DNA of 64,000 nt, from NCBI GenBank assembly GCA_963759225.1, contig CAVWYL010000036.1, positions 77,786-141,785 of the forward strand, given 5' to 3'. The stretch comes from an uncultured Acidimicrobiales bacterium (GTDB lineage Bacteria > Actinomycetota > Acidimicrobiia > Acidimicrobiales > VFJN01). Positions within the stretch are counted from its first letter, which is position 1. Each line of letters starts with the position of its first letter. Below the pieces are notes generated by a model. It worked only from the letters and a program-made list of their open reading frames with translations, had not been told where the DNA came from and searched no databases. Position numbers and translations under genes: made by a program. This document shows, one piece after another, positions 1 to 64,000 of the stretch.

Positions 1-470
1 AGCTGCCCCAGCTCGTCAACGTGCTCCGGGGCGACATGAGCGTCGTCGGGCCCCGCCCGGCGCTGCCGTCGGAGGCCGAGACCTTCGACCCCGAGCTGCA
101 GCAGCGTCAGGTCGTCCGCCCCGGCCTGACCGGTCTGTGGCAGACCGAGGCCAACCACAAGGCGGCCTTCGACGAGTACCGGCGCCTCGACCTGTTCTAC
201 GTCAAGAACTGGTCGGTCGCGCTCGACCTGTCGATCCTCATCAACACCATCCCCACCCTCTCGCGACGGGCCCTGTCCGCCCTTCGCCGATCGGCGCCGT
301 CCGCCCCGGCGCCGGTCAGCTCGCCCCCGCCTGCGTCCGCACCGGACCTGGGCCGCCTCGCAACCGGCCTGGTGCCGTCGGCCCGTGGGCACCGCCGCAG
401 CGCGGTGCGGCGTGTCCCGGCCGATGGCTCGGGACGGCGCAGGCGGGGGCGTAACCCGCGCAAGCCCCAC
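1..470 (+). CDS. Polyprenyl-phosphate sugar phosphotransferase (bacterial sugar transferase family, WbaP/PglC-like), C-terminal part; 5' end lies outside the window
   Basis: From base 3 the frame reads LPQLVNVLRGDMSVVGPRPALP..RPGLTGLWQ..DLFYVKNWSVALDLSILINT. This is the signature C-terminal catalytic block of the family. There is no in-frame stop before the next gene: ORF 21..1598 continues through an Ala/Pro/Ser/Arg linker. The 3' end is therefore undefined. Confidence 0.8.
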
Positions 471-1755
471 GTGCTGGTCATCGTGCAGAACCTGCCGGTT
501 CCGCTCGACCGGCGCGTGTGGATGGAGTCCAAGGCCCTCGTGGCCGCGGGCTACGACGTGTCGGTCATCTGCCCCCGCGGCGAGAAGGACGGCGAGCGCG
601 ACTCCCGGTTCGAGCTGCTCGACGGCGTGCGGATCCACCGCTACGCGCCGCCCCGGGCCGCCACCGGCACCCTCAGCTACGTGTGGGAGTTCGCCTACTG
701 CTGGATGCGCACCGCCCTGCTGTCGGGCCGCATCTACGCCCGGCGCCGCTTCCAGGTCATCCAGGCGTGCAACCCGCCGGACACCTACTTCGCCCTGGCC
801 ACGCTGTACCGGCCCTTCGGCGTGAAGTTCGTGTTCGACCACCACGACCTGTGCCCGGAGCTGTTCGAGTCCCGCGACCTCACCCAGCCGCCGTCCAAGC
901 CGCTCATGGCGGCGCTGCGGCTGCTGGAGCGGGGCACCTACGGCGCCGCCGACCACGTCATCACCACCAACGAGTCCTACCGCGACACCGCCCGGGTGCG
1001 CACCGGCAAGCCGCTCGGCGACTTCACCATCGTCCGCAGCTCGCCCGACCCGGCGCTGATGAAGCGCGAGGACGCGGTGCCCGAGCTGCGCCACGGCCGC
1101 GACCACCTCGCCGTCTACCTCGGGCATCATGGGCCACCAGGACGGCGTCGACATGGTCCTGCGGGCCGCGGACGTCATCGTCCACGACCTCGGGCGCACC
1201 GACATCCACTTCGCCCTGCTCGGCTTCGGCGACACCCTGGAGGGCCTCAAGGCCCTCGCCACCGAGCTCGACCTGGACGACTACGTCACCTTCACCGGGC
1301 GCGTCGGCCCCGCCGACATCTCCCGCTACCTCTCGACCGCCGACGTCGGGCTGTGCCCCGACCCGAAGACCCCCTTCAACGACCGGTCGACCATGAACAA
1401 GGTCCTCGAGTACATGGCGCACGAGGTGCCCGTGGTCTCGTTCGACCTGGCCGAGACCCTGCGTGCCGCAGGGCCGGCGACCCAGTCCGTCACGTGGCTG
1501 GGCAACCCCGAGGCCGACGCCAAGGCGTTCGGCCTCGCCGTCGTCGAGATCATCGACGACAACGAGCGGAACACGATCATGGGGCGCCTTGGTCGTGACC
1601 GCATCGAGAACGGGATGGGCTGGCCGACACAGGCTGCCGGCTACATCGCCGCCTACGATCGGCTGCTGGGGCGGAACCCCTCGGCCGGCACCGGCGACGC
1701 TGCGCCCACCCGGACCTTTCCCTCTAGACGGAGCCGCGATCTCCAAGGGGTGTGA
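471..1755 (+). CDS. Glycosyltransferase family 4 (GT-B fold); frame broken once as assembled
   Basis: VLVIVQNLPVPLDRRVWMESKALVAAGYDVSVICP..HLAVYLG in ORF 21..1598 continues as MGHQDGVDMVLRAADV..FTGRV..NKVLEYMAHEVPVV in ORF 1129..1755. The frames rejoin (..YLGIMGHQDGVD..) if one G is dropped from GGG 1122-1124. The GTG 471 start is a guess. Confidence 0.75.
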
Positions 1756-1761
1756 CACGAC

Positions 1762-2779
1762 ATGGATCTTCTGACCGCGCTCAAGATCCTCATCCGACGT
1801 TGGCCGGTGGTGCTGGCCGGGCTGGTGCTCACGATCGTGGGTGTCGTCCAGGTGGGCGCCATGATCGAACCCACCTACGAGGCGAAGAGCACCGTGCTCT
1901 TCCTCAGCCCGGGCACCGGCAACAGCTACCTCGAGTTCCCCGCGGGCCTGGAGGTGACCGCCGACGCGCTCATCGTCCAGCTGCAGAGCCCCGCCGGCGG
2001 CGAGCGGCTGGAAGCCGCCGGGGCCACCGCCGCCTACAAGCTGGAGCGGACCAACGGCCCGATCGTCGACATCACCGCCGAGGGTGCCTCGGCCGACGAG
2101 GCGACCCGGACGGTCAACCTCATCGTCGAAGGCCTGAAGGCCGAGCTCGACGCCCGCCAGAGCGCCGCGCCGGCCGACCAGCAGATCACGCTGGAGGCGC
2201 TGACCGAGCCGACCTCGAAGGCCAAGCTCGGCAGCCGCATCCGGGCCCAGGCGGCCGCGTTCGCGATCGGGCTGGCGGGCACGGTGGCGGCCGGGCTGGC
2301 CACGGACGCCGTCATGCGCCAGCGCCGGGAGGTCCGGCTCCGGCGTGAGGCCGAGGCCGAGGTCGCCGCCGCGGACTACGACGGCTGGGAGCCGCCCGAA
2401 CGCGTCGTCCCCACCCCGCGGGGTTCGTGGCCCGTCGACGAGCCCCGCCGGTCCCCCACCGTCAACGGCACGTACGCCGGCCGCGCCCCCGGTGCCGGTG
2501 GTCAACGGCAACGGCGCCGCCAACGGGCGGACGAGCGTCTACCGCCCCGTCCGCTCGCGGCCGGCGGCGGTCGTCGCCCCGGTCGCCCCGTCGCCCCGTC
2601 GCCCCCGACGGCCCCGCCGAGTCCGGGCCGAGCGCCGGCGACGACCGCCCGGCCGGCGAGCGCTCCTCTGGCGCGACGGCCGCCGCCGAGCGGCCGGCGC
2701 CCGCCCGCCGCCCGACGGGTCCGCCGTCGCGCCCCGAGGGCGAGAGCCACCCCGGCGACGGACCGCGCCCGGCGGGTGA
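1762..2779 (+). CDS. Wzz-like polysaccharide chain-length determinant / co-polymerase with a long Pro/Arg/Ala-rich tail; 3' end uncertain
   Basis: MDLLTALKILIRRWPVVLAGLVLTIVGVV (TM1) is followed by a soluble segment of about 190 aa, then TM2 (AAAFAIGLAGTVAAGLATDAV) and RQRREVRLRRE. This matches PCP/Wzz topology. ATG 1762 lies 7 nt after the GT4 stop. Beyond about 2340 all frames are low-complexity, and there is no in-frame stop before the Wzy ATG at 2836. Position 2779 is the stop of a neighbouring frame and is only a placeholder. Confidence 0.5.
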
Positions 2780-2835
2780 CGCCCGGCCGCCGTCCGAACG
2801 CGAAGGTCACCGAGCCGCCGCGCGCCAACCTGCAC

Positions 2836-4240
2836 ATGACCGCCACCGTCTTCCCGGCGGGTCTCTACCGGACCGCCGTCCGCCGCGACGCGTTCGCACG
2901 GCGGGCACGGTTCGACCCGGCCTGGATGGTGGGCGCGTTCATCACGGTGCTGCTCGTCATCCCGTCGCCGCTCGTGGTCGGGCCGCTCGGCGGGGCGGGC
3001 GCCCCGGCGGTGATGCTGGCCCTCTTCTGCCTGGCCTGGTGGGCGTGCGCGCGGTCCGTGCCGAGCGGCATGGCCTGGGGCTTCAACCCCATCCGCTGGG
3101 CCGTGATCGGGTTCACGCTCGCCATGATGGCCGGGTTCGGGGCGGGTGCCCTCCACCCGCTTGCAGGGCATCCAGGTCACCAGCTCGGACCGGACGCTGC
3201 TCATCCTGCTGGGCTTCTCCGGCATCACGCTGCTGGCCGCCGACGGGATCGGCTCGCTCGAGCAGCTCAACAAGGCCATCCGGCGCCTGGTCGACATCAC
3301 GGCCGGGCTGGCGGCGGCCGGGATCCTGCAGTTCTACACCGGCACCGACATCGCCGGGTTCATCAGCATCCCCGGGCTGACGCCGGCCATCGTGCCGACC
3401 GACGTGTTCGCCCTGGAACAGCGGGGCAACCTGCGGCGGGTGGTGGCGACCGCGTCGCACCCGATCGAGTTCGGGGTGGTGATGGCCATCGTCCTGCCGA
3501 TCGCCCTCCACCTGGCGCTCACGGCCACCGCGGAGGAGAAGCGGGCCCGCTGGATCTGCGTGGGGCTGATCGGCGTCGCCGCCCCCCTGTCGCTCGCACG
3601 CTCGGCGATCCTCGGCGTGCTGTGCGGGATGCTGATGCTCTGGTGCGGCTGGTCCTGGGAGCGCAAGAAGGCGGCCATCAAGATCACGCTCGCCTACATC
3701 GTCGGGATGCGGCTCCTCGTCGACGGCCTGCTGGGGACGATCCGGGGCATGTTCGTCAACATGTTCAACGACCCGAGCTACCAGGGCCGGACGATGGACT
3801 ACAGCAAGATCGGCGAGATGTTCGGCCAGCGGCCCTGGTTCGGCCACGGCCTCGGGACCTTCGACCCCCGCATCTACTTCTTCCTCGACAACCAGTACCT
3901 GGGCACGCTGGTCGAGACCGGGCTGGTCGGTCTCGTGTCGATGATCGCGCTGTTCCTGGTCGGCCTGTTCACCGCCCGCAGCGTCCACCGCATGTGCCGC
4001 AACGCCGGCCTCACCAAGCTGGGCGAGCTGGGGCGGGCGCTGGCGGCCTCCATGTTCGTCGTCATCACCAGCTTCATCACCTTCGACGCCCTCGGCTTCC
4101 GGATGGTGGCCGGGCTGCTGTTCGTCGTGCTCGGCCTCATCGGGGCCGCCTGGCGGATCGCCCGCGTCGAGTCGAGCCGCCTGACCTGGCACCCCCGCGA
4201 CGACGCGTCGATGCGGGTGGCGAGGGTGACCCCCCGATGA
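2836..4240 (+). CDS. O-antigen polymerase/ligase family (Wzy-like) polytopic membrane protein; one frame break
   Basis: From ATG 2836, MTATVFPAGLYRTAV..AWMVGAFITVLLVIPSPLVVGPLGG runs to about 3143. ORF 3146..4240 then continues (..ASHPIEFGVVMAIVLPIALHLAL..SLARSAILGV..FGHGLGTF..DNQYLGTLVETGLVGL..). The protein has many TM helices plus the Wzy_C-type loop. The frames rejoin if one G is dropped from GGG 3144-3146. Confidence 0.7.
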
Positions 4241-5058
4241 CGCTGACCCACCTGGTCCTCACGCGCTTCAACGTGCGGTGGATCGTCGGGCCGCACGACA
4301 CCGAATGGCTGGCCCAGCGGTTCGAGCTCTTCGAGCGCTACTGCCTGCCGTCGATGCGGGGCCAGACCGATCAGGGGTTCCGGTGGCTGGTGTTCTTCGA
4401 CGAGGACACGCCCGAGCCCTTCCGCTCCCGCATCGAGACCTACCGGGACTGGCCGGCGTTCACCCCGGTGTTCATCGGGCCGCCGTCGTCGGAGGCCTAC
4501 GACGACGCCATCGCCGCCCACCTCGGCGGCGCCGACCGCCTGGTCACCACCCGGCTCGACAACGACGACGCCCTGGCCCGCGACGCCCTGGCCCGCATCC
4601 GGGCCGCCGTGAGGCCCGGGCCCCGGGAGTTCCTCAACCTGCCCGACGGCTACGTCTGGCACCGGGGCCGCCTGTACCGGCACAGCCACCCGAGCAACGC
4701 CTTCCTCAGCCTGTCCGAGCCGGCCGACGGCTTCCGGTCGGTCTGGGCCGACCCCCACGAGAAGGCGTCGCAGGTCGCGCCCGTGCGGCAGGTCCCCGGC
4801 GGCCCGGCGTGGCTCCAGGTGATCCACGAGCGCAACGTGTCCAACCGCGTGCGCGGGCGCCGCGAGCCGGCCGACCGGCTGCACGCCACGTTCGCCCTCG
4901 ACCTCCACACCGAGGCCGCGGCGGACACCGCCGCCGCCTACTGGCTCGACCGGGTCGTCGGCTACCCGGCCCGGGCCGCCCGGGACGGCGCCTTCCGCGT
5001 CGCCAAGCCGGTGCGCGATGCGGCCGAGCGGGCCGTGACCGTGGTCCGGAGCCGCTGA
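4237..5058 (+). CDS. Putative glycosyl (rhamnosyl-type) transferase
   Basis: MTLTHLVLTRFNVRW..RFELFERYCLPSMRGQTDQGFRWLVFFDEDTP..TTRLDNDDALA. The LTRFN N-terminus and NDD motif resemble the 'putative rhamnosyl transferase' family (from memory). ATG 4237 overlaps the Wzy stop (ATGA). The gene is intact. Confidence 0.5.
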   Translation: MTLTHLVLTRFNVRWIVGPHDTEWLAQRFELFERYCLPSMRGQTDQGFRWLVFFDEDTPEPFRSRIETYRDWPAFTPVFIGPPSSEAYDDAIAAHLGGADRLVTTRLDNDDALARDALARIRAAVRPGPREFLNLPDGYVWHRGRLYRHSHPSNAFLSLSEPADGFRSVWADPHEKASQVAPVRQVPGGPAWLQVIHERNVSNRVRGRREPADRLHATFALDLHTEAAADTAAAYWLDRVVGYPARAARDGAFRVAKPVRDAAERAVTVVRSR

Positions 5059-5077
5059 GCGGGGCCCTCGGCGGGCC

Positions 5078-6181
5078 TCACCGCCGGTCGTCGATGCTGC
5101 AGGGCGCCTCGCCCACCACCCCGGTGATCTGGTAGTTGGCGTCGATCGTCACCAGGTCGTTGCCCTCGCAAACGAGATTCAGGGCGCCGGCGTCGACGAA
5201 GTAGAGCGGCCCGTAGTCGTACTCGCCGTTGACGACGTGGTTGTTCCTGGCGACGAAGACCGTCGGGACCTCGACCTGGTGGAGCCGGAGCGAGAAGGCG
5301 CCGCCCATGAGGATGTTCTCCTGGACGTCCGCCTCGGGGCTGCTGTCACCGAAGAACACGGCGGCGTTGCCGCAGTTGCCGCGGGCGTCGATCGTGTTGT
5401 GGCGGATGGTCACGTTGCGGCCGCCGCCGTAGCCCTGGACGCCGTCGAGGTGGTTGCACTCGCCCTCCCGCACCGACAGCTTGACGAACGAGTCCTCGAT
5501 GACGATGTCGTCGCCCGACACCCGGAACCCGTCGGTCACGTTGTGGATCTCGACGCGGCGTGCGGTGTAGCCGGCGGTGCCGACCGAGCCGTGGCCCCAG
5601 TTCAGGATCGCCGGAGTCGGGTCCCACCTCGACGTCCTCGATGAGGAGCCCGCCGAACTGCTCGTCGTCGTCCCACTGGTTCCAGATGATCCCCATCACC
5701 CGGGTGCGGCGCACCGTCACGCCGGTGGCCCGGATCTGCAGGTCGCCGGTGATCAGCAGGTCCTCGATGACCGTGCCCGCGTCGTAGACCCACAGGTCGC
5801 CCTCGTGGACGCCGGCCGGCGTCCAGCCTGCCGGCACGCCGGTCGTGGCCGGGTTGGGGTGGGTGCCCGGCCGGTAGGACGGCGCGGCCGCGGCCTCCTC
5901 GGCCGGTGGCGCGACGGTCGTGGGGGTGGGGGCGGCGGCGGGCGCGCCCGGTGCGCACCACCGGGCGCCGGGCGCACCCAGCACCGGGGCCCGCGGTGGT
6001 AGCCGCCCGCGCTGGCGGGCGGCGTCTGGGCCGCGTCCCGGGCGGACGCCGCCGGCGCCGCCCGCCGACCGACGCCCGAGGCCCCGTCGCCGACCATGGC
6101 GACCACGGCGATCGGCACGAGGAGGGCGGCGACGGCGATCGCCACCGTGCGGACGGGGCCGCGGGATGAGATTCGATTCAT
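5078..6181 (-). CDS. Secreted right-handed parallel beta-helix (pectate-lyase-fold) repeat protein; frame broken at least twice
   Basis: ATG 6181 opens MNRISSRGPVRTVAIAVAALLVPIAVVAMVG (signal/TM). The middle lies in ORF 5346..5984 (..DLWVYDAGTVIEDLLITGDLQIRATGVTVRRTRVMGIIWNQW..LLIEDVEVGP). The C-terminus lies in ORF 5078..5539 (IVIEDSFVKLSV..GRNVTIRHNTIDARGNCGNAAVFFG..ARNNHVVNG). The periodic hydrophobic/Asn turns are typical of beta-helix repeats. Confidence 0.55.
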
Positions 6182-6382
6182 GGCGGTGGGTCTTCCGGTC
6201 GCGTGCAAAACGGTTGCGTGCAGATCGAAGGCCCAGTCCGCGGCAGGAATCGTTCCCCAGGCGCCGACCCGGTGGAGGGCCCGCCGCGGGGCCACAGAGC
6301 CCCGACGGCCGCCAGCTTGCCCGAACGAAACAGCCTGGTCAAGCACCAGGCGAGGGGCCATGCGGCCGGTATCGGGCATGCC

Positions 6383-7500
6383 ATGCTCTTGGCCATGTCG
6401 CTGCGCGCCCAGGTCGGACGATGGGGTCGGCGCGCCGTGCACGGGCCCTGGTCGGCCGAGCCCCGGCTGTCGCGCTACGAGCCGGAGTCGACGCTGGAGC
6501 TGCCCGCCCACCCGCGGCCGGCGGCTCGGTTCCGGGCGGTCGACGTCCACAACCACCTCGGGCGCTGGCTCAGCGGCGACGGCTCCTGGGTCGAGCCCGA
6601 CGTCGACCGCCTGCTGCGGGCCATGGACCGGTGCAACCTCGGCGCCGTCGTCAACCTCGACGGGCGGTGGGGCGCCGAGCTCGAGGAGAACCTCGACCGC
6701 TACGACCGCGCCCACCCCGGCCGCTTCGCCACGTTCTGCCACGTCGACTGGTCGGTGTGCGGCCGCGACGGGTTCGACGACCTCCCCCGCCAGCTCGCCG
6801 AGTCCGTCGGCCGGGGCGCCCGGGGCCTGAAGGTGTGGAAGGACCTCGGCCGGTCGCGTGCGCGACGCCGCGGGCCGGCTCGTGGCGCCCGACGATCCCC
6901 GCCTCGCCGGGCTGTGGCGGGCCGCCGCCGATGCGGGCGTCCCGGTGCTCGTCCACACCGCCGACCCGGTCGCGCACTTCCGCCCCGTCGACCGGCGCAA
7001 CGAGCGGCTGGAGGAGCTGCGGCGCTCGCCCGGGGCGTCGTGGGCCCGCTCCGGCCTGACCCACGGGCGAGCTCATGGCGTCGTTCGAGGCGCTGGTGCG
7101 GGCCAACCCCGCCACGACGTTCGTCGGCGCCCACATGGCCGGGTGGAGCGAGAACCTGGCGCAGGTGGGGGCGATGCTGGCCGACTGCCCCAACCTGTAC
7201 GTCGACGTGTCCGCCCGGGTCGGCGACCTCGGTCGCCAGCCGCGGGCGGCCCGGCGGCTGGTCACCGCCCACCCCGACCGGGTGCTGTTCGGCAGCGACG
7301 TCTACCCCCTGCGCCCCGACGAGCTCGCCATCTACTTCCGCTGCCTGGAGACCGACGACGAGTGCTTCGCCTACTCCGTGGAACAGCCCCCGCCCCGCGG
7401 GCGCTGGGAGATCTCCGGCCTGGCGCTGGACGAGCCCACGCTGCGGAAGGTCTACGCCGCCAACGCCCAACGGCTGCTACCCGGCCTCGGCGACGGCTAG
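6383..7500 (+). CDS. Amidohydrolase-2 family metal-dependent hydrolase (TIM barrel); two frame breaks
   Basis: The first segment, ..FRAVDVHNHLGRW (HxH motif)..AVVNLDGRWG..GARGLKVWKDLG, is in ORF 6203..8494. The second, VRDAAGRLVAPDDPRLAGLWRAAADAGVPVLVHTADP, is in ORF 6858..7550. The third, ..FVGAHMAGWSENL..LYVDVSAR..VLFGSDVYP, is in ORF 7075..7500. The breaks lie near 6850 and 7060. Confidence 0.65.
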
Positions 7501-8660
7501 GGCCGCCTCGTACGCGGCGCGGAGGTCGGCGCCTGCGCTCCGCCAGGTGAGCTCGTCCCGGCGGGCGAGCGCCCGGGACCGCATCGCCGCCAGGCGGGCC
7601 GGATCGGCGGCCAGCGCCGCCAGGTCGCCCGTCAGCGCGGCGACGTCGCCGGCGGCGGTGGACCAGCCCGTCGGCACCGTGGTCGACCGGCGCACCGGCG
7701 GCGTCGGACACGACCGGCACCGCCCCCGACGCCATCGCCTCGAAGACGACCAGGGCGCTGCCCTCGGTCACCGTGGGCAGCACGAGCACGTCGGCCCCGC
7801 GCAGCACGGCGCCGATGTCGGTGACGAACCCGAGCTCCTCGGCGCCCGCCTGCTGGAGCAGGCCGGCGATCACGGTCCGGTAGTCCGGCTGGATGCGGCC
7901 ACAGATCAGGAACCGGCCGGTGCCGCTGAGGCCCGCGTCGACGAAGGCACGCAGCGCGTCGTGCAGTCCCTTGTTCGGCTCCCCCCGTCCCACGAACGCG
8001 ACGGTGAACGGCCGCCCCGGTTCCCGCTCCGGCGGGGCCGGGAACGCCACCGGATCGAACCCGTAGCGGTGCCGGACCAGCCGCTCGGGGGCGTAGCCCC
8101 GCTCGACGAAGGTGCGCACGACGTAGTCGCTGGGGGCGAGCACGAGGTCCGCGGCGTCGAACTCGGCGTTCTCCGTGGCCAGCCGCTGCGGGTCGTCGCG
8201 GTGCGAGTGCCCCACCGGCACCTCGAGCCCGAGGTCGGCGGCGGCCCGGCCGGCGCGCTCGAACGCCGACGCGGTGTGCGGGCTCGGCGCCTCGCGCAGC
8301 GAGACGACGCCGGCCCGGCGAGCGGCGGCGAAGGTCGCCAGGCAGCCGCCCGGCCAGGCGTGGACGACGTCCGGGGCCTCGGGCGGCGCGGCGCAGCGCC
8401 CGCGCCACCATCCGGTCGTGCCACCGGTAGGCGCGGTCGACGCCCAGGGTCCGGTGCGGGACGCGCCGGCCGGCGACCCGCAGCGTCTCGGTGAAGGCGA
8501 CCCCGGCCGGGGGCGCGGCGGCGTTGAAGGTGCAGAAGACCCGCAGGTCCACGCCCGCCTCGGCCAGGCCGCGCACCTGGTTGAGCGCGGTCGTGCCGAT
8601 GCCGGGCGACCCCAGCGTGTGGGGGAAGCTGTACCAGACCCGCAGGGGCGTCGACGGCAC
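7477..8660 (-). CDS. Glycosyltransferase family 4 (second copy); two frame breaks
   Basis: GTG 8660 opens VPSTPLRVWYSFPHTLGSPGIGTTALNQVRGLAEAGVDLRV. This is followed by ..EAPDVVHAWPGGCLATFAAARRAG..ENAEFDAADLVLAPSDYVVRTF..FVGRGEPNKG..LVLPTVTEGSALVVFEAMASGAVPVVS, and then ..GDVAALTGDLAALAADPARLAAM..*. The first break is repaired by dropping one base of the run at 8381-8383. The second lies near 7690. Confidence 0.7.
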
Positions 8661-8668
8661 CGGTCGGC

Positions 8669-9296
8669 CTAGCGCTGCCGTTCGAGCTCGACCAGGCCGT
8701 CGCCCCCGGCGTCGGGGGCGAGCGCACGCCCACACGCCGCGCAGGTCAGGTCGTCGCCGAGCCGGGCGCCGCAGGTGCACACCCAGCCGATCTGCCGGGC
8801 CGGGTTGCCCACCACGAGGGCGTGGGCCGGGACGTCGCGGGTCACCACCGCGCCGGCCCCGACGAGGGCGTGGGGGCCGACGGTCGTGCCGCACACGACG
8901 GTGGCGTTGGCCCCGATCGTGGCGCCCGTGCGCACGGTGGTGGCCAGGAGCTCGTCCGCGGCCCTTCCGCACGTGCGCCCGGGGCTGATAGTCGTTGGTG
9001 AACACGACGTTGGGCCCGAGGAACACGTCGTCCTCGGCGGTCACGCCGTCGAAGACCAGCACGGCGTTCTTCACCGTGACACGGTCGCCGATGCGGGCCC
9101 CGCCCTCGACGAACGCGTGGTCGCAGATGTTGCAGTCGGCGCCGACGACCGCGCCGGGCAGCACGTGGGCCCAGGCCCAGACGCGGGTGCCGGGGCCGAC
9201 GTCGTCGCTCTCGCACAGCCCCTGGGGGTGGACGAAGACGCGGGGGTCGAGGGTCACGAGTGCACCCTTCGGCCGCACCGGTGACCCGATCGCCAC
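8669..9296 (-). CDS. Left-handed beta-helix sugar N-acetyltransferase, WbpD-like; one frame break
   Basis: ..VFVHPQGLCESDDVGPGTRVWAWAHVLPGAVVGADCNICDHAFVEGGARIGDRVTVKNAVLVFDGVTAEDDVFLGPNVVFTNDYQPRA is followed by RTGATIGANATVVCGTTVGPHALVGAGAVVTRDVPAHALVVGNPARQIGWVC. The layout follows the WbpD pattern (VFTN..PR, ARQIGW). The break lies near 8950. The true start may be GTG 9257. Confidence 0.65.
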
Positions 9297-9342
9297 TTCG
9301 TGGCGCAGGGCGGACTGTGCCTATGGACCTCGCGACGCTCGG

Positions 9343-10462
9343 TCATGCCGCCCCGCCCACGGCCGCCAGCAGCTCGCCCGCCACCCGCTCCTGCTGGGCG
9401 GCGGTGATGCCGGGGAACAGCGGCAGCGTCAGGATCTCGCCGGCCGCCGCCTCGGCCACCGGGAAGTCGCCGGGGCCGTGGCCCAGGTCGGCGTAGGCCC
9501 CGAGCAGGTGGACCGGGTGGGGGTAGTGGATGCCCGCCCCGATGCCGGCCCCCTGCAGCGTCGCCAGCACCGCGTCGCGCCGGGCGACCCGGACGACGTA
9601 GAGGTGCCACACGTGCTCGTTGCCGGGCAGCGTCGCCGGCAGGCCGACGCCGTCGTGGCCGCCCGAGCAGGTCGTCGTAGCGGCGCGGCGGCCTCCCGGC
9701 GCTGCTCGTTCCAGCCCGGCAGGCGGGCGAGCTTGGCCCGCAGCACCACCGCCTGGAGCGTGTCCAGCCGGGAGTTCATGCCGACGAGGTCGTGGTGGTA
9801 CTTGCGGGTGCCGCCGTGGTCCCGCAGGGCCCGCAGCGTGGCGGCGGTGGCGTCGTCGCCGGTGAGGACCGCGCCCGCATCGCCGTAGGCGCCCAGGTTC
9901 TTGCCCGGGTAGAAGCTGGTGCCGGCGACGACGCCCACGCCGCCGCTGCGCCGCCCGTGGTGGGTGGCGCCCTGCGACTGGGCCGCGTCCTCGACGAGGT
10001 CGACGCCGGGCGGCAGCACGTCCGCCAGGGCGTCGACCGGGGCCATCTGCCCGTAGAGGTGGACCGCCATGACGGCCCGGGTCCGGTCGGTGAGCGCCTT
10101 GGCCACGCAGCTCCGGGTCGATGAGCAGGTGGTCGGGGTCGCAGTCGACCAGCACGGGCTGGGCGCCGACCCGGCTGACCGCCTCGGCCGTGGCGACGAA
10201 CGTGTTGGCCGGCAGGATCACCTCGTCGCCGGGCCCGATGCCGCGGGCCCGCAGGGCCAGCTCGAGGGCGTCGGTGCCGTTGGCCACGCCGACGCAGTGG
10301 GCGGCGCCGGAGAACGCGGCGAACTCGTCCTCGAAGGCGGCCACGTCGGGGCCGAGGATGAAGGCGCCGGAGGCGGTCACCCGGTCCCAGCCGGCGGCCA
10401 CCTCGTCGGCCACTTGGGCGTGCTGGAGCTTCAGGTCGACCAGGGGGATGGGATCGGTTCAT
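9343..10462 (-). CDS. DegT/DnrJ/EryC1/StrS-family PLP sugar aminotransferase (WbpE/PglE-like); about four frame breaks
   Basis: ..IPLVDLKLQHAQVADEVAAGWDRV..FEDEFAAF..HCVGVANGTDALELALRA..VILPANTFVATAEAV continues as ..AVMAVHLYGQMAP..LVEDAAQSQGA..AGTSFYPGKNLGAYGDAGAV and then ..NEHVWHLYVVRV..GIHYPHPVH. ATG 10462 overlaps the upstream stop (ATGA). MNRS-IPLVDL is restored by dropping one base of the run at 10450-10452. Confidence 0.75.
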
Positions 10463-11155
10463 GGGGAGAGAACCTCTCGGGGGAGATCGACGGTGCGGAG
10501 GAAGCGGGCGGGCACGCCGGCCCAGACCTCGCCGGCCGGGACGTCGCGGGTGACGGCCGCGCCCATGCCGACGAGGGCCCAGGCGCCGACGGTGCAGGAC
10601 TCGCGGACGAGGCAGCCGGCACCCAGGTAGGCGCCGGTGCCGACGGTCACGCCGCCGGCCAGGCGGGCGCCGGAGCCGACGGTGACGAAGTCGCCGAGCA
10701 CGTCGTCGTGGGTGAGGACCACCTGGGGCATCAGGCCCACGTGGGCGCCGATGCGAGACGTCGGCGGTGGCGACCACGCCGGCCAGCACGACCGTGCCCT
10801 CGCCCACCGTGCACGACGGCGGCACCACGGCCGCCGGGTGCACCAGCGTGGCGTAGCGGGCCGGATCGAGGCCCAGGCGGGCGACGATCGCCCGCTTGGA
10901 GGTGAAGTCGGCCGGGTTGCCGGTGCAGACGACGACCCGGGCCGACGGCCGGTCGGCCGCCGTGTCCACGGGGCCGACGACGGTGGTGCCGCTGACCGCG
11001 GTGCCCCACCGGGCCGGGTTGTCGTCGAGGAAGCCGGCCAGGTCCCAGCGGGGACGGCCGTGGCGGTCGGCGTGGTCGGCGTTGACCGCCCGCACCACCT
11101 CGACCGTCTCGCGGCCGAAGCCGCCGGCCCCGACGACGAGCAGCGGCTCAGCCAC
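10459..11155 (-). CDS. PglD/NeuD-family sugar acetyltransferase (Rossmann-like N-domain plus hexapeptide repeats); one frame break
   Basis: GTG 11155 opens VAEPLLVVGAGGFGRETVEVVRAVN..LAGFLDDNP..VVCTGNPADFTSKRAIVARLG..VHPAAVVPPSCTVGEGTVVLAGVV. The sequence continues ..HVGLMPQVVLTHDDVLGDFVTVGSGARLAGGVTVGTGAYLGAGCLVRE. The break lies near 10750. Confidence 0.7.
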
Positions 11156-12437
11156 CGGCACCACGGCCGGCCTCGTCGACGACCCGGCGCACGATGGCCT
11201 CCACCGCCTGGCCGGACACGTCCCACGAGAGCGACCGCACGCTGGCGGCGGCGGCCACGGCATCGGCGTCGACCTCGGCCGGCGGCCGGGTGACGAGGCG
11301 GCCGAGCGCGTCGGCCAGGTCCTGGGCGGTCGGGGGCGTGTACGCGACGTGGTCGTTGTCGAGGACGATCCGGTTGTGGTCGGCGTCGTTGACGACCGGG
11401 GTGCAGCCCGCGGCCAGCATCTCGTGGGGCACGAGCGACACGTTCGTGGCCGACAGGACCAGGCCCGCGAGGCTGCGGTTGTAGAGCCGGCCCAGCTCGG
11501 CCGGGGTCATGACCCCGTGGTCGGTCGCGGGGAAGGGCATGCGCCCGACGGGGTCGCCGTAGAAGTGGATGTCGACGTCCGGGTGGCGGGACGAGAACAG
11601 CTCCAGCGCCAGCGCACCCAGGTCGAACGCCCGGCGGGGCGTGGTCGGCCGGGCGAAGAAGCACACGCCGGTGCGCCGGCCCGCGCCGCCGGAGGGGTCC
11701 TCCAGCCGGTAGTGGTCGAGGTCGCACCCGAAGTCGAAGTGGTCGGCGGGCATGCCGTACTCGGCGCGCAGCTTGCCGGAGAGCCACCGGCCGGCCGTGA
11801 TGCCGTGGAACCCGAACCCGTAGGTGGCCTCGGCCAGCAGCGCCTCGCCGCCGGCCGGGAAGAAGGAGGGCTCGAAGTCCTGGACGAAGTAGAAGCGCGC
11901 GCCCTTGGCCGGCGAGCCCGCGACCGCGTACGCGGTCGGCCATGCGGTGGCGATCACGGCGTGGGAGTCCTCGATGCCCGCCGCGGCGTCGCGCACCTCG
12001 GCCCGGACCCACGGCCACCACGAGCGCAGCACCCGCTCGTGGTCGTCGAGCGACCCGCCCCAGCGGTCGTAGAAGTAGAGGACGCACCGGTGCCCGGCCT
12101 GCTCGAGGGCGCCGACCATGCGCAGCATGGTGGTGTGGCCGCCGGACCCCTCGACGGGGGGCGTCATGACCCAGGCGACCGTCAGCGGCTCGCCCGGCAG
12201 GGCGGGCAGCGCGGCCGGGCGGGCGCCGGCCGCCTCGGCGGCCGCCACCACGTCCTCGCGGAGCACGTTGAGCATGTGGCTCGGCGGCGCCATCCGCTCG
12301 GACAGGCGGCGCAGCGCACGGGCGGCGACGCCGGAGGCGCCCTCGTGCTGCATCAGGCGGCGCGCCCGGCCCATCCTGCGGCCCACACTGCTCAGTGCGT
12401 CCATGCTCGACTCACTTCGCTCGCTTCGCTCGCTCAC
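11148..12437 (-). CDS. WsaF-like (rhamnosyltransferase-type) glycosyltransferase; intact
   Basis: ..PLTVAWVMTPPVEGSGGHTTMLRMV..CVLYFYD..ARFYFVQDFEPSFFPAGGE..GFHGITAGRWL..VCFFARPTTPRRAF. The YF.QDFEP motif is recalled from the WsaF family. The start is either GTG 12437 (it overlaps the flippase stop and reads VSERSERSESS) or ATG 12404 (MDALSS). Confidence 0.55.
   Translation of the reverse strand: MSERSERSESSMDALSSVGRRMGRARRLMQHEGASGVAARALRRLSERMAPPSHMLNVLREDVVAAAEAAGARPAALPALPGEPLTVAWVMTPPVEGSGGHTTMLRMVGALEQAGHRCVLYFYDRWGGSLDDHERVLRSWWPWVRAEVRDAAAGIEDSHAVIATAWPTAYAVAGSPAKGARFYFVQDFEPSFFPAGGEALLAEATYGFGFHGITAGRWLSGKLRAEYGMPADHFDFGCDLDHYRLEDPSGGAGRRTGVCFFARPTTPRRAFDLGALALELFSSRHPDVDIHFYGDPVGRMPFPATDHGVMTPAELGRLYNRSLAGLVLSATNVSLVPHEMLAAGCTPVVNDADHNRIVLDNDHVAYTPPTAQDLADALGRLVTRPPAEVDADAVAAAASVRSLSWDVSGQAVEAIVRRVVDEAGRGAGG
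12405..12437 (-). repeat. Junction repeat copy A: GTGAGCGAGCGAAGCGAGCGAAGTGAGTCGAGC
   Basis: The first 22 nt are identical to the copy at 47377. The TGA at 12436-12434 is the flippase stop. Confidence 0.8.
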
Positions 12438-13918
12438 GCCGCCACCTCCACGACCGGGGCCGGCGCCGCGACACGGAAGAGCTCGCCCCGCTGGTGCTGC
12501 CGCCACAACGGTAGGCCGACGACCAGGCCGTAGACCAGGGCCGACGCGAGCCCGCCGACGGCCAGCTGCGCGAAGTCCGTCGGGACCACGGCGAGGGCCG
12601 CCAGGGCGGTCAGCGCCATCAGGGCGCCGCCCAGCAGCGGCCGGGAGATCGGGCCGATGATCGACGCCGTCGTGACCCCGAGGCGGGACAGCGACCGCAT
12701 GAACGCCGGCATGACGACGACCAGCCAGCGCCAGCGACGTGACCCGCGGCCACCCCGGTGATGCCGCCGAGATGGGCCGCCACGATCAGCGTGGGGACGA
12801 GCGACACGAACCACAGCAGGTTGAGCCGCAGCGCCTCGTTGGACTTCCCCGCCGACACCAGGAAGTCGTAGGCGAGCTCGAGGGCCACCCGTGACGCGCC
12901 CAGCACCGCCAGGAACGCCAGCGGCCCGGCGGCGTCGGACCAGCGGGAGCCGTACACGAACCGCACGAGCGGGCCGCCCAGCACGCCGAGCAGCACGCAG
13001 GCGGGCACCACGGGCACGAACAGCATGCCGAGCGCCTGGCCGAAGCTCGCCCGGTAGCGCGGCGGTGTCGGCGCGCAGCTCGGAGAACGCCGGGAGGCTG
13101 ACGGCCCGCACGGTGGCGGAGAACGCCCCCACCGGCCAGCCCGACAGGTTGAAGGCGAGCACGTAGATGCCGAGCGCCGTCGGCCCGAGGACGTTGCCGA
13201 TCACGGCGTAGTCGACGTTCATCACCGCGAAGACCACGATGCTGGCGCCGGCCAGCGGCAGCCCGAACAGCAGGAGCCGGCGGGCCAGCGCCGCGTCCCA
13301 CGCCGGCCGGTAGCGCTTGGGAGCCAGCGCGAACGTGAAGGCGAACAGCACGATGTTGCCGATCACCCGCGACCAGGCGAGGCTCCAGGCCCCGAACCCG
13401 GCCGACGCCATGGCGATGGCCACCGCGGTCGTCACCGCGAACGACACCGTGTCGGCGATCAGCTTGCGGTCCTGGAGGAACTCGCGCTGGATGCAGGCCG
13501 ACGGCGTGGCCGAGAGGCCGGCGATGACGAGCGACAGGGCGAGGACCCGGATGGGGCCGGTGGCGGCCGGGGCCCCGAGGGCCTGCGCCAGCCACGGCGC
13601 CAGCAGCGCCATCAGCGCACCCAGGCCGACGCCCGAGGCCACGGAGAGGGTGGTGACGACCGGTGCGATGCGGTCGACCTCCTCGCGGTCCTTGGCCTGG
13701 ACGATGGCGACGCTCACCCCCAGCTCGCTGACGCTGATCACGACCGACAGCACCACGAGCGCGGCGGCGAACACACCGAACTCGGACGGTGCGATCAGCC
13801 GGGCCAGGACGATCCCGACGAAGAGCTGGCCGACCCGACCGATGATCGTGTTGACCGTGCTCCAGGCCAGGCCGCGGCCGACCTTGGCGCCCAGCGTGCG
13901 CTCGCGGCGCTCGCTCAC
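12434..13918 (-). CDS. Wzx-type oligosaccharide flippase (MOP/polysaccharide biosynthesis protein family); about three frame breaks
   Basis: GTG 13918 opens VSERRERTLGAKVGRGLAWSTVNTIIGRVGQLFVGIVLARLIAPSEFGVFAAAL, followed by 12-14 TM helices. The sequence continues in ORF 12619..13026 (LFVPVVPACVLLGVLGGPLVRFVYGSRW..) and returns to the first frame (..WLVVVMPAFMRSLSRLGV..). The breaks lie near 13050 and 12730. Confidence 0.7.
   Translation of the reverse strand: MSERRERTLGAKVGRGLAWSTVNTIIGRVGQLFVGIVLARLIAPSEFGVFAAALVVLSVVISVSELGVSVAIVQAKDREEVDRIAPVVTTLSVASGVGLGALMALLAPWLAQALGAPAATGPIRVLALSLVIAGLSATPSACIQREFLQDRKLIADTVSFAVTTAVAIAMASAGFGAWSLAWSRVIGNIVLFAFTFALAPKRYRPAWDAALARRLLLFGLPLAGASIVVFAVMNVDYAVIGNVLGPTALGIYVLAFNLSGWPVGAFSATVRAVSLPAFSELRADTAALPGELRPGARHAVRARGARLRAARRAGRPARAVRVRLPLVRRRRAAGVPGGAGRVTGGPRARLRLPGVGGEVQRGAAAQPAVVRVARPHADRGGPSRRHHRGGRGSRRWRWLVVVMPAFMRSLSRLGVTTASIIGPISRPLLGGALMALTALAALAVVPTDFAQLAVGGLASALVYGLVVGLPLWRQHQRGELFRVAAPAPVVEVAA
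13895..13918 (-). repeat. Junction repeat, weaker copy E: GTGAGCGAGCGCCGCGAGCGCACG (it forms the flippase start)
   Basis: It matches the consensus at 11 of the first 11 nt and again at GCGAGCG. Here it is clearly coding (VSERRERT). Confidence 0.5.
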
Positions 13919-13926
13919 CGGTGCCG

Positions 13927-14972
13927 TCACTGGCCGGTCATCTTCCACCGCAGCGTGCCCAGCTCCGAGCGGACCTTGTGGGTCGCCCCGGCGACCAGCA
14001 GCGGCGGGAGCCACACCGACCGGCGACCGAGGCGGCGCCGCACGGCGAGGCCGTGCCACTCGCGCAGGCGCCGGACCGTGGGGCACACCTCCGGGCGAAG
14101 GCCACGAGCGCGTCGACGTCGACCTCGCCCTCGCGCCCCTTGTCGAGGGCCCGGCTGGCCTGCCACAGGGCCTGGCGGGCGAACGCCCGGCCGACCTGCG
14201 CCTCGTAGCGGGCCACCCCCGGCACGGCCTCCCCGCACTCGGCGAAGAAGGCGTCGAAGGCGGCCTTGCGGTGGCGCAGGTCGACCATGGGGTCGGCGTA
14301 GGTGGAGCGCAGCATGCTGCGGGGGTGCACCCGGTAGATGGCCTGGGGCACGCCCCGGATGTAGGCGATGTCGGACACGGCGGCGATGCGCAGCCACATC
14401 TCGAGGTCGCCCGAGTGGGGCAGCGACGGCTTGTAGCCGCCGACGGCGCGGTGGACCGAGCCGCGCACGACCACCTCGGGCGAGGAGATCACGTTGTAGC
14501 CCGTCTTCGACCGCTGGGAGATCCAGCGCAGGCCGGGCCACACGGTCGTGCCCCGCCACCGGCCCGCAGGGGTGGGCAGCGGGCGGTCCGAGGGGGCGTA
14601 GAGGGCGCGGCCGTAGACCATGCCGACGCGGGGGTTGCGGTCCATGACGCCGGTGGCCCGGGCCAGGGAGCCGGGGGTCATCATGTCGTCGGCCGAGATG
14701 AGCACGACGTAGTCGCCGCCGGCCCACTCCAGGCCCTCGTTGTAGGTGGCGATGTGGCCCTGGTTGACCTCGTGCCGCCGCACCTCGACCCGGGGGTCGG
14801 ACGCCGCCAGGGCGGCGGCGACGGCGGGGGTGTCGTCGGACGAGCAGTCGTCGATGACCAGCACCGAGACGTCGACGTCCGGCTGGTCGAGGATGCTGCC
14901 CAGGCAGCGGGGCAGGAACTCGGCGTAGTTGTAGCAGGGGACGATCACGCTGACCGTCGGCCGCCGGGTCAT
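13927..14972 (-). CDS. Glycosyltransferase family 2; frame break near 14100
   Basis: MTRRPTVSVIVPCYNYAEFLPRCLGSILDQPDVDVSVLVIDDCSSDDT..VLISADDMM. The C-terminal 55 aa lie in the frame of ORF 13927..14727 (..PTVRRLREWHGLAVRR..RWKMTGQ*). ATG 14972 shares one base with the upstream TGA. Confidence 0.75.
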
Positions 14973-16117
14973 CAGCCCCGCCCCTCGGCCGCGGCCGCCA
15001 GCACGTCGACGACGTGGTCCTGGTCGGCCTCGGTCAGGTCGTGGAACAGCGGCAGGATCAGCGAGTCGCGGGTCAGCCGCTCGGTGACCGGCAGCGGCGC
15101 CACCGGCACGCCGGCGTAGGCCGGCTCCAGGTGGGAGGCCATGATCCCGCGCCGGGCGCGACACGCCGGCGGCCGCCAGGCGGGCCAGCAGGTCGTCGCG
15201 GCCCACGGGGAACCCGTCGGGCAGCAGCACCCAGAACGACTGGAAGTTGGTGGTCCCGCCCTCGGGGTCGGCGGCGGTGACCGCGCCGGCCAGGCCCTCG
15301 ACGCCGGCCAGCAGCCGCTGGTAGCGCAGGCCCAGCTCGCGGCGCCGGGCCACGATGGCGTCGAGCTTGGCCAGCTGGACGAGGCCCACGGCCGCCTGGA
15401 TGTCGGTCATGCGGAAGTTGAACCCGGTCTCCAGGTACTGCTCCAGCACGGGGCCCCGGGCCGCGGTGGCGCTCGGCGGCGCTGACGCTCATGCCGTGCT
15501 CGCGCAGCCGGCGGCCGACGGCGGCGGTGCCGGGGTCGTCGGTGACCACCATGCCGCCCTCGCCGGTGGTGATGACCTTGCGGGGGTGGAACGAGAACGC
15601 GGCCAGCTCGGCCCGCGCCCCGACCGGCTGCCCGGCCCAGGTCGAGCCGATGGCGCACGCCGCGTCCTGCACGACGGCGATGCCGAGCGGGTCGCACAGC
15701 GCCCGCACGGCGTCGATGTCGGCGGGCACGCCCGCCTGGTCGACCAGGATCACGGCCCGGGTGCGGGCGGTGAGCGCCGCCTGCGACGGTGGCCGGGGTG
15801 AGGTTCTGGGTGGCGAGGTCGACGTCGGCGAACACCGGCGTCGCCCCCACGTAGCGGGCGGCGTTGGCGGTGGCGATGAACGACAGCGACGGCACGATGA
15901 CCTCGTCGCCCGGGCCGACGCCCGCCAGCACCAGCGCCAGGTGCAGGCCGGTGGTGCACGACGACACGGCCACGGCGTCGGCCGCGCCGACCCGGGCGGC
16001 GAAGGCGGCCTCGAACTCGACCACCCGGGGGCCCTGGGCCACCCAGCCGGACAGCACGGCGGCGGCGGCCGCGTCGGCCTCCTCCTGGCCGAGCCAGGGC
16101 CGCATCACCGGGATCAT
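14972..16117 (-). CDS. DegT/DnrJ/EryC1/StrS-family PLP sugar aminotransferase (second copy); three frame breaks
   Basis: MIPVMRPWLGQEEADAAAAAVLSGWVAQGPRVVEFE..VSSCTTGLHLALV..VIVPSLSFIATANA continues as ..ILVDQAGVPADIDAV..VVQDAACAIGS..FSFHPRKVITTGEGGMVVT, then ..FNFRMTDIQAAVGLVQL, then ..RGIMASHLEPAY..LPLFHDLT. The breaks lie near 15760, 15460 and 15150. ATG 16117 overlaps the upstream stop (ATGA). Confidence 0.75.
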
Positions 16118-17100
16118 CGGACGTGCGGCGCGTCTCGACCGCGGTCACCCGTCCGTCCTCGTCGCCGCTCGTTCTGCCACCAGTCGACGAGCCGGCGCAG
16201 GCCCTCGTCCAGGTCGACCTCGGCCACGAAGCCGAGCTTGCTCGCGGGCGGCGGCGGTGTCGGCCAGGCGCCGGGACACGGGGTTGACCTTGCGCTCGGG
16301 GCCGTACTCGGGCTCGAGGTCCGAGCCCATGACCCGCAGCAGCGCGTCGGCCAGGCCCCGCAGGCTGGTCTCGACGCCCGAGGCCACGTTGAACACCTCG
16401 TCGGTGACCGGCGCCACCGCGGCGGCGATGTTGGCCCGGGCCACGTCGTCGACGTACACGAAGTCCATGGTCTGCAGCCCGTCGCCCAGGATGAGCGGCG
16501 GCTGGCCGGCGGCGATGCGCTCCATCCACCGCACCAGCACCTCGGTGTAGACGCCGAAGATGTCCATGCGGGGGCCGTAGACGTTGAAGTAGCGCAGGGC
16601 CACGTAGTCGAGGTCCGTACATGTCGTTGAAGCTGCGCAGCAGGCCCTCGTTGAACGCCTTGGCCGCCCCGTACAGGGTGCGGTTGGCGTAGGGGTGCTG
16701 GGACTCGGTGGTCGGGAACTGCGTCGGCCAGGCCGTACACGGAGGCCGAGGACGCCACGACCGCCTTGCGCACGCCGGCGTCGACCGCCGCCTCGACGAC
16801 GTTGAAGGTGCCGTCGACCAGCACCTCGAGCGCCAGGCGGGGCTCCTCCGCGCACTGGGTGATGCGGATGGCGGCCTGGTGGAACAGGACGTCCACGCCG
16901 CTCATGACCTTGGCCACGGTCTCGCGGTCGCGGATGTCGCCCTCGACGATCTCGACCTTGCCGGTCGCGATCGCCGAGGCCAGGTTGGCGCGGCGGCCGC
17001 GGACGAAGTTGTCGAGCACGACGATGTCGACGTCGGCGGTGCGGGCCAGACGGTCGGCGATGGTGGAGCCGATCATGCCGGCGCCGCCGGTGATCAGCAC
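16114..17100 (-). CDS. NAD-dependent sugar-nucleotide epimerase/dehydratase (extended SDR); three frame breaks
   Basis: VLITGGAGMIGSTIADRL..VVLDNF..GDIRD..LFHQAAI..VVASSASVYG continues as ..YGAAKAFNEGLLRSF, then ..YVALRYFNVYGPRMD..DFVYVDDVARA, then ..LDEGLRRLVDWW. The Gly-rich NAD motif and the YxxxK motif are both present. The breaks lie near 16730, 16615 and 16260. An alternative GTG at 17150 has an AGGAGG 4 nt upstream but is out of frame. Confidence 0.75.
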   Translation of the reverse strand: MLITGGAGMIGSTIADRLARTADVDIVVLDNFVRGRRANLASAIATGKVEIVEGDIRDRETVAKVMSGVDVLFHQAAIRITQCAEEPRLALEVLVDGTFNVVEAAVDAGVRKAVVASSASVYGLADAVPDHRVPAPLRQPHPVRGGQGVQRGPAAQLQRHVRTSTTWPCATSTSTAPAWTSSASTPRCWCGGWSASPPASRRSSWATGCRPWTSCTSTTWPGPTSPPRWRRSPTRCSTWPRASRPACGAWPTRCCGSWARTSSPSTAPSARSTPCPGAWPTPPPPASKLGFVAEVDLDEGLRRLVDWWQNERRRGRTGDRGRDAPHVR

Positions 17101-17206
17101 GCGCGCGCCGTCCAGCGTGGACGGAGCGAAGCTGGGGAGAGTTCGGTCACGGGGCCTCCTCGGCCGAGTCGCGGTTCAGGTCGGGAGCGGGATATGTCTG
17201 TGACGA

Positions 17207-18271
17207 TCAGCCGGGCAGGGCGACGAGCGCACCACCCTGGTCGAGGCTGCGGCCCACGGCGTCGAGCACCTGGAGCACCCACAGCCCGGACTCGCCGCTG
17301 GTGGCGGCGGGCCGGCCCTCACGCACGGCCGAGATCATCTCGCGGATGACGCCGCCCAGCGCCTCCGCCTCCGGCAGCGCGGGAGCCACCATGTCGCCGA
17401 TGCGGTACGAGATCAGCGTGTCGCGGCGGGCCTCGACGTTCATCGCGCCCGTCAGCTCGACGCCCCGGTCGTGCACCGTGAGGCGCTGGGCCGGGTTCAT
17501 GTCGTCCCACACCAGCATCCGGCGGGACCCGCCGACGTGCATGGTGCGCACCTTGGTCGGGCTCAGCCAGTTGACGTTGACGTGCGCCATGCCGCCGTTG
17601 GCCAGCGGCATGGTCAGGTAGCCGACGCAGGACCGCTCGGCGCCGATGGGGTCGGCGCCGTGCGCCGCCACCGCCACGGGGCGGGCGTCGGCCGGCAGCA
17701 CGAAGTCGAGGATCGACAGGTCGTGGGGCGCCAGGTCCCAGAACACGTCGACGTCCTGCTGCACCAGCCCGAGGTTGATGCGGATGGAGTCGACGTACTG
17801 GATGTCGCCCACGTCGCCGGCGGCGACCATGTCACGGATGTGCCGCACCGTCGGCGTGTAGCAGTAGGTGTGGTCGCACATCAGCACGAGGCCGGCGTCG
17901 GCCGCCACCTCGACCAGCTTGCGCCCGTCGTCGACGGAGGTGGCCAGCGGCTTCTCCACGATGACGTGCTTGCCGGCCTCGAGGCAGGCCAGCGCGACCG
18001 GCACGTGGGTGTGGGCCGGCGTGGCGACGGCCACGACCTGGACGGTGGGGTCGTCGAGCACGGTGTCGAGCGAGTCGGTGACCTGCACCGCGCTCTGGCG
18101 CCCGACGGCCTTGCGGGCCCGGCCGACGTCGAGGTCGCACACCCAGCGCAGGTCCGCGTCGTCGGTCTTCAGGATGTTGCGGATGAGGTTGGGGCCCCAG
18201 TAGCCCGCACCCACCACGGCGAAGCCGAGGGGGGCGGGGTCGGTGGGGAGGTCGGGTGAGGGGGAGCTCAC
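17207..18271 (-). CDS. Gfo/Idh/MocA-family NAD(P) oxidoreductase (WbpB-like sugar-nucleotide 3-dehydrogenase candidate); intact
   Basis: VSSPSPDLPTDPAPLGFAVVGAGYWGPNLIRNI..VVAVATPAHTHVPVALACLEAGKHVIVEKPLA..MCDHTYCYTP. GTG 18271 overlaps the stop of the DUF4082 gene (GTGA). Confidence 0.75.
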   Translation of the reverse strand: MSSPSPDLPTDPAPLGFAVVGAGYWGPNLIRNILKTDDADLRWVCDLDVGRARKAVGRQSAVQVTDSLDTVLDDPTVQVVAVATPAHTHVPVALACLEAGKHVIVEKPLATSVDDGRKLVEVAADAGLVLMCDHTYCYTPTVRHIRDMVAAGDVGDIQYVDSIRINLGLVQQDVDVFWDLAPHDLSILDFVLPADARPVAVAAHGADPIGAERSCVGYLTMPLANGGMAHVNVNWLSPTKVRTMHVGGSRRMLVWDDMNPAQRLTVHDRGVELTGAMNVEARRDTLISYRIGDMVAPALPEAEALGGVIREMISAVREGRPAATSGESGLWVLQVLDAVGRSLDQGGALVALPG

Positions 18272-21200
18272 GAACCCTCCTGGAAGGCGATGTCGACCCA
18301 GTAGTTGCCGGCGTTGAAGGTGCCGGTCGGGAAGCCGCCGCCGCTGCCGTAGCGGTAGACGCCGTTCCCGCCGTCGACCCCGTTGGCGAGCGCGTGGATC
18401 ACGCCGTTGTCCACGCCCTGGGTCGAGAAGTAGCCGCCGTTGACCGCGTAGCGGCCCTGCGGGGCGTAGTAGGACACCACGTAGGTGGTGCCCGGGGCCA
18501 CGGCGACCGGGTTGGTGAAGTTGGCCTGCTGCCACCCGGTGCCCGACTCGTTGGTGAAGGTCACCTGGCCGAGCAGGGCGCCGTCGGACCGCCACACGCT
18601 GCCGACGTGGGAGCCGCCGTTGCCGGCGCCCTTGTAGAACCGGACGCCGACGACCAGCCCGGCCGCGTCGACCCGGAACTTGGTGCCGACCTCGATGGCC
18701 GCGCCGTCGTTGGCCGCCGTCACCGCCGGGACCGTGGTGGGGGTCCAGAAGCTGAGCACGCCCGCCGGCCACGGTGGCGAACGACCAGGCGTGCGCCGCC
18801 GCCATGGCGTTGCCCGCCGCGTCGCGGGCGCCGTTGACCCGGGCGGTGAAGGTGTGGGCCGTGGCCAGGGCCGCCGAGGGCGTGAACGTGGCCGTGCGGG
18901 TGTTGGCGTCGTAGGCCCACGACCCGCCCACGTTGGCGCCGGCGGTGTCGTCCCGCAGCGTGAAGGTCAGGTTGGCCGTGTCGACCGACTCGCCGAAGGT
19001 GGCGATGACCGGGGTGTCGGTGGCCACGCCGGTGGCGTTGGCCGCCGGGGTGGTGGCGATGACGGTCGGGCCGGTGGTGTCGACGAACACGACGTCCACG
19101 CCATACCAGGACGAGTTGTAGCTGCCGGTCGGGAACCCGCTGGTGGCGCCGTAGCGGAACACGCCGTTGCCGCCGTCGACGCCGTTGCGCAGGGCCTCCA
19201 GCGGGGCGCGGACCACGCCGGCGGCCGCGAACTTGTTGGCCTCCACCGAGTAGCGCCCGACCGGGGCGTGGTACGAGACCACGTACGTCTGGCCGGCGGT
19301 CACCGGGATGGGCGAGGCGAAGTTGGCCTGCTGCCAGCCGCTCGCCGTCTCGGTCGTGAAGGCGACCTGGCCGAGCGGGGTGCCGTCGGACCGCCACAGG
19401 TTGCCCACGTGGGCGCCGGTGTTGCCCGGGCCCTTGTAGAACCGGACGCCGCCCACGTGGCCGTGGCTGGCGGCCCGGAACTTGAGGCCGACCTCGATGC
19501 CGCCGCTGTCGTTGGCCGCCGGGGTGGCGGGCACGACCGAGCTGTCCCAGATGGTGGCGGGCACCCCGCCCGGCGCGGTGACCGTGGTGAACTGCCAGAC
19601 CACCGGGGCCGGCATGGCGTTGCCCTTGGTGTCGGACGCCGACACGGACGCCGTGTACACGGTGGCCTGGGCCAGCGCCCCCGACGGCGTGAACGTGGCC
19701 GTCTTCGTGGCCGCGCTGTAGCTGACCGCGCCGGCGACCGCGCCGCCGGGGCCGGTGAGCGTGAAGGCGAGCGACGCCGTGGCGATCGCTTCGTCGAAGG
19801 TGGCGGTCACCACGCTGTTGGTGGTGACGCTCACCAGCCCGATGCCCGGCGAGCGGTCGAGGACGACCGGACCGGTGGTGTCGGGCGGGATGACGAACAC
19901 GACGTCCACCGCGTAGTTGGTGTCGTTGTAGCTCGACGTGGGGACGCCGGAGGCGCCGTAGCGGAACACGCCGTTGCCGCCGATGGTGTTGCCCCGGGGG
20001 ATCCTGATCGCCCCGCGGCCCTTGTCGGCCGCCCCGAACTCGTTGGGGGTGGCCGAGTAGCCGCCGGCCGGCGCGTAGTACGACGCGATGTAGCTCTGGC
20101 CCGCGGTCACGGGCACCGGCGTCGGGAAGTTGGCCTGCTGCCAGCCGGTCTCGCTCTCGTCGACGAAGGTGGCCGTCGAGAGCAGGGTGCCGTCGAGCTT
20201 CCACAGGTGGCCGACGTGGCCGCCGCTGTTGGACGGGCCCTTGTAGAAGCGCACGCCCTTGATGAGGCCGCTGAGGTTCGGGATGAACTTCACGCCCAGC
20301 TCGACGGCCAGCGTGTCGGTGACCGAGGGCGTGGCCGGGGTGACCGACGTGTCCCACACGGTGAGGGGGTACGAGTCGTTCGTGCCGGTGGTGGTGAACG
20401 TCCACTCGACCGGGGCCGCCATCGGCGTGCCGGCGCGGTCGCGGGCGGTCACGACGCGGGCCGTGTAGGTGGTCACCGTGTCCAGCGGAGCCTCGGGCGT
20501 GAAGGTCGCCCGGCGGGTGGCGGTGTCGTAGGCCACGGCGCCGGGGACCGAGACGCCGCCCGGCCCGATGCAGGTCGATGTCGATCGAGCTGCCGGTCAT
20601 CGCCTCGCTGAAGCGGACGCTGATCGTGGGGTCGAGGCGCACGCCGTCGAGCCCGGGGGCCGGGTTGCGGTCGACGACGGTCGGGGCCCGGTGGTCGTCG
20701 ATGTCGAAGACCACGTCGACCCAGTAGTTGGTGGCGTTGAACGACGAGTCGGGGAAGCCGGTCGAGCCGTAGCGGAACACGCCGTTGGGGCCGTCCTCGG
20801 CCACCGACAGGGCCCGCAGCGGCCACACGTCGTAGGCGCTGTTGAAGTAGCCGACGTCGCCGGCGTAGTGCCCGTTGGGCGCGTAGTACGAGACGATGTA
20901 GGTCGTGTTCTTGGACACGGCGACCGGGTTCGGGAACAGCGCCTGCTGCCAGCCGGACGCGGTCTCGCCGGTGAAGGTGACCGTGGCGAGCGGGGCGCCG
21001 CCGAAGGCGCTCCACAGGTGGCCGACGTGGGTGCCGGTGTTGCCCGCGCCCTTGTAGAAGCGCACGCCGGTGACGAAGCCGTCCTCGACGGTGCGGAACT
21101 TGACGCCCAGCTCCAGCGGCCCGTTGTCGGCGATGGAGGGGCGGATCGGGGTGATCGAGGAGTGCCAGATCGACGCCGGGAAGGCGCGGGGGCCACCGGT

Positions 21201-23068
21201 GATGGTGACGCCCGGGCCGGGCGTCTCGGTGTTCACGCTGTCGTCGATGGCGCGCGACCGGATCGTGAGGGGCCCGAGCGCCGTGGGGATGAAGACGAAG
21301 CTCCACGACGTGGTGCCCGCGGCCCGCTTCCAGGTGGTGCCGCCGTCGACCGACACCTCGACCGCGGCGACCACGCCGCCGACGTCGGAGGCGGTGCCCG
21401 TGACCGTCAGCGGCGACCCGACCGGCACGGTGGTGCCGGCGACCGGGAAGGTGACGGTGGAGACCGGGGCCGTGTGGTCGGTGGACGTGGACGGCATGGT
21501 CAGGCCCGACTGCAGCGTGGCGGGCAGGGAGCCCATGTCGGCCAGCATGTTGGCCGTGGCCTGCTGCATGCGGGCCTGGGGGGCGCCGCCGGTGCGGGGA
21601 TGGGTGTCGTCGAGGCCCCACGACCACTGGCAGGTGCCGGTGCCCCACACGAGCGCGCCGCTGGGGGCCCGGTACAGGGTGAGGCGGTGGGTGGCGGGCT
21701 GCGCGTGGTAGCTGCCGCCCTCGTCGACGAGCACGGCGGGGACCGTCTCGGTCGTGGACGTCAGCTCGAGCAGGCCGGGGGGCTTGGGGCCGACGTCGCG
21801 GTCGTCGTCCCACTCGTAGCCGAGCGTGCCCTGGGTGAGCGAGATGGTCGACCCGTTGGGCATCGACGCCACGTCGGTGTGGCGCCAGAACCGCAGCGCC
21901 TTGTACTGCGACGGGACCTTGATCGTGAGGTCGGGCGCGGACTCGTCGTTGATGGCGCCGAAGATCTGCCCGATGAGCGGGAGCTCGGGCCGGCCGCCGT
22001 CGGACGGCGGGCTGAAGCGGGCGTCACGCCAGGTTCCGGTCCAGGCGGGGGTGGGGTCGAGCTTGGCGCCCTCGAGCGTCTCCTTGTAGCAGACGAGGGT
22101 GCGGCGCGGCGTGTTGGTGCCGTCGACGCTGTTCTCCCAGCGGACCTTCCAGAACACCTCGTTGCCGGCCATGAAGACGACGTTGACGCCGGCGTCGCGG
22201 GCGGCCTCGACGTTGGCCCGCTGGGCGGCCGACCAGTACTCGTCGTGGCCCGAGGAGATGAACACCTTCTTGTTGAGCATCAGCGAGCCGCGGAAGTCGC
22301 TGTCGACGTCGGAGGTGTAGCTGACGTTGTAGCCGTTGCGCTCCAGCCACCGGACGAGCGGGTACTCGGCGTCCCAGAAGGCGTTGCCGTTGCCGTTGAT
22401 CTGGAACGGGCGGTTGTAGCTGACCTTGTGGGCCCGGCCGCCGTTCTCGGCCCAGTACAGGCTGGCGCCGCCCCAGCGGTTGTAGGCGTGCATCGTCGTG
22501 TCGGACGTCTGCAGCAGGACGTCGGCGGCGCGGCTGTCGTTGCGCACGACGAACAGGATCCGGTTCTCGCCCGAGTTGTCGAGGCGCTGGATGTTGGCGG
22601 TGTAGACGCCGGACACGGCGTTGGCCGGGACCGCCCACGAGGCGGACACGGCCCAGTTGCCGCAGTCGACGAGGCCGGTGGCGGCGTCGACGATCGGGTT
22701 GGGCTGGTTCTGGGGCAGCGGGACCGACGGCATGATCTCGGCCACCCGCCGGGCGCCGAGGCCGCCGTACCAGCCCATCCGGTAGATGCGGATGCGGTAG
22801 TTGGTGGAGGGGGTCTTGATCTTGAACCGGATGGTCTCGCCCGCGTTGACGCTGAACTGCGTGGCGAAGCCCTCGATGCTCGAGTCCTCGAAGGAGTCCC
22901 ACTCGCTGGAGGGCGCCCCCGGGAGGGCGTTCTCCACGGACACTGCGTTGGGAGCGGCCGAGGCTTCCCCGCCGAGCACCCCCATCATCCCGACCGCGCC
23001 CGCGCTGGCCGCGGCGCCCTTCAGGAACGAGCGCCGTCCGAACGCGCCGAAGAACGCGGACCCGCCAT
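18268..23068 (-). CDS. Giant (about 1,600 aa) Tat-secreted multidomain protein; about four frame breaks. Domains: a DMFase-large-subunit-like N-domain, one Ig-like domain, and four DUF4082 modules separated by Ig-like (SbsA/Big_5-type) domains
   Basis: The Tat motif RRSFLKGAAASAGAVGMMGVLGGEASAA is followed by ..YRMGWYGGLGARR..YNRWGGASLYW..FISSGHDEYWS... Four modules then follow the type ..ELGVKF....V.GVRFYKG.GN.G.HVG.LW...G..L..V.F..E..SGWQQA.F..PV.V..G..Y..SYY.P.G.Y......NGVFRYG...FP...........DVVF. The frames switch near 23030, 20560 and 18770. Placement of the start codon is uncertain. Confidence 0.7.
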
Positions 23069-23294
23069 CAGCGATTCGTGGCCGTCCTGGCCTGAATTGC
23101 CGCCCATCGCCCTTTCCGCCCTATCTCTGTCCCGGCCAAGCCGCGCCACCGGACGCGACTTGACCGGGGTCTCGTGCCGGGCACAGTTCTGCCCGAGCTT
23201 CCCTGTGAGTCTCGGGATGGTTCCTGAAGCGGGGCTGAAGGACCACTGAAGCCGTACTGAGACTTCCGGCCAGGGAGTTCGCGTTGACGAACCG

Positions 23295-24759
<1,465 letters not shown>

Positions 24760-24763
<4 letters not shown>

Positions 24764-25059
24764 GGTGCCTCCCCCAGGACCGGCGGGACGCGGAACCGGC
24801 CGTCCTCGATCGCCGGGGCCGCGGCCAGCACCTGGTCGCGGTCGAGGCAGGCGACCTCCTCGTCGGCCCGCAGCACGTTCACCAGCGGGTACGGGTGCGA
24901 GGTCGGCGGCACGTCGCCGACGTCGAGCGCCTCGACGTCGCGGGCGTGGTCGAGCACCTTGGCGAGCTGCTCGGTGAACATGTCGAGCTCGCCCTCGGTC
25001 AGCGTGAGCCGCGCCAGGGACGCGACGTGCGCGACGTCGTCGCGGGTGATCTGCGCCAT
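24760..25059 (-). CDS. gatC: Glutamyl-tRNA(Gln)/aspartyl-tRNA(Asn) amidotransferase subunit C
   Basis: [56 protein letters not shown]. It is 99 aa and sits directly upstream of gatA. Confidence 0.9.
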
Positions 25060-25079
25060 AGGGGGACAATGCTAGGCGG

Positions 25080-25105
25080 GGAACGTCCGGCGCCCGTCGG
25101 GCGTC
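25080..25105 (+). promoter_or_regulatory. Candidate ECF-type autoregulated promoter GGAAC-N17-CGTC
   Basis: GGAAC lies at 25080-25084 and CGTC at 25102-25105, 10 nt before the sigma-factor ATG at 25115. The layout matches the general ECF -35/-10 pattern. Confidence 0.4.
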
Positions 25106-25114
25106 CCCTTGTCG

Positions 25115-25600
25115 ATGAGCGCCGTGCCCCTGGACCCGACTGCCACGGTCGTCCCCTGGGACGACGACCTGGTGCGCCACTACGAACGGCACTACGACGA
25201 CCTCGTCCGCCTCGCCTACCTGGTGTCGGGGCAGGCGGCGCAGGCCGAGGAGGTGGTGCAGGACGCCTTCGTGCGCGCCCAGCGCTCGTGGGCCCGGGTC
25301 CGCGACCCGCTGCCCTACCTGCGGACCGCCGTGGTGAACGGCTGCCGCTCGCTCGGGCGCCGCCAGGTGCTGGAGCGGGAGCGCCGCCCCCGGCCGCCCG
25401 AGCCGGAGCCGTTCGCGGCCGACGAGCTGTGGGACGCGCTCGGCACCCTCACGGACCGCCAGCGGGCCGCGGTGGTGCTCCGGTTCTACTGCGACCTGCC
25501 CGACGCCGAGATCGCGACCGCCCTCGGCTGCCGGGTCCCCACCGTCCGGACCTCCATCCACCGGGCCCTCGCCAAGCTGCGCAAGGAGATCGACCGATGA
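25115..25600 (+). CDS. ECF-subfamily RNA polymerase sigma-70 factor
   Basis: Region 2 reads ..HYDDLVRLAYLVSGQAAQAEEVVQDAFVRA. Region 4 reads ..LTDRQRAAVVLRFYCDLPDAEIATALGCRVPTVRTSIHRALAKLR. The ORF track starts at TTG 25109; ATG 25115 is preferred. Confidence 0.85.
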   Translation: MSAVPLDPTATVVPWDDDLVRHYERHYDDLVRLAYLVSGQAAQAEEVVQDAFVRAQRSWARVRDPLPYLRTAVVNGCRSLGRRQVLERERRPRPPEPEPFAADELWDALGTLTDRQRAAVVLRFYCDLPDAEIATALGCRVPTVRTSIHRALAKLRKEIDR

Positions 25601-26925
25601 CCCGCTCCCCCGTGCTCGACGACGAGGACTTCGAGGCCGAGCTGCGGGCCATGCTCGCCCGCCGGGCCACCGACGTCCGGCCGGCCCGGCCCCCGGTGCC
25701 GGCCGGACCGACCGCCGTCCCGCTGGCCCGGCCGGCGTCCCGGCGCCGGCGGTGGGCCCCGCTGGCCGCGGCGGCCGCGGCCGTCCTCGTGGTCGCCGGC
25801 GCCGCGGTGATGCTCGCCGGCGGCGTCGGCCGCGACCGGGCCGAGACGGACTCGGTGCCCGCAGCCGAGCCGGCCGCCCCCGACGTCCCCGACGTGTTCC
25901 AGACCCTCGGGGCGGTGTGGCCGGTGGTCGGCCGCGACGCCCTGGCCGCCCTCGTCGCCGACCCCGGCGACATGGCCGCGACGCTGTCGTCGCCGGAGTC
26001 GGCCGCCGCCGCCTACCTCGCCGAGGTCGCCCCGGCGGCGACCGCCGACCTCGCGGGGACGGTCGTCGGCCCCGACGGCGATGCCACCGTGCCGTGGTCG
26101 TCCGGCGATCTGGCGGGCATCGTCGCCCTCCGCAACGCCGGCCTCGCCACCGTCCCGGTCTGGGTCGTGACGGGCGCCGAGACCGACGGCGTGCAGGTCG
26201 CCTTCGGTGCCCTGGAGTCGGCGGGGGACGACATCGGGTTCGCCCTCCACGTCACCGGGCCGGCCACCGGCCACGAGCTGAGGGTCGAGGCGTTCGCCGA
26301 CGGCGAGGAGGCGACGGTCCGCAACGGGCCGGCGCATCCGGACGGGATCACCGCCAACCTCGAGGTGGTCGCCCCGTGGGGCGCCGACGTCGAGGTGCTC
26401 GTCCGGGCGGTCGACGCCGCCGGGACCTACCTGTCGACGAGCCACACGGGGTTCACCCTGCCGGCGACGCCCGAGGCGCCCGAAGCGCCCGCCGATCCCG
26501 GGCTGGTCGGCGAGGGCGCCGTCGAGATGTCGGGCACGTTCGCCGGCACGGAGCTGTTCACCTTCACGGCCGACCCGGACTGCGAGATCGACCAGACCCT
26601 CGATGCGACGCTCACGATCGGCGACGGCACGACCTGGTCGCTGACCGCGACCTACTGCGGTTCGATGAGCGAGGGGGCCGAGCGCGTGACGGCCGAGGGC
26701 GTGTTCACGCTCACGACGCCCGGCGGCGACACGCTGTCCGGCCGGCTGGTCACCGAGACGGAGCTGGCCACCAGCAGCGGCCCCTACACGCTGGAGATCG
26801 CCGAGGGCACCGGGGCGTATGCCGGCGCCACCGGATCCTGCACGCTCGGCAGCCGCCTCCTCGACGACCCGCCGCCGGACTCGCAGGCCCGGGAGGGCAC
26901 CTTCACCTGCGAGGTCAGCCGGTGA
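25597..26925 (+). CDS. Sigma-associated single-pass membrane protein (putative anti-sigma factor) with an extracytoplasmic domain of about 340 aa of unknown fold
   Basis: ATG 25597 overlaps the sigma-factor stop (ATGA). The N-terminal cytoplasmic segment is acidic, followed by the TM helix RRRRWAPLAAAAAAVLVVAGAAVMLAG. No zinc-binding HxxxCxxC motif is visible. The gene is intact over 1.3 kb. Confidence 0.5.
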   Translation: MTRSPVLDDEDFEAELRAMLARRATDVRPARPPVPAGPTAVPLARPASRRRRWAPLAAAAAAVLVVAGAAVMLAGGVGRDRAETDSVPAAEPAAPDVPDVFQTLGAVWPVVGRDALAALVADPGDMAATLSSPESAAAAYLAEVAPAATADLAGTVVGPDGDATVPWSSGDLAGIVALRNAGLATVPVWVVTGAETDGVQVAFGALESAGDDIGFALHVTGPATGHELRVEAFADGEEATVRNGPAHPDGITANLEVVAPWGADVEVLVRAVDAAGTYLSTSHTGFTLPATPEAPEAPADPGLVGEGAVEMSGTFAGTELFTFTADPDCEIDQTLDATLTIGDGTTWSLTATYCGSMSEGAERVTAEGVFTLTTPGGDTLSGRLVTETELATSSGPYTLEIAEGTGAYAGATGSCTLGSRLLDDPPPDSQAREGTFTCEVSR

Positions 26926-27676
26926 CGCGCCGGGCGAAGGCGACCGCCCGCTCCTCGATGAGGTCCTTGTCGTAGTCCAGGGTGGCGACGTGGTAGCTGC
27001 GCTCCAGCGTGACCCGCTCGACCGGGCCGCTGACGCCGCCCGCGATCAGCTCGCTGTTCAGCGGGTCGACCACGTGGTCCTGCGTGCTGGTGAGGACCAG
27101 CGCCGGGCAGGCCACCTTGGCCAGGTCGGCCCGCACGTGGGCGGCGCCGGCCGCCAGGCTGATCAGCGCCTCGAGCGGGGTGGCGTCGTAGGCCTTCTCC
27201 CGCGCCGCCGGGTCGGCGACGTCGTTGCCGATGGCCGGGATGCGGTCGACCCCGCTGTCGACCAGGTCCTGGAGGGGGCCGACCATCTCGGCCGGCACGT
27301 CGACGAGCGCGTTGACGAGGACGATGCCGGCGATCTCGGGGTGGCGCTCGGCCAGCCACAGCGTGAGCGTGCCGCCCATCGACAGCCCGGACACGACCAC
27401 CTTGTCGCACCGCTCGGCCAGCGCCGCGTACGCGGCCTCCGCCGCCGCGGCCCAGTCGTCCCAGCGGGTCCCGGCCATGTCGTCGACCGAGGTGCCGTGG
27501 CCGGGCAGCAGCGGCAGGTCGACGGCGAGCCCGGCGCCGGCGAAGGCGGATGCCAGCCCCCGCAGGCCCTGCGGGTTCCCGGTGAAGCCGTGCACCACGA
27601 GGGCCCCGTGGGGACCACCGTCCGCCGACCACGGCTCGCAACCGGCGATGATGTCCTTGCCGTCAGAGGTCTGCAC
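26915..27676 (-). CDS. Alpha/beta-fold hydrolase (carboxylesterase / monoacylglycerol-lipase-like)
   Basis: ..GALVVHGFTGNPQGLRGLA..KVVVSGLSMGGTLTLWLA (GxSxG nucleophile elbow)..LVLTSTQDHVV..SYHVATLD. The ORF track starts at TTG 27700; GTG 27676 is more plausible. Confidence 0.75.
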   Translation of the reverse strand: MQTSDGKDIIAGCEPWSADGGPHGALVVHGFTGNPQGLRGLASAFAGAGLAVDLPLLPGHGTSVDDMAGTRWDDWAAAAEAAYAALAERCDKVVVSGLSMGGTLTLWLAERHPEIAGIVLVNALVDVPAEMVGPLQDLVDSGVDRIPAIGNDVADPAAREKAYDATPLEALISLAAGAAHVRADLAKVACPALVLTSTQDHVVDPLNSELIAGGVSGPVERVTLERSYHVATLDYDKDLIEERAVAFARRVTG

Positions 27677-27700
27677 GGCCGCCGAGCGTAGCCCCGGCAA

Positions 27701-27716
27701 TTGACCCCTGGGTCAA
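27701..27716. promoter_or_regulatory. Perfect 16-bp palindrome TTGACCCCTGGGTCAA in the hydrolase/TetR divergent spacer (candidate TetR operator)
   Basis: The 7-bp arms TTGACCC/GGGTCAA are perfect. The site lies 30 nt upstream of the TetR ATG and 25 nt upstream of the hydrolase GTG. Confidence 0.5.
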
Positions 27717-27745
27717 GTCTCGCCACACTGTCGGTCGGAGAGACC

Positions 27746-28399
27746 ATGAACGATCGTCAGCTCACCTCGCAGGGCGCCGAGCGCAAGCAGCAGCTCCTGG
27801 ACGCCGCGGCCCGCCTGTTCGCCGAGCAGGGCTACGCGGCCACGCGGGTCGTCGACATCGTCGAGGCCGCCGGGGTCGCCAAGGGCCTGTTCTACTGGTA
27901 CTTCGAGAACAAGGAAGCCCTGTTCCGCGAGCTCGCCGCCGAGATCCGCCGCCGCCTCCGCCGCCAGCAGGGCGCCGCCATCGACGACGACGCCCCCGCG
28001 CTCGTCCGCATCCTGCAGGGCACCGTGGCGAGCGTGGTGTTCATGGCCGAGAACGCACCGTTCTTCTCGCTGCTGGAGGTCGAGGGGCGCAACGTGTCCG
28101 AGGTCCTGCGCCAGGGCACCGAGCAGCACCTGCAGGACATCTCGGTGCTCATCCTCGACGGCCAGCGCGACGGCACCGTGACCCAGGACGAGCCGGCCGA
28201 GCTGCTGGCGCTGGCGGTCGTGGGCACCGTGGGCCAGTTCAGCCACTTCCATCGCACCGGGCGCATCGACCTGTCGCTCGCCGAGCTGGCCGGCTACGTG
28301 GCCCGGCTGGTGGCCCGGATGCTGACCGCGGACGAGAACGTCGCCCGCACGTCGCTGCTCGCGCTGCGGGACGGGTACCGGACCGCCCCTGCGGTGTGA
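27746..28399 (+). CDS. TetR/AcrR-family transcriptional regulator
   Basis: ..RKQQLLDAAARLFAEQGYAATRVVDIVEAAGVAKGLFYWYFENKEALF is the canonical TetR N-terminal HTH. Confidence 0.85.
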   Translation: MNDRQLTSQGAERKQQLLDAAARLFAEQGYAATRVVDIVEAAGVAKGLFYWYFENKEALFRELAAEIRRRLRRQQGAAIDDDAPALVRILQGTVASVVFMAENAPFFSLLEVEGRNVSEVLRQGTEQHLQDISVLILDGQRDGTVTQDEPAELLALAVVGTVGQFSHFHRTGRIDLSLAELAGYVARLVARMLTADENVARTSLLALRDGYRTAPAV

Positions 28400-28459
28400 C
28401 CCCCGGGTGAGGTCCCGCTAGCCTCTCCCGGTCCGCTTTCCCACGAGGTGCTCCGTCCC

Positions 28460-28825
28460 ATGATCCGCCGTCACCGCGTCGTCGCGCTCGCCGTCATCGC
28501 CGGCCTGTTCCTGTCGGCCTGCTCCAGCAACGACGCCAAGCGCAGCGACGTCGTCGACGCCATGACCGATGCCGGTCTCGACCAGGACCAGGCCGACTGC
28601 GTCGGCGACGGGTTCGACGAGGCGTTCGCCGACGACCAGGACCTCTACAACGAGGTGGCCGCCGCCACCGAGAAGGGCGACTTCCCCGGCGACTCCGAGC
28701 AGACCGTCAACAGCATCCTCGACGAGTGCGTGGACGGCTCCGGCGGCGGCGACGACGGCAGCTCCGACTCGAGCGACACCACCGAGTCCGGCGACGCCAC
28801 GACGACCGAAACGACCGGCGGCTGA
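28460..28825 (+). CDS. Small acidic lipoprotein, function unknown
   Basis: MIRRHRVVALAVIAGLFLSAC carries a lipobox (LSAC). The mature part is rich in Asp, Glu, Ser and Thr. Confidence 0.55.
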   Translation: MIRRHRVVALAVIAGLFLSACSSNDAKRSDVVDAMTDAGLDQDQADCVGDGFDEAFADDQDLYNEVAAATEKGDFPGDSEQTVNSILDECVDGSGGGDDGSSDSSDTTESGDATTTETTGG

Positions 28826-28904
28826 CCCGCCGCGGACTGTTGCACCGGCGCTGCAAGTACCAGCTACCATGCGGTCACTTCGCCGGCGATGAGGGGAGAA
28901 TCCC

Positions 28905-29297
28905 GTGCCCTACAAGTTCCTGTCCGCTGAGTGGGTCGAGGAAGCCCGCAAGATCCGGGAGGAGCTCGACTCCCCGGCCGCGGCTCCGCAGCCCGTCAAG
29001 ATGAACCTCGTCATCACCGACGTGCCGTTCGACGACGGCACCGTCGACGCTCACATGGACACCACCAGCGGCGAGCTGGTGCTCGACACGGGGCACGTCG
29101 AGGGACCGGACGTGACGGCGACGCTCGACTACGAGACGGCCAAGGCGATGATGGTCGACGCCAACCCGCAGGCCGCCATGCAGGCGTTCATGGCCGGCAA
29201 GATCAAGCTGCAGGGCGACATGACCAAGGCGATGGCGCTGCAGAGCGGCCCGCCGAACCCCGAGCTGACGAAGCGGATCCAGGAGATCACCGAGTAG
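28905..29297 (+). CDS. SCP2 sterol-binding domain protein
   Basis: VPYKFLSAEWVEEARKIRE..MNLVITD..TLDYETAKAMMVDANPQAAMQAFMAGKIKLQGDMTKAMAL is the typical SCP2 C-terminal pattern. The RBS GAGGGGAG precedes GTG 28905. Confidence 0.7.
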   Translation: MPYKFLSAEWVEEARKIREELDSPAAAPQPVKMNLVITDVPFDDGTVDAHMDTTSGELVLDTGHVEGPDVTATLDYETAKAMMVDANPQAAMQAFMAGKIKLQGDMTKAMALQSGPPNPELTKRIQEITE

Positions 29298-29322
29298 CCC
29301 CGGGCTCGAGCACGACATGATC

Positions 29323-29348
29323 GAAGGGCGCCCTGCGGGGCGCCCTTC
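29323..29348. terminator. Bidirectional terminator-type hairpin GAAGGGCGCCC-TGCG-GGGCGCCCTTC
   Basis: An 11-bp perfect stem lies between the convergent SCP2 gene (ends 29297) and the methyltransferase gene (ends 29397). Confidence 0.6.
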
Positions 29349-29396
29349 TCGCGTCTACGTACAGGAACGGCGGGCGGCGTCCTGTCGCCGGAGGGG

Positions 29397-30221
29397 TCAG
29401 GGCTTCCGGCCGACGCCGCCGTAGTGGAAGCGGCCCTCCGTCGGTCCGTCCGGGTCGCCGGGGCGCCACTCGTCGATCCGCACGATGCCGGGCTCCACCA
29501 GCTCCAGGCCCTCGAAGAAGCGGGCCAGCTCGGCGTGGGTCCGCGAGCGGAACAGGTAGCGGGCCTGGGTCGGCACCGACTGGGTGAGCGCCGCCATCTC
29601 CTCGTTGCGCATGTCGTCGGTCAGGTGGGACAGGGCGAGGTAGCTGCCCGAGGGCACGGCAGAGACCAGGTGGGCCACGTGGCGGTAGGGCTCGGCCTCG
29701 TCGGGGACGTGGTGCAGGACCGCGTTGAGCACGAGCGCCACCGGCTCGGAGAAGTCGAGGTGCTCTGCGGCCTGCCGCACGATGTCCTCGGGCTCTCGCA
29801 GGTCGGCCTGGAGGAAGGCCGTCACGCCCTCCGACGTGCCCGAGAGGAGCACGTGGGCGTGGGCGAGGACGATGGGGTCGTTGTCGACGTAGACGATGCG
29901 CGCCTCGGGCGCCAAGCCCTGGACGACGGCGTGCAGGTTGTCGGCGTTCGGGATGCCGGTGCCGATGTCGAGGAACTGGCGGACGCCGGCCTCGACGGTC
30001 AGGTAGCGGATCACCTGACGGAGGAAGGCCCGGTTGCTCCGCACCGACGCCCGGGCCACGTCGATGCCGCCGACGGCGGCGCCTGCCCGCTCGGCGGCGA
30101 CGTGGTCGGCCTCGAAGTTGGTCACGCCGCCGAGCAGGTAGTCGTAGACACGCGCCTCGTGCGCCACGCTCGTATCGATCACCGGCTCGCCGGCCAACTC
30201 ACCTCTGCGCGGTTCCTGCAC
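29397..30221 (-). CDS. SAM-dependent methyltransferase (actinobacterial DUF574-type)
   Basis: ..ARVYDYLLGGVTNFEADH..NRAFLRQVIRYL..RQFLDIGTGIP..IVYVDNDPIV. An RBS (GGAGGGG) precedes GTG 30221. Confidence 0.75.
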   Translation of the reverse strand: MQEPRRGELAGEPVIDTSVAHEARVYDYLLGGVTNFEADHVAAERAGAAVGGIDVARASVRSNRAFLRQVIRYLTVEAGVRQFLDIGTGIPNADNLHAVVQGLAPEARIVYVDNDPIVLAHAHVLLSGTSEGVTAFLQADLREPEDIVRQAAEHLDFSEPVALVLNAVLHHVPDEAEPYRHVAHLVSAVPSGSYLALSHLTDDMRNEEMAALTQSVPTQARYLFRSRTHAELARFFEGLELVEPGIVRIDEWRPGDPDGPTEGRFHYGGVGRKP

Positions 30222-30464
30222 CCCAGATCCCCTCCAGCGTCATGCCGTATCGGCCCGACCAGTATGGCCCACGGCGGAGCGACCCGAACGCCAGGGTAGC
30301 GCGCCCTGGGCCCGAGGGCCGCGGGGGTGCGCGGCGGGGGCCAAAACAAAGTGTGCCGAGCCTGCTGGGGCGGCAGCCTCATCGCGGCGGCTGGGGAACA
30401 CCGCGTCCGGCATACCGCCCCAACGGGCCCGGCACGCTCCGTAGTTTACTCGCTGCTCACTGCT

Positions 30465-30624
30465 ATGTCAGCTTTCGCCATACAGCCGACATGAAAAACC
30501 TCAGGACGAGGCTCAGCCTTCGGCCGCATGGGGAGAGGCCGATAAGCCCGGAGGGGGTCTCCGGGATAGGGGAAGATTCCCCCGAACCAGGGTCCCTGGT
30601 CAAGACCCAGATCGAGAAATTTTC

Positions 30625-30626
<2 letters not shown>
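30465..30626 (-). ncRNA. Candidate structured RNA: an array of seven near-perfect hairpins. The core 30521-30565 has two C-rich loops and is reminiscent of actinobacterial 6C sRNA
   Basis: Plus-strand coordinates of the hairpins: 30614-30626 (GAGAAA/TTTCTC); 30586-30600 (ACCAGGG/CCCTGGT); 30569-30582 (GGGGAA/TTCCCC); 30547-30565 (7 bp; the minus-strand loop is ACCCC); 30521-30541 (5 bp; the minus-strand loop is UCUCCCCAUGC); 30499-30511 plus a U5 tail on the minus strand; and 30465-30492 (9 bp). The last stem has a G.U pair only when read on the minus strand. The identity of the RNA is not established. Confidence 0.25.
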
Positions 30627-32723
<2,097 letters not shown>

Positions 32724-32843
32724 GGCCACGACGCGAGGATACTGCTTCCCCGCCGCTGGACCCGATCGCGGTGGTGCTGCGACCGTGCCCGCCCGCTCCG
32801 GCTTCGGCTGCCGGGCCCCGGCGTGCCAGGATTGCCGGTCGCC

Positions 32844-35347
<2,504 letters not shown>

Positions 35348-35365
35348 TTACCGACAGACCGCCGT

Positions 35366-36370
35366 TCAGGCCCCCAGGGTAAGTCCCAGTTCGAGGGCCC
35401 GGGCCTCGACCCGCTGGGCCACGTGGCCGGTGAGGTCGACGACGCGGTCGGCCTGGGCCACGTCCATGCCCACGAGCCCGCAGGCCGGGGTGATGAGGGC
35501 CTGCTCGACCAGCCGGCGGGGGTCGCAGCCGCCCTCGGCCAGGCCGTCCCACTCGGCCACGAGGCGGCGCCACAGGATCTCGGCCGACTCGCCGAGCGGG
35601 CGGTCGGTCGGCACGGCGCCCCAGGCCAGCCAGCCGCCGCGCTCGAGGTAGTCGGCGAACGCGCCGGGATGGTCCACGGCGCCCGCCCCCACGGGCAGCG
35701 ACAGCATCTGGGGCCCGGCCTGCAGCACGACCGGCCAGTCGGCCCGACCGCAGCAGTGCAGCCCGGCGATGGCCCGCTCCTCGATGGCGGCCAGCGCCGA
35801 GGACACCAGGTCCAGCGTGTCGTCCACGCCCAGCGGGAACCCGGGGTCGAGCGCGGCGGTGAGGCCGGGCTCGTCCAGGAACATCAGCGGCGTCGCCCCG
35901 GGCGCGGCCCGGCGGGCGGCCCGCAGGACCTCCTCGGTGCGGGTCCCGACCGCCTTGGCCGCCACCGCGAAGGCCCGGTCGCCGGGGACGCCGACGGCGT
36001 GCAGCGCCAGGCCCAGCGTGACCGGGCCGGTGAGCTGGATCTTGAACGGCGCCACCCGCCCGGCGATGGCGTCGAGGAAGGCCCGCAGGGCGACGAAGGG
36101 CTCCTCGTCGAGCCCGCCGCCCACCGGAGCCTCGGGGTCGACGGCGGCCTCGTCCACCAGCAGCGACCCGTCGGGAAGGACGCTGACCCCGTCGATGCCC
36201 CAGGCGGCCTGGGGGATCATCCCCTCGACCGCGGCCCGGCGGGGCAGCGACGGGGCGGCGGGCAGGCGCGGCTGGCTGTCGAGGACGAACGCGACCGCGT
36301 CGGCGACGTCGTCGTGGGGCAGGCTGCCGACCGTCGACGCGAGCCCGATCGGGAGAAGTACGTCCCTCAT
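35366..36370 (-). CDS. Conserved protein, cobalamin-independent methionine-synthase (MetE C-terminal)/URO-D-like fold; counterpart of the gene next to ligA in mycobacteria
   Basis: MRDVLLPIGLASTVGSLPHDD..FKIQLTGPVTLGLAL..LMFLDEPGL..GLHCCG. Its position beside ligA recalls the Rv3015c/Rv3014c arrangement (from memory). Confidence 0.55.
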   Translation of the reverse strand: MRDVLLPIGLASTVGSLPHDDVADAVAFVLDSQPRLPAAPSLPRRAAVEGMIPQAAWGIDGVSVLPDGSLLVDEAAVDPEAPVGGGLDEEPFVALRAFLDAIAGRVAPFKIQLTGPVTLGLALHAVGVPGDRAFAVAAKAVGTRTEEVLRAARRAAPGATPLMFLDEPGLTAALDPGFPLGVDDTLDLVSSALAAIEERAIAGLHCCGRADWPVVLQAGPQMLSLPVGAGAVDHPGAFADYLERGGWLAWGAVPTDRPLGESAEILWRRLVAEWDGLAEGGCDPRRLVEQALITPACGLVGMDVAQADRVVDLTGHVAQRVEARALELGLTLGA

Positions 36371-36477
36371 GGTTCCGCCACCCGCGGTTCCACGCTGTTG
36401 GTCACTGAGAGCCCCCACTCGGCTTGTACCGGCTCTGAAATAGCGACCGGAGCACGGCATCGGCAAATCTCCGGGCC

Positions 36478-37407
36478 GTGGAACCGCCCGCCGCGCCTCT
36501 CACCACCGCTTCCGCGGGGTCCGGGCTCGCCCACCGGATCGGCGCGCTCGCCCACTCACCGTGGCCGGTGCGCGCGGTGTGGCTCGCGCTGCCGCTGGTG
36601 GCCGGACCCGGTCTGAGCGGCGCGCTGGCCGGGTCGTCGGGGCCCGTGCGGTGGGTCGCCGGCGTGCTGGCGTGGGGCGGCTGGCTGGTGGCGCTGGTGG
36701 CCACGCTGGTCCCGTCGACGGTGAGCCTGACCGTGCTGCGGGTGGCCGGCCCGGCCGCCTTCGCCGCGGGCGTCGCCGCCTGCGTGGCGGGCACCGGCCC
36801 GACGGCCGGGGTGGCGGCGGTGGCGGCCGGGCTGCTGGTGGCGCTGGTGTCGCTGGCCCCCGAGACCGCCGAGGTGTTCGTGGACGGCTCGTCCTACGGC
36901 GACGAGCGGCGCCTGCCGCTGCGCACCCCCACGCCCCTGGTGGCGGGCCCGGTCGAGCTGGCGTGGCTGGCCGTGGTGGCCGGCCCGGCGGCGGGCGCGC
37001 TGCTGCTGGCCGCAGGACAGTGGCTGGCGGGGGCGCTGGTGCTGGCGGCGGGGCTCCCGCTCGCATGGCTGGGCGCCCGGTCGCTGCACGCCCTGGCCCG
37101 GCGGTGGCTGGTGTTCGTGCCGGCGGGCCTGGTCGTGCACGACCACCTCGCCCTGGCGGAGCCGACCCTGCTGCGCCGCGGCGCGATCCGGTCGCTGGCG
37201 GCGGCGCCGGCCACCACGGACGCCCTCGATCTCACCGCGGGCGCGGCCGGCCTGGCGCTCGAGGTGCGGCTCGCGGACCCGGTCGCCGTCGTCCCGGCCG
37301 CCCGCCGGGGCACCCCGGTCGAGCTGACCGAGGTGACCGCCCTGCTCGTCACCCCCAGCCGCCCCGGCCGGGTCCTGGCCGAGGCCCGCCGCCGCCGGCT
37401 CGGCTAG
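36478..37407 (+). CDS. Polytopic membrane protein, function unknown
   Basis: It has several Ala/Leu/Val/Gly-rich helices (AVWLALPLVAGPGL, WVAGVLAWGGWLVALVATLV, AAVAAGLLVALVSL..). Coding is plausible but cannot be told apart from high-GC noise with certainty. Confidence 0.4.
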   Translation: MEPPAAPLTTASAGSGLAHRIGALAHSPWPVRAVWLALPLVAGPGLSGALAGSSGPVRWVAGVLAWGGWLVALVATLVPSTVSLTVLRVAGPAAFAAGVAACVAGTGPTAGVAAVAAGLLVALVSLAPETAEVFVDGSSYGDERRLPLRTPTPLVAGPVELAWLAVVAGPAAGALLLAAGQWLAGALVLAAGLPLAWLGARSLHALARRWLVFVPAGLVVHDHLALAEPTLLRRGAIRSLAAAPATTDALDLTAGAAGLALEVRLADPVAVVPAARRGTPVELTEVTALLVTPSRPGRVLAEARRRRLG

Positions 37408-38002
37408 GCCCTGGTCGAAGGAGGCGAGGAGGCGGTCGACGAGGCGCTCGACGAAGGGCTCGTCGGCGGGCTCGCCGGACACCATCTCGCGGTAGAAGAC
37501 CGTGCCGCCCAGGATGTCGAGCAGCAGCTCGACGTCGGTGTCGGGGGGCAGCTCGCCCCGGTCCACGCCCCGCTGCACCGCCTCGCGCGGGCGGCTGCGG
37601 CGGTCGCGGATGAAGCGGCCCAGCACCTCCCGCATCTCGGGGTTGACCGCGGCCTCGGCGATGACGCCGGGCAGGATGCGGCCGGCCGCGGTGTCCCGGA
37701 GCTTGGTGCCGAGCTGGGTCATGATCTGCACCAGGTCGTCGCGCAGCGAGCCGGTGTCGACGAGCGCCGGTTCGAGCCCCATGCGGTGGGCGGTGTCGAG
37801 CAGCAGGTTGGCCCGCGACGGCCAGCGCCGGTAGATCGTCGCCTTGCCGCACCCGGCCCGGGCCGCCACCGCGTCGACGGTGAACCCGGCCGGGCCCTTC
37901 TCGGCCAGCACCTCGACGGACGCCAGCATGATCGCCTCGTCGGCCCCGGCGTCGCGGGGACGCCCGGGCCGGCGGTCGACCGTCGTCCTGGGCGGGGCTC
38001 AT
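37404..38002 (-). CDS. TetR-family regulator downstream of the MFS pump; two frame breaks
   Basis: ATG 38002 overlaps the MFS stop (ATGA). RPGRPRDAGADEAIMLASVEVLAEKGPAGFTVDAVAARAGCGKATIYRRWPS is the HTH. The natural stop TAG at 37406-37404 is reached (..SFDQA*) if one base of the run at 37409-37411 is dropped. Confidence 0.7.
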
Positions 38003-39668
38003 CGCACCTCGGCCGGAGGCGCGACGTCGACCGGGGCGCACATCGGCCGGGGCGACGTCGGCCGGGGTGCCGTCGATCGGGTCGGCGGCCTCGTCGGGGT
38101 CGGCCTCGGGCTCCGGGATGCCGTAGTCCTCGTGGTCGTGGCCCCGGGCCGGCAGGTACAGGGCCACGATCAGGGCCCCGAGCGCCAGCGCCGCGGCGCC
38201 GATCATGAAGGCGATGCCCATGCCGTCGGCGAAGCCGGACGAGGCGGCGTCGGCCAGGGCGCGCCCCGGCTCCCCGCCGATCTCCGCCGCGGCCCGCATG
38301 GCCGCGCCCACCTGGTCGGTGATGGCGTCGGCCGCCTCGGCCGGCACGGGGAAGCCGGCGATGGCGTCGCTCACCCGGGGCCGGTAGGTCGAGGCCATGA
38401 CCGAGCCGAGCACGGCCACGCCGAGCGCCCCGCCGATCTCGCGGGTGGTGTCGTTCACGGCCGAGCCGACGCCCGCCTTGGCCGGCGGCAGCGAGCCCAT
38501 GATCGACTCGGTGGCGGGCGGCATGACCAGCGCCAGGCCCACGGCCAGCACGATCAGCGAGGCGAGCACGTCGCCGTAGGTCGCCTCGGCGGTCAGCTGG
38601 CTGGCCATGCAGCAGGCCGACGGCCCCGATGCCGAGGCCGGTGGCCACGACGATCTTGCTGCCGACCCGCTCGACGATCTTGGCCGACATCGGCGCCACC
38701 ACCATCTGGACGGCGGCCATCGGCACGAGGCGGACACCGGCCTCCAGGGCCGTGTAGCCGAGCACCGACTGCAGGAACTGGGTGAGCAGGAACAGCGAGC
38801 CGAACATGGCGAAGAACGTGAGCATCAGCGCCCCGCTCGCCGCGCTGAACCGGGCGTTGCGGAAGAAGTCGATGTCGAGCATCGGCGTCCGCGTGTGCCG
38901 CTCCCACAGGACGAACGCGCCGAGCAGCACGAACGAGGCCGCGAAGGCGCCGAGCACCATGGGGTCGGTCCAGCCGTGCGGGCCCTCGATGATCGCCCAC
39001 ACCAGCGCGACCAGGCCGGTGATCGACAGCACGGCGCCGGGCACGTCGACCGGCGGGGCCGAGGGGTCGCGGGAGGTGGGCACGTAGAGCTGGCCGAGCA
39101 CCAGCGCGACGATCACGACGGGCACGTTGATCAGGAAGACCGAGCCCCACCAGAAGTGCTCGAGCAGGTAGCCGCCGGTCACCGGGCCGATGGCGACGGC
39201 CACGCCGGCCATGGCGGCCCAGATGGCGATGGCCTGGGCCCGCTCCTTCCGGTCGGTGAACACGTTGGTGATGATCGACAGGGTGGCCGGCATCACCAGC
39301 GCCCCGCCGATGCCCATGACGGCCCGGGCGGCGATGAGGTGGTTGGCGCTGGTGGAGAACGACGACAGGAGCGACGCGATGCCCATGATCGACAGGCCGA
39401 TGGCGAGCGCTCCCCGCCGCCCGAAGCGGTCGCCGAGGGAGCCCATCGTGAGCAGCAGCCCGGCGAACACGAGGATGTAGGCGTCGACGATCCACTGGAG
39501 CTGGCTCGTGGAGGCGCCGAGGTCCTCCTGCAGGGTCGGGAGGGCGACGTTCACGATCGTGTTGTCCATCACGATCAGCAGCAGGCTGAGGCACATGACG
39601 CCGAGCACGACCCAACGGCGCGGGTCGGCCTGGCGGGCCTCGGGGGCGCGAGTGTCGGCGGTGGTCAT
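37999..39668 (-). CDS. DHA2 (EmrB/QacA-type, 14-TMS) MFS drug:H+ antiporter; two frame breaks
   Basis: MTTADTRAPE..RRWVVLGVMCLSLLLIVMDNTIVNVALPTLQEDLGAS.SQLQWIVDAYILVFAGLLLTMGSLGDRFGRR continues in ORF 37349..38737 from ..QLTAEATYGDV. The breaks lie near 38610 and 38030. Confidence 0.8.
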
Positions 39669-39694
39669 GGATCCAGACTGCGCCCCGCGGATTA

Positions 39695-39716
39695 CGGAAC
39701 GCAAGAGTTCCGGAAC
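39695..39716. promoter_or_regulatory. Candidate operator CGGAAC-N6-GTTCCGGAAC upstream of the MFS-TetR operon
   Basis: The inverted repeat is CGGAAC (39695-39700) / GTTCCG (39707-39712). A 10-bp perfect palindrome GTTCCGGAAC lies at 39707-39716. The site is 27-48 nt upstream of the MFS ATG at 39668. Confidence 0.4.
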
Positions 39717-39719
39717 GAA

Positions 39720-40785
39720 TCAGTCCGTGAACTTCGTCACGCGGTCGGCGACCACGCCGCCGCCCACCACCTCGTCGCCCTCGTACAGCACGACCGACTG
39801 CCCCGCCGCCACCCGCCGCTGCGGGGTGGCGAAGCGCACGACGGCCGCGTCGCCCGGCCCCGGCTCGACCGTCGCCGGGCGGGCGGCACCGTGCGCACTG
39901 CACTGCGCGACCACCGGGCCGGACACCGGCCGCGCCCGGCCACACCATCGACGCCAGGGCGACGCCGCCCGCCAGCAGCTCGGTCGCCGGACCGACCCGG
40001 ACGGTCGCCCCCGGCACGTCCACGTCCACCACGTAGCGGGGCTCGTCGCCGCCGGGCAGGCCCAGGCCCCGGCGCTGGCCCACGGTCACCAGCTCGACCG
40101 CCGGCACCTCGCCCACGGCCCGGCCGTCGCCGTCGACCACCCGCCCCGGGCGCAGCGGGATGCGGTGGCCGAGGAAGTCCCGGCGCCCCCGGGCCGCGGT
40201 CACGAAGCACACGTCCTGGCTGTCGGGCTTGGCCGCCGTCCGCAGGCCCAGCGCCGCCGCCTCGGCCCGCACCGCGGCCTTGGACGTCGCCCCCACCGGC
40301 AGCAGCGTCCGGGCCAGCGTGGCCTGGTCGAGCACGTACAGCACGTAGCTCTGGTCCTTGGCCGCGTCCGCCCCCCGGGCCAGCCGCCGGGTCCCGTCCG
40401 GGCGCTCGACGATGCGGGCGTGGTGCCCGGTCGCCACCGCGTCGAACCCGACCGCCCACGCCCGCCGGGTCAGCCGGTCGAACTTCAGGTGGCGGTTGCA
40501 CTCCACGCACGGGTTGGGGGTGGCGCCGCGGCGGTGGGCGTCGACGTAGGGCCCCACCACGTGGCGCTCGAAGTCGTCGGTGAAGGTCCAGGTGTGGTGG
40601 TCGATGCCGAGCTGCTGGGCCACCCGGCGGGCGTCGTCCACGTCGCTGACCGAGCAGCAGCCGGTGTCGGACTCGCCGCCCCACAGCTTCATCGTCACGC
40701 CCACGACGTCGTGCCCGGCGGCCAGCAGCCGGGCCGCGGCCACCGACGAGTCCACGCCCCCGGACATGGCCACCAGCACCCTCAC
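39720..40785 (-). CDS. mnmA: tRNA 2-thiouridine(34) synthase; one frame break near 39930
   Basis: VRVLVAMSGGVDSSVAAARLL (PP-loop)..PNPCVECNRHLKF..ATGHHAR..KDQSYVL.. The C-terminus is in ORF 39720..39926. GTG 40785 overlaps the iscS stop (GTGA). Confidence 0.85.
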
Positions 40786-41928
40786 GCCGCCGCCTCCCGC
40801 AGCCGGGCCGCCGCCGCCGGGATGACCGCCAGGGCGCGGTCGACGTCGGCGCCGGTGCTCGACCAGCCGAGCGACAGCCGCAGCGCGCCCGCCGCCCGGG
40901 CCCGGGGGACGCCCATCGCCGCCAGCACGTGCGAGTCCTGGTGGGCGCCGCTGGCGCAGGCCGCGGCGGCCGACGCGCACACGCCCGCCTCGTCCAGCAG
41001 GAACAGCAGCGCCTCGCTCTCGGTCCCCGGCACGCACAGGTGCACGAGGCCCGGCAGCCGGGCCGCCCGGTCGGGCGACGGTCTCGACCGCCCCCGGGAC
41101 CGCGGCCACCAGCCCGTCCGCCAGCCGGTCGGCCAGCGCCCGGACCCGGGCCGCGCGCCTCGTCGCGGGTGGCGGCCGCGGCGGCCAGCGCCGCGGCGAA
41201 CCCCACGATGCCGGCCACGTTGTGGGTGCCGCTGCGCAGCTCGCGCTCCTGGCCGCCGCCCAGCGCCCGGGCCCGCAGCGGGGTGCCGGGCCGCACCACC
41301 AGCGCGCCCACGCCCTGGGGGCCGCCCACCTTGTGCGAGCTGACGCTGACCAGGTCGGCCCCGGCGACGAGGGCGGGCAGGTCGAGCCACGGCGCGGCCT
41401 GCACGGCGTCGGCGTGCACGGCGGCGCCGCGGCGCCCGGCGGCGCACCGCCTCGGCCACGGCGGCCACCGGCTGGACGTGCCGACCTCGTTGTTGGCGGC
41501 CATGACCGACACCAGCGTCGACGTCCGGCCCCAGCGCCGCCGGCGAGCGCGTCCACGTCGACGGCGCCGGACGCGTCCACCGGCACGCGTGCAGCCCGCC
41601 GACCGGCGGCCACCGGGGCCAGCACCGCCTCGTGCTCGACGGCGCTGCACAGGACCCGGCCCGGCCGGGCCGCGGGCACGCCGGGCACGGCCAGGTTGTC
41701 GGCCTCGGTGCCCCCGCTCGTGAACACCACGTCGCCCGGCCGGCACCCCACGGCCGCGGCCACGACGTCGCGGGCCTCGTCGACCGCCCGGCGGGCGGCC
41801 CGGGCCACCCGGTGGGCGCCCGACGGGTTGCCGAAGCGCCCGCCCAGCCAGGGCGCCATGGCGTCGGCGGCCTCCGGGCGCAGCGGGGTGGTGGCGGCGT
41901 GATCGAGGTAGGTGAGCCGGTCCGGCAC
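40782..41928 (-). CDS. iscS: Cysteine desulfurase (IscS/NifS class V aminotransferase); six to seven frame breaks
   Basis: VPDRLTYLDHAATTPLRPEA..GNPSGAHR..FTSGGTEADNLAV..SAVEHEAVL is in one frame. It is followed by ..LVSVMAANNEVGT, ..HADAVQA..SVSSHKVGGPQGVGALVV..GGGQERELRSGT.NVAG, ..ALADRLADGL and ..LRLSLGWSST, spread over all three frames. Confidence 0.8.
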
Positions 41929-41945
41929 CCCCCAAGTGGATCAGG

Positions 41946-42704
41946 TCAGTGGGCGCGCTGCCAGGCCGCGGCCACGCACACGAGGAAGAGGTAGGGGTGC
42001 AGCCACGTCGGCGGCGTGTAGCCCATGCGCACGGCCACCGGGTTGGCCAGCCGCAGCGCCAGGTGGTCCCGCGCCGCGGCGGTCAGCTCGGGCACCCGCA
42101 GCAGGTAGGTGCGCACGACCTCGTAGGCGTCCTCGTCGAGGGCGCTGATGTCGAGCGAGGCCACGTAGCCCTCGTAGCCCGGCGGCGCCGGGAACCAGGC
42201 CGGCACGACCTGGTTGCGCGCCGTGCGCTCCCGCACCACCAGCGTGCCGGCCGCCATGTCGCCCAGGCGCTGGTCGCGGGGCGACAGCGTGGCCGTCACC
42301 ACGGCCACGAACCCGATCGGGATCAGGAAGAAGTCGACCAGGCCCACCGCGGCCCGCAGGAACGCCTGCTGGAACCGCTCGGCCGTGCCGTCCGCGCTCA
42401 CGACCCGCAGGCCGAGCGCCGCCTTGCCGGGCGTGCGGCCCCGGGCCAGGGTCTCGAAGCCGGTGAACCAGGCGACCCACAGGCCGAGCCCGCTGATGCC
42501 CGCCACCAGGGCGCCGCCCGCCCCGTCGAGGCTCCCGAGCGCGCTCACCACCAGCACGATGACCAGCACGGTGGCGGCCAGGGCGACGATGTCGATCGCG
42601 AACGCCAGGGTGCGCGACGCGACCCCGGCCCGCTCGAAGTCGAGCAGCACCGCCTCGGGGGTGACGATCCCCTGGGTCCCTGGCGTCAGCGCCACCGCGG
42701 GCAA
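41946..42704 (-). CDS. RDD-family membrane protein
   Basis: ..ASRTLAFAIDIVALAATVL..GRTPGKAALGLRVVSADG..RAAVGLVDF..SPRDQRLGDMAAGTLVV. The gene is intact. Confidence 0.7.
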   Translation of the reverse strand: MPAVALTPGTQGIVTPEAVLLDFERAGVASRTLAFAIDIVALAATVLVIVLVVSALGSLDGAGGALVAGISGLGLWVAWFTGFETLARGRTPGKAALGLRVVSADGTAERFQQAFLRAAVGLVDFFLIPIGFVAVVTATLSPRDQRLGDMAAGTLVVRERTARNQVVPAWFPAPPGYEGYVASLDISALDEDAYEVVRTYLLRVPELTAAARDHLALRLANPVAVRMGYTPPTWLHPYLFLVCVAAAWQRAH

Positions 42705-42741
42705 CGCTACAGCGGGGCACCGCTAGCGTCCGGCGCAGCCC

Positions 42742-43776
42742 GTGGACATCGACCGCTTCATCGCCCGCAACGCCCCCGCCTGGGACCGGCTCGACGAGCT
42801 CAGCCGGCGGGCCGGCCGCGGGCTGCGCCGGCTCGAGCCGGCCGAGGTCGACGAGCTGGTCGACCTCTACCAGCGGGTGTCGTCGCACCTGTCCCACGCC
42901 CGGGTCGCCTACGACGACCGGGCGCTCATCGGCCGGCTGACGCGGCTCGTCAGCCAGGCCAACGGGGTGATCTACGCCAGCCGGTCCCGCACCCGGCGGG
43001 CCGTGGCCGACTTCTTCGCCTGGCGCTTCCCCGCCGCCGTCTACCAGAGCTGGCGGTTCGTGGCGGTCGCCGCGCTGCTGCTGCTGGGGCCGGCCGTCGC
43101 CTTCGGGGCCTGGCTCGGCACCGACCAGGAGGCCCTGGAGGCGTCGGCGTCCGAGGCCGTGCGGGAGGCGTACCTGGAGGAGGACTTCGAGTCGTACTAC
43201 TCGTCGGAGCCCGCCGCCCAGTTCGCCAGCGAGGTCACCATCAACAACATCCAGGTGGCCGTGACGGCCTTCGCGGCGGGCGTGGTGCTGTGCCTGCCGA
43301 CGGCCGCCATCCTCGCCTTCAACGGCGCCAACCTCGGCGTGGCGGCCGGGCTGTTCGCCGACGCGGGCGAGCTGCCCAAGTTCTTCGGGCTGATCCTGCC
43401 GCACGGCCTGCTCGAGCTGAGCGCCGTCATCGTGGCCGGCGCCGCCGGGCTGCGGCTGGGCTGGGCGATCATCGCGCCCGGCGACCGCAGCCGGGGCCAG
43501 GCCCTCGGCGAGGAGGCCCGCCGGGCCGGCGTCATCGCCCTCGGGCTGTGCCTGGCGTTCGTCGTCGCCGGCCTGATCGAGGGGTTCGTCACCGGCCGCG
43601 GGCTCCCGACGGCCGTCCGGGTCGGCATCGGGGTGCTGGCCGAGGCCGTGTTCGTGGCCTGGATCGTGATCCAGGGCCGGGCGGCGACGCGCCAGGGCGT
43701 GACCGGCGCCCTCGGCGAGCTCGACCGGGGCTGGGACGACCTGGCCGAGGCCCGGGAGAAGGCCTGGGCCCGGTGA
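42742..43776 (+). CDS. SpoIIM-like (DUF95) integral membrane protein
   Basis: ..FIARNAPAWDRLDEL..LYQRVSSHLSHAR..NNIQVAVTAFAAGV..FNGANLG..ILPHGLLELSAVIVAGAAG. The gene is intact. Confidence 0.65.
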   Translation: MDIDRFIARNAPAWDRLDELSRRAGRGLRRLEPAEVDELVDLYQRVSSHLSHARVAYDDRALIGRLTRLVSQANGVIYASRSRTRRAVADFFAWRFPAAVYQSWRFVAVAALLLLGPAVAFGAWLGTDQEALEASASEAVREAYLEEDFESYYSSEPAAQFASEVTINNIQVAVTAFAAGVVLCLPTAAILAFNGANLGVAAGLFADAGELPKFFGLILPHGLLELSAVIVAGAAGLRLGWAIIAPGDRSRGQALGEEARRAGVIALGLCLAFVVAGLIEGFVTGRGLPTAVRVGIGVLAEAVFVAWIVIQGRAATRQGVTGALGELDRGWDDLAEAREKAWAR

Positions 43777-43783
43777 CCCCGGC

Positions 43784-45136
43784 CTACAGCCGGCCGGTGG
43801 CCTTGACCCGGAGGTAGGTGTCGGCCAGGCCCGTGGCCAGCTCGCCCGGGCGGGCGTCGATGACGGTGGCGCCCAGGCCCCGCAGGCGGGTCACGGTGCG
43901 CCGCCGGGCTGTCGAGGGCGCCGAGCGCCGCCGCCCGCCGGTACACCGTCGCGGCGTCGCCGCCCGGCGCCGTCGACCACCGCACGACGTCGGGGTCGCT
44001 GACCCCCGCCACCACCACGACGTGCTCCCGCAGGATCAGCGGCAGCGCCGGGGCCAGCCACTCGTCCACCGCCGGCGCCACCAGGTCGGTGAGCACCACC
44101 AGCATCGTCCGGCGCCGGAACCGGGCCAGCGTCTGGCTGAAGGCCCCCGCGTAGTCGCTCTCGGCCAGCACCGGCTCGAGGTCGTAGAGCGCCTCCACCA
44201 CCCGGCCCAGCTGGGCCCGGCCCGACCCCGGCGGCACCGCGGCCCGCACCTCCCGGTCGAACGCCACCACCCCGCAGCGGTCGCCGAGGCCGGTGGCCAC
44301 CGCGGTGAGCATCATCACCGCGTCGACCGCATGCTCGACCCGGGGCACGCCGTCGACCCGGCCGGCCATCACCCGGCCGTTGTCCAGCAGGACCAGCACC
44401 GTCTGGTTGCGCTCGGCCCGGTAGGTGCGCACGATCGGCCGGCGCAGCCGGGCCGTCGCCCCCCAGTCGACCCGGCGGAACTCGTCGTCGACCGTGTACT
44501 CGCGCAGCTGGTCGAACTCGGTCCCCGCCCCCCGCCCCTGGGCCGACCGCAGCCCCACCTCCAGGATGCGGGCCTTGCGGATGCGCAGCTCGGCCTCGTC
44601 CTTGGACCGGAACGACGGGTAGACCCGCATCGTGCCCGGCACGGTCAGCGTGCGCCTGCCGGGCACGCCAGGCCGAGCGGGCCCGCCACCCGCACCACCA
44701 GGTCCCGCACCGTGAACCGGCCCCGGCGGGCCGGCCGGATCGAGCGTGGCGGCCCGCAGCGTGCCCCCCGCCGGCACCCGGGCCCGCGGCCCGGCGGGTC
44801 TCGGCCCGCAGCGACGGGGCCAGCTCGTCGGCCAGCGCGACCCACACCGCCCGCCGCAGCGGGTTGCGCACGGTCCAGACGATCTCGGCCTCGGCCCCCA
44901 GCGTCACCGCCGGCGGCAGCGACCGGCGGACCTCGAGCTGCCCCGGCGACGGGGCCAGCCACGCACGTCGAGCACGGCCACGGCCAGCAGCACAGCGTTG
45001 ACCGACCAGCAGCGGGGCCAGCACGGCGTCGCTCGGGCAGGCCGACCACCACGACGCGACGCCAGCGCGGCCGCCAGCGCGAGGCGCCGGGTCGGCGTCA
45101 CGCCGACCCGCCGCAGCCGCGGCCGCGGTCCGGTGC

Positions 45137-45140
<4 letters not shown>
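43784..45140 (-). CDS. DUF58 (vWA-like) protein, MoxR partner; at least four frame breaks
   Basis: ..RVYPSFRS..GTEFDQLREYTVDDEFRRVDWGATARLRRPIVRTYRAERNQTVLVLLDNGR is the DUF58 signature. The N-terminal TM region and the C-terminal 45 aa (..RLRGLGATVIDARPGELA..KATGRL*) are in other frames. TTG 45140 overlaps the MoxR stop (TTGA). Confidence 0.7.
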
Positions 45141-46133
<993 letters not shown>

Positions 46134-46141
<8 letters not shown>

Positions 46142-47307
46142 GGGCGAGGACCTCCTCACGGATGCGGTCGATGGTGCGGGCCAGGTCGGCGAGGGCGGCG
46201 TCGCTCGTGACCGGCTCGGGTGCGAGAGCCTTGCGCAGCTCGGCCTCGTCGAGCGACGTGCGCTCGGCGGCCACGGCCACGAGCACGTCGACGCCCGCAC
46301 CGGCGGGGACACCGAGCCGGTCGGCCAGGAACCGCCGCAGGTCGGCCTGCAGCAGGGCGGCGGCGTGCTGGGGCGAGCGGCTGCGGTCGAGCAGGTTGCC
46401 GACCGCCGCCACCAGCTCGGACCCGGCCACGGCCACCGGCTGGCGCTCGGGAACGGGGCGGCCGAGCCGCCGGGCGCGCCACAGCGCGTAGACGACGAAG
46501 GCCAGCGCCGCCTGCAGCAGGCCCCGCTTGACCCCGGGCGAGATCAGGTCGACGAGCGAGTCGCCGTCGCCGCCGGAGCTGCCGAGGAACCCCGGCTCCA
46601 GCACGGTGAGGCGGGTGCCCTCCCGGGGCGCCAGGAACGCCGCCGCCACCGGGGCGTTCTCGCCCTCGTCCAGCGCCGCGTTCACGAGGATGCCCGCCCC
46701 GCCCATGGCCACGACGGTCCCGTCGCCGTCCCCGGTGGCCACGATGTAGGCGCCGCCGGCGTACCTCGACGCAGGACGCCGAGCCCACGGGCGGCTGGTA
46801 GAGCAGACCGCCGTTGTGGGGCTCGATCCCGCCGGCCTCGATGCCGTCGAGGGCCTCGATCTCGCAGGCGGCGGTGAGGCGGGCCGGCGTCCCCAGCTCG
46901 GAGACCTCGTCGAAGAACCCCGACTCGGCGGGCGCGAACGACGACAGGGAGTCGGTGACGACCAGCACGCCGCCGCGGCGGACCCAGTCCTCGACCTCGC
47001 CGGTCTGGTCCTCGTCGAGCAGGTCCTGGAACAGCAGCACGACGTCGGGCGGCTCGGGGCCGTCGAGGTCCGGGAGCCGGTCCGCCACGTCCACCTCGGC
47101 GCCGAGGTCGCCGGCCAGCGCCACGAGCGCGCTGGTCCCGAGCTCCTCGTCCGAGCGGGGCGACAGCGGCGGCCCGCTGCTGCCGGCGCCCACGGCCAGG
47201 ACACCGAGGACGACGACGAGGGCGATGAACCCGCCCAGCAGCCACGGCTGGACGCCCCCGCCGCCGCGGGCCCGGGCGCGCTCACCGGTGCACCCTTCGG
47301 GGTGCAC
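46134..47307 (-). CDS. DUF4350-like membrane-anchored protein; one frame break near 46780
   Basis: The N-terminal TM helix is VQPWLLGGFIALVVVLGVLAV. It is followed by ..DVVLLFQDLLDEDQ..GGVLVVTD, and then, in ORF 46134..47285, ..VVAMGGAGILVNAAL..AALAFVVYALWRARRLGRPV. The family call is from memory and from the operon context. The start is GTG 47307 or GTG 47285. Confidence 0.55.
47288..47307 (-). other. Perfect 8-bp hairpin GTGCACCC-TTCG-GGGTGCAC covering the candidate start of the DUF4350 gene
   Basis: Read directly from the sequence. The loop is CGAA on the transcribed strand. Confidence 0.7.
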
Positions 47308-47310
47308 GCA

Positions 47311-47377
47311 GTGAGCGAGCGGCCCTCCGGGCCGGGTACCGCACTGTGCTGCTGGTTCGCTCGCTTCGCTCGCTCAC
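47311..47377 (-). repeat. Junction repeat copy C, a 67-bp inverted-repeat element (11-bp termini GTGAGCGAGCG / CGCTCGCTCAC)
   Basis: 47311-47321 is the exact reverse complement of 47367-47377. An inner hairpin GGCCC-TCC-GGGCC lies at 47321-47333. The TGA at 47376-47374 is the stop of the DUF4129 gene. Confidence 0.8.
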
Positions 47378-48027
47378 GGCACGCCCACCGGCTCGGCCCG
47401 GCGGCGGGCCTCGTCGGCCAGCGGGACGAAGCGGTCGCGGTCCCCGGGGCCCACGGGCGCGCCGCCGTACCAGGCGGCCTCGAACAGGTCGGTGGCGGCG
47501 GCGAAGGCGGGACCGGCGGCGGGCGCCACCGCCCGGACCTCGGCCGTGAGCTCGCCCGTCGTGCGCCCGACGAGGTCGCCGAGCACGCCCCGGGCCGCGA
47601 GGTCGCCGACGAGCACCCGGTAGCGGGCCCGCAGCGCGTCCCGCCAGCGGCCCTCGGCCTCGGCCCGGGCCACCTCGGCCGGCCAGTCGACCAGGTCCTC
47701 GTCCGCCGACACGACCACCCGTCCCCGGCCCCCGCGCCGGCCCGGCCCGGCGGCGCGCAGCCACGAGTCCCGGGTGCGCCAGATCAGGTAGGCCAGGCCG
47801 CCGAGCAGGGCCCCGAGGATGAGGTAGCCGACCCACACGGGCAGCCCCCCGAACGCCAGGGCGGAGCCGAGCCGGGCCAGCTGGTCGCCGATCCAGTCGT
47901 TGATCCGCTCGATGAGCGTGCGGTCGTCGGCCCACCGGTACTCGGGGCGCGACAGGATCTCGTCGGCGAGCTGCCGGGCCTGGTCCGGATCGTGGGTGGG
48001 CTCCGGCAGGTCGAGGGGCAGCGGCAC
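47374..48027 (-). CDS. DUF4129 domain membrane protein
   Basis: ..QARQLADEILSRPEYRW.. is followed by the TM helix LPVWVGYLILGALLGGLAYLIW and then ..TGELTAEVR..LFEAAWYGG. The gene is intact. Confidence 0.6.
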   Translation of the reverse strand: MPLPLDLPEPTHDPDQARQLADEILSRPEYRWADDRTLIERINDWIGDQLARLGSALAFGGLPVWVGYLILGALLGGLAYLIWRTRDSWLRAAGPGRRGGRGRVVVSADEDLVDWPAEVARAEAEGRWRDALRARYRVLVGDLAARGVLGDLVGRTTGELTAEVRAVAPAAGPAFAAATDLFEAAWYGGAPVGPGDRDRFVPLADEARRRAEPVGVP

Positions 48028-48029
48028 CG

Positions 48030-49039
48030 TCAGCCGGCCCGGTCCAGCACGCGGCCGGCGGCCATCTCGATGTCGAGGCCCTCGGTGCGGACCCGCAGGT
48101 CGAGGTAGAGCAGCACCGTGGCGGCGGCCACGAACGGCAGGACGATCAGCTCGGAGACGATGGACGCCCAGGGCCAGGAGCGGCCAGCCGCTGCTCGAAG
48201 CCGATCCAGCTGGCGAGGAGCTGCGGCAGCGCGCTGAGGGCCAGGCTGAGCAGCTCGCTCACGATCGCCATGACGATCGCGACCCCGAGCGCCGGGAAGT
48301 AGCGGGGCCGGACCAGCCGGACCGAGCGCCCCATGGCCGCCAGCGGGCCCAGGCCCTCGACCGCGATCACGGGCGCCACGACGAGGAACAGCGCCATCAC
48401 GAAGACGATGCCGATGTAGCACCCGAAGGCGCCCGCCCCCTCGGCCAGCTTGACCAGCACGAACGACGCCAGCAGCGGCCAGGCCCGCCGGCCGACGACC
48501 CCGAGCAGCTCGCCCGCCGCCGGGTCGCGGCCCATCATCCACTGGGTGATCAGGTGGGCGAGGGCGGCGGCCACGCACACGAGGGCGCTCGTGGCCAGGA
48601 ACAGCACCGCCAGCATGGCCACCAGCTGCCAGTCGGCGGTGTTCGACTGCTCGTCGAGGATGGTGGGATCGTTCGACAGCATGCTGGAGACGTCGAAGCC
48701 CGAGCTCGCCACGTCGCGCTGCAGGAACGCCGCCAGGAGCTGGGCCGGCACCACGAACACCGCCGTCACGGCCAGGATCCGCTTGGGGCGGGCCTTCAGC
48801 ACCGCGAACCCGCCGTCGAGGATGTCGGCCGTCGTCCGGGGATACAGCGCGACGCGGGGCACGTCGGGGGCGCCGGGCGCCGCGGCCGGCGGACCGTCGG
48901 CCACCACCGAGCCCCAGCCGGACACGGCCGGGGCGTCGACCGGAGCGTCGCGCACCGGCTGGTCGACGGACGAGCCGGGCATGGCCCAGCCCTGCTCCCC
49001 TCCCGCGCGACCGGCCTGTTCCTCCACGGGCGACATCAT
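48030..49039 (-). CDS. Polytopic membrane protein heading the MoxR operon, function unknown; frame break(s) near 48180
   Basis: MMSPVEEQAG..ILDGGFAVLKARPKRILAVTAVFVVPAQLL is followed by several TM helices. The C-terminus ..SIVSELIVLPFVAAATVLLYLDLRVRTEGLDIE is in ORF 48030..49046. Confidence 0.5.
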
Positions 49040-49051
49040 CGCCCATGATGG

Positions 49052-49861
49052 GTGGGGGTGCGGCGCGAGGGGAAGGACGGTGCCGACCACGTGGAGGGCT
49101 ACGAACCGAGCACCTACGGCAACCGCTTCGCCGACGTGTACGACGGCTGGTACGGCGACGTCACCGACGTCGACGCCACCGTGGCCCGGGTCGTGGCCCT
49201 GGCCGGGGCCGAGGGCGGCGCCCGGGGCCCGGTGCTGGAGCTGGGGGCGGGCAGCGGGCGCCTGGCCGTGCCGCTGGCCGGCGCGGGCCTCGACGTGTGG
49301 GCGATCGACGCCTCGCCGGCCATGGTCGAGGCGCTGCGGGCCAAGCCGGGCGGCGACCGGGTGCACACGGTGGTGGGCGACATGGCCGACCTCGACCTCG
49401 GGCCGGGCGCGCCCGGGGCGTTCGCCGTGGTCCTGTGCGCCTTCAACACCCTGTTCAACCTGACCGACACCGACGCCCAGCGCCGCTGCCTGTCCCGCGT
49501 GGCCGAGGTGCTGGCGCCCGGGGGGCGGCTGCTCGTCGAGGCGTTCGTCCCCCCGCCCGCCGGCGACGCGGGCGGGCCGTCCAGCGCGGTCGAGGCCCGC
49601 CACATCGGGCTCGACGAGGTCGTGCTCAGCGTCAGCCGGATCGACCCGGCGGCGCGCACCCTCACCGGGCAGCACGTCCAGATCCGCGAGGACGGCATCC
49701 GCCTGCGGCCGTGGGTCCTGCACTACGCCGGTCCCGACGAGCTCGACGCGCTGGCCGCCGCCGCCGGGCTGCGCCGGGTGGAGCGCCACGCTGGGTGGCA
49801 GGGCGAGCCATTCACGTCCTCGTCGGACGTCCACGTCACCGGCTATGCCCGCCAGGAATGA
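49052..49861 (+). CDS. Class I SAM-dependent methyltransferase
   Basis: ..VLELGAGSGRLAVPLAGAGLDVWAIDASPAMV (motif I)..VLCAFNTLFNL..LAPGGRLLVE. The gene is intact. Confidence 0.8.
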   Translation: MGVRREGKDGADHVEGYEPSTYGNRFADVYDGWYGDVTDVDATVARVVALAGAEGGARGPVLELGAGSGRLAVPLAGAGLDVWAIDASPAMVEALRAKPGGDRVHTVVGDMADLDLGPGAPGAFAVVLCAFNTLFNLTDTDAQRRCLSRVAEVLAPGGRLLVEAFVPPPAGDAGGPSSAVEARHIGLDEVVLSVSRIDPAARTLTGQHVQIREDGIRLRPWVLHYAGPDELDALAAAAGLRRVERHAGWQGEPFTSSSDVHVTGYARQE

Positions 49862-49954
49862 AGAACGCGTGAAGAACACGCTCCGTGCCCCGACGCCGAA
49901 GCGGTACGTTGACGCGGTGTCCATGACCGTGGCTATGCGCCGCCCCCCGCCCCC

Positions 49955-50935
49955 GTGTCCATGAGCCAGCTTCGCCTCAACCCGCTCACCGGTCGGTGGG
50001 TTGCGGTCGCCGCCGGCCGGGAGAACCGCCCGGGTGATCTGGTCTCCCGCCAGCTCCCCGTCGAGGCCGACCCGAACCGCCCCTGCCCGTTCTGCCCGGG
50101 CAACGAGGAGGCGACCCCGCCCGCCCTCGAGACCTACGACAAGCACGGCGAGTGGGTCGTGCGGGTCGTCCCCAACCGCTTCCCCGCGTTCGACGGCGAC
50201 GAGCCGCTGCGGGTCCAGAACATGGGCCCGGTCTTCACCCAGGCCGTGGCCAGCGGCATCCACGAGGTGCTCGTGTTCTCACCCGAGCACACGGCCGGCT
50301 GGGCCGACCTCGACGACGCCCAGGCCGCCGTGACGATGGCCGCCATCCGCGACCGGATGGAGGACCACGCCCGCCGGCCCACGATCCGCTACACGCAGGT
50401 CATCGTGAACCACGGCCGCGAGGCCGGCGCCAGCCTGGAGCACCCGCACGGGCAGCTGCTCGGCACCCCGTTCGTCCCCGGCGAGATCGCCGAGGAGGAG
50501 GCCGGGTTCCGGCGGTTCGAGGGCTCGTGCCTGCTCTGCACCACGCTGGAGGCCGAGGAGGCCGCCGGTCACCGCATGGTCTACGCCGACGACCGGGTCG
50601 TGGTCGTGTGCCCCTTCTGGTCGGGCACGCCCTACGAGATGCTGGTGCTGCCCCGGGCCCACGCCGTGCACGTCACGGACGCGTCGCCCGCCGACGTGGT
50701 CGCGATCGGGCGCTCGCTGCGCATCGCGCTGGCCAAGCTTCGGGGCGCGCTCGGGTCGGTGGCCTACAACCTGGTGTTCCACACGGCGCCGCACCGCCAC
50801 GCCGGCCCGTTCCACTGGCACGTCCACGTGCTGCCCCGGGTCACGAGCGTCGCCGGGTTCGAGCAGGGCACCGGCGTCATGATCGACATCGTGGCCCCCG
50901 AGCTGGCGGCCAAGCACCTCAACGTCGTCGGCTGA
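49955..50935 (+). CDS. galT: Galactose-1-phosphate uridylyltransferase-type HIT-family nucleotidyltransferase
   Basis: ..RLNPLTGRWVAVAAGRENRP..CPFCPGNE..VRVVPNRFPA..NHGREAGASLEHPHGQLL (HxHxQ). The gene is intact. The start is GTG 49955 or ATG 49961. Confidence 0.8.
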   Translation: MSMSQLRLNPLTGRWVAVAAGRENRPGDLVSRQLPVEADPNRPCPFCPGNEEATPPALETYDKHGEWVVRVVPNRFPAFDGDEPLRVQNMGPVFTQAVASGIHEVLVFSPEHTAGWADLDDAQAAVTMAAIRDRMEDHARRPTIRYTQVIVNHGREAGASLEHPHGQLLGTPFVPGEIAEEEAGFRRFEGSCLLCTTLEAEEAAGHRMVYADDRVVVVCPFWSGTPYEMLVLPRAHAVHVTDASPADVVAIGRSLRIALAKLRGALGSVAYNLVFHTAPHRHAGPFHWHVHVLPRVTSVAGFEQGTGVMIDIVAPELAAKHLNVVG

Positions 50936-50961
50936 GGTTGCGCTCTGGCAGCCGCTGCCGT

Positions 50962-51795
50962 TCACTTCTCCCGGACCGCCAGGTCGTAGGCCCGGCGGCG
51001 GGGGACGTCGAGGCGGGCGGCCACCGTGCGGGCCGCGTCGCGGGCGGTGGCGCCCGCGGCCAGCTCGGCCCGCAGCGCGGCGACCACGTCGTCGTCCCCC
51101 GGCGGGGCGGCGGCCGGGGCGCCGTCGAGCACGATCACCATCTCGCCGGGGGGTTGGCGCTCGGCGGCCCAGGCGGCGGCGCCGTCGAGCGTGCCCCGCC
51201 ACACCTCCTCGTGCAGCTTGGTGATCTCGCGGGCGACCGCCACCCGGCGGTCCCCGCCGCACGCGGCGGCCAGGTCGGCCAGCGTGCGGGCCAGGCGGTG
51301 GGGCGCCTCGTAGACCACGGCGGTGCGGGGCTCGGCGGCCACGGCCGCCAGGCGCTCGCCGCGGCCCGCGCCCTTGCGGGGCAGGAAGCCCTCGAACACG
51401 AACCGGCCGGCGGGCAGGCCGCTCACGACGAGGGCCGCCAGCGACGCCGAGGGGCCGGGGACGACCTCGACGGGGTGCCCGGCCGCGACGGCCGCCGCCA
51501 CCAGCCGCTCGCCGGGGTCGGAGATGCCGGGCATGCCGGCGTCGGACACGAGCACGACCCGCTCGCCCCGGGCCAGGCGGTCCAGGACCCGCGGGATCTC
51601 GCGGTCCTCGGTGTGCTCGTTGACGACCACGAAGGGCCGGCGGTCGATCCCGGCCAGGGTCAGCAGCTTGCCGGTGCGGCGGGTGTCCTCGCAGCACACG
51701 GCGTCGGCCGAGCCGATGGCCTCGGCGGCCCGGGGGCTGAGGTCGCCGAGGTTGCCGATGGGCGTGCCCACCAGCACCAGCGCCCCGCCACTCAC
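50962..51795 (-). CDS. rsmI: 16S rRNA (cytidine1402-2'-O)-methyltransferase
   Basis: ..LVLVGTPIGNLGDLSPRAAEAIGSADAVCCEDTRRTGKLL..VLVSDAGMPGISDPG..VPGPSA..FEGFLPRK..YEAPHR. The gene is intact. Confidence 0.9.
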   Translation of the reverse strand: MSGGALVLVGTPIGNLGDLSPRAAEAIGSADAVCCEDTRRTGKLLTLAGIDRRPFVVVNEHTEDREIPRVLDRLARGERVVLVSDAGMPGISDPGERLVAAAVAAGHPVEVVPGPSASLAALVVSGLPAGRFVFEGFLPRKGAGRGERLAAVAAEPRTAVVYEAPHRLARTLADLAAACGGDRRVAVAREITKLHEEVWRGTLDGAAAWAAERQPPGEMVIVLDGAPAAAPPGDDDVVAALRAELAAGATARDAARTVAARLDVPRRRAYDLAVREK

Positions 51796-51799
51796 GCTC

Positions 51800-52159
51800 T
51801 CACCCCTTCACCTCGAGCTGGTCGCCCTCGTGCAGGTTCCAGCGGGCGAACGCGCCCGCCTCCGCCTCGATCACGGACCGGGCCCGCCACACCGGGCGGG
51901 ACACGCGGTGGCGGCGCAGGGTCACGATGCGGAGGACCCGCAGGTCGGCGTCGCAGAACGCGACGTCGATCGGGAACCGCATCCCCACGGTGTGGACGCT
52001 GCGGGTGGGCGCCAGCAGCATCGCCCCCTCGATGCCGTCGCGGCCGAGCAGGCCCCGGGCGCGGGCGCGGCGGCCCTCGGCGGTCTCCAGGCTCGCCAGC
52101 ACCTCGCCGTCTCTCAGCAACCAGGCCACGGAGCACAATGATGCCGAGCCGGGCGCCAT
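51800..52159 (-). CDS. DUF192 domain protein
   Basis: ..ARGLLGRDGIEGAMLLAPTRSVHTVGMRFPIDVAFCDADLRVL. Confidence 0.7.
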   Translation of the reverse strand: MAPGSASLCSVAWLLRDGEVLASLETAEGRRARARGLLGRDGIEGAMLLAPTRSVHTVGMRFPIDVAFCDADLRVLRIVTLRRHRVSRPVWRARSVIEAEAGAFARWNLHEGDQLEVKG

Positions 52160-52188
52160 GTGCGGCACACCCGGTCGCCGTCCGGCGT

Positions 52189-52557
52189 TCAGATGGCCTG
52201 TTCGGCGTCGTAGGCGGCGACGACCCGCTTGGGCGCCCGGCGGCGCCACGCCTCCTCCAGCAGCTCGCGCACCTCGTCCGTCGCGGCGGCCGGCAGGTTG
52301 ACCTGGACCCAGTTCCGTATCGGCCGCTTGCCCCAGATGATCTCGGTGAACGCCGCGGGGTTCCCCTCCACGAGGGCGTGCCACTCGTCGGGGTCGACCG
52401 GGATGCGCAACTGCTCCCCGCCGGGCGGGATGGTGGCGAAGATCTTGCCCCGCACCCGCCACGACGACAGGTCGAAGTGGGGTTCCTCGTTCGCCTCGGG
52501 CAGGCCCAGGGCAAACCGCCTCGCCGTGTCCAGGTCCACCGCGGGAGCGTACGTCAC
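52189..52557 (-). CDS. MmcQ/YjbR-family protein
   Basis: ..ARRFALGLPEANEEPHFDLSSWRVRGKIFATI.. It is 122 aa. Confidence 0.7.
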   Translation of the reverse strand: MTYAPAVDLDTARRFALGLPEANEEPHFDLSSWRVRGKIFATIPPGGEQLRIPVDPDEWHALVEGNPAAFTEIIWGKRPIRNWVQVNLPAAATDEVRELLEEAWRRRAPKRVVAAYDAEQAI

Positions 52558-52573
52558 ACGTCGAAGCGACCGC

Positions 52574-52607
52574 TTGACGCTTAACTCTATATAGCTAGAG
52601 TTAGGGC
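52574..52607 (+). promoter_or_regulatory. Promoter plus operator of the PadR operon: -35 TTGACG, an inverted repeat TAACTCTA-N6-TAGAGTTA, and -10 TAGAGT; the transcript is predicted to be leaderless
   Basis: TTGACG lies at 52574-52579, followed by a 16-nt spacer, then TAGAGT at 52596-52601. The ATG at 52608 lies 7 nt after the -10 with no RBS. The 8-bp arms (52582-52589 and 52596-52603) overlap the -10. Confidence 0.5.
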
Positions 52608-52934
52608 ATGGCTCGGAAGCGGAGGCTGTCGGACCAGGCAGCGGCGGTGGTGGTGGCCCTCGGAGAGTCGCCGGCCGAGTGGCGCTACGGCTACGACCTC
52701 TGCCAGCAGCTGGCGATCAAGGCGGGGTCGATGTACCCGATCCTGATGCGGCTGGCCGACCGTGGGCTCCTGGAGACGACGTGGGAGAGCGACGCTCCCT
52801 CGGGGCGGCCGCCACGGCACCTCTACCGGCTGACCGGGCCGGGACGGGCGCTGGCCACCGAGCTGGCGGCCGACGTCGGGCCGGCGGGAGCGGAGCGGGG
52901 CCTGCGGCCGCGGCTGTCCTGGGAGGGCACGTGA
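52608..52934 (+). CDS. PadR-family transcriptional regulator
   Basis: ..WRYGYDLCQQLAIKAGSMYPILMRLADRGLLETTWE...GRPPRHLYRLTGPG is the PadR winged helix. Confidence 0.85.
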   Translation: MARKRRLSDQAAAVVVALGESPAEWRYGYDLCQQLAIKAGSMYPILMRLADRGLLETTWESDAPSGRPPRHLYRLTGPGRALATELAADVGPAGAERGLRPRLSWEGT

Positions 52935-54102
52935 ACGCGAGGGCACTCGTCCGCACGGCCGTCCTCTACGGGTCGGCCGTCGTGGTGACCGCGCTCCTCC
53001 AGGCCGGCTTCATCCTCGCGGGCAGCGGCCTGTCCGAGGACCGGCCCCACGTCCAGTGGTCCGAGTTCGTCGTGGCGTCGATGGTGCTCGCCACACCCGT
53101 GGTTCCTGACGGCCTGGCTGCTGTGGTCGGCGTGGCTGGCCGAGGCGCCCGCCTCGACGACGACGCCGGACTCCCCCGCCCGGCTGCTGGCCGCGGCGAT
53201 CGCCACGCTGCCCGAGGACCGTCGCGACTGGGGCGCGGCGATGACCGCCGAGCTCGCCCAGGTGCCGACCCGCCCGGGCCGGTGGCGCTTCGCGCTGGGC
53301 TGCGCCCGGGCGGCGATCTTCCCGCCGCGCAGCAACCGCGGGCCGGTGGTCGCGGCCGCGGTGCTCGGCGCCGCCGGGGTCGGCGTGGCCGGGCTCGCAC
53401 TGGGCGAGGTCGTCCCCCCGATGCGGGTCTTCGCCATGACCTTCGTCGGGCTCATCGGCGCCGCCGCCGCCGTGACCCTGGCCCGCGCGCGCCCGCTGTC
53501 CCGGCGCACGTCCGGCCCGCTCGTCATGACCGCCGGCATCGCCGGCGTCGCCTCGTGCATCGCGGCCACGTGGTCCTACGTCGACCGCCATCCGGCGGCG
53601 GCCCTCTACCTGCACCCCGGAGACGCGATCCTCCTCGCCGCCATCCTGGTCGGCGCGCTGTGGCTCGTCGTGGCCCCGCCCCGCGCTGACCGGCGACCCG
53701 CTGGGGCGCCGCATCGCCGTCGGCGTGACGCTGCTGCTCGCCCTCGGCCTGCTGGTGACGTCGCGGTTCGACCCGCGCGGCCACGACGACGGGATCTTCG
53801 GCTACCTGTTCCTGATGCCGCTGGTGGCGATCTGCGCGACCGCGCTGGTGCTCGCGGCCGTGCGACGATCGGCCTGGGCCGGCGTCCGGGCCGCGGTGTG
53901 GACCGCGCTGCTCGTGTCGCTCGCCTTCTACGCGATCTCGGTGTCCGAGGCGGCGCGGATCTACGCCGGCGACGGGAACCCGGTCCACATCCTCGGCGGG
54001 ACCATCCGGGAGCTCACCGTCCTCCTGGTCCTGTTCCCGTCCCTGTGGCTGCCGTTCGGATGCGCCGCCGCCGGCGTCGGCTACACGATGAAGCGGAGCT
54101 GA
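52931..54102 (+). CDS. PadR-associated polytopic membrane protein; two frame breaks
   Basis: GTG 52931 overlaps the PadR stop (GTGA). ..LLAAAIATLPEDRRDWGAAMTAELAQVP is a motif common in PadR-linked membrane partners (from memory). It has at least six TM helices. The breaks lie near 53100 and 53690. Confidence 0.5.
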
Positions 54103-54169
54103 GGTCGCAGGTTCGAAGGCGGCCGCAAGGCCGGCAGTGAGGTGCTCAGGTTCGACCAGGACGATCGAG

Positions 54170-55634
54170 TCATATCCCGGTGCGTGCCTCGACCCTTCCG
54201 GCATCGGCGGCGGCTGCGAGCGCGGCGTGGTCGCGTTCGTTCTGGTCGGCGTAGGTCTCCGCGAAGTCGGCCAGTGCGTTGTCGAATTTGGCCGAGTTGC
54301 CGAGGTATGCCGCGATCGCGATGCGATCGCCGGAACGGGCGTGGGCGTGGGCGAGCGTCCAGCCACAGAGCCTGGCGTACGCCCCCATTCTCCGGGGGCT
54401 CAGGTTTTCGATGTCGGCCGACATCTTCCAGTCCCGGAGCTGGCGCACGTAGTAGTCCTGGTCCTGGCCGACTCTGGGCCGGGCGCGCATCCAGCCCAGG
54501 AAGATGTCGCTCGATTCCTGCATGAGGCGCTGACCGGTGACCACGCGCTTACCGTGGCTGGCGTAGACCGACTTGCCCGCGTAGGCGGCGAGGACCGACC
54601 GCTCGGCCTGCTTGGCCTGCAGGAGCAGGGGATCGGCGTCGCCGGCCTCGAGTAGGAGAATCCACGCCCGGAGGCCGACACTGCCCACTCCCACCACCTT
54701 GTGGGCGACGTCGGCCAGGGCGAAGTGATCGAGCAGGTGCCGCCGGTTGTATTGCAGCGTGCCGCGATAGGTCGCGACCAGGTCGTCGATCCGCCCGAGC
54801 AGCCCGTCCTGGTCGAACTCGCTCAGCTCGTCGATCGGGACGATCAACGGCGGATCGCTGATGATCCGCCGCGCGCCGTTCACGGTGGTCAGCTTGTCGA
54901 CCGCCTCCAGGCTGTCGCGGGTGTGGGCCTTCGCGACCCAACGCTGGGTCGCCTTGAGGCCGGCCTTGTCCTTCTTGCGCTTCCGAGCGCTGAGCACGGA
55001 CCTGAACTCCGTGACGGCGTCTTCGACGTCGAGGTGCGCATACCAGACCGCGAGGATCGTCTGGCTGGCGAAGGCACGCATCGCCTCGCGGTAACTCGCC
55101 ACGGCCACCAGGCTCGTCTTCCGGCATTGCTTCGTGGTGAACCCGTTGTCCCGTCCCGCCACCACGAGGCTCGCAACCAACCGCTTGACATCCCACTCGA
55201 ACGGGCCAGGCAGCGTCTCGTCGAAGTCGTTGACGTCGAAGACCAGGCGACGCTCGGGGGAGGCGTACGCACCGAAGTTGGACACATGCGCATCGCCGCA
55301 AAGCTGGGCTCTCAGGCCCGGCGTCGGGGTCGTGTCGAGGTCGGCGGCCATCACCACTGCCGCGCCTCGGTAGAACGCGAACGGCGACACCAACATCCGC
55401 CCGTAACGGATCGGCACCAGCTCGGGGACGCGGGTCTTCGCCTGGTCCGATCAACAACCCCACCGGGTCGCGTGACGCCGCCGGCTCGAAGTCGGCATGC
55501 GCCTCCAGCGGCGCCTTCGCACGCGCCGCCTTCCCCGACGCCGCCCGCTCCTCGGGGCTCGGACGCTCGACCCCCACATCGCGTCGATCCGATGCCGATG
55601 CGGCCTCCGCCGTTCGCTTGGTCGACTGGGCCAC
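54170..55634 (-). CDS. DUF2252 domain protein; one frame break near 55440
   Basis: ..PIRYGRMLVSPFAFYRGAAVVMAADL..QLCGDAHVSNFG..VFDVNDFDET..DYYVRQLRDWK. The N-terminal 65 aa are in ORF 54549..55634. Confidence 0.75.
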
Positions 55635-55750
55635 GATGGCGCACCTCGAGACCGGTTCCCACGGGAGCCCTCACCCTCCAGTCAACCACCACCCACCCTG
55701 GCGGGCCAGGAGATCTGGCAGCTACAGAACTGTCAGGCCACTATGCGCAA

Positions 55751-56368
55751 GTGCCCCGATCGCTCAGCTCTACGCGAATGGAGGCGTTCAGTGACGGTGT
55801 GTTCTCGATCGCGGCGACACTGCTGGTACTCGACATTGCGCTTGATCCGCCGGGAACGCCGCTGGAGCAAGTGCTCCATGCGTGGCCTGCCTATCTCGGC
55901 TACGTCGTCAGCTTCCTGACGATCGGTGCGGCATGGCTCGGACACAGCGCGATGACCGACCGCCTGGCACACGCAGACTCACTACTCCTTCGCATCAACT
56001 TGCTCCTGCTACTCGTCATCGCGTTCCTTCCATTCCCGACGAGCCTCGTCGCCGACGGAATCGCCGAGGACACCAACGGCGAGCGCGTGTTCGTCACGTT
56101 GTACGGCGTGACGCTGCTCACCATCCGCCTCCTCGGGTACGCCCTCGACGCATACGCCCGACGCGAGCACCTCTACTCGCACGAACAAGCCGACGACCAG
56201 CTGCAGACCGACCGCCGAACGCTGGTGCCCGTTGTCATCAGCTACGTCGGAGCGATCCTTGTCGGGCTCGCCCTACCAACACTCGCAGTCGTCTTGTACT
56301 TCGCCCTCGCCGTGTTCGTCGTGGTGCCGTTTGGCGAAGTTCGGCGGCTCATGTTCAAGCGCTCATGA
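55751..56368 (+). CDS. TMEM175-family (DUF1211) potassium channel
   Basis: ..RMEAFSDGVFSIAATLLVLDI..GYVVSFLTIGAAWLGH..INLLLLLVIAFLPFPT. The start is GTG 55751 or ATG 55778. GC is about 60%. Confidence 0.75.
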   Translation: MPRSLSSTRMEAFSDGVFSIAATLLVLDIALDPPGTPLEQVLHAWPAYLGYVVSFLTIGAAWLGHSAMTDRLAHADSLLLRINLLLLLVIAFLPFPTSLVADGIAEDTNGERVFVTLYGVTLLTIRLLGYALDAYARREHLYSHEQADDQLQTDRRTLVPVVISYVGAILVGLALPTLAVVLYFALAVFVVVPFGEVRRLMFKRS

Positions 56369-56375
56369 CGGCCGA

Positions 56376-56412
56376 TCTCGCGCGCTCTCCGAACGCCACG
56401 GAACGCGCGAGA
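56376..56412. terminator. Hairpin between the convergent TMEM175 and ychF genes
   Basis: TCTCGCGCG (56376-56384) pairs perfectly with CGCGCGAGA (56404-56412). An inner 4-bp stem is TCCG/CGGA. There is no U-tract. Confidence 0.4.
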
Positions 56413-56486
56413 CGGTGGGTACCGATGGGGGCGCGGCCGACCCGCTGTGCGAGGAACGCCAGGTCAGACGGCACGCGGGCGCCCCG

Positions 56487-57563
56487 CTACACGTTGAAGC
56501 GGAACTCCACGGTGTCGCCGTCGACCACCTCGTAGTCCTTGCCCTCGATGCGGAGCTTGCCCACGTCGCGGGCCTTGGACCACGCACCGATGGCGATCAG
56601 CTCGTCCCAGCCGATGACCTCGGCCCGGATGAAGCCCCGCTCGAAGTCGGTGTGGATGACCCCGGCGCAGCGGGGCGCCTTCCACCCGGCCTTGAACGTC
56701 CAGGCCCGGGACTCCTTCTCGCCGGTGGTGAAGAACGTGCGCAGGCCCAGCAGGTGGTACGCCGAGTGGACGAACCGCAGCAGGGCGCCCTCGCCGAGGC
56801 CGAGGGCCTCCAGCATCTCGCCCCGCTCCTCCAGGGTGAGCAGGGCGGCCTCGGCCTCCAGCTGCACGCACATGCCGAGCACCTCGGCCCTGCCCGCCAG
56901 CTCGGCCTCGACCGGGGCGACCACCGCCGCCATGTCGTCGAGCTGGTCCTCGCCGACGTTGACCACCGCCAGCACCGGCCGGTTGGTGAGCAGGAAGTAC
57001 GGGCGCAGCAGCTCGGCCGCCGCCGGGTCGAGACCCGCCCGGTACAGCGGGACGCCCTCGCCCAGCGCCGCCTCGGCCGCCTCCAGCGCCGCCACCTCGT
57101 CGAGGATGGCCCGGTCGCCCTTGGCCGCCTTGCGCCGCTTCGCCACCTGGCTCTCGACCGACTCCAGGTCGGCGAGCGTCAGCTCCAGCTCGACGACGCG
57201 CAGGTGCTCCAGCGGGTCGGACGGCCCGGGGACGTCGGCGTCGGTGAAGGCGCGCAGCACGTAGACGATGGCGTCCACCTCGCGGATGCTGGCCAGGAAC
57301 CGGTTGCCCAGGCCCTCGCCCTTGCTGGCCCCCTCGACGAGGCCGCCGATGTCGACGAACTGCACCGCGGCCGGCACCACGTTGCGGCTGGCCGACATGG
57401 TGGCGAGCGCGTCGAGCCGGTGGTCGGGGAGCCGCGCCACCCCCACGTTGGGGTCGCGGGTGGCGAACGCGTAGGGCGCGGCCAGCGCGCCCCCGCCCGC
57501 CAGCGCGTTGTACAGGGACGACTTGCCGGCATTGGGGAGACCGACGAACCCGAACCGTTCCAC
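56487..57563 (-). CDS. ychF: Ribosome-binding ATPase YchF
   Basis: ..FGFVGLPNAGKSSLYNAL (G1)..FVDIGGLV..GEGLGNRFL..TFFTTGEKESRAWT..DFERGFIRAEV. The gene is intact. Confidence 0.9.
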   Translation of the reverse strand: MERFGFVGLPNAGKSSLYNALAGGGALAAPYAFATRDPNVGVARLPDHRLDALATMSASRNVVPAAVQFVDIGGLVEGASKGEGLGNRFLASIREVDAIVYVLRAFTDADVPGPSDPLEHLRVVELELTLADLESVESQVAKRRKAAKGDRAILDEVAALEAAEAALGEGVPLYRAGLDPAAAELLRPYFLLTNRPVLAVVNVGEDQLDDMAAVVAPVEAELAGRAEVLGMCVQLEAEAALLTLEERGEMLEALGLGEGALLRFVHSAYHLLGLRTFFTTGEKESRAWTFKAGWKAPRCAGVIHTDFERGFIRAEVIGWDELIAIGAWSKARDVGKLRIEGKDYEVVDGDTVEFRFNV

Positions 57564-57594
57564 CCCGGCAGGCTAGGCCGGTAGCTTGCGAGCC

Positions 57595-58248
57595 ATGGAG
57601 CCGGAGATCGTCGTCCGGGGCACCGCCGAGGCCCGCGCCCTGCCCGACCGGGCCCGCCTGCGGGTCGAGGTCACGGCCGACCACCGCGACCAGGAGCGGG
57701 CGTACCAGGCCCGGGCCGAGATCGCCGCCCGGGTCGACGCCGTGCTGGCCGAGCACGCGCCGGCCGTCGACCGCACGACCGTGGCCGGCCTGCGGGTCCA
57801 GCCCCGGGTCCGGTGGGCCGACGGCCGCGAGCTGCACGAGGGCTGGCGGGCCGGCCGCACCACGCTGGTCGAGCTCGTCGGCCTCGACGCCCTGGGGCCG
57901 ATCATGGCGGGGCTGGTCGAGGCGGGCGCCGCCGTCACCGGGCCCGAGTGGACGCTCGCCCCCACCAACCCCGCCCACGCCGAGGCCCGCCGGGCCGCGG
58001 CCGAGGACGCCCGGCTGCGGGCCACCGCCTACGCCGAGGCGCTGGGGCTCGAGCTGGGGCCGGTGGCGTGGGTGGCGGAGCCCGGCCTCCGCCCGGACGT
58101 GCCCGCCGGCGGACCCCCGGGCGGCGCGATGCGGGCCATGGCCATGGTGTCCCGGGCCGGCGCCGAGGGACCCGAGCCGGCCGAGGACCTGTCCGCCGCC
58201 GAGATGACCGTGGAGGCCGCCGTCGAGGTGGGCTTCCGCCTGCTGTGA
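57595..58248 (+). CDS. SIMPL (DUF541) domain protein
   Basis: MEPEIVVRGTAEARALPDRARLRVEV....AR..A...A...AEALG..LG.V. This matches the SIMPL pattern. Confidence 0.65.
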   Translation: MEPEIVVRGTAEARALPDRARLRVEVTADHRDQERAYQARAEIAARVDAVLAEHAPAVDRTTVAGLRVQPRVRWADGRELHEGWRAGRTTLVELVGLDALGPIMAGLVEAGAAVTGPEWTLAPTNPAHAEARRAAAEDARLRATAYAEALGLELGPVAWVAEPGLRPDVPAGGPPGGAMRAMAMVSRAGAEGPEPAEDLSAAEMTVEAAVEVGFRLL

Positions 58249-58250
58249 CG

Positions 58251-59321
58251 ATGCGCCCCGCCGACGCCCTCGACCGCATCGTCTACCTGCTCGACCGCGT
58301 CCTGGCCGAGGGCCAGAAGGTGCGGGCCTTCGCCCGGGCCCGCGACGTGGTCGAGGCCACCGGCGACGACGAGATCGCCCGCCTCCACGCCGCGGGCAAG
58401 CTGACCGACCTCGCCGGCATCGGGCCGACGACGGCCCGGGTCATCGCCGAGGCGCTCGACGGCGACGTGCCGTCCTACCTGGCGCAGCTGGAGGGCGAGA
58501 CCGTCATCGACCCCGGCGAGGGCGCCGACCTGCGGGCCGCGCTGCGGGGCGACTGCCACACGCACTCGACCTGGTCGGACGGCGGGGCGCCGATCGAGAA
58601 GATGGCCCGCACCGCCATCGCCCTCGGCCACGAGTACATGGTCCTGACCGACCACTCCCCCCGCCTCACGGTGGCCCACGGGCTGAACGAGGAGCGCCTG
58701 CGCCGGCAGCTGGAGGAGGTGCGCCGGCTCAACGGGGAGCTGGCCCCGTTCCGCATCCTCACCGGCATCGAGGTCGACATCCTGGAGGACGGGGCCCTCG
58801 ACCAGACCGAGGAGATGCTGGCCCAGCTGGACGTGGTCGTGGCCAGCGTCCACTCCAAGCTGCGCATGGAGCGGCGCGAGATGACACGGCGCATGGTGAC
58901 GGCGGTGGCCAGCCCGCACGTCGACATCCTGGGGCACTGCACCGGGCGCAAGCTGGTGGGCCGGGGACGGCCGCCGTCGACCTTCGACGCCGAGATCGTG
59001 TTCGCGGCGTGCGCCCAGTTCGACACGGCGCTGGAGATCAACTGCCGGCCCGAGCGCCAGGACCCGCCCGACGAGCTGCTGGCGCTGGCGCTCGACTGGG
59101 ACCTGCGCTTCGCGGTCGACACCGACGCCCACGCCCCCGGCCAGATGGAGTGGCAGGCCTACGGCTGCGACAAGGCGGCCCGCCACGGCGTCGACCCCGA
59201 CCGCATCGTGAACACCATGGCGGCCGACGACCTGGTGGCGTGGGCCGCAGGCGCACGCCTGACCGTTTGTCGTCTCTCACCGCGGATATCCGCGGTGAGA
59301 GACGACAGACAGCGCCCTTGA
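58251..59321 (+). CDS. PHP-domain phosphoesterase with an N-terminal HhH segment (PolX-C-terminal-like)
   Basis: ..LTDLAGIGPTTARVIAEAL..GDCHTHSTWSDG..MVLTDHSP..GIEVDIL..VVASVHS..ILGHCTGR..DTDAH. The last 17 codons are encoded by the 40-bp palindrome. Confidence 0.75.
   Translation: MRPADALDRIVYLLDRVLAEGQKVRAFARARDVVEATGDDEIARLHAAGKLTDLAGIGPTTARVIAEALDGDVPSYLAQLEGETVIDPGEGADLRAALRGDCHTHSTWSDGGAPIEKMARTAIALGHEYMVLTDHSPRLTVAHGLNEERLRRQLEEVRRLNGELAPFRILTGIEVDILEDGALDQTEEMLAQLDVVVASVHSKLRMERREMTRRMVTAVASPHVDILGHCTGRKLVGRGRPPSTFDAEIVFAACAQFDTALEINCRPERQDPPDELLALALDWDLRFAVDTDAHAPGQMEWQAYGCDKAARHGVDPDRIVNTMAADDLVAWAAGARLTVCRLSPRISAVRDDRQRP
59268..59307. repeat. Perfect 40-bp palindrome TGTCGTCTCTCACCGCGGAT|ATCCGCGGTGAGAGACGACA
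   Basis: All 20 base pairs were checked arm against arm. The centre lies between 59287 and 59288. It sits inside the 3' end of the PHP ORF. Confidence 0.95.
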
Positions 59322-59361
59322 CACCCTTGCCTTGACGCCCTTGCGCCCCTAGCCTGGGGGC

Positions 59362-59901
59362 ATGGACCCCGAGGCCCGGAACTACGTGCAGGCGGTGTCG
59401 AGCCGGGTGTCCGAGGGCCTGGCCCGGCGGATCGGCGCGCTGCAGCAGCAGGGACAGCACGCCGCCGCCCTCGGCGACCCCGACGAGATCGCCGCCCGGA
59501 TGCTGGCCACCGTGCCCGAGCCGTCGCCGTGGGCCGAGCTCGGCCCCTACTACAGCACCGCGGGCCTGGCCCGGGTGCTGGGCGGCGTGTCCCGCCAGGC
59601 CATCGAGGAGCGCCGGCGCCGCCGCACCGTGCTGGCCCTGCGCACCGCCGACGACGTGTGGGTCTACCCCGCCTTCCAGCTCGACGACCACAACCGGGTG
59701 GTCCGGGGCCTGGCCGACGTCCTCGACCGCTTCCACCCCCGGGCCCGCGACGACGAGTGGATGGTCGCCTCGTTCCTGGCCGCGGCCCAGCCCGGCCTCG
59801 ACGGCCGGACCGTGGTCGACCACCTGCGGGCCGGCGGCGACCTCGGCCCGGCACTGGCGCTGGCCGACGAGCGCGCGGCCCGCTGGTCGCTGGCGTCGTA
59901 G
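59362..59901 (+). CDS. Xre/MbcA/ParS-type antitoxin (HTH plus a DUF2384-like toxin-binding C-domain)
   Basis: ..YSTAGLARVLGGVSRQAIEERRRRRTVLALRT.DDVWVYPAFQLD.. is the HTH segment. ..FLAAAQPGLDGRTVVDHLRAGGDLGPALALAD resembles the DUF2384 C-domain. It lies directly upstream of a RES-domain gene. Confidence 0.6.
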   Translation: MDPEARNYVQAVSSRVSEGLARRIGALQQQGQHAAALGDPDEIAARMLATVPEPSPWAELGPYYSTAGLARVLGGVSRQAIEERRRRRTVLALRTADDVWVYPAFQLDDHNRVVRGLADVLDRFHPRARDDEWMVASFLAAAQPGLDGRTVVDHLRAGGDLGPALALADERAARWSLAS

Positions 59902-59965
59902 TCTCCACGCCCGGCGGCGGCACGAAGCGATCCGCCCTCCCGCGCCCGGAGATCGACCCGAGGCC

Positions 59966-60616
59966 ATGGTCCAAGACGCCAAGCGCCATCCCGACACCCG
60001 CCAGATCCCGAGCATCGGGTCACCGCCCGACCCCGAGGACCTCGACGGCTTCCCCACCTGGCACGTCCACGCGGGCACCACGCTGTGCCGGGTCACGACG
60101 GTGGGCCTGGGCCCGTGGTGGTTCTCCAGCGACGGCCAGGGGCGCTTCGACCTCGAGCCGCCCCGGGGCACCTGCTACCTCGCCGACGACGAGATCGGGG
60201 CGCTGCTGGAGGTGCTCGGCCCCATCGTCGTCGTCAGCGCCGGCTGGGCCCGCCGCCTCAGCCTCTGGTACCTCGGGCTGCCCGACCAGTGCCGGGCCGC
60301 CGACACCACGGTCCGGGCCTCCCGGGGCTTCGGCGTGACCGCCGAGCTGGCCAGCATGACCCCCTACGACCTGCCCCAGCGGTGGGCGGCCGCCTTCGCC
60401 CGCGCCGGCTACGGGGGCGTGCGCTACCGGGTGCGCCACGACCCGGGGGGCAGCCGGGCGCTGGCCCTGTTCGGCCCGGCCGGCGAGCGGACCCGGTGGC
60501 CGCTCGGCCGCCAGGTGCCCGTCGACGACGACCTGCTGGCCCGCCTGGGGGACGAGACCGGCATCCCGGTGGCGGACGTCCCCCGCGTGACCGACCTGGG
60601 GGAGATCCTCGAATGA
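59966..60616 (+). CDS. RES-domain toxin (NAD+-targeting family)
   Basis: ..WWFSSDGQGRFDL..GTCYLADDEIGALLEVL..GYGGVRYRVRHDPGGSRALALF. The spacing of the Arg, Glu and Ser blocks is typical of RES domains. Confidence 0.65.
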   Translation: MVQDAKRHPDTRQIPSIGSPPDPEDLDGFPTWHVHAGTTLCRVTTVGLGPWWFSSDGQGRFDLEPPRGTCYLADDEIGALLEVLGPIVVVSAGWARRLSLWYLGLPDQCRAADTTVRASRGFGVTAELASMTPYDLPQRWAAAFARAGYGGVRYRVRHDPGGSRALALFGPAGERTRWPLGRQVPVDDDLLARLGDETGIPVADVPRVTDLGEILE

Positions 60617-62676
60617 CCGCACAGGCCCGGCGCGACGACGTCGCCGAGAGCGTGCACGGCGTGACCGTGCCCGACCCCTACCGCTGGCTGGAGGACGGCG
60701 ACGATCCCGCCACCCGGGCGTGGGTCGAGGCCGAGAACGCCCGGACCCGGGCCACCCTCGACGCCCGCCCCGAGCGGGCCGGCCTCGTCGCCCGGTTCAC
60801 CGACCTGTTCTCGGCCGGGACGGCCGGGGCCCCGTCGATCCGGGGCGGGCGCCTGTTCTCGGTCGACCGCTGGGCGGGCCACGAGCAGGCCGTGCTCGTG
60901 GTGCGCGACGCCCACGGCGAGGCGGTCCCGGCCGCCCGCACGCTGCTCGACCCCCACGAGGTCACCGGCGACGCCACCGCCGCCCTCGACTGGTACGCGC
61001 CGTCCAAGGACGGCCGGCTGGTGGCCTACGGCGTGTCCACCGGCGGCGACGAGCGCTCGACGCTGGGCGTCGTCGACGTGGCCACCGGCGAGATCCTGGC
61101 CGACCGCATCCCCCACACCCGGGCGGCGTCGGTCAGCTGGGCGCCCGACGGGTCCGCCTTCGCCTACACCCGCTACCCCGACCCCGCGGTCGTGGGCGAC
61201 GAGGAGGCCAACTACAACCGCACCGTCCGCTGGCACATCCTCGGCGACGACCCGGGCCACGACGAGGTCGTGTTCGCGCACCTGCCCGACAAGACGGCGT
61301 GGCCGTCGGTCGAGCTGTCCCGGGACGGGCGCTGGCTGGTGATCGAGGTGTCGCTCGGCTGGACCCGCACCGACGTCTACCTGATCGACCGCACGACCGG
61401 GGACCGGACCACGGTGATCGAGGGCGTCGACACCGTGTCCTCGTTCACCGTGGTGGGCGACCGGCTCGTCGGCACCACCCTGCTCGACGCCCCCCGGGGA
61501 CGGGTGGTGACGGCACCGCTGGCGTCCCCGACCCCCGACCACTGGCGGACCGTCGTCGCCGAGTCGGACGACGTCGTCGAGGGCGTGGCCGTCACCGCGT
61601 CGTCGCTGCTGGTGGCGACCAGCAGGCGGGCCACCAGCCGCCTCGGTCGGGTCCCGCTGGCGGCGCTCGACGGCGACGCGCCGGTCGTGCCCGAGGACAT
61701 CCCGCTGCCCGAGCCCGGGTCGCTGGCCGGCGTCGCCGGCGACCGGGACAGCGAGACGGCGGTGATCGGCTTCACCTCGTGGGCCCGGCCGTCCGAGCTG
61801 TGGCGCTGGGTCCCCGGCGAGCCGCTGCGCCGGTGGAGCGACCTGCCCTCCCCCGTCGACCCCGCGGCGTACGCGGTGGGCGTCGACCGCTACCCGTCGA
61901 CCGACGGCGCCGAGATCACGCTGTTCACCGTGCGCCGCCGCGACGTCGCACCCGGCCCGGCCACGCCCACGCTGCTCACCGGCTACGGCGGGTTCGCGGT
62001 GTCGATGAGCCCGGCCTACAGCCCGACGGCGGTGGCCGTGGCCGACGACGGCGGCGTCTTCGCCGTCGCCTGCATCCGGGGCGGGTCCGAGGACGGCGAG
62101 GACTGGCACCGGGCCGGCATGCGCGACCGCAAGCAGCAGGTGTTCGACGACTTCGCGGCGGCGGCCGACTGGCTGGTGGCCGAGGGCCGGACCGGGCGCG
62201 ACCGCCTGGCCATCCGGGGCGGCAGCAACGGCGGGCTGCTGGTCGCCACCACGCTGACCCAGCGGCCGGACCTGTGCCGGGCGGCCGTGTGCGCGGTGCC
62301 GCTGACCGACATGGTCCGCTTCCCCCGGTTCCTCATCGCCAAGCTGTGGACGCCGGAGTACGGCGACCCCGAGGTGGCCGAGGAGTTCGCCTGGCTGTGG
62401 GCCTACTCGCCGTACCACCACCTGGTCGAGGGCACCTGCTACCCGGCCACGCTGGTGCTGACCGGCGAGGAGGACAGCCGGGTCGATCCCGCCCACGCCC
62501 GCAAGTTCGGCGCCGCGCTGGCGTGGGCCACGTCGTGCCCCGAGGAGCGGCCGGTGCTGGTGCGGGTCGAGTCCCGGGCCGGGCACGGCCAGGGCAAGCC
62601 GGCCTCCAAGCAGGCCGAGGAGGCCGCCGACGTCCACGCCTTCCTGCGCTGGCAGATCGGCGTGGGCGCCGGGTGA
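60613..62676 (+). CDS. Prolyl oligopeptidase (S9A serine peptidase)
   Basis: MTAQARRDDVAESVHGVTVPDPYRWLED.. opens the beta-propeller. ..GGSNGGLLV is the catalytic Ser motif, followed by ..GEEDSRVDP..AGHG. The gene is 687 aa and intact. Its ATG overlaps the RES stop (ATGA). Confidence 0.85.
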   Translation: MTAQARRDDVAESVHGVTVPDPYRWLEDGDDPATRAWVEAENARTRATLDARPERAGLVARFTDLFSAGTAGAPSIRGGRLFSVDRWAGHEQAVLVVRDAHGEAVPAARTLLDPHEVTGDATAALDWYAPSKDGRLVAYGVSTGGDERSTLGVVDVATGEILADRIPHTRAASVSWAPDGSAFAYTRYPDPAVVGDEEANYNRTVRWHILGDDPGHDEVVFAHLPDKTAWPSVELSRDGRWLVIEVSLGWTRTDVYLIDRTTGDRTTVIEGVDTVSSFTVVGDRLVGTTLLDAPRGRVVTAPLASPTPDHWRTVVAESDDVVEGVAVTASSLLVATSRRATSRLGRVPLAALDGDAPVVPEDIPLPEPGSLAGVAGDRDSETAVIGFTSWARPSELWRWVPGEPLRRWSDLPSPVDPAAYAVGVDRYPSTDGAEITLFTVRRRDVAPGPATPTLLTGYGGFAVSMSPAYSPTAVAVADDGGVFAVACIRGGSEDGEDWHRAGMRDRKQQVFDDFAAAADWLVAEGRTGRDRLAIRGGSNGGLLVATTLTQRPDLCRAAVCAVPLTDMVRFPRFLIAKLWTPEYGDPEVAEEFAWLWAYSPYHHLVEGTCYPATLVLTGEEDSRVDPAHARKFGAALAWATSCPEERPVLVRVESRAGHGQGKPASKQAEEAADVHAFLRWQIGVGAG

Positions 62677-62691
62677 GCGAGCGAAGCGAGC
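62673..62691 (+). repeat. Junction repeat copy D: GTGAGCGAGCGAAGCGAGC
   Basis: The 19 nt are identical to copies A and C. The TGA at 62674-62676 is the oligopeptidase stop. Confidence 0.8.
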
Positions 62692-63630
62692 ACCGGCCCC
62701 GACGTCTTCGCCCGCGTCCGGGACGCCTGCGCCACGGTGGCGGGCGCCGCGGCGTACGTGACGGTGGACGAGGCCGCGGTCGAGGCGCTGGCCTCCACCG
62801 TCTCCCCGGAGGACCCGCCGCTGCTCCCCGAGGAGCGGGCCGCCGGCGACGAGGACGCGGTGGCATCCTCGGTCCTGGCCTGGAACGCCGTGAACTTCGG
62901 GTCGGGCTGGTTCCCCGACCTGCGCAAGCGCCCCGGGCTGTCGGGCGCCCGCACGCTGGCCGCGTGCCTGTCCGACCATGTGGAGCGGGAGGGTCCGCCG
63001 ACCGCCACCTGGCTGTGCCAGGCCGACCCGGCCACGTGCGCGGCGGTGTTCGGCCAGCCCTACCCGGGCCCGGTCGACGACCTGCTGGCCCTGTTCGCCC
63101 GGGCCTGGCGCGAGCTGGGGGCGCTGCTGACCGACCGGTTCGCGGGCTCGGCGGCGGCGCTCGTCCGCTCGGCGGGCGGCTCGGCCGCCGAGCTGGTGTC
63201 GACCCTCGACGCCCTGCCGCTGATGCACGACGTGGCCCAGCACGGCGACGTCGAGGTCCCGCTGTACAAGCGGGCCCAGATCACCGCGTCGCACCTGTCC
63301 CGGGCCACCGGCGGCACCGGCATCGGCGCCTTCGCCGACATCGACCGCCTGACCGCGTTCGCCGACAACCTGGTGCCCCACACCCTGCGGATGGCGGGGG
63401 TGCTGGTCTACGACGACGGGCTCGCCGACCGCATCGAGGGCGGCGACCTGCTGGCGCCCGGGTGCGCCGAGGAGGTCGAGATCCGGGCGTGCGGCGTCCA
63501 CGCCGTCGAGCTGCTGGCCGCCCGCACCGGGCTCACGCCGGCCGCGCTCGACCATCAGCTGTGGCAGCGGGGCCAGGATCCGGCGGTCAAGGCGGTCCCC
63601 CGCCACCGGTGCCGCTGCCCGTACTACTGA
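62673..63630 (+). CDS. Queuosine salvage family protein (DUF2419 / Qng1-like)
   Basis: ..VLAWNAVNFGSGWFP..LYKRAQITASHL..FADNLVPHTLR. The conserved N-terminus (DVFARVRDACATVAG) lies upstream of the first in-frame start, GTG 62737. It becomes in frame with GTG 62673 if one C of CCCC 62697-62700 is dropped. Confidence 0.65.
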
Positions 63631-63660
63631 CCACGGCCGTGGGGAGTAGCGTCCGGCCCG

Positions 63661-64000
63661 TGGGGACGCCGGCACCACCGCTGGTCGAGATCACCGTGGG
63701 CGACGGGGCCGCCGCGTGGGCGGCGATCGGGTTCGACGTCGGCGCGGACGGCACCGCCACCGTCGGCGCGGTGCGGCTGCGCCTGGCCGGTGCGGTCGGC
63801 GGCCGCGGGATCCTCGGGTGGGCGCTGGCACCCGACCTGGCCGACGGCGGCGACATCGACGGCCTGCCCACCGCGGCGGCGAGCGGCCCGGCCCCCGTCC
63901 CCGGGACCCATCCCAACGGGACCACGAGCATCGACCATGTCGTGGCCCTCACCCCCGACCTGGACCGCACGACCGCGGCGCTCGACGACCGCGGCATCGT
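63661..64000 (+). CDS. Glyoxalase-like (VOC superfamily) domain protein, N-terminal part; 3' end lies outside the window
   Basis: From GTG 63661: VGTPAPPLVEITVGDGAAAWAAIGF..THPNGTTSIDHVVALTPDLDRTTAALDDRGI. It is absent from the ORF track because no stop is reached. Confidence 0.5.

What the first reader, a model, noticed from the sequence alone, without database searches (positions are those of the whole stretch)
7477..23068. A 15.6-kb, 11-gene co-directional operon: a giant secreted DUF4082 protein leads straight into a glycan-synthesis gene train
From 23068 down to 7477 every gene is on the minus strand. The junctions are overlaps or very short gaps:
- GTGA at 18268-18271;
- ATGA at 16114-16117;
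- TGATG at 14970-14974;
- an 8-nt gap at 13919-13926;
- GTGA at 12434-12437;
- an 8-nt overlap at 11148-11155;
- ATGA at 10459-10462;
- an 8-nt gap at 8661-8668.
Only two spacers are longer: 55 nt at 17151-17206 (or 106 nt, 17101-17206, if GTG 17100 is the epimerase start) and 46 nt at 9297-9342.

A structural or secreted protein translationally coupled to sugar-nucleotide enzymes, a flippase and a WsaF-type transferase suggests the locus may make and decorate its own surface (S-layer-like) glycoprotein. WsaF in Geobacillus acts in S-layer glycan synthesis. This is a speculative inference.
Basis: partly seen in the sequence, partly recalled or inferred. Interest (0 to 1): 0.6.

Follow-up and report, generated by a model that had tools for sequence, protein, structure and literature searches.

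The report
Surface-glycan operon led by secreted amidase
This is a real one-directional cluster of 11 genes for an amino-sugar surface polymer, headed by a large exported enzyme-like protein and conserved in many bacteria, but in this draft genome at least 20 single-base assembly errors break 9 of the 11 genes, and the idea that the big protein is a self-glycosylated S-layer protein is not supported.

Summary
**Observation.** All coding signal from about 23107 to 7477 is on the minus strand. The "genes" are not open reading frames, though. Nine of the 11 are split over 2-4 frames by at least 20 frame switches, mostly +1-nt insertions relative to two relatives whose genes are intact.

**Cause of the breaks.** The same defect runs genome-wide: about 1850 sites (0.39/kb), and the essential rpoB is split over three frames. 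I read these as assembly consensus errors, not pseudogenes.

**Linkage.** The gene order is kept in two close Acidimicrobiia relatives. Of 80 loci holding homologues of the giant protein, 30 carry at least 3 of the 5 core sugar-nucleotide genes within 10 kb. These span four or more phyla.

**The giant protein.** It looks like an enzyme, not an S-layer protein:
- It has a Tat signal.
- Its head folds like dimethylformamidase and N-acetyl-β-phenylalanine acylase, and all four active-site residues are invariant.
- Four DUF4082/Ig β-sandwich modules follow the head.

**Most likely role (inferred).** It trims N-acyl groups from the exported diamino-sugar polymer.

This scan reached the same reading for this family on other genomes. 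I found no published study.

The parts
18268..23107 (-). Giant exported protein, about 1600 aa. Domains: Tat signal (GRRSFLKGAAA), DMFase-like amidohydrolase head, Big_7 Ig domain, then four DUF4082 modules separated by Big_5 Ig domains. It is read in four frame pieces: f2 23107 to about 23056, f0 to 20569, f2 20568-18766, f1 18765-18268.
   Evidence: Pfam finds DMFA2_C at 326.7 bits, Big_7, 4x DUF4082 and 3x Big_5, spread over three frames. tblastn with the intact 1676-aa L002 protein changes frame at 20571/20560 and 18770/18753. The start region is shown.
17207..18271 (-). GFO/IDH/MocA oxidoreductase (sugar 3-dehydrogenase-like), 354 aa. It is intact. Its GTG start overlaps the giant gene's TGA (GTGA).
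   Evidence: Pfam GFO_IDH_MocA. It is 90% identical to L001's protein in one frame. The best NCBIfam hit is UDP-GlcNAc 3-dehydrogenase, but below the cut-off.
16114..17150 (-). SDR sugar-nucleotide epimerase/dehydratase. It is broken by +1 insertions at 16723, 16614 and 16241, and by small indels at the start (about 17141/17131). Its stop is either 16114 or 16145.
   Evidence: The Pfam Epimerase profile matches positions 1-128 in f1 and 151-240 in f2.
14972..16117 (-). DegT/DnrJ/EryC1 aminotransferase no. 1. It is broken by +1 insertions at 15782, 15463 and 15162.
   Evidence: The Pfam profile matches positions 4-106 (f2), 107-210 (f1), 216-302 (f0) and 310-359 (f2).
13927..14972 (-). Family-2 glycosyltransferase. 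One frame switch near 14090.
   Evidence: Pfam Glycos_transf_2. tblastn shifts from f0 to f1 at 14091/14076.
12434..13918 (-). MOP/Wzx-type flippase (Polysacc_synt_3). Frame switches at 13066 and about 12729.
   Evidence: Pfam. tblastn runs f2, f1, f2.
11148..12437 (-). WsaF-like glycosyltransferase. It is intact. An extra GTGAGCGAGCGAAGCGAGCGAAG... stretch sits at its 5' end that L001 lacks.
   Evidence: WsaF_C scores 49.4 bits (cut-off 27). WsaF_N scores 21.9 bits, below the cut-off.
10459..11155 (-). NeuD/PglD-family sugar N-acetyltransferase. One +1 insertion at 10757.
   Evidence: Pfam PglD_N and Hexapep in two frames. L001's orthologue passes TIGR03570 at 168 bits against a cut-off of 160.8.
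9343..10462 (-). DegT aminotransferase no. 2. There is an extra A right after the ATG (10459), and frame switches at about 10110 and at 9684/9665.
   Evidence: Pfam DegT in f1 and f0.
8669..9296 (-). Left-handed beta-helix (hexapeptide) acetyltransferase no. 2. One frame switch at about 8963. Its start is GTG 9296 or GTG 9257.
   Evidence: Pfam Hexapep in f0 and f2. tblastn.
7477..8660 (-). Family-4 glycosyltransferase. Frame switches at about 8393 and about 7658. Relatives L001 and L002 lack it and have an opposite-strand CE4 deacetylase at this position.
   Evidence: Pfam Glyco_trans_1_4. HMM segments. Relatives' gene maps.
23032..23265 (-). Non-coding leader between gatA and the giant gene. 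It is the only sizeable upstream spacer.
   Evidence: The HMM calls this a non-coding segment. No consensus promoter was found.
1..5085 (+). Companion plus-strand glycan genes: a priming sugar transferase (Bac_transf, cut by the window edge), a GT4 (frame-shifted at 1122), a Wzz-like gene with no Pfam hit, a Wzy_C protein (3146-4225) and a putative rhamnosyltransferase (4228-5055).
   Evidence: Pfam. HMM segments.

Best explanation
**What it is.** The stretch is a Wzx/Wzy-type cell-surface glycan locus of an Acidimicrobiia-like metagenome-assembled genome.

**Gene content.** Eleven co-directional, tightly abutted minus-strand genes encode:
- a large Tat-exported protein;
- two amino-sugar branches: a GFO 3-dehydrogenase-like enzyme and an SDR enzyme, two DegT aminotransferases, and a NeuD/PglD-type plus a second hexapeptide N-acetyltransferase;
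- three glycosyltransferases (GT2, WsaF-like, GT4);
- a Wzx flippase.

The priming transferase, a Wzy_C protein and further glycosyltransferases lie in the adjacent plus-strand block.

**The large protein.** It is an enzyme, not a structural glycoprotein. Its head is homologous to the iron amidohydrolases dimethylformamidase and N-acetyl-(R)-beta-phenylalanine acylase, and it keeps the two Tyr, the Glu and the His of their active site. Its tail is four DUF4082 beta-sandwich modules spaced by Ig domains.

**Proposed role (inferred, not shown).** After export it binds the polymer through the DUF4082 modules and hydrolyses N-acyl (acetyl or formyl) amide bonds of the di-N-acylated sugars. This would be analogous to what PgaB, IcaB and PelA do for other polymers.

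**The broken frames.** The roughly 20 frame breaks in this copy are consensus errors of the assembly, not biology. In the organism the genes are most probably intact and co-transcribed.
For: **Shown**
- Strand, gene content and junctions.
- Intact genes in the same order in relatives L001 and L002.
- Window-specific +1-nt insertions, with both relatives agreeing against the window at 8 sites.
- Genome-wide frame switching. There are 1850 sites, or 0.39/kb. The Illumina-type contig L001 has 0 in 13 kb. This locus has 19 in 15.6 kb, which puts it in the top 1.1% of windows.
- Essential rpoB is split over three frames and completeness is 73%.
- Each frame piece keeps GC3 above 0.9, has no in-frame stops and is 75-94% identical in amino acids to L001.
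- Linkage: 30 of 80 homologue loci carry at least 3 of 5 core genes at 55-70% identity, across four or more phyla and in different gene orders. On the protein tree the linkage is scattered over many clades.
- In this genome the cassette and the giant gene each occur once, together.
- Head domain:
  - Pfam DMFA2_C scores 326.7 bits.
  - The AF2 model has pLDDT 91.
  - The top Foldseek hits are 8i5a/8huy and 6lvb/6lvd, at E about 1e-19 and TM 0.65-0.68.
  - A profile search of PDB sequences gives E 4.5e-16 for the acylase and 3e-10 for DMFase.
  - DMFase Y399, Y440, H519 and E521 are the Fe ligands and the essential His (PMC7686228). They align to the family-invariant Y167, Y176, H246 and E248.
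- Tat motif RRSFLK.
- The DUF4082+Big_5 unit models as two beta-sandwiches at pLDDT 95.5.
Against: - Both the 'assembly error' reading and co-transcription are therefore inferences.
- The locus has three times the genome's mean density of frame breaks. Some real decay, or strain mixing at this variable locus, cannot be excluded.
- The substrate of the amidase head is unknown. The residue mapping rests on a profile alignment, and the Y399 segment scores weakly. I did not check it by superposition.
- DUF4082 has only weak structural neighbours: a phage central fibre at TM 0.41 and the N-terminal domains of GH2 enzymes at about 0.23. Sugar binding is therefore a guess.
- 30 of the 80 homologue loci show none of the nine cassette genes queried, and 29 of the 41 loci with at most one core gene also show none of a second panel of 11 glycan genes within 10 kb. 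Examples are Rhizobiales, Arthrobacter and Actinoplanes.
- None of the sugar-nucleotide enzymes reaches an NCBIfam equivalog cut-off except the NeuD-family acetyltransferase.
Confidence: 0.6

Rival explanations
1. One reading: the giant DUF4082 protein is a structural, S-layer-like surface protein, and the downstream enzymes glycosylate it. In this view it is the substrate of the operon, not an enzyme of it.
For: - It is exported, large and repetitive, with Ig-like spacers.
- It is co-conserved with glycan genes.
- A Wzy_C-family protein lies nearby (3146-4225). This family also includes O-oligosaccharyltransferases such as the S-layer O-OTase WsaB.
- A WsaF_C-type glycosyltransferase is present.
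Against: - It has no SLH, S-layer or cell-wall-anchor domain.
- The head keeps a complete amidohydrolase active site, invariant over 51 sequences from several phyla. A purely structural protein would have no reason to keep this.
- The WsaF-like gene is present in only 8 of the 30 cassette loci.
- No rml (rhamnose) genes lie in the operon.
- A flippase plus Wzz-like and Wzy genes point to a polymer pathway.
Confidence: 0.12
2. The frame breaks are real. In this view the locus is a recently decayed set of pseudogenes, and this lineage no longer makes the glycan.
For: - The locus has 19 frame switches in 15.6 kb against a genome mean of 6.1, which puts it in the top 1.1% of windows.
- The insertions are specific to the window relative to two relatives.
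Against: - The same kind of break occurs about 1850 times genome-wide, including twice in essential, single-copy rpoB.
- There are no nonsense codons.
- GC3 has not decayed, and amino-acid identity to relatives is 75-94% within every frame piece.
- The breaks are almost all +1 insertions, which is a typical error signature rather than a mutational spectrum.
Confidence: 0.07
3. The giant protein is an enzyme, but its target is not the locus's own polymer. It might be a peptidoglycan or peptide amidase, a scavenging acylase for environmental N-acyl compounds, or a weapon against other cells' surfaces. In this view its position next to the glycan genes reflects shared regulation or export only.
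For: - 29 of the 41 homologue loci with at most one core gene show none of the 11 glycan genes I searched for within 10 kb.
- The two characterised relatives act on small molecules: DMF and N-acetyl-beta-phenylalanine.
- The best structural neighbour of the DUF4082 unit is a mycobacteriophage central fibre.
Against: - Adjacency to the same five sugar-nucleotide genes recurs in different gene orders and phyla. Shared regulation alone does not explain that well.
- In the Acidimicrobiia group the giant gene's stop overlaps the next gene's start.
Confidence: 0.2
4. The frame changes are decoded biologically, by programmed ribosomal frameshifting or transcript slippage on a genome-wide scale.
For: - Within several genes the shifts sum to zero modulo 3. 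The epimerase and DegT1 have three +1 shifts each. The flippase and DegT2 also return to their starting frame.
Against: - There is no shared slippery motif at the sites.
- Other genes have a net shift of 1 or 2: the giant gene, GT2, both acetyltransferases and GT4.
- Relatives encode the same proteins in one frame.
- Low completeness (73%) fits a poor consensus.
Confidence: 0.01

Closest known systems
N,N-dimethylformamidase large subunit (Paracoccus sp. DMF; PDB 6LVB/6LVD/6LVE; PMC7686228)
   Same: - The fold of the roughly 500-aa head matches: Foldseek E about 1e-18, TM 0.66-0.67.
- Profile-level sequence homology: E 3e-10.
- Fe ligands Y399, Y440 and E521 and the essential H519 align with invariant residues of this family.
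   Different: - This protein is exported by Tat.
- It carries an Ig domain and four DUF4082/Ig modules.
- I saw no small-subunit gene beside it, but I did not search for one.
- It sits in a glycan operon.
- Identity is only about 12-16%.
- The substrate is unknown, and DMF is not a natural compound.
N-acetyl-(R)-beta-phenylalanine acylase (PDB 8I5A, 8HUY, 8I59)
   Same: - It is the best fold match (E 4e-19, TM 0.68) and the best sequence-profile match (E 4.5e-16).
- It hydrolyses an N-acetyl amide, which is the chemistry proposed here.
   Different: - I take it to be cytoplasmic and to act on a small amino-acid substrate (from the molecule name and my own knowledge, not checked here).
- Neither Foldseek nor the sequence profile aligned the DUF4082 tail to it.
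- It is not known to be associated with glycan genes.
Post-export polysaccharide de-N-acetylases (PgaB, IcaB, PelA, Agd3; mostly CE4-type) - from general knowledge
   Same: The proposed job is the same: an extracytoplasmic enzyme, encoded inside the biosynthesis operon, that removes N-acetyl groups from the exported amino-sugar polymer.
   Different: - The fold and metal site are unrelated: 2-Tyr-1-carboxylate Fe against the CE4 His/His/Asp metal site.
- No activity has been shown here.
- Relatives L001 and L002 additionally carry a separate CE4 (Polysacc_deac_1) gene next to the cluster.
   Same: - A WsaF_C-type glycosyltransferase is present (49 bits).
- A Wzy_C-family protein lies nearby.
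   Different: - There is no S-layer or SLH protein.
- No rmlABCD genes lie in the operon.
- A Wzx flippase replaces the ABC transporter.
- The WsaF_N domain is below its cut-off.
- The WsaF-like gene is not part of the conserved core.
Di-N-acetylated sugar pathways WbpB/WbpE/WbpD (2,3-diacetamido sugars) and PglF/PglE/PglD (bacillosamine) - from general knowledge
   Same: The enzyme families occur in the same combination: a GFO dehydrogenase, a DegT aminotransferase and an LbH acetyltransferase; and an SDR enzyme, a DegT aminotransferase and a NeuD/PglD acetyltransferase.
   Different: - No equivalog-level match exists except for the NeuD family.
- I saw no UDP-GlcNAc 6-dehydrogenase.
- The actual sugars are unknown.

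Membership tests
DMFase / N-acyl amino-acid acylase amidohydrolase family (Pfam PF20254 DMFA2_C) | Match to the family profile above the curated cut-off | tested here: met
   DMFA2_C scores E 3.3e-97 and 326.7 bits against a cut-off of 27, covering profile positions 1-370 of 374.
DMFase / N-acyl amino-acid acylase amidohydrolase family (Pfam PF20254 DMFA2_C) | Same three-dimensional fold as the solved members | tested here: met
   The AF2 model has pLDDT 91.3. Foldseek places 8i5a, 8huy and 6lvb/d/e at ranks 1-9, with E 4e-19 to 5e-17 and TMq 0.57-0.68.
DMFase / N-acyl amino-acid acylase amidohydrolase family (Pfam PF20254 DMFA2_C) | 2-Tyr-1-carboxylate iron site (Y399, Y440, E521) plus the essential His (H519) | tested here: met
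   - In the profile alignment to 6lvb these residues pair with Y167, Y176, E248 and H246 of the head domain.
- All four are invariant in 51 sequences.
- Their roles are described in PMC7686228.
- The Y399 segment aligns with a low score, and I did not check it by superposition.
DMFase / N-acyl amino-acid acylase amidohydrolase family (Pfam PF20254 DMFA2_C) | Amide-hydrolysing activity and bound iron | not testable with these tools
   This needs protein biochemistry.
Wzx/Wzy-dependent polysaccharide pathway | Priming phosphoglycosyl transferase, Wzx flippase and Wzy polymerase encoded together | tested here: inconclusive
   - Bac_transf is present at 3-260, and Polysacc_synt_3 at 12434-13918.
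- A Wzy_C protein is present at 3146-4225, but that Pfam family also covers ligases and O-oligosaccharyltransferases.
- The Wzz-like ORF at 1807-2478 has no Pfam hit.
S-layer glycoprotein glycosylation locus (Geobacillus slg type) | An S-layer structural protein (SLH or other S-layer domain) as the glycan acceptor | tested here: not met
   In the giant protein Pfam finds only DMFA2_C, Big_7, DUF4082 and Big_5, plus two matches below their cut-offs: TAT_signal and Mo-co_dimer (the latter lies over the Ig domain).
S-layer glycoprotein glycosylation locus (Geobacillus slg type) | WsaF-type rhamnosyltransferase with dTDP-rhamnose supply and ABC-type export | tested here: not met
   - WsaF_C is above its cut-off, but WsaF_N (21.9 bits) is below it.
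- No Rml-type hits appear among the locus genes.
- Export is by a MOP/Wzx flippase.
WbpB/E/D- and PglF/E/D-type di-N-acetyl sugar pathways | Equivalog-level identity of the dehydrogenase, aminotransferase and acetyltransferase | tested here: inconclusive
   - Only TIGR03570 (NeuD/PglB/VioB acetyltransferase) passes, at 168 bits against a cut-off of 160.8.
- UDP-GlcNAc 3-dehydrogenase scores 126 against 450.
- PseC scores 287 against 423.
Operon (single transcript) | Co-transcription across all junctions | not testable with these tools
- There is only indirect support: overlapping or short junctions, the same in L001, and no consensus promoter or terminator. That scan is uninformative at 74% GC.

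The most novel reading that the evidence does not exclude
The DMFase-like head with DUF4082 modules may be a previously unrecognised class of extracytoplasmic, iron-dependent polysaccharide N-deacylase. It would be fold-unrelated to the CE4 enzymes. It would have co-evolved with a portable five-gene diamino-sugar cassette across at least four bacterial phyla, and would set the charge of a widespread but undescribed surface polymer.
Probability: 0.4. Interest if true: 0.65.

Novelty: new variant of a known kind. Interest (0 to 1): 0.45.

Why it matters
There are two lessons.

**A practical one.** This genome's consensus carries about 0.4 frame-breaking indels per kb, and three times that in this locus. 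Any ORF-level reading of it must be checked against relatives. That includes gene starts, overlaps, "missing start codons" and "long open multi-frame stretches".

**A biological one.** A very large family of about 1600-aa secreted proteins is physically tied, in many phyla, to a conserved cassette for di-N-acylated amino sugars.
- The family keeps the unusual 2-Tyr-1-carboxylate iron site, which so far is known only from a solvent-degrading enzyme and an industrial acylase.
- That gives this enzyme class a plausible natural role, editing N-acyl groups on surface glycans.
- It also points to culturable genera (Streptomyces, Microbacterium, Nocardioides, Leifsonia) in which the role could be tested.

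Tried and rejected
- **Reads and RNA.** I therefore had no read pile-ups and no RNA evidence for the indels or the operon.
- **PDB sequence search with the whole giant protein.** phmmer matched only the Ig domain, to sulfite oxidase. A profile of the head domain was needed.
- **Literature.**
  - 'DUF4082' gave two passing mentions.
  - 'PF13313' gave none.
  - 'dimethylformamidase' with 'glycosyltransferase' and 'gene cluster' gave none.
- **Consensus promoter and terminator scan.** It found nothing in 6800-23400. This is uninformative at 74% GC.
- **NCBIfam naming of the sugar enzymes.** Only the NeuD-family acetyltransferase passed a cut-off, so I name no specific sugar.
- **The epimerase in a single frame.** tblastn gave 49% identity in f1. 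I rejected this: Pfam, GC3 and the DNA alignment show three +1 shifts, and identity is 89-94% in the right frames.
- **Cassette-linked giants as one orthologous clade.** I rejected this. The linkage is scattered on the tree, and well-supported branches force at least 8-10 changes.
- **Real pseudogenisation and programmed frameshifting.** I considered both and rated them unlikely (see the rival explanations).
- **Scan of metagenome contigs for the indel sites.** I did not run it. The nearest public relatives are only about 81% identical in DNA, so it could not separate error from mutation.

Full report
**1. What is in the sequence**

The window is about 74% G+C. At that composition ORF lists are useless, because many long overlapping ORFs appear in all six frames. 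I therefore used third-codon-position GC, a seven-state codon-position HMM, and Pfam on every stop-to-stop minus-strand frame.

All coding signal between about 23107 and 7477 is on the minus strand.
- a giant DMFA2_C/Big_7/DUF4082/Big_5 protein
- a GFO oxidoreductase
- an SDR epimerase/dehydratase
- a DegT aminotransferase
- a GT2 glycosyltransferase
- a Polysacc_synt_3 flippase
- a WsaF-like glycosyltransferase
- a PglD/NeuD-type acetyltransferase
- a second DegT aminotransferase
- a second hexapeptide acetyltransferase
- a GT4 glycosyltransferase

**2. The genes are not open reading frames here**

Pfam profiles are spread across frames.
- DegT no. 1 matches profile positions 4-106 in frame 2, 107-210 in frame 1, 216-302 in frame 0 and 310-359 in frame 2.
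- The epimerase matches 1-128 in one frame and 151-240 in another.
- The giant protein's domains lie in three frames.

tblastn with proteins of two relatives switches frame at the same points.

The HMM illegitimate same-strand frame switches inside the locus. These are switches with no stop codon of the upstream frame nearby. Further breaks lie at the very start of the giant gene. There the Met-containing frame stops at 23020-23022, while the Tat motif RRSFLK is in another frame. More lie at the epimerase start and directly after the DegT2 ATG.

Only the GFO gene (17207-18271) and the WsaF-like gene (11148-12437) are intact.

**3. Errors or pseudogenes?**

Two relatives carry the same genes intact and in the same order:
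- L001, a JGI soil contig, is 81% identical in DNA over 11 kb.
- L002, a 627-kb ENA contig, is 77% identical.

At the break points the window has exactly one extra nucleotide inside otherwise conserved coding sequence.
- Both relatives agree against the window at 16723, 16614, 16241, 15782, 15463, 15162, 13066 and 10757.
- L001 shows the same at 18761, about 12729 and 9684/9665.

The phenomenon is genome-wide.
- There are 1850 such switches in 4.77 Mb (0.39/kb), against 0 in the 13-kb L001 control.
- The rest of this window runs at 0.41/kb.
- The essential single-copy rpoB gene is split over three frames. rpoC is intact.
- Estimated completeness is only 73%.

Within each frame piece GC3 stays above 0.9, there are no nonsense codons, and amino-acid identity to L001 is 75-94%.

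Together this indicates a poorly polished consensus, not decay.

The locus has three times the mean density, which places it in the top 1.1% of 15.6-kb windows. My inference is locally poorer consensus, for example from strain variation at a surface-glycan locus.

**4. Is the giant protein really tied to the glycan genes?**

Homologues of the intact 1676-aa L002 protein number in the thousands. They are annotated only as "DUF4082 domain-containing protein".

I kept 80 loci with 10-kb flanks. tblastn with L001's nine glycan proteins gave the following:
- 30 of 80 loci carry at least 3 of the 5 core sugar-nucleotide genes: GFO, SDR, DegT1, PglD-type acetyltransferase and DegT2.
- These genes are 55-70% identical to L001's.
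- In 26 of the 30 loci nearly all the hits lie on the giant gene's strand; in the other four (L011, L055, L068 and one more) they are all on the opposite strand.
- The lineages include Streptomyces, Kitasatospora, Nocardioides, Microbacterium, Leifsonia, Isoptericola, Umezawaea, Actinokineospora, Micromonosporaceae, Solirubrobacterales, Acidobacteriota, Pseudomonadota MAGs and Cyclobacterium (Bacteroidota).
- Gene order differs. In Micrococcales and Propionibacteriales the order is giant, GFO and onward. In Streptomyces it is GFO-SDR-DegT-PglD-DegT-giant-GT2.

Clustering of neighbouring ORFs also recovers a priming Bac_transf gene (11 loci) and a Wzy_C gene (10 loci).

In this genome both the cassette and the giant gene occur once, together. 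The chance expectation is therefore about 0.5% per 25-kb window.

On a tree of the head domain the linked copies are scattered over many clades. The association is therefore not one inherited block.

The link is not universal.
- 30 loci show none of the nine cassette genes queried.
- Of the 41 loci with at most one core gene, 29 also show none of a second panel of 11 glycan genes. These include Rhizobiales, Arthrobacter and Actinoplanes.

The linkage stands.

**5. What the giant protein is**

*Head domain.* An AF2 model of residues about 47-545 is confident, with pLDDT 91.
- Its only strong PDB neighbours are N-acetyl-(R)-β-phenylalanine acylase and the dimethylformamidase large subunit, at E about 1e-19 and TM 0.65-0.68.
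- A profile of 51 head domains finds the same two by sequence, at E 4.5e-16 and 3e-10.
- In DMFase the Fe(III) is held by Y399, Y440 and E521, and H519 is essential (PMC7686228).
- In the alignment these pair with Y167 (AYN), Y176 (SLY), and H246 and E248 (GHDEYW). All four are invariant in the family.

*Export.* An RR-x-FLK Tat signal fits export of a folded, metal-loaded enzyme. This is an inference.

*Tail.* The DUF4082+Big_5 unit models as two β-sandwiches at pLDDT 95.5. Its structural neighbours are only weak:
- a mycobacteriophage central fibre
- the sugar-binding N-domains of GH2 enzymes
- CopC, which matches the Ig part

The protein has no SLH, S-layer or anchor domain.

*Proposed mechanism.*
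- Shown: the architecture, the conserved active site and the genomic linkage.
- Inferred: the protein docks on the exported polymer through the DUF4082 modules and hydrolyses N-acyl amides of its diamino sugars.

**6. The pathway**

The enzyme set implies two amino-sugar branches: a GFO dehydrogenase with a DegT and an LbH acetyltransferase, and an SDR enzyme with a DegT and a NeuD/PglD acetyltransferase. This follows from general knowledge of the WbpB/E/D and PglF/E/D pathways. Only the NeuD-family acetyltransferase passes an NCBIfam cut-off, so I do not name the sugars.

The plus-strand block at 1-5085 supplies the priming transferase, another GT4, a Wzz-like ORF, a Wzy_C protein and a putative rhamnosyltransferase. 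The whole 23-kb region is therefore one Wzx/Wzy-type glycan locus.

**7. Comparison with what is known, and novelty**

The cluster is a normal kind of locus. The unusual element is the DMFase-type exported enzyme, for which I found no publication.

After I had reached this reading, a look-up showed that this scan had already reported the same family and the same interpretation on several other genomes. That is a repeat, not independent evidence.

I rate the finding "new variant of a known kind". It is a glycan operon with a post-export modifying enzyme of a new fold class. Interest is moderate. This copy is a poor exemplar because of the assembly errors.

**8. Verdict**

- Observation: partly confirmed.
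- Interpretation: partly supported. The link holds; the S-layer glycoprotein idea does not.
- Best explanation confidence: about 0.6. Locus identity and assembly error are at about 0.85. N-deacylation of the locus's own polymer is at about 0.4-0.45.

Noticed in passing
whole genome G000, e.g. C32:70-3479 (rpoB): The genome carries about 1850 frameshift-like frame switches (0.39/kb). rpoB is split over three frames and completeness is 73%. Other notes on this genome probably reflect the same consensus errors, for example 'gatA has no in-frame start' and 'Wzz runs into Wzy through a stretch open in several frames'.
   Followed up: partly
window 12405-12437 and 13908-13918 (minus strand): The WsaF-like gene's 5' end carries an extra GTGAGCGAGCGAAGCGAGCGAAGTGAGTCGAGC stretch that is absent from L001. 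The flippase start also reads GTGAGCGAGCGCC. I have no explanation for it.
   Followed up: no
window 9258-9342: About 85-90 nt lie between DegT2 and the second acetyltransferase. L001 has no counterpart: there the two genes overlap by 4 nt.
   Followed up: no
window 7477-8660 versus L001:11511-12287 and L002:19428-20228: The window ends the operon with a GT4 glycosyltransferase. Both close relatives instead have an opposite-strand CE4 polysaccharide deacetylase (Polysacc_deac_1) at that position.
   Followed up: no
window 456-1581 (+) and 6434-7467 (+): The GT4 gene changes frame at 1122 (N-domain in one frame, C-domain in another). The Amidohydro_2 gene changes frame twice. These are further examples of the assembly's indels outside the locus.
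   Followed up: partly
L002 (ENA contig_7009) 3921, 4134, 8910, 18330: The relative L002 also shows four frameshift-like switches. Its GFO gene is truncated and its second DegT gene is called at only 145 aa. It is probably another long-read assembly with residual indels.
   Followed up: no
homologues P0122-P0240: Many family members add further domains to the same head and DUF4082 core. These include CopC-like, LamG (Laminin_G_3), fibronectin-III and PKD-like Ig domains, and in one case a Kelch/galactose-oxidase-like module. Lengths reach about 2900 aa.
   Followed up: no
window 5087-5903 (-): A small right-handed beta-helix protein (weak Pfam Beta_helix hit, also frame-split) lies between the two glycan blocks. 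It could be a glycan lyase or hydrolase.
   Followed up: no

What the first reader, a model, noticed from the sequence alone, without database searches (positions are those of the whole stretch)
12405..12437. The string GTGAGCGAGCGAAGCGAGCGAA recurs exactly on stop/start junctions of unrelated operons
There are four strong copies:
- minus strand 12437-12405, between the flippase and the WsaF-like GT;
- minus strand 24763-24721, between gatC and gatA;
- minus strand 47377-47336, between DUF4129 and DUF4350;
- plus strand 62673-62691, between the prolyl oligopeptidase and the Qng1-like gene.

The first 19-22 nt are identical in three copies and consist of a tandem 9-mer, GCGAGCGAA twice. The 24.7-kb and 47.3-kb copies stay alignable for about 40 nt (..GAACCAG.AGCACAGTG). 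The 12.4-kb and 24.7-kb copies share a 3' end, GTGAGTC.GA. A weaker copy opens the flippase gene at 13918.

In every strong copy the TGA at positions 2-4 is the stop codon of the upstream gene. The GTG at positions 1-3 is also the best or only start candidate for the downstream gene, reading V-S-E-R-S-E-R. Nucleotide identity across four unrelated junctions is not explained by protein constraint.

Inference: this is either a small REP/MITE-like intergenic cassette that donates a stop plus a start, or a conserved translational-coupling or RNA-binding signal.
Basis: seen in the sequence. Interest (0 to 1): 0.7.

Follow-up and report, generated by a model that had tools for sequence, protein, structure and literature searches.

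The report
MIRU-like mobile insert at start codons
The repeated string is the front end of a small mobile DNA element, very like the MIRU repeats of the tuberculosis bacillus, that inserts where one gene's stop codon overlaps the next gene's start and carries a tiny reading frame that probably keeps the two genes translated together.

Summary
The repeat is real: four strong copies, none expected by chance, and in each the TGA is the upstream gene's stop. But it is only the 5' arm of a longer element.

The window, from an uncultured Acidimicrobiales bacterium, holds two full-length copies of about 90 nt:
- 47377-47282(-)

It also holds three short forms, at 12437, 24763 and 62673.

Each full copy runs from one RTGA to the next. 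It contains a 30-31-codon mini-ORF whose start overlaps the upstream stop and whose stop overlaps the downstream GTG. That GTG is buried in a terminal hairpin.

Close relatives, up to 98% protein identity, have a plain 4-nt GTGA/ATGA overlap at the same junctions. So these are insertions.

The same design recurs at unrelated genes in Kitasatospora, Nocardia, Kribbella, Micromonosporales, Streptosporangiales and other Acidimicrobiia. One locus has a tandem pair of 77-nt units.

Every architectural feature described for mycobacterial MIRUs is matched. MIRU motifs A and B are absent; only the GAGCGNAGCGA core is shared.

I conclude this is a new variant of a known kind. Translational coupling and the transposition mechanism are inferred, not shown. 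The window has 1-nt indels, so the "GTG = start" claim is only partly right.

The parts
47282..47377 (-). Full-length element s3 (type B). It runs from GTGA, where TGA is the DUF4129 gene's stop, to GTGA, where GTG 47285 is the DUF4350 gene's start. The mini-ORF is 31 codons plus a stop.
   Evidence: CM score is 111.8 bits. The site is empty (a plain GTGA overlap) in L120 (98% aa), L121, L122 and L123.
47356..47377 (-). It reads RTGA + GC-[GA]-GC-GAA-GC-[GA]-GC, that is a GCGAAGC mini-hairpin extended by tandem G.A pairs and two G-C pairs.
   Evidence: RNAalifold pairs columns 5-19, 6-18, 9-15 and 10-14. Mini-hairpin literature: PMC13037366.
47320..47334 (-). Central hairpin of s3: CGGCCC-GGA-GGGCCG.
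   Evidence: Two of its six pairs show compensatory changes across five type B copies.
47279..47317 (-). 3' terminal hairpin of s3: GCUCACUG-CGUGCACCC-CGAA-GGGUGCACCG-GUGAGC. It buries the downstream GTG start. An inverted copy of GTGAGCGAGCG lies at 47311-47321(+).
   Evidence: (z = -2.67).
9254..9346 (-). Full-length element s6, with a diverged 5' arm (ATGACC GAGCGTCGCGAGG...). It lies between the DegT-like aminotransferase (stop TGA 9345-9343) and the hexapeptide transferase (GTG 9257). The mini-ORF is 30 codons, and its stop TGA 9256-9254 overlaps the GTG.
   Evidence: CM hit of 47.7 bits, E = 3.6e-8. Sequence and ORFs, Pfam. The site is empty (ATGACC) in the 85% relative L124.
12405..12437 (-). 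Short form s1, the coordinates of the finding. It is the 22-nt 5' arm plus GTGAGTCGAGC, 33 nt in frame between the flippase stop and ATG 12404 of the WsaF-like glycosyltransferase.
   Evidence: The relative L125 (80%) has GTGAGCGAGCAGAGCGAGCGATCG-ATG (24 nt, in frame). L124 (85%) has a diverged 36-nt in-frame spacer.
24731..24763 (-). Short form s2. It has 30 nt from GTGA (the gatC stop) to a second GTGA (the probable gatA start, GTG 24733). It equals the first ~33 nt of s3 joined directly to the start codon.
   Evidence: The relatives L153 (93%) and L154 (94%) have a plain GTGA/ATGA gatC-gatA overlap. GTG 24733 is 1 nt out of frame with gatA in this assembly.
62673..62691 (+). Short form s4: the 19-nt 5' arm on the prolyl-oligopeptidase stop, upstream of the Q_salvage (Qng1-like) gene.
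   Evidence: L126 (98%) has the arm in frame (VSERSERAINVFARV). L128 (83%) and L129-L133 (75%) have plain GTGA overlaps.
13897..13918 (-). Not a copy. This is the ordinary coding start of the flippase (V-S-E-R-R-E-R-T-L-G...).

Best explanation
The string is the 5' arm of a family of small (about 77-96 nt) non-autonomous mobile elements that insert at RTGA tetranucleotides. An RTGA is a start codon whose fourth base makes TGA, most often the 4-nt stop/start overlap of two genes in one operon.

After insertion the element is flanked by RTGA on both sides. Its internal reading frame of 24-31 codons starts on the first RTGA, overlapping the upstream stop. It ends on the second RTGA, overlapping the downstream start.

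The 3' end carries a purine-rich SD-like stretch and a hairpin that pairs the downstream start codon with an internal TCAY.

Inferred mechanism of tolerance:
- Ribosomes finishing the upstream gene re-initiate on the mini-ORF.
- They unwind the terminal hairpin, terminate on the start codon of the downstream gene and re-initiate there.
- The operon therefore stays translationally coupled and the insertion is nearly neutral.

The short copies (24-33 nt, multiples of 3) are 5' arms retained in frame. They either extend the downstream protein's N-terminus (SERSER...) or provide an upstream in-frame start.

How the element moves is unknown. The hairpins topped by GNA-type loops and GCGAAGC mini-hairpins, the tetranucleotide target and the better folding of the sense strand suggest a single-stranded DNA intermediate.

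Shown here: insertion, architecture, distribution and structure conservation. Inferred: coupling and the mode of transposition.
For: 1. Filled versus empty sites.
   - s3 is absent from L120 (98% aa, 97.8% nt), L121, L122 and L123, which all read ..GGTGAGCGC...
   - s6 is absent from L124.
   - s2 is absent from L153 and L154.
   - The s4 arm is present in L126 but absent in L128-L133.
2. An unbiased 17-mer scan of genomes gave about 24 actinobacterial loci where the motif is preceded by AT or GT. In 15 of the 24, the RTG opens a 20-62-codon ORF ending in an RTGA that overlaps a long ORF. Only 3.8% of other RTGA sites in the same loci do this (p about 5e-16).
3. The hosts span Streptomycetales, Micromonosporales, Streptosporangiales, Propionibacteriales, Nocardia and Acidimicrobiia, at unrelated genes.
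4. The 3' start codon is paired in the terminal hairpin in 16-17 of 19 elements. The R:Y pair covaries perfectly (8 A-T, 8 G-C). Compensatory pairs occur in the central and 3' hairpins.
5. The sense strand folds better than the antisense strand in 18 of 20 elements (p = 0.003).
6. Kitasatospora L002 has two tandem 77-nt units.
7. The literature describes MIRUs with the same properties: insertion at start codons with -4 coupling (PMC12548453), and empty/filled sites, tetranucleotide direct repeats and overlapping ORFs (PMC3184786).
Against: - No expression, Ribo-seq or proteomic data exist, so coupling is inferred from geometry only.
- The nearest-neighbour model gives the 5' arm hairpin no significant stability. 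Its stability rests on published mini-hairpin measurements.
- No transposase or autonomous partner was identified.
- The left boundary and the length of the target duplication are ambiguous (4 to 7 nt), because typical gene starts (RTGAGC) resemble the element's own 5' end.
- In two type B copies (L058, L068) and in s6, the 5' and 3' R differ (A versus G).
- The genome-wide copy number in the source organism could not be measured. Relatives' loci L123 and L124 (42 kb) carry no copy.
Confidence: 0.8

Rival explanations
1. It is a conserved cis-acting RNA signal kept by selection at particular operon junctions. Candidates would be a translational-coupling enhancer, an RNase processing site or a protein-binding site. 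On this view it is not a mobile element.
For: The 5' arm is nearly invariant across two actinobacterial classes. Structure is conserved and sense-strand biased. The s1 arm is retained at the same junction in an 80% relative.
Against: - It is absent from the same junction in relatives of 85-98% identity.
- It is found at unrelated genes in each genome.
- One locus has tandem duplication (L002).
- There is no Rfam match, even at E = 10.
Confidence: 0.1
2. The SERSER-coding string is a real N-terminal peptide extension under protein-level selection, such as a tag or signal shared by the downstream proteins.
For: The short forms are multiples of 3 nt and in frame with the downstream gene at s1, in L125 and in L126. 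They are also in frame in L008, L112 and L115.
Against: - Nucleotide identity far exceeds what a 6-residue peptide would need.
- The full-length copies put the string in a separate mini-ORF with no conserved peptide beyond the arm.
- Homologues of the WsaF-like glycosyltransferase, GatA and the Q_salvage protein lack the extension.
Confidence: 0.05
3. It is chance or compositional similarity, or an assembly artefact. GTGAGCGAGCG encodes M-S-E-R, a common high-GC gene start, and the window assembly has errors.
For: The 13918 'copy' is exactly such an ordinary gene start. The window carries 1-nt indels.
Against: - Zero matches are expected in shuffles.
- The same element occurs in independent Illumina metagenome contigs and isolate genomes such as Nocardia pneumoniae NBRC 100136, Kribbella, Kitasatospora and Asanoa.
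- The CM recovers full-length copies at E values of 1e-8 to 1e-22.
Confidence: 0.03

Closest known systems
Mycobacterial interspersed repetitive units (MIRUs; Supply et al. 1997)
   Same: - Size of 40-100 bp, including a 77-nt unit.
- Location between co-oriented genes of operons and same orientation as the genes.
- An internal small ORF whose ends overlap the flanking stop and start codons (-4 spacing).
- Tetranucleotide direct repeats and filled/empty sites.
- Occasional tandem units.
- Shared core GAGCG-N-AGCGA. MIRU motif B ends ..GCAGAGCGTAGCGA, and an M. intracellulare repeat reads ..GCAGAGCGAAGCGATG (PMC12548453, PMC3184786, PMC4213456, PMC6286618, PMC10117815).
   Different: - MIRU motifs A (24 nt) and B (29 nt) are not found in the window or in any fetched locus at up to 5 or 6 mismatches.
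- Here the GAGCGAAGCGAG hairpin sits directly on the 5' RTGA instead of mid-unit.
- The hosts are Acidimicrobiia and many non-mycobacterial Actinomycetes. The literature read here calls MIRUs mycobacterial only.
- The window has single copies, not VNTR arrays.
MITEs with coding-compatible ends (Correia/NEMIS, ERIC, RUP, BOX)
   Same: Short, non-autonomous, multi-copy and structured. They are co-transcribed with neighbouring genes and show target-site duplication.
   Different: There are no terminal inverted repeats beyond the 4-nt GTGA/TCAC. Orientation is strictly with the gene and insertion is on the start codon. No parental IS is known.
REP/BIME elements with RAYT transposases, and IS200/IS605-derived PATEs
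   Same: They are built from hairpins plus a specific tetranucleotide next to the hairpin foot. The internal TCAY is complementary to the RTGA target, reminiscent of guide-target pairing. The structure is strand-specific.
   Different: No Y1/HUH transposase is linked here. REPs sit mostly downstream of genes, lack ORFs and have no stop/start phasing. IS200/IS605 elements do not duplicate their target. This comparison is a lead from memory, not a test.
Hirao mini-hairpin d(GCGAAGC)/d(GCGNAGC)
   Same: The centre of the 5' arm is GCGAAGC (Tm 76.5 C, PMC13037366). The type A 3' block has GCGCAGC. Central hairpins have C-GNA-G triloops.
   Different: That is a structural motif, not a genetic element. 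Its role here is inferred.

Membership tests
MIRU (architecture) | A 40-100 bp unit located between co-oriented ORFs, in the same orientation as them | tested here: met
   s3 is 96 nt and s6 is 93 nt. Other loci are 75-96 nt, with composites up to 189 nt. All are co-oriented with the flanking ORFs.
MIRU (architecture) | An internal small ORF whose ends overlap the stop codon of the upstream gene and the start codon of the downstream gene | tested here: met
   s3 mini-ORF is 47377-47282 and s6 mini-ORF is 9346-9254. 15 of 24 loci fit, against a 3.8% background.
MIRU (architecture) | Filled/empty site polymorphism with tetranucleotide direct repeats | tested here: met
   RTGA lies on both sides. 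Empty sites are in L120-L123, L124, L153 and L154.
MIRU (architecture) | Tandem arrays with variable unit number (VNTR) | tested here: inconclusive
   There are two tandem 77-nt units in Kitasatospora L002. The window has single copies only. Copy-number variation between strains was not examined.
MIRU (sequence family) | Motif A TGACGAGGAGCGGCGCAGATGGCA and motif B GGCGCCGGTGACGATGCAGAGCGTAGCGA (PMC6286618) | tested here: not met
   No match at up to 5 or 6 mismatches in the window or any locus. Only the 11-nt core GAGCG.AGCGA is shared.
MITE | Terminal inverted repeats | tested here: not met
   The 5' end GTGAGCGAGCG and the 3' end ..GGTGCACCGGTGA share only GTGA/TCAC. In s3 the inverted copy of the 5' 11-mer is internal, at 47311-47321.
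MITE | Target-site duplication | tested here: met
   RTGA is duplicated. The apparent duplication is 5-7 nt at s3 (GTGAGCG), s6 (TGACC) and s2 (GTGAG).
REP/RAYT or IS200/IS605-derived PATE | An associated Y1 HUH transposase and hairpin-adjacent cleavage tetranucleotide | not tested
   No transposase search was possible across whole genomes. The hairpin plus the RTGA/TCAY geometry is only suggestive.
Any Rfam RNA family | A match to a curated covariance model | tested here: not met
   There were 0 hits at gathering thresholds over the window, and 0 hits at E <= 10 over 47200-47450.

The most novel reading that the evidence does not exclude
MIRUs may be only the mycobacterial branch of a superfamily found across Actinomycetota. 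Its members would be start-codon-homing elements built from DNA mini-hairpins of the form GA-GC-GNA-GC-GA. They would move through a single-stranded DNA intermediate, find RTGA start codons by pairing with an internal TCAY guide, and carry a ready-made translational-coupling cassette. The same 17-19-mer hairpin tip in REP-like elements of other phyla and in AT-rich phage contigs would then point to a widely shared host or transposase recognition structure.
Probability: 0.25. Interest if true: 0.75.

Novelty: new variant of a known kind. Interest (0 to 1): 0.55.

Why it matters
- It shows that the MIRU design is not a mycobacterial oddity. An insertion that lands on a start codon and bridges the gap with a coupled mini-ORF recurs in at least two classes of Actinomycetota, with a different and highly conserved 5' hairpin.
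- That gives comparative material for two open questions: how MIRU-type elements move, and whether their mini-ORFs really relay ribosomes.
- It has practical consequences for annotation. Spurious 'MSERSER...' N-termini, mis-called starts and 25-30-codon ORFs at operon junctions in high-GC genomes can be recognised and masked.
- Insertion polymorphisms of this kind could serve as strain markers in uncultured Acidimicrobiia, as MIRU-VNTRs do for tuberculosis.

Tried and rejected
- **Rfam** (gathering thresholds on the whole window; E <= 10 on s3): no hits.
- **Blastn-short self-search** of the window: no further copies, only noise. The CM later found s6.
- **Literature search for the motif string itself:** no paper.
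- **'MIRU-like' in other actinobacteria:** nothing relevant.
- **My first remembered MIRU fragments:** no hits. Later fragments hit two papers that print MIRU motifs.
- **Exact-protein look-ups** of the window's GatC and DUF4129 proteins: not on record.
- **Plasmid collection blastn** with a type A element: no match, possibly because of low-complexity masking.
- **PMC104664** (Magdalena 1998): not held.
- **Alifold on the type A alignment:** failed to capture the variable 3' hairpin. Per-sequence folding was used instead.
- **Nearest-neighbour folding of the 5' arm as DNA:** no significant stability, so the mini-hairpin argument rests on literature.
- **Rejected: the GTG of the motif as the downstream start at every copy.** Frame analysis is.
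- **Rejected: 13918 as a copy**.
- **Rejected: a programmed frameshift at gatA or the Q_salvage gene.** The window shows unrelated 1-nt indels relative to three independent relatives.

Full report
**1. Observation**

The 22-mer GTGAGCGAGCGAAGCGAGCGAA occurs exactly at 12437-12416(-) and 47377-47356(-). It occurs with 3 mismatches at 62673-62694(+) and 13918-13897(-). None is expected in 100 dinucleotide shuffles.

The 24763(-) copy shares GTGAGCGAGCGA, then has two small deletions. It realigns with the 47.3-kb copy through GAACCAG.AGCACAGTG.

The window is 71-78% G+C. Its best named protein matches are 'MAG: Acidimicrobiales bacterium'.

In all four strong copies the TGA is the stop of a long upstream ORF. 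Pfam confirmed these gene pairs:
- Polysacc_synt flippase / WsaF-like glycosyltransferase
- GatC / GatA
- DUF4129 / DUF4350
- prolyl oligopeptidase / Q_salvage

**2. The string is the 5' arm of a longer element**

At 47.3 kb the GTG opens a 31-codon ORF. Its TGA (47284-47282) overlaps GTG 47285, the start of the DUF4350 gene. So the unit is GTGA...92 nt...GTGA.

It contains three parts:
- the 5' arm
- a central hairpin (CGGCCC-GGA-GGGCCG)
- a long terminal hairpin, GCUCACUG-CGUGCACCC-CGAA-GGGUGCACCG-GUGAGC, that buries the downstream start (z = -2.67)

**3. The family outside the window**

I scanned one genome per species with the 17-mer GAGCGAGCGAAGCGAGC, deliberately leaving off the GT.

In about 24 actinobacterial loci the motif is preceded by AT or GT. 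A second RTGA follows 71-92 nt later, at the start of a long ORF.

Two main forms appear:
- **Type A.** RTGA-GCGAGCGAAGCGAGCGAATCA..ACACAGCGCG..hairpin with the loop CCGAGCGCAGCGAGG..RTGA. The unit is 77-80 nt. It is found in Kitasatospora, Planosporangium, Microbispora, Nocardioides, Nocardia, Kribbella and Asanoa. L086 (Nonomuraea candida) is a shorter, more divergent member at 71 nt that lacks the CCGAGCG.AGCGAGG loop.
- **Type B.** The window's form, ending CGCTCACTGCGTGCAYCCCGAAGGGTGCACCRGTGA. It is found in other Acidimicrobiia, including a MAG that is an 80-93% relative of the window.

In 15 of 24 such sites the RTG opens a 20-62-codon ORF that ends in an RTGA overlapping a long ORF. 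Only 67 of 1758 other RTGA sites in the same loci do so (p about 5e-16).

About 7 of 24 have no long upstream ORF. The target is therefore an RTGA start codon rather than a junction as such.

Kitasatospora L002 has two tandem 77-nt units.

**4. A missed copy**

A covariance model built from five type B copies recovered all known copies. It also found a new one in the window at 9346-9254(-), at 47.7 bits and E = 3.6e-8.

This copy has:
- a diverged 5' arm (ATGACC-GAGCGTCGCGAGG)
- the same central and terminal hairpins
- a 30-codon mini-ORF that bridges the DegT-like gene's TGA and GTG 9257 of a hexapeptide transferase gene

**5. These are insertions**

| Site | Relatives compared | State in relatives |
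|---|---|---|
| DUF4129/DUF4350 (s3) | 98%, 81%, 76%, 62% protein identity | All have a plain GTGA overlap. Example L120: ..GGGCGCGCGGTGAGCGCGCCCC.. The window has GTGAGCG on both sides of a 92-nt insert. |
| 9.3-kb site (s6) | L124, 85% | Reads ..GGAGGCATGACCAGCGAC.. |
| gatC/gatA (s2) | 93% and 94% | Plain GTGA or ATGA overlap |
| Q_salvage (s4) | L126 98%; L128 83%; L129-L133 75% | 98% relative has the arm in frame (VSERSERAINVFARV). The 83% and 75% relatives have plain GTGA overlaps. |
| 12.4-kb site (s1) | L125 80%; L124 85% | 80% relative keeps a near-identical arm (24 nt, in frame). The 85% relative has a diverged 36-nt in-frame spacer, so this copy is older. |

**6. Structure**

Folding each element shows the downstream start codon paired inside the terminal hairpin in 16-17 of 19 cases. 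The R of RTG always faces the matching Y (8 A-T, 8 G-C). The central and terminal hairpins show compensatory changes. The sense strand folds better than the antisense strand in 18 of 20 elements (p = 0.003).

The 'tandem 9-mer' reads GC-[GA]-GC-GAA-GC-[GA]-GC. That is the GCGAAGC mini-hairpin (Tm 76.5 C, PMC13037366) extended by tandem G.A pairs and two G-C pairs.

The type A block CC-GA-GC-GCA-GC-GA-GG has the same build. Standard energy models do not score this hairpin as stable.

**7. Comparison with what is known**

Rfam has nothing. The literature describes MIRUs as follows:
- 40-100-bp units with 77- and 53-bp classes
- sited between genes of operons
- small ORFs overlapping the flanking stop and start
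- tetranucleotide direct repeats and filled/empty sites
- 'inserting at start codons' with -4 coupling

Sources: PMC12548453, PMC3184786 and PMC4213456. Every architectural feature is matched here.

By sequence, MIRU motifs A and B (PMC6286618) are absent from the window and all loci. Only GAGCG-N-AGCGA is shared. It also appears in an M. intracellulare repeat primer..GCAGAGCGAAGCGATG (PMC10117815).

I therefore file the element as working like a MIRU and probably related to MIRUs, but not as a member of the mycobacterial sequence family.

**8. Caveat on frames**

Relative to L120, L121 and L123, the window's DUF4350 gene switches frame at about 46765. It also has a 1-nt deletion at 47276. Two more 1-nt gaps lie at 48193 and 48166.

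The window therefore carries indels of the homopolymer type. The GTGs at 24733 (gatA) and 62673 (Q_salvage) are each 1 nt out of frame. Each sits next to a short C run, and the Illumina-derived 98% relative is in frame. An error is the simplest reading.

However, three frame breaks within about 25 nt of elements is more than the background of roughly 1 per 900 nt would give. This remains unexplained.

**9. Mechanism**

Shown here:
- insertion at RTGA
- the bridging mini-ORF
- the SD-like stretch
- the sequestered start codon
- wide distribution

Inferred:
- ribosomes relay from the upstream gene through the mini-ORF to the downstream start, which is why such insertions survive inside operons
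- the short in-frame arms persist because they keep a usable start
- mobility uses a single-stranded DNA intermediate, suggested by the GNA-type loops, mini-hairpins and TCAY:RTGA complementarity

No transposase was identified.

**10. Verdict**

This is a real and well-defined feature. It is a new, non-mycobacterial variant of the MIRU kind of element. Interest is moderate, because the principle is known while the breadth, the conserved hairpin arm and the link to MIRUs are new leads.

Noticed in passing
window 46764-47276 and 48166-48193: The window has 1-nt indels relative to a 97.8%-identical relative (L120). The DUF4350 gene is encoded in frame -2 for residues 5-174 and in frame -3 for residues 174-383, whereas L120, L121 and L123 are contiguous. 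This suggests an error-prone assembly or a pseudogene.
   Followed up: partly
window 24725-24735, 62690-62700, 47276: Frame-breaking 1-nt differences cluster within about 25 nt downstream of three of the five element copies. That is more than the background indel rate would predict. Possible causes are sequencing trouble at stable hairpins, or a consensus built from strains with and without the insert.
   Followed up: partly
L014, L015, L048, L060, L062, L065, L066 (Alphaproteobacteria); L026, L039, L046, L047, L073, L075 (Actinomycetes): The same 17-mer forms the tip of REP-like hairpins with different stems. Examples are GTCATCCTGAG-GAGCGAGCGAAGCGAGC-GTCTCGAAGGATGA and GGTGGTTGAG-...-GTCTCGAAACCACC. 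A ~27-nt core, TGAGGAGCGAGCGAAGCGAGCGTCTCGAA, is shared across the two phyla.
   Followed up: no
L155-L195 (IMG/VR viral contigs): The 19-mer TGAGCGAGCGAAGCGAGCG occurs in 41 viral contigs. Many are AT-rich (32-45% GC), several matches are near contig ends, and several are followed by A/T runs. This is not the actinobacterial element; its role is unknown.
   Followed up: partly
L010, L018, L056, L072, L098 (Coriobacteriaceae/Atopobiaceae MAGs): A separate multi-copy family, GACTCACGAA-GTGAGCGAGCGAAGCGAGCGCGGAGCCGC, uses the same arm after a CTCAC-GAA-GTGAG hairpin.
   Followed up: no
L006, L036, L070 (Micromonosporaceae/Actinomycetales MAGs); L016 (Myxococcales): There are tandem or closely spaced units containing the 17-mer, with periods of 51, 54 and 36 nt. 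L016 has three copies about 230 nt apart. The arrays look minisatellite-like, reminiscent of MIRU-VNTR loci.
   Followed up: no
window 13897-13918: The flippase gene starts GTGAGCGAGCGCCGCGAGCGC (MSERRER). This is an ordinary coding start that resembles the element's arm. Such RTGAGCG starts may be preferred targets.
   Followed up: yes
L003 (135 nt), L085 (189 nt), L094 (126 nt): These are longer composite elements with extra internal hairpins between the same 5' arm and 3' end, which suggests modular build-up.
   Followed up: no

What the first reader, a model, noticed from the sequence alone, without database searches (positions are those of the whole stretch)
30222..30626. The 400-nt spacer after pknB is packed with seven consecutive near-perfect hairpins and has lower GC
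Between the kinase stop (30625) and the methyltransferase start (30221) lie seven stems of different sequence (see the feature at 30465-30626). Two adjacent stems have C-rich loops on the minus strand (ACCCC and UCUCCCCAUGC). One short stem is followed by U5 on the minus strand. The 9-bp stem at 30465-30492 pairs fully only as minus-strand RNA, through a G.U pair; read on the plus strand the same position is an A-C mismatch.

The first stem (GAGAAATTTTCTC) overlaps the kinase stop codon. Further downstream, a long-range GGGGCGG...CCGCCCC pairing lies at about 30368-30424.

The two C-loop hairpins resemble actinobacterial 6C sRNA, but the C-runs are shorter than I remember for that family. The region could instead be a new sRNA, a 3'-UTR-derived RNA or a 5' leader of the methyltransferase.
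Basis: seen in the sequence. Interest (0 to 1): 0.6.

Follow-up and report, generated by a model that had tools for sequence, protein, structure and literature searches.

The report
Two tandem small-RNA genes after kinase
The spacer after the cell-wall-sensing kinase gene of this uncultured Acidimicrobiales bacterium most likely holds two small RNA genes in a row, each with its own promoter and cytosine-rich loops. Neither matches any catalogued RNA family, so they are candidate new regulators in a poorly studied lineage.

Summary
The hairpins are real. The minus-strand RNA of the spacer folds far better than shuffles (z -6.5, against -3.0 for the plus strand). GC falls to 64-65% from 71-76% in the flanks.

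Only window 30343-30624 is conserved. It is 79-96% identical in DNA in 23 of 24 genomes of the genus, although the kinase C-terminus is only 38-78% identical in protein.

I read the conserved part as two tandem minus-strand sRNA genes:
- **sRNA-1 (~75 nt).** A predicted promoter (TTGACC-N18-GAATCT) is followed by two hairpins with C-rich loops and a short hairpin with a U run. This is the layout of 6C RNA.
- **sRNA-2 (~95 nt).** A second promoter (CTGACA-N17-TAAACT) is followed by one long hairpin. It has an invariant apical loop UUCCCCAGC and an invariant GGA/AUGA internal loop.

Both structures covary strongly. sRNA-2 occurs in several Acidimicrobiales families, usually downstream of a PASTA kinase. 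A -10 hexamer lies just upstream in 70 of 72 loci.

There is no Rfam match to 6C, 6S or any other family. The 5'-leader reading is refuted. The first three "hairpins" overlie promoter 1, and the last 120 nt are not conserved.

The likely function, by analogy with 6C, is pairing of the C-rich loops with G-rich ribosome-binding sites.

The parts
30625..30627 (-). Stop codon (TGA) of the PASTA Ser/Thr kinase gene
   Evidence: ORF 30625-31572 ends here and its last 57 residues are a PASTA domain. Read directly.
30614..30626 (-). It may act as an UP-like tract. This is inferred.
   Evidence: Sequence. In alignment A1 only the A/T-richness is partly kept, not the stem.
30598..30603 (-). Promoter 1, -35 hexamer TTGACC
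   Evidence: CTTGACC is invariant in 18 genomes of the genus (A1 invariant columns C37-C43).
30574..30579 (-). Promoter 1, putative -10 hexamer GAATCT, 18 nt after the -35. It is weak by the E. coli consensus.
   Evidence: The A at position 2 and the T at position 6 are invariant (A63, T67 in A1). The consensus scan did not call it, so this promoter is inferred.
30493..30569 (-). sRNA-1, about 75 nt. Hairpin 1 is 30547-30565 (loop ACCCC). Hairpin 2 is 30520-30542 (loop UCUCCCCAUGC). Hairpin 3 is 30497-30513, with the U run at 30494-30498.
   Evidence: Fold z -3.07. All 24 distinct homologues fold alone into the same three hairpins with C-rich loops. Model R2 matches here at 86.5 bits. 14 of 18 pairs show compensatory changes and 91.7% of cells are paired.
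30466..30471 (-). Promoter 2, -35 hexamer CTGACA.
   Evidence: Called by the promoter scan (1 site found, 0.1 expected). GCTGACA is invariant in A1.
30443..30448 (-). Promoter 2, -10 hexamer TAAACT, with a 17-nt spacer
   Evidence: A TANNNT hexamer lies within 24 nt upstream of the hairpin in 70 of 72 distinct loci, against 1 of 72 in control windows.
30343..30437 (-). sRNA-2, about 95 nt. It is one long hairpin (30351-30437) followed by UUUGUUUU (30343-30350).
   Evidence: Fold -65.8 kcal/mol, z -6.59, against -4.62 for the plus strand. 34 pairs, 16 of them with compensatory changes, 97.2% of cells paired, covariation 0.375 against 0.189 for shuffles and at most 0.083 for slid controls.
30390..30398 (-). 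Apical loop UUCCCCAGC of sRNA-2, the third C-rich loop of the locus
   Evidence: All nine loop positions are invariant in 54 distinct sequences (T40-C48 in A2). YUCCCCAGC is kept even where the stem below it has changed on both sides.
30379..30408 (-). Invariant asymmetric internal loop of sRNA-2: GGA at 30406-30408 opposite AUGA at 30379-30382. It looks kink-turn-like, with possible tandem G.A pairs. This is inferred.
   Evidence: GGAC and GAUGAGGC are invariant or nearly so in A2 and in the order-wide pattern matches.
30222..30342 (-). Non-conserved tail of the spacer, probably the promoter and leader of the methyltransferase gene that in this genome sits between sRNA-2 and the SCP2-like gene
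   Evidence: BLAST identity stops at query position about 292-311 in all relatives. The methyltransferase was not found in relatives' loci. The SCP2 gene is at 28905-29297 on the plus strand.

Best explanation
The conserved part of the spacer (window 30343-30624, minus strand) holds two tandem, independently transcribed small-RNA genes.

sRNA-1 (about 75 nt) starts about 7 nt after a promoter with an invariant TTGACC -35. It folds into two hairpins that present C-rich loops (ACCCC and UCUCCCC). It ends in a short hairpin followed by a U run.

sRNA-2 (about 95 nt) starts at the base of a long hairpin, directly after a CTGACA-N17-TAAACT promoter. It presents an invariant loop UUCCCCAGC on top of a stem that carries an invariant GGA/AUGA internal loop.

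Most likely both act in trans. Their C-rich loops would pair with G-rich ribosome-binding sites of mRNAs and block translation, as shown for actinobacterial 6C RNA.

Shown here: conservation, structure, strand and promoter-like motifs. Inferred: transcription start sites, termination, targets and mode of action.
For: - **Conservation above the neighbouring gene.** The spacer block is 79-96% identical in DNA in 23 of 24 genomes of the genus, while the adjacent kinase C-terminus is 38-78% identical in protein.
- **sRNA-2 structure.** 16 of 34 pairs have compensatory changes and 97.2% of cells are paired. No shuffle reaches the covariation score, and slid controls reach at most 0.083 against 0.375. 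Further stem variants turned up in the order-wide scan.
- **Strand.** G.U pairs are frequent in four columns of sRNA-2. The fold z-score is -6.59 on the minus strand against -4.62 on the plus strand.
- **sRNA-1 structure.** All 24 distinct homologues fold alone into the same three hairpins with C-rich loops. 14 of 18 pairs are compensatory on a model-guided alignment.
- **Promoters.** The scan calls CTGACA-17-TAAACT, with 1 site found and 0.1 expected. TANNNT lies just upstream of the sRNA-2 hairpin in 70 of 72 loci against 1 of 72 in controls, and 23 of these carry a TG extension. CTTGACC and the A and T of the -10 of promoter 1 are invariant.
- **sRNA-2 stands alone.** In other families it occurs without sRNA-1. 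It is followed by a convergent SCP2 gene (45 loci) or by an MFS gene that has its own promoter and palindrome (24 loci).
- **Precedent for the mechanism.** The C-rich loops of 6C pair with G-rich RBS sequences without a chaperone (PMC6486639).
Against: - There are no expression data.
- The -10 of promoter 1 (GAATCT) is poor and the scan did not call it. No canonical intrinsic terminator passed the scan.
- Many sRNA-2 homologues lack a U run.
- The complement of the sRNA-2 loop (GGCTGGGGAA) is not enriched before start codons in the genome.
- sRNA-2 is nearly invariant over its whole upper half, stems included. That is more than a seed-pairing sRNA needs and points to a protein or tertiary contact.
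- The sRNA-1 covariation was counted on an alignment fitted to the model.
Confidence: 0.6

Rival explanations
1. sRNA-2 is not a base-pairing regulator but a protein-binding or scaffold RNA. The invariant GGA/AUGA loop would form a kink-turn-like tandem G.A motif, and the invariant apical loop would be a protein or RNA docking site. Its function might be tied to PASTA-kinase signalling.
For: The upper half of the hairpin is invariant across families while the lower stem covaries freely. No target enrichment was found for the loop complement. A PASTA kinase lies upstream in 60 of 80 loci across several families.
Against: The internal loop has a 2-nt rather than 3-nt bulge plus an extra G, so it is not a textbook kink-turn (read). 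No candidate partner protein was identified. The loop carries the same CCCC motif as the two sRNA-1 loops.
Confidence: 0.25
2. The block is one long transcript of about 225 nt, or the 3' UTR of the kinase mRNA, later processed into pieces. The promoter-like motifs would be incidental, or would only add to read-through transcription.
For: There is no terminator between the kinase stop and promoter 1, which begins 22 nt later. The sRNA-1 terminator hairpin is short at 4-6 bp. The promoter 2 spacer is itself invariant, which is unusual for a mere promoter. The link to the kinase gene is conserved.
Against: sRNA-2 occurs alone, with a -10 hexamer at a fixed distance, in families that lack sRNA-1, and sometimes with an SDR gene between it and the kinase. 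The TTGACC of promoter 1 is invariant although it lies in non-coding DNA.
Confidence: 0.12
3. sRNA-1 is a diverged true member of the 6C family (Rfam RF01066).
For: Both come from the same phylum. The length is similar (75-80 nt against a 75-position model). Both have two C-rich-loop hairpins before a 3' hairpin.
Against: There is no 6C match at the gathering score on the window, at E<=10 on 1051 nt or on 91 nt, or in the whole genome. The C runs are 4-6 long. The gene context is different.
Confidence: 0.08
4. The spacer is a 5' leader or riboswitch of the downstream methyltransferase, or merely DNA-level hairpins such as terminators or repeats.
For: The methyltransferase is co-directional in this genome.
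Against: The methyltransferase was not found in the loci of any of the 19 relatives that keep the RNA block. The 120 nt next to it are not conserved. The block is single-copy in the genome. G.U pairs and promoters argue for RNA. The pattern is absent from viral contigs.
Confidence: 0.03

Closest known systems
6C sRNA (Rfam RF01066; B11/ncRv13660c of Mycobacterium tuberculosis)
   Same: A small actinobacterial RNA of about 75-90 nt with C-rich single-stranded hairpin loops. Those loops pair with G-rich RBS regions without Hfq or ProQ (PMC6486639). sRNA-1 has the same layout of two C-loop hairpins and a 3' hairpin.
   Different: The covariance model gives no match at any threshold tried. The C runs are shorter, at 4-6. 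The genomic context differs: it lies after a PASTA kinase. It is followed by a second, unrelated conserved RNA.
RoxS/RsaE and other C-rich-motif sRNAs of Firmicutes (from my own knowledge)
   Same: Several exposed CCCC motifs that target Shine-Dalgarno sequences, and a Rho-independent-type 3' end.
   Different: They come from another phylum with no sequence or model similarity. RoxS is controlled by ResD/Rex. No regulator is known here.
Ms1 / 6S RNA (RNA-polymerase-binding RNAs)
   Same: Highly conserved, abundant-type non-coding RNAs of Actinomycetota that Rfam models often miss. I considered them because of the strong conservation.
   Different: Ms1 and 6S are rods of 180-300 nt with a central bubble. 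Ms1 lies between a HAD-IB hydrolase gene and an oxidoreductase gene (PMC9130861). Here there are two short RNAs of other shapes in another context.
Kink-turn motifs (for example the U4 snRNA 5' stem-loop and box C/D RNAs; from my own knowledge)
   Same: sRNA-2 has CGAUGAGG opposite CCGGAC, which resembles AAUGAGG/CCGAGG of U4 and the C-box UGAUGA. Tandem G.A pairs next to a bulge are possible.
   Different: The bulge has 2 nt rather than 3, and there is an extra G on the other strand. No L7Ae-type partner was examined. This is a resemblance only.

Membership tests
6C sRNA (RF01066) | Match to the Rfam covariance model at or above the gathering score (47 bits) | tested here: not met
   No match on the window at the gathering score, at E<=10 on 1051 nt or on 91 nt, or in the whole genome. 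The genome-wide search is weak: its C. glutamicum control stayed below the cut-off.
6C sRNA (RF01066) | Two adjacent hairpins whose loops are C-rich | tested here: met
   The loops are ACCCC and UCUCCCCAUGC in the window. The same holds in all 24 distinct homologues.
6C sRNA (RF01066) | At least six conserved cytosines in each loop (the origin of the name; recalled from memory) | tested here: not met
   The C runs are 4-6 long. In the window they are 5 (CCCCC, counting the closing C) and 4.
Ms1 RNA | Conserved synteny between a HAD-IB hydrolase/phosphoserine phosphatase gene and an oxidoreductase gene (PMC9130861) | tested here: not met
   The flanks are a PASTA kinase and, in relatives, an SCP2-like gene, ferredoxin, TetR, or SDR and MFS genes.
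6S RNA (RF00013) | Rfam model match, and a rod of about 180 nt with a central bubble | tested here: not met
   No match in the window or the genome. The folds are a three-hairpin RNA and a 95-nt hairpin.
Bacterial small SRP RNA (RF00169) | Rfam model match at this locus | tested here: not met
   The genome's SRP RNA lies on another contig (C4:13009-13107, 68.7 bits). There is none in the window.
Promoter-driven trans-acting sRNA gene (the kind, not a family) | Its own promoter directly upstream, conserved across relatives | tested here: met
   Promoter 2 is called by the scan. TANNNT is present in 70 of 72 loci against 1 of 72 controls. The promoter 1 -35 is invariant, but its -10 is weak.
Promoter-driven trans-acting sRNA gene (the kind, not a family) | Intrinsic terminator at the 3' end | tested here: inconclusive
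   No site passed the scan's criteria. sRNA-1 has a 4-7-bp hairpin with a run of 3-6 U in all homologues. The sRNA-2 U run is present in the window but missing in many relatives.
Promoter-driven trans-acting sRNA gene (the kind, not a family) | A discrete transcript is detected | not testable with these tools
Kink-turn motif | A canonical stem, a 3-nt bulge, then tandem sheared G.A pairs | tested here: inconclusive
   An invariant GGA/AUGA loop lies between a 7-bp and a 3-bp stem. That allows tandem G.A pairs but with a 2-nt bulge.

The most novel reading that the evidence does not exclude
sRNA-2 is a new class of structured RNA of Acidimicrobiales. Its invariant kink-turn-like loop and UUCCCCAGC apex would bind a protein or the ribosome, and it would be functionally coupled to PASTA-kinase (cell-wall and division) signalling. 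It would not be an ordinary seed-pairing sRNA.
Probability: 0.2. Interest if true: 0.75.

Novelty: new member of a known kind. Interest (0 to 1): 0.55.

Why it matters
Acidimicrobiales are abundant in soil and water, are mostly uncultured, and have no described small RNAs in the literature searched.

This locus offers two well-supported candidate RNA families that Rfam 15 lacks. One has the 6C layout and would carry the C-rich-loop principle of chaperone-free regulation into a deep actinobacterial branch. The other is nearly invariant across several families and is genetically linked to the PASTA kinase. That link gives a concrete handle on post-transcriptional control near cell-wall signalling.

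Both could be added to annotation pipelines at once, using the covariance models built here.

Tried and rejected
- **Rfam.** I ran a gathering scan of the whole window and E<=10 scans of 1051, 91 and 108 nt. They gave only far-sub-threshold miRNA-precursor or chance hits.
- **6C, 6S and SRP in the genome.** Only SRP was found, and it lies elsewhere.
- **Ms1.** Rejected on synteny and shape.
- **Repeat or mobile element.** The block is single-copy in the genome and absent from viral contigs.
- **Small protein.** The 57-aa ORF at 30240-30413 starts at an AUG that other families lack, and the changes are compensatory in stems rather than synonymous.
- **Leader of the MFS gene in other families.** Rejected, because that gene has its own TTGACCCGCGGGTCAA palindrome and -10 between it and the hairpin.
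- **TetR-operator reading of promoter 1.** The palindrome at 27701-27716 shares only TTGACC with it, and the pattern search was at chance level.
- **Plain MAFFT alignment of sRNA-1.** It gave no consensus fold because the loops vary in length. A covariance-model alignment was needed.
- **Class-wide search with model R1.** It was insensitive, with only 28 candidates scored per genome. I used a pattern scan instead.
- **Target search with the loop-3 complement.** No enrichment.
- **Context of the paralogous sRNA-2 copies.** Uninformative.

Full report
**Observation**

- the kinase stop TGA at 30625-30627, inside the palindrome GAGAAAATTTCTC
- stems at GACCAGGGACCCUGGUU and GGGGGAAUCUUCCCC
- two hairpins with loops ACCCC (30547-30565) and UCUCCCCAUGC (30520-30542)
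- a short stem followed by U5 (30494-30513)
- a 9-bp stem at 30465-30492 with one G.U pair
- a long hairpin built around GGGGCGG...CCGCCCC

As minus-strand RNA the 419-nt spacer folds at -236 kcal/mol (z -6.46, 0 of 100 shuffles). The plus strand reaches z -3.02. GC is 64-65.5% at 30400-30699 against 71-76.5% on either side. The flanking genes are a PASTA Ser/Thr kinase and a Methyltransf_19 protein.

**What is conserved**

The spacer is single-copy in its genome. In 23 of 24 genomes of the same genus, a block matching window 30349-30624 is 79-96% identical in DNA. The kinase C-terminus next to it is only 38-78% identical in protein. The methyltransferase was not found in the loci of any of the 19 relatives. 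The 120 nt next to the methyltransferase (30222-30342) are not conserved.

In this window the SCP2-like gene is at 28905-29297 on the plus strand. It is the gene that follows the block, convergently, in most relatives. The methyltransferase is therefore a local insertion, and the leader hypothesis fails.

**Anatomy**

Alignment A1 of 18 genomes shows two promoter-like units.

- **Unit 1.** It has an invariant CTTGACC (-35 at 30598-30603). After 18 nt comes a hexamer whose A and T, at the positions of the critical -11A and -7T, are invariant (GAATCT, 30574-30579). About 7 nt downstream begins sRNA-1 (30493-30569), which has two C-loop hairpins and a short hairpin with a U run.
- **Unit 2.** It is the nearly invariant stretch GCTGACATAGCTGTGAGCAGCGACTAAACT. 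The consensus scan calls it CTGACA-17-TAAACT, with 1 site found and 0.1 expected. Its 5' arm is not conserved beyond the nearest relatives. The transcript would start at the base of the long hairpin, sRNA-2 (30343-30437).

**Structure support**

*sRNA-2.*
- I scanned one genome per prokaryote species for the core GTTCCCCAGCCRCCGYGAKGAGGC. It returned 84 stretches, all from Acidimicrobiia or Acidimicrobiales MAGs.
- The 54 distinct hairpins (A2) give a consensus of 34 pairs, 16 of them with compensatory changes.
- 97.2% of cells are paired. The covariation score is 0.375, against 0.189 for shuffles (0 of 500 reach it) and at most 0.083 for slid partners.
- G.U pairs dominate or are frequent in four columns. 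Together with the z-scores (-6.59 against -4.62), this assigns the RNA to the minus strand.
- The lower stem changes freely between families (GUGCCGGGCC, CGUCGUUCCC, GUGCCCGACU, CACAGGGUCC).
- The apical loop UUCCCCAGC, the GGA/AUGA internal loop and the GGGGYGG/CCRCCCC helix are invariant or nearly so.
- A looser scan of 401 genomes of the order found 26 carriers and no control hits. It added more compensatory variants of the top stem (GCGACG/CGTCGC, GUGAUG/CAUCGC, GCAGUG/CACUGC).

*sRNA-1.*
- Plain alignment failed because the loop lengths vary.
- Each of 24 distinct homologues nevertheless folds on its own into the same three hairpins with C-rich first and second loops.
- A covariance model from six close sequences found 41 matches, one per locus.
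- On the resulting alignment, 91.7% of cells pair, against 76.5% for shuffles. 14 of 18 pairs have compensatory changes. The covariation score is 0.326, against 0.108 for shuffles and at most 0.074 for slid partners.
- The caveat is that this alignment is fitted to the model.

**Distribution and context**

- sRNA-1 was found once per genome. It was in 7 of 10 sampled genomes of the genus and 1 of 10 of a sister genus.
- sRNA-2 is wider but patchy. It was found in 7 of 8 sampled genomes of the family and in a handful of other families of the order. It was not found in viral contigs.
- In 60 of 80 loci a PASTA-kinase gene lies upstream on the same strand, either directly or with an SDR gene in between. 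Pfam confirms PASTA in three of these from other families.
- Downstream lies a convergent SCP2-like gene (45 loci) or an MFS gene (24 loci). The MFS gene has its own TTGACCCGCGGGTCAA palindrome and -10 between it and the hairpin.
- A TANNNT hexamer lies within 24 nt upstream of the hairpin in 70 of 72 distinct loci, against 1 of 72 in control windows. 23 of these have a TG extension.
- sRNA-2 is therefore a transcription unit of its own, also where sRNA-1 is absent.
- A few genomes carry extra, more diverged copies in unrelated spacers.

**Comparison with known families**

- Rfam 15 gives nothing at the gathering score for the whole window.
- Permissive scans of 1051, 91 and 108 nt list only miRNA-precursor-like or chance hits far below threshold, and no 6C.
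- The genome has its SRP RNA elsewhere and has no 6C or 6S match.
- Ms1 is excluded by its defining synteny and by shape.
- sRNA-1 therefore works like 6C in layout but fails the membership test. sRNA-2 has no counterpart.
- The held literature has no paper on sRNAs of this order.
- An earlier first-stage note of this scan (e1-2250620) independently flagged a candidate sRNA with a promoter in the gap between the PASTA kinase and SCP2 genes of another genome.

**Mechanism**

All three exposed loops carry CCCC. H1 together with its 3' arm reads CCCCUCC, the complement of a GGAGGGG Shine-Dalgarno sequence. For 6C it was shown that such loops pair with G-rich RBS regions and repress translation without a chaperone (PMC6486639). 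I take this as the most likely mode of action.

It is inferred, not shown. A search for the complement of the sRNA-2 loop before start codons showed no enrichment. The near-invariance of the whole upper half of sRNA-2, and its kink-turn-like GGA/AUGA loop, leave a protein-binding role as a serious rival.

**Limits**

The -10 of promoter 1 is weak, and no terminator passed the scan. Transcript ends are predictions.

**Verdict**

Its best reading is two new, conserved, structured small-RNA genes of a known kind (C-rich-loop sRNAs) in Acidimicrobiales. The second has unusual conservation and a link to PASTA kinases that deserve an experiment.

Noticed in passing
window 30625-32723 (minus strand): The PASTA kinase is split over two reading frames. 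ORF 30792-34103 holds the kinase domain and a PASTA domain. The last PASTA domain and the stop lie in ORF 30625-31572. This is either a frameshift or an assembly error in the PASTA region, also noted in e1-3570872.
   Followed up: partly
window 27701-27716; loci L035, L044, L051, L059, L067, L068, L075, L088, L089 downstream of sRNA-2: A 16-bp palindrome TTGACCCCTGGGTCAA lies before the TetR gene of the window. A near-identical palindrome, TTGACCCGCGGGTCAA, overlaps the -35 of the MFS transporter gene that follows sRNA-2 in other families. This is probably a shared TetR-type operator.
   Followed up: partly
window 29397-30221 and 28905-29297: The Methyltransf_19 gene lies between sRNA-2 and the convergent SCP2-like gene only in this genome. 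It was not found in the loci fetched from 19 relatives, so it looks like a local insertion.
   Followed up: partly
L053, L090, L094 (Microthrixaceae-labelled MAGs), between the kinase stop and sRNA-2: There are tandem copies of a unit of about 25 nt (GCCGGCGACCGCTGGGCCATCCT-like) in the spacer upstream of the sRNA-2 promoter.
   Followed up: no
L030 (about 4060-4190) and L102 (about 5820-5950): Extra diverged copies of the sRNA-2 hairpin lie in unrelated spacers (permease/aldo-keto reductase, and after an MMPL gene). Each is preceded by a C-rich stretch or C-loop hairpin and has no TANNNT hexamer. They may be fused sRNA-1-like and sRNA-2-like paralogues.
   Followed up: partly
L041, L065, L076 upstream of sRNA-2: In these genomes the TTGACC promoter upstream of sRNA-2 is followed by a different, longer conserved sequence of about 190 nt that includes CCAGGAGGUUU, instead of sRNA-1. 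The first gene of the tandem appears to be exchangeable.
   Followed up: no
genome contig C6, about 55900-55945: The only plausible RBS-type match to the sRNA-2 loop complement is GAGGAGCTGGGGAACGTCTGATG, at a stop/start junction before a 302-aa ORF of unknown function.
   Followed up: no

What the first reader, a model, noticed from the sequence alone, without database searches (positions are those of the whole stretch)
47282..47377. The 47.3-kb repeat copy is a 67-bp inverted-repeat element plus a tetraloop hairpin, and doubles as a 31-codon bridging ORF
GTGAGCGAGCG (47311-47321) is the exact reverse complement of CGCTCGCTCAC (47367-47377). These form 11-bp termini around a 45-nt core that contains GGCCC-TCC-GGGCC. 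Next to it lies GTGCACCC-TTCG-GGGTGCAC (47288-47307), an 8-bp perfect stem.

Read from GTG 47377, the element encodes VSERSERTSSTVRYPARRAARSLRAPRRVHR. Its TGA (47284-47282) again overlaps a GTG in the context GGTGAGCG (47285).

This puts three GTGAGCG junctions and two nested hairpins within 95 nt, inside an operon whose other junctions are 2-nt gaps or overlaps. It looks like an inserted miniature element or a structured regulatory spacer that controls DUF4350/MoxR/DUF58 expression.
Basis: seen in the sequence. Interest (0 to 1): 0.6.

Follow-up and report, generated by a model that had tools for sequence, protein, structure and literature searches.

The report
MIRU-like start-codon insertion repeat
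The 96-nt feature is one copy of a roughly 92-nt repeat found about 70 times in this uncultured Acidimicrobiales genome; it sits exactly on gene start codons and carries a tiny reading frame and an RNA hairpin that probably relay ribosomes to the displaced gene, much as MIRU repeats are thought to do in mycobacteria.

Summary
The unit was drawn wrongly, though. It is not a 67-bp inverted-repeat element plus a separate hairpin. It is a single 92-nt unit (window 47286-47377, minus strand) of a dispersed repeat family.

- **Copies:** the genome holds 69 near-full copies and 17 fragments, in two subfamilies with periods of 92 and 89 nt. A 125-nt variant occurs in other Acidimicrobiales families.
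- **Architecture:** copies start with RTGA and end with RTGA. Between the two lies a 30/31-codon ORF whose TGA overlaps the start codon of the real gene.
- **Insertion:** close relatives have an empty site at this DUF4129/DUF4350 junction, a single GTGAGC in which stop and start overlap. The element is therefore an insertion.
- **Structure:** two hairpins covary. G.U pairs fall on the gene strand, which points to RNA. The 3' hairpin (-25 to -29 kcal/mol) pairs the new start codon.
- **Open frame:** none of 95 copies has an in-frame stop, against about 20 expected. All three unit lengths are 2 mod 3.

Best reading: a MIRU-like element that lands on start codons and stays harmless through translational coupling. 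It is not an operon-specific regulator. How it moves is unknown; no Y1 or Y2 transposase was found in 24 genomes of the genus. An earlier follow-up in this scan reached the same MIRU-like reading from another copy in this window. No RNA-seq check was possible.

The parts
47286..47377 (-). One 92-nt unit of repeat family A. It runs from the G of GTG 47377 to the base before GTG 47285.
   Evidence: Profile match E=1.7e-24. Copies have sharp ends. The site is empty in relatives.
47282..47377 (-). 31-codon bridging mini-ORF (VSERSERTSSTVRYPARRAARSLRAPRRVHR) plus its TGA stop at 47284-47282.
   Evidence: In 60 of 69 copies the frame is open and its stop overlaps the next start. None of 95 copies has an in-frame stop.
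47374..47377 (-). 5' GTGA. TGA 47376-47374 is the stop of the DUF4129 gene and overlaps GTG 47377-47375, the mini-ORF start. This is probably the original start codon of the downstream gene.
   Evidence: The GC3 of the upstream frame is 0.99.
47282..47285 (-). 3' GTGA. The mini-ORF stop TGA overlaps GTG 47285-47283, the displaced start of the DUF4350 gene.
   Evidence: The orthologs begin VSAP... from the same GTGAGC.
47280..47316 (-). 3' hairpin: an 8-bp outer stem, a bulged C, an 8-bp inner stem and a CGAA loop. It pairs the new start codon and holds an SD-like GAAGGG in the loop and 3' arm.
   Evidence: This copy folds at -29.2 kcal/mol and the hairpin appears in the MFE fold. It covaries. 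The probability that the 3' start is unpaired is 0.01.
47320..47334 (-). Central hairpin CGGCCC-GGA-GGGCCG (sense strand).
   Evidence: 99.5% of cells are paired. GC/CG and AU/CG swaps occur between copies and between subfamilies.
47356..47374 (-). 5' motif GAGCGAGCG-A-AGCGAGCGAA, an imperfect direct duplication. This part survives in the truncated copies.
47311..47321 (-). Internal 'anti-start' segment (sense CGCTCGCTCAC). It can pair with either the 5' or the 3' RTGAGCG.
   Evidence: The 5' pairing is perfect only in this copy. The 3' pairing is the one conserved in the family.
47374..48027 (-). Upstream gene, a DUF4129-domain protein.
   Evidence: Pfam PF13559, E=1.6e-12.
46134..47285 (-). 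Downstream gene, DUF4350-like. In this assembly its frame changes twice relative to the G011 ortholog.
   Evidence: Pfam PF14258 match, weak. tblastn places ortholog residues 8-172 in frame -3 and 176-382 in frame -1.

Best explanation
Window 47286-47377 (minus strand) is one copy of a small, non-autonomous dispersed repeat of uncultured Acidimicrobiales.

**What is shown.** The element is an insertion at the point where the TGA stop of the DUF4129 gene overlapped the GTG start of the DUF4350 gene (GTGA). Across the genome, copies lie at gene start codons in the gene's orientation.

**What is inferred.** The element is built to be translationally transparent, in these steps:
1. The host's Shine-Dalgarno site and start codon (or the stop of the upstream gene) now serve a 30/31-codon ORF inside the element.
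2. That ORF ends in a TGA that overlaps a new, element-borne GTG (-4 spacing).
3. The new GTG and an SD-like GAAGGG are locked in a strong 3' RNA hairpin, so ribosomes should not load there on their own.
4. A ribosome translating the mini-ORF melts the hairpin, terminates on the GTGA and re-initiates on the displaced gene.

On this reading the peptide itself has no function; only the open frame and its phase matter. How the element is copied to new start codons is unknown.
For: **Family and ends**
- There are 69 near-full and 17 partial copies with sharp ends.
- In 60 of 69 the ends are RTGA...RTGA and the mini-ORF stop overlaps the next start.
- In 55 of 67 the downstream gene follows in frame, and in 49 of 67 an upstream gene ends at the 5' TGA.

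**Insertion**
- At this locus relatives G013 and G011 have a single GTGAGT/GTGAGC.
- In 20 independent filled/empty comparisons the empty site is RTGA in 17 and RTGAGC in 9 (read). A crude background gives about 20% and 4%.

**Frame**
- Unit lengths of 89, 92 and 125 nt are all 2 mod 3.
- No in-frame stop occurs in 95 copies. Random placement of the observed substitutions gives about 20 (minimum 8 in 200 runs), and a control frame has stops in 11 of 95 copies.

**Structure**
- 89% of cells are paired, against 24-39% in the slid controls. The covariation score is 0.181 against 0.094 for shuffles, reached by 0 of 500.
- G.U pairs lie on the gene strand: 20 against 0 A.C in family B, and 31 U.G at one position in family A.
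- The 3' start codon is paired (probability unpaired 0.01), whereas the 5' start is open at 0.35-0.67.

**Known parallel**
- MIRUs are described as inserting at start codons so that an internal ORF is coupled to the gene at -4 spacing (PMC12548453, citing Supply 1997).
Against: - Translation of the mini-ORF and re-initiation are therefore inferred.
- Copies share ancestry, so the stop-codon and covariation statistics overstate independence.
- 12 of 67 copies, this one included, have the downstream coding frame out of phase with the 3' RTG within about 60 nt. Four of the 12 are followed by another full or partial repeat unit; the others look like 1-nt indels in G/C runs of a long-read MAG. Real frameshifts cannot be excluded.
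- The 5' RTG matches the start codon of the empty site at only 11 of 16 loci, which is merely suggestive.
- At three empty sites the second codon is not A-initial. Insertion is therefore not a simple cut-and-paste at RTGA, or else the sites have since diverged.
Confidence: 0.75

Rival explanations
1. A purely DNA-level selfish element of REP/RAYT, IS200/IS605-derived, IS91-like or classical MITE type. Its hairpins would serve single-strand transposition, and the open frame and RTGA ends would be by-products of where insertions are tolerated.
For: The element has subterminal hairpins, no clear target-site duplication and a narrow target. G.T pairs are also tolerated in DNA hairpins. Tandem arrays occur.
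Against: No Y1 transposase (PF01797) was found in this genome or in 24 element-bearing genomes of the genus, and Y2 (PF04986) gave only one weak partial hit in 24. The 11-bp terminal inverted repeat is not conserved in the family. All copies that could be scored are co-oriented with the adjacent gene(s). Unit lengths hold to 2 mod 3, and in-frame stops are absent. None of this is required by a DNA-only model.
Confidence: 0.12
2. An exapted RNA regulatory module, for example a thermosensor or a protein- or ligand-controlled hairpin that masks the start codon. It would impose common post-transcriptional control on the roughly 70 genes that carry it.
For: The 3' hairpin sequesters the start and the SD-like GAAGGG in every copy. 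The hairpins covary on the RNA strand. An internal segment can pair with either the 5' or the 3' start region.
Against: The carrier genes are functionally unrelated. Presence varies between close species at orthologous sites, which fits neutral insertions better than a regulon. No Rfam family matches.
Confidence: 0.08
3. A structured spacer or attenuator specific to the DUF4129-DUF4350-MoxR-DUF58 operon.
For: It lies inside a tightly packed operon and is strongly structured.
Against: The same sequence occurs at 69 or more other loci. The orthologous operons of G013 and G011 lack it. No terminator-like or promoter-like signal was found.
Confidence: 0.02
4. The mini-ORF encodes a functional small protein family.
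For: The frame is open in nearly all copies.
Against: Variability is not concentrated at third codon positions: 0.076, 0.134 and 0.159 for positions 1-3. The peptides of subfamilies A and B and of the 125-nt variant differ except where the nucleotides are conserved for structure. The peptide is an Arg/Ser-rich read-out of GC-rich DNA.
Confidence: 0.03

Closest known systems
Mycobacterial interspersed repetitive units (MIRUs; Supply et al. 1997, as summarised in PMC12548453)
   Same: Both are short dispersed repeats that sit at start codons or intra-operon junctions in the orientation of the genes. Both carry an internal small ORF whose ends overlap the flanking stop and start at -4 spacing. 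Both form tandem arrays whose copy number varies. For both, the presumed benefit is insertion with minimal effect on expression.
   Different: The host is a different class (Acidimicrobiia, uncultured soil and other environmental MAGs). No BLAST-level similarity was found in 400 sampled Actinomycetota genomes outside the order. This family also has two covarying RNA hairpins, one of which masks the new start codon. From my memory of the 1997 paper, not checked here, MIRUs were described as lacking dyad symmetry.
REP/BIME elements with RAYT (Y1) transposases
   Same: Both are small, GC-rich, hairpin-forming repeats present in tens to hundreds of copies per genome.
   Different: REPs are extragenic 20-40-nt palindromes found in both orientations and are linked to a RAYT gene. 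Here the unit is 92 nt, it is strictly co-oriented with genes, it sits on start codons, and no Y1 gene was found.
Bacterial MITEs (for example Correia/NEMIS, ERIC, RUP)
   Same: Both are non-autonomous, roughly 100-bp repeats that are co-transcribed with genes. Some MITEs carry ORFs or RNA structures.
   Different: MITEs are defined by terminal inverted repeats and a target-site duplication. Here the ends are direct repeats (RTGAGC...GTGAGC) that come mostly from the element, and the terminal inverted repeat of this copy is not a family feature.
Engineered bicistronic designs and natural uORF-mediated translational coupling
   Same: In both, a short leader ORF ends on the start codon of the main gene, so that translating ribosomes unfold a masking structure and re-initiate.
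   Different: Here the cassette is a naturally mobile, multi-copy genomic repeat.

Membership tests
MIRU-type start-codon repeats | Short dispersed repeat located at start codons or intra-operon junctions, in the same orientation as the flanking genes. | tested here: met
   In 55 of 67 copies the downstream gene follows in frame, and in 49 of 67 an upstream gene ends at the 5' TGA. Relatives have empty sites.
MIRU-type start-codon repeats | Internal small ORF whose start overlaps the upstream stop and whose stop overlaps the downstream start (-4 spacing). | tested here: met
   60 of 69 copies meet this. The same holds in other genera and families of the order.
MIRU-type start-codon repeats | Tandem arrays whose copy number varies between strains or species. 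| tested here: met
   Dimers occur in G000 and arrays of up to 3 units with a 92-nt period in other MAGs. One orthologous locus has 2 units in L083 and 1 in G000.
MIRU-type start-codon repeats | Sequence relationship to the mycobacterial MIRU consensus. | tested here: inconclusive
   No MIRU sequence was available for comparison.
REP/RAYT | Associated Y1 (RAYT/IS200-type) transposase gene in the genome. | tested here: not met
   PF01797 was not found in G000. None of 24 genomes of the genus has it, although all carry the element.
REP/RAYT | Extragenic 20-40-nt palindrome occurring in both orientations. | tested here: not met
   The unit is 92 nt, co-oriented with genes, and overlaps start and stop codons.
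MITE | Conserved terminal inverted repeats. | tested here: not met
   The helix 1-11/57-67 has a G.A mismatch in 39 of 42 copies and a G.G mismatch in 19 of 42. The true ends are direct repeats.
MITE | Target-site duplication derived from the target. | tested here: not met
   Where the empty site reads ATGACT, ATGACC, GTGGCC, GTGTCC or ATGGGC, the filled site still has AGC at the 5' end and GTGAG at the 3' end.
Rfam RNA families | Match to a curated covariance model. | tested here: not met
   No match at gathering score in the window. On 47200-47460 the only hit was a chance CRISPR-DR match at E=3.1.
Intrinsic terminator | GC-rich hairpin followed by a U-tract. | tested here: not met
   No terminator-like sites in 46900-47800. 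The hairpin is followed directly by coding sequence.

The most novel reading that the evidence does not exclude
Acidimicrobiales carry a superfamily of mobile 'translation relay' cassettes (89, 92 and 125 nt). These home to start codons by a mechanism that uses no recognisable transposase. They arose independently of mycobacterial MIRUs. That would imply a general, still uncharacterised start-codon-specific insertion pathway in Actinomycetota, and a natural hairpin-masked re-initiation device.
Probability: 0.4. Interest if true: 0.65.

Novelty: new variant of a known kind. Interest (0 to 1): 0.5.

Why it matters
MIRUs have been the one textbook case of a repeat that inserts on start codons and stays harmless by translational coupling, and how they move is still unknown. 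This second, sequence-unrelated family has about 70 copies per genome, clear filled and empty sites across species, three length classes that all preserve the reading phase, and a covarying hairpin that masks the new start. Together these give a clean comparative system for two questions: how an element can target start codons, and how termination-reinitiation copes with a strong structure.

There is also a practical point. These units disturb gene calling in Acidimicrobiales MAGs, producing wrong starts and spurious small ORFs. They could also serve as VNTR-like strain markers.

Tried and rejected
- **Rfam:** the gathering-score scan of the window and a permissive scan of the locus found nothing.
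- **Transposases:** Y1 (PF01797) was not found in this genome or in 24 genomes of the genus. Y2/IS91 (PF04986) gave one weak partial hit in 24; its control genomes do not ring, so that control is uninformative.
- **Viral contigs:** no exact match to the 3' hairpin.
- **Promoter/terminator scan:** nothing found.
- **RNAalifold on the mixed A+B alignment:** it recovered only the hairpin cores, because subfamily B is shifted by one column in the outer stem. Per-family counts were made instead.
rejected.
- **Indel variants as evidence for selection:** 7 of 9 remain coupled or fused in frame, but chance would give 2 in 3, and the assembly has indel problems. I do not use this as evidence.
- **5' RTG versus the start codon of the empty site:** 11 of 16 agree, which is not significant.
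- **Literature:** searches for MIRU-like elements outside mycobacteria and for Acidimicrobiia repeats found nothing relevant.

Full report
**Observation.**
- GTGAGCGAGCG (47311-47321) is the reverse complement of CGCTCGCTCAC (47367-47377).
- GGCCC-TCC-GGGCC lies at 47321-47333.
- An 8-bp stem with a TTCG loop lies at 47288-47307.
- On the minus strand, a 31-codon ORF runs from GTG 47377 to TGA 47284-47282, and that TGA overlaps GTG 47285.

The genes here are on the minus strand: a DUF4129 protein (47374-48027), a DUF4350-like protein (46134-47285), a MoxR AAA+ ATPase and a DUF58/VWA protein. The TGA at 47376-47374 is the stop of the DUF4129 gene.

**It is a repeat family.** Within the window's own genome (4.77 Mb, 37 contigs, 74% G+C), blastn finds more than 50 near-full matches at 82-93% identity. 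A profile built from them finds 69 near-full and 17 partial copies. In the alignment the copies have sharp ends. Read on the gene strand, subfamily A begins RTGAGCGAGCG and ends CCAGTGAG(C), with 92 nt from start to start and a 31-codon ORF. Subfamily B begins ATGACCGAGCG and ends CCAGTGACC, with an 89-nt period and a 30-codon ORF. The window holds a second full copy (subfamily B, 9254-9346) and several 5' fragments. An exact-pattern scan of one genome per prokaryotic species finds the 3' hairpin only in uncultured Acidimicrobiales/Microthrixaceae MAGs, sometimes as arrays of 2-3 units with a 92-nt period. All 24 sampled genomes of the genus carry it. A BLAST search with the family A consensus finds it, patchily, in the family and order, and not in 400 sampled genomes of the phylum outside the order.

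**It is an insertion on a stop/start overlap.**
- At the orthologous DUF4129/DUF4350 junction, relatives G013 and G011 read ...GCGGTGAGTACG... and ...CCCGGTGAGCGCC.... Each is a single GTGA in which the upstream stop overlaps the downstream start. Most other relatives also have a single GTGAGC. This genome has GTGAGC, then 86 nt, then GTGAGC.
- G003 has a strongly diverged element of the same length, still with an open, coupled 31-codon ORF.
- I compared elements in other species with their orthologous sites in this genome. Together with this locus that gives 20 independent filled/empty pairs (read). The empty site is RTGA in 17 and RTGAGC in 9. A crude start-codon call gives background rates of about 20% and 4%.
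- Where the second codon of the empty site is ACT, ACC, GCC, TCC or GGC, the filled site still has AGC after the 5' RTG and GTGAG at the 3' end. The repeated hexamer is therefore largely element-borne and is not a classical target-site duplication.
- Many copies keep a GGAGG-type Shine-Dalgarno site 6-9 nt before the 5' RTG. This fits the 5' RTG being the original start of the gene.

**Context across the genome.**
- In 60 of 69 copies the mini-ORF starts at an RTG that overlaps a TGA and ends at a TGA that overlaps the next RTG.
- Judged by GC at codon positions, 55 of 67 copies are followed in frame by a real gene, and 49 of 67 are preceded by a gene that ends at the 5' TGA.
- The exceptions are tandem units and about 7 copies, this one included, where the coding frame shifts within about 60 nt of the start.
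- For the local DUF4350 gene, tblastn with the G011 ortholog puts residues 8-172 in frame -3 and residues 176-382 in frame -1, the frame of GTG 47285. The orthologs start VSAP... from the same GTGAGC. The first shift falls near a G5 run. I read these shifts as probable indel errors of a long-read MAG (completeness only 73% for 37 contigs), but real frameshifts are not excluded.

**Structure.** Two hairpins are conserved.
- The central one (CGGCAC-GAA-GUGCCG) is paired in 99.5% of cells. It shows GC/CG and AU/CG swaps within family A and between families A and B.
- The 3' hairpin has an 8-bp outer stem, a bulge and an 8-bp inner stem, and also shows compensatory changes: CUCACUG/CAGUGAG against CUCAUUG/CAAUGAG, and UA against CG or GC.
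- Over the whole structure, 89% of cells are paired against 24-39% when the partners are slid. The covariation score is 0.181 against 0.094 in shuffles, reached by 0 of 500. The unpaired cells in the outer stem are the subfamily B rows, which pair in their own register.
- Wobble pairs lie on the gene strand. Family B has 20 G.U and no A.C. In family A, position 76/85 is U.G in 31 copies and C-G in 8. The selected structure is therefore that of the sense RNA, or of sense single-stranded DNA.
- The 3' hairpin folds at -25 to -29 kcal/mol. Across 58 copies folded with their native flanks, the 3' start codon is unpaired with probability 0.01, against 0.35-0.67 for the 5' start. The hairpin loop and 3' arm read GAAGGG, 7-8 nt before the GTG.
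It is perfect only in this copy.

**The frame is kept.**
- None of 95 canonical family A copies from several species has an in-frame stop. Randomly re-placing the observed substitutions gives about 20 copies with a stop (minimum 8 in 200 runs). In the third frame, which has no stop in the consensus, 11 of 95 copies have acquired one.
- Variability is not concentrated at third codon positions, so the peptide itself is not conserved.
- In more distant genomes the architecture persists. There are tandem 31-codon units in another genus, family-B-like 30-codon tandem units in another family, a copy with a re-paired hairpin, and a 42-codon, 125-nt variant in two further families. All end CCAGTGAGCG or CCGATGAGCG.
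- Unit lengths of 89, 92 and 125 nt differ by multiples of three and are all 2 mod 3. That is the phase needed for RTGA-to-RTGA coupling.

**Mechanism.**
- Shown: the element is a multi-copy insertion at start codons, co-oriented with the genes. It has a conserved open frame bounded by overlapping stop/start tetranucleotides and an RNA-strand hairpin that pairs the new start.
- Inferred: ribosomes start at the original start codon, or arrive from the upstream gene. They translate the mini-ORF, melt the hairpin, terminate on GTGA and re-initiate on the displaced gene, so the insertion is nearly neutral.
- This is what a 2025 review says of MIRUs, citing Supply et al. [quoted passage not shown]
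- The way the element moves is open. There are no family-wide terminal inverted repeats and no true target-site duplication. No Y1 transposase and no convincing Y2 transposase turned up in 24 element-bearing genomes, and there are no copies on viral contigs.
- Truncated forms look like deletions between short internal repeats, for example CAGTG...CAGTGAG giving 33-nt in-frame forms. Some relatives have 11-nt remnants at this very junction, such as GTGAGCGAGCGGTGAG.

**Comparison and novelty.**
- Functionally this is a MIRU-type element. It meets the positional, ORF-overlap and tandem-array criteria.
- Sequence relationship to MIRUs could not be tested directly, and nothing similar was seen by BLAST outside the order.
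- It differs in host (class Acidimicrobiia) and in having a covarying hairpin that masks the new start. From memory, not checked here, MIRUs were described as lacking dyad symmetry.
- It is not a REP/RAYT element, a classical MITE, a terminator or any Rfam family.
- An earlier follow-up in this scan (e1-3570859) reached the same MIRU-like reading from a 5' fragment at 12405-12437 of this window. My analysis of the full copy, the empty sites, the structure and the frame statistics was done independently and agrees.

**Limits.** Copies are related by descent, so the counts are not independent. The assembly appears to carry indels.

Noticed in passing
window 46134-47285 (minus strand): Relative to the G011 ortholog, the DUF4350-like gene changes frame twice. 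Residues 8-172 align in frame -3 (47259-46765) and residues 176-382 in frame -1 (46757-46137). The first shift lies near a G5 run just after the start. This is either assembly indels or a compensated frameshift.
   Followed up: partly
window 9254-9346 (minus strand): A second full copy of the repeat, of subfamily B (89-nt period, ATGACC...GTGACC, 30-codon ORF), at another gene junction.
   Followed up: partly
window 12416-12436 (-), 24731-24765 (-), 62673-62691 (+), 13896-13917 (-): Truncated copies that keep only the 5' GTGAGCGAGCG(M)AGCGAGCGAA part. Several genome-wide short forms end ...CACAGTGAG and are 33-nt in-frame versions, consistent with deletion between the internal and terminal CAGTG.
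   Followed up: partly
L037, L038, L048, L035, L040, L044, L045 (the orthologous DUF4129/DUF4350 junction in relatives): Several relatives have RTGA-N9-RTGA at this junction, that is, a 4-codon bridging ORF. Examples are GTGAGCGAGCGGTGAG and ATGACCCCCGCATGAGC. L048 has GTGAGTGAGCGAACCATGAGC. These may be remnants of lost elements.
   Followed up: no
L033 (G003), same junction: A strongly diverged 92-nt unit (profile E about 2e-4) occupies the same site. It still has an open 31-codon ORF ending CCGATGAGC. It is either an old shared insertion or an independent hit on the same GTGAGC.
   Followed up: partly
L109 (G366) and L110 (G226), other families of the order: A longer 125-nt, 42-codon variant whose 3' hairpin is extended at the tip. 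The outer stem and the CCAGTGAGCG end are retained.
   Followed up: partly
G000 C16:11482-11577 and C36:157432-157527: Two copies with nearly identical flanks on different contigs (381-codon upstream frames, same downstream sequence). This is probably a duplicated segment or an overlap of contig ends.
   Followed up: no
G000 genome-wide: About 7 element-bearing genes show a coding-frame shift within about 60 nt of the start. In 5 of them the shift is +2, as expected from 1-nt deletions in G/C runs. This suggests systematic homopolymer indels in this MAG.
   Followed up: partly
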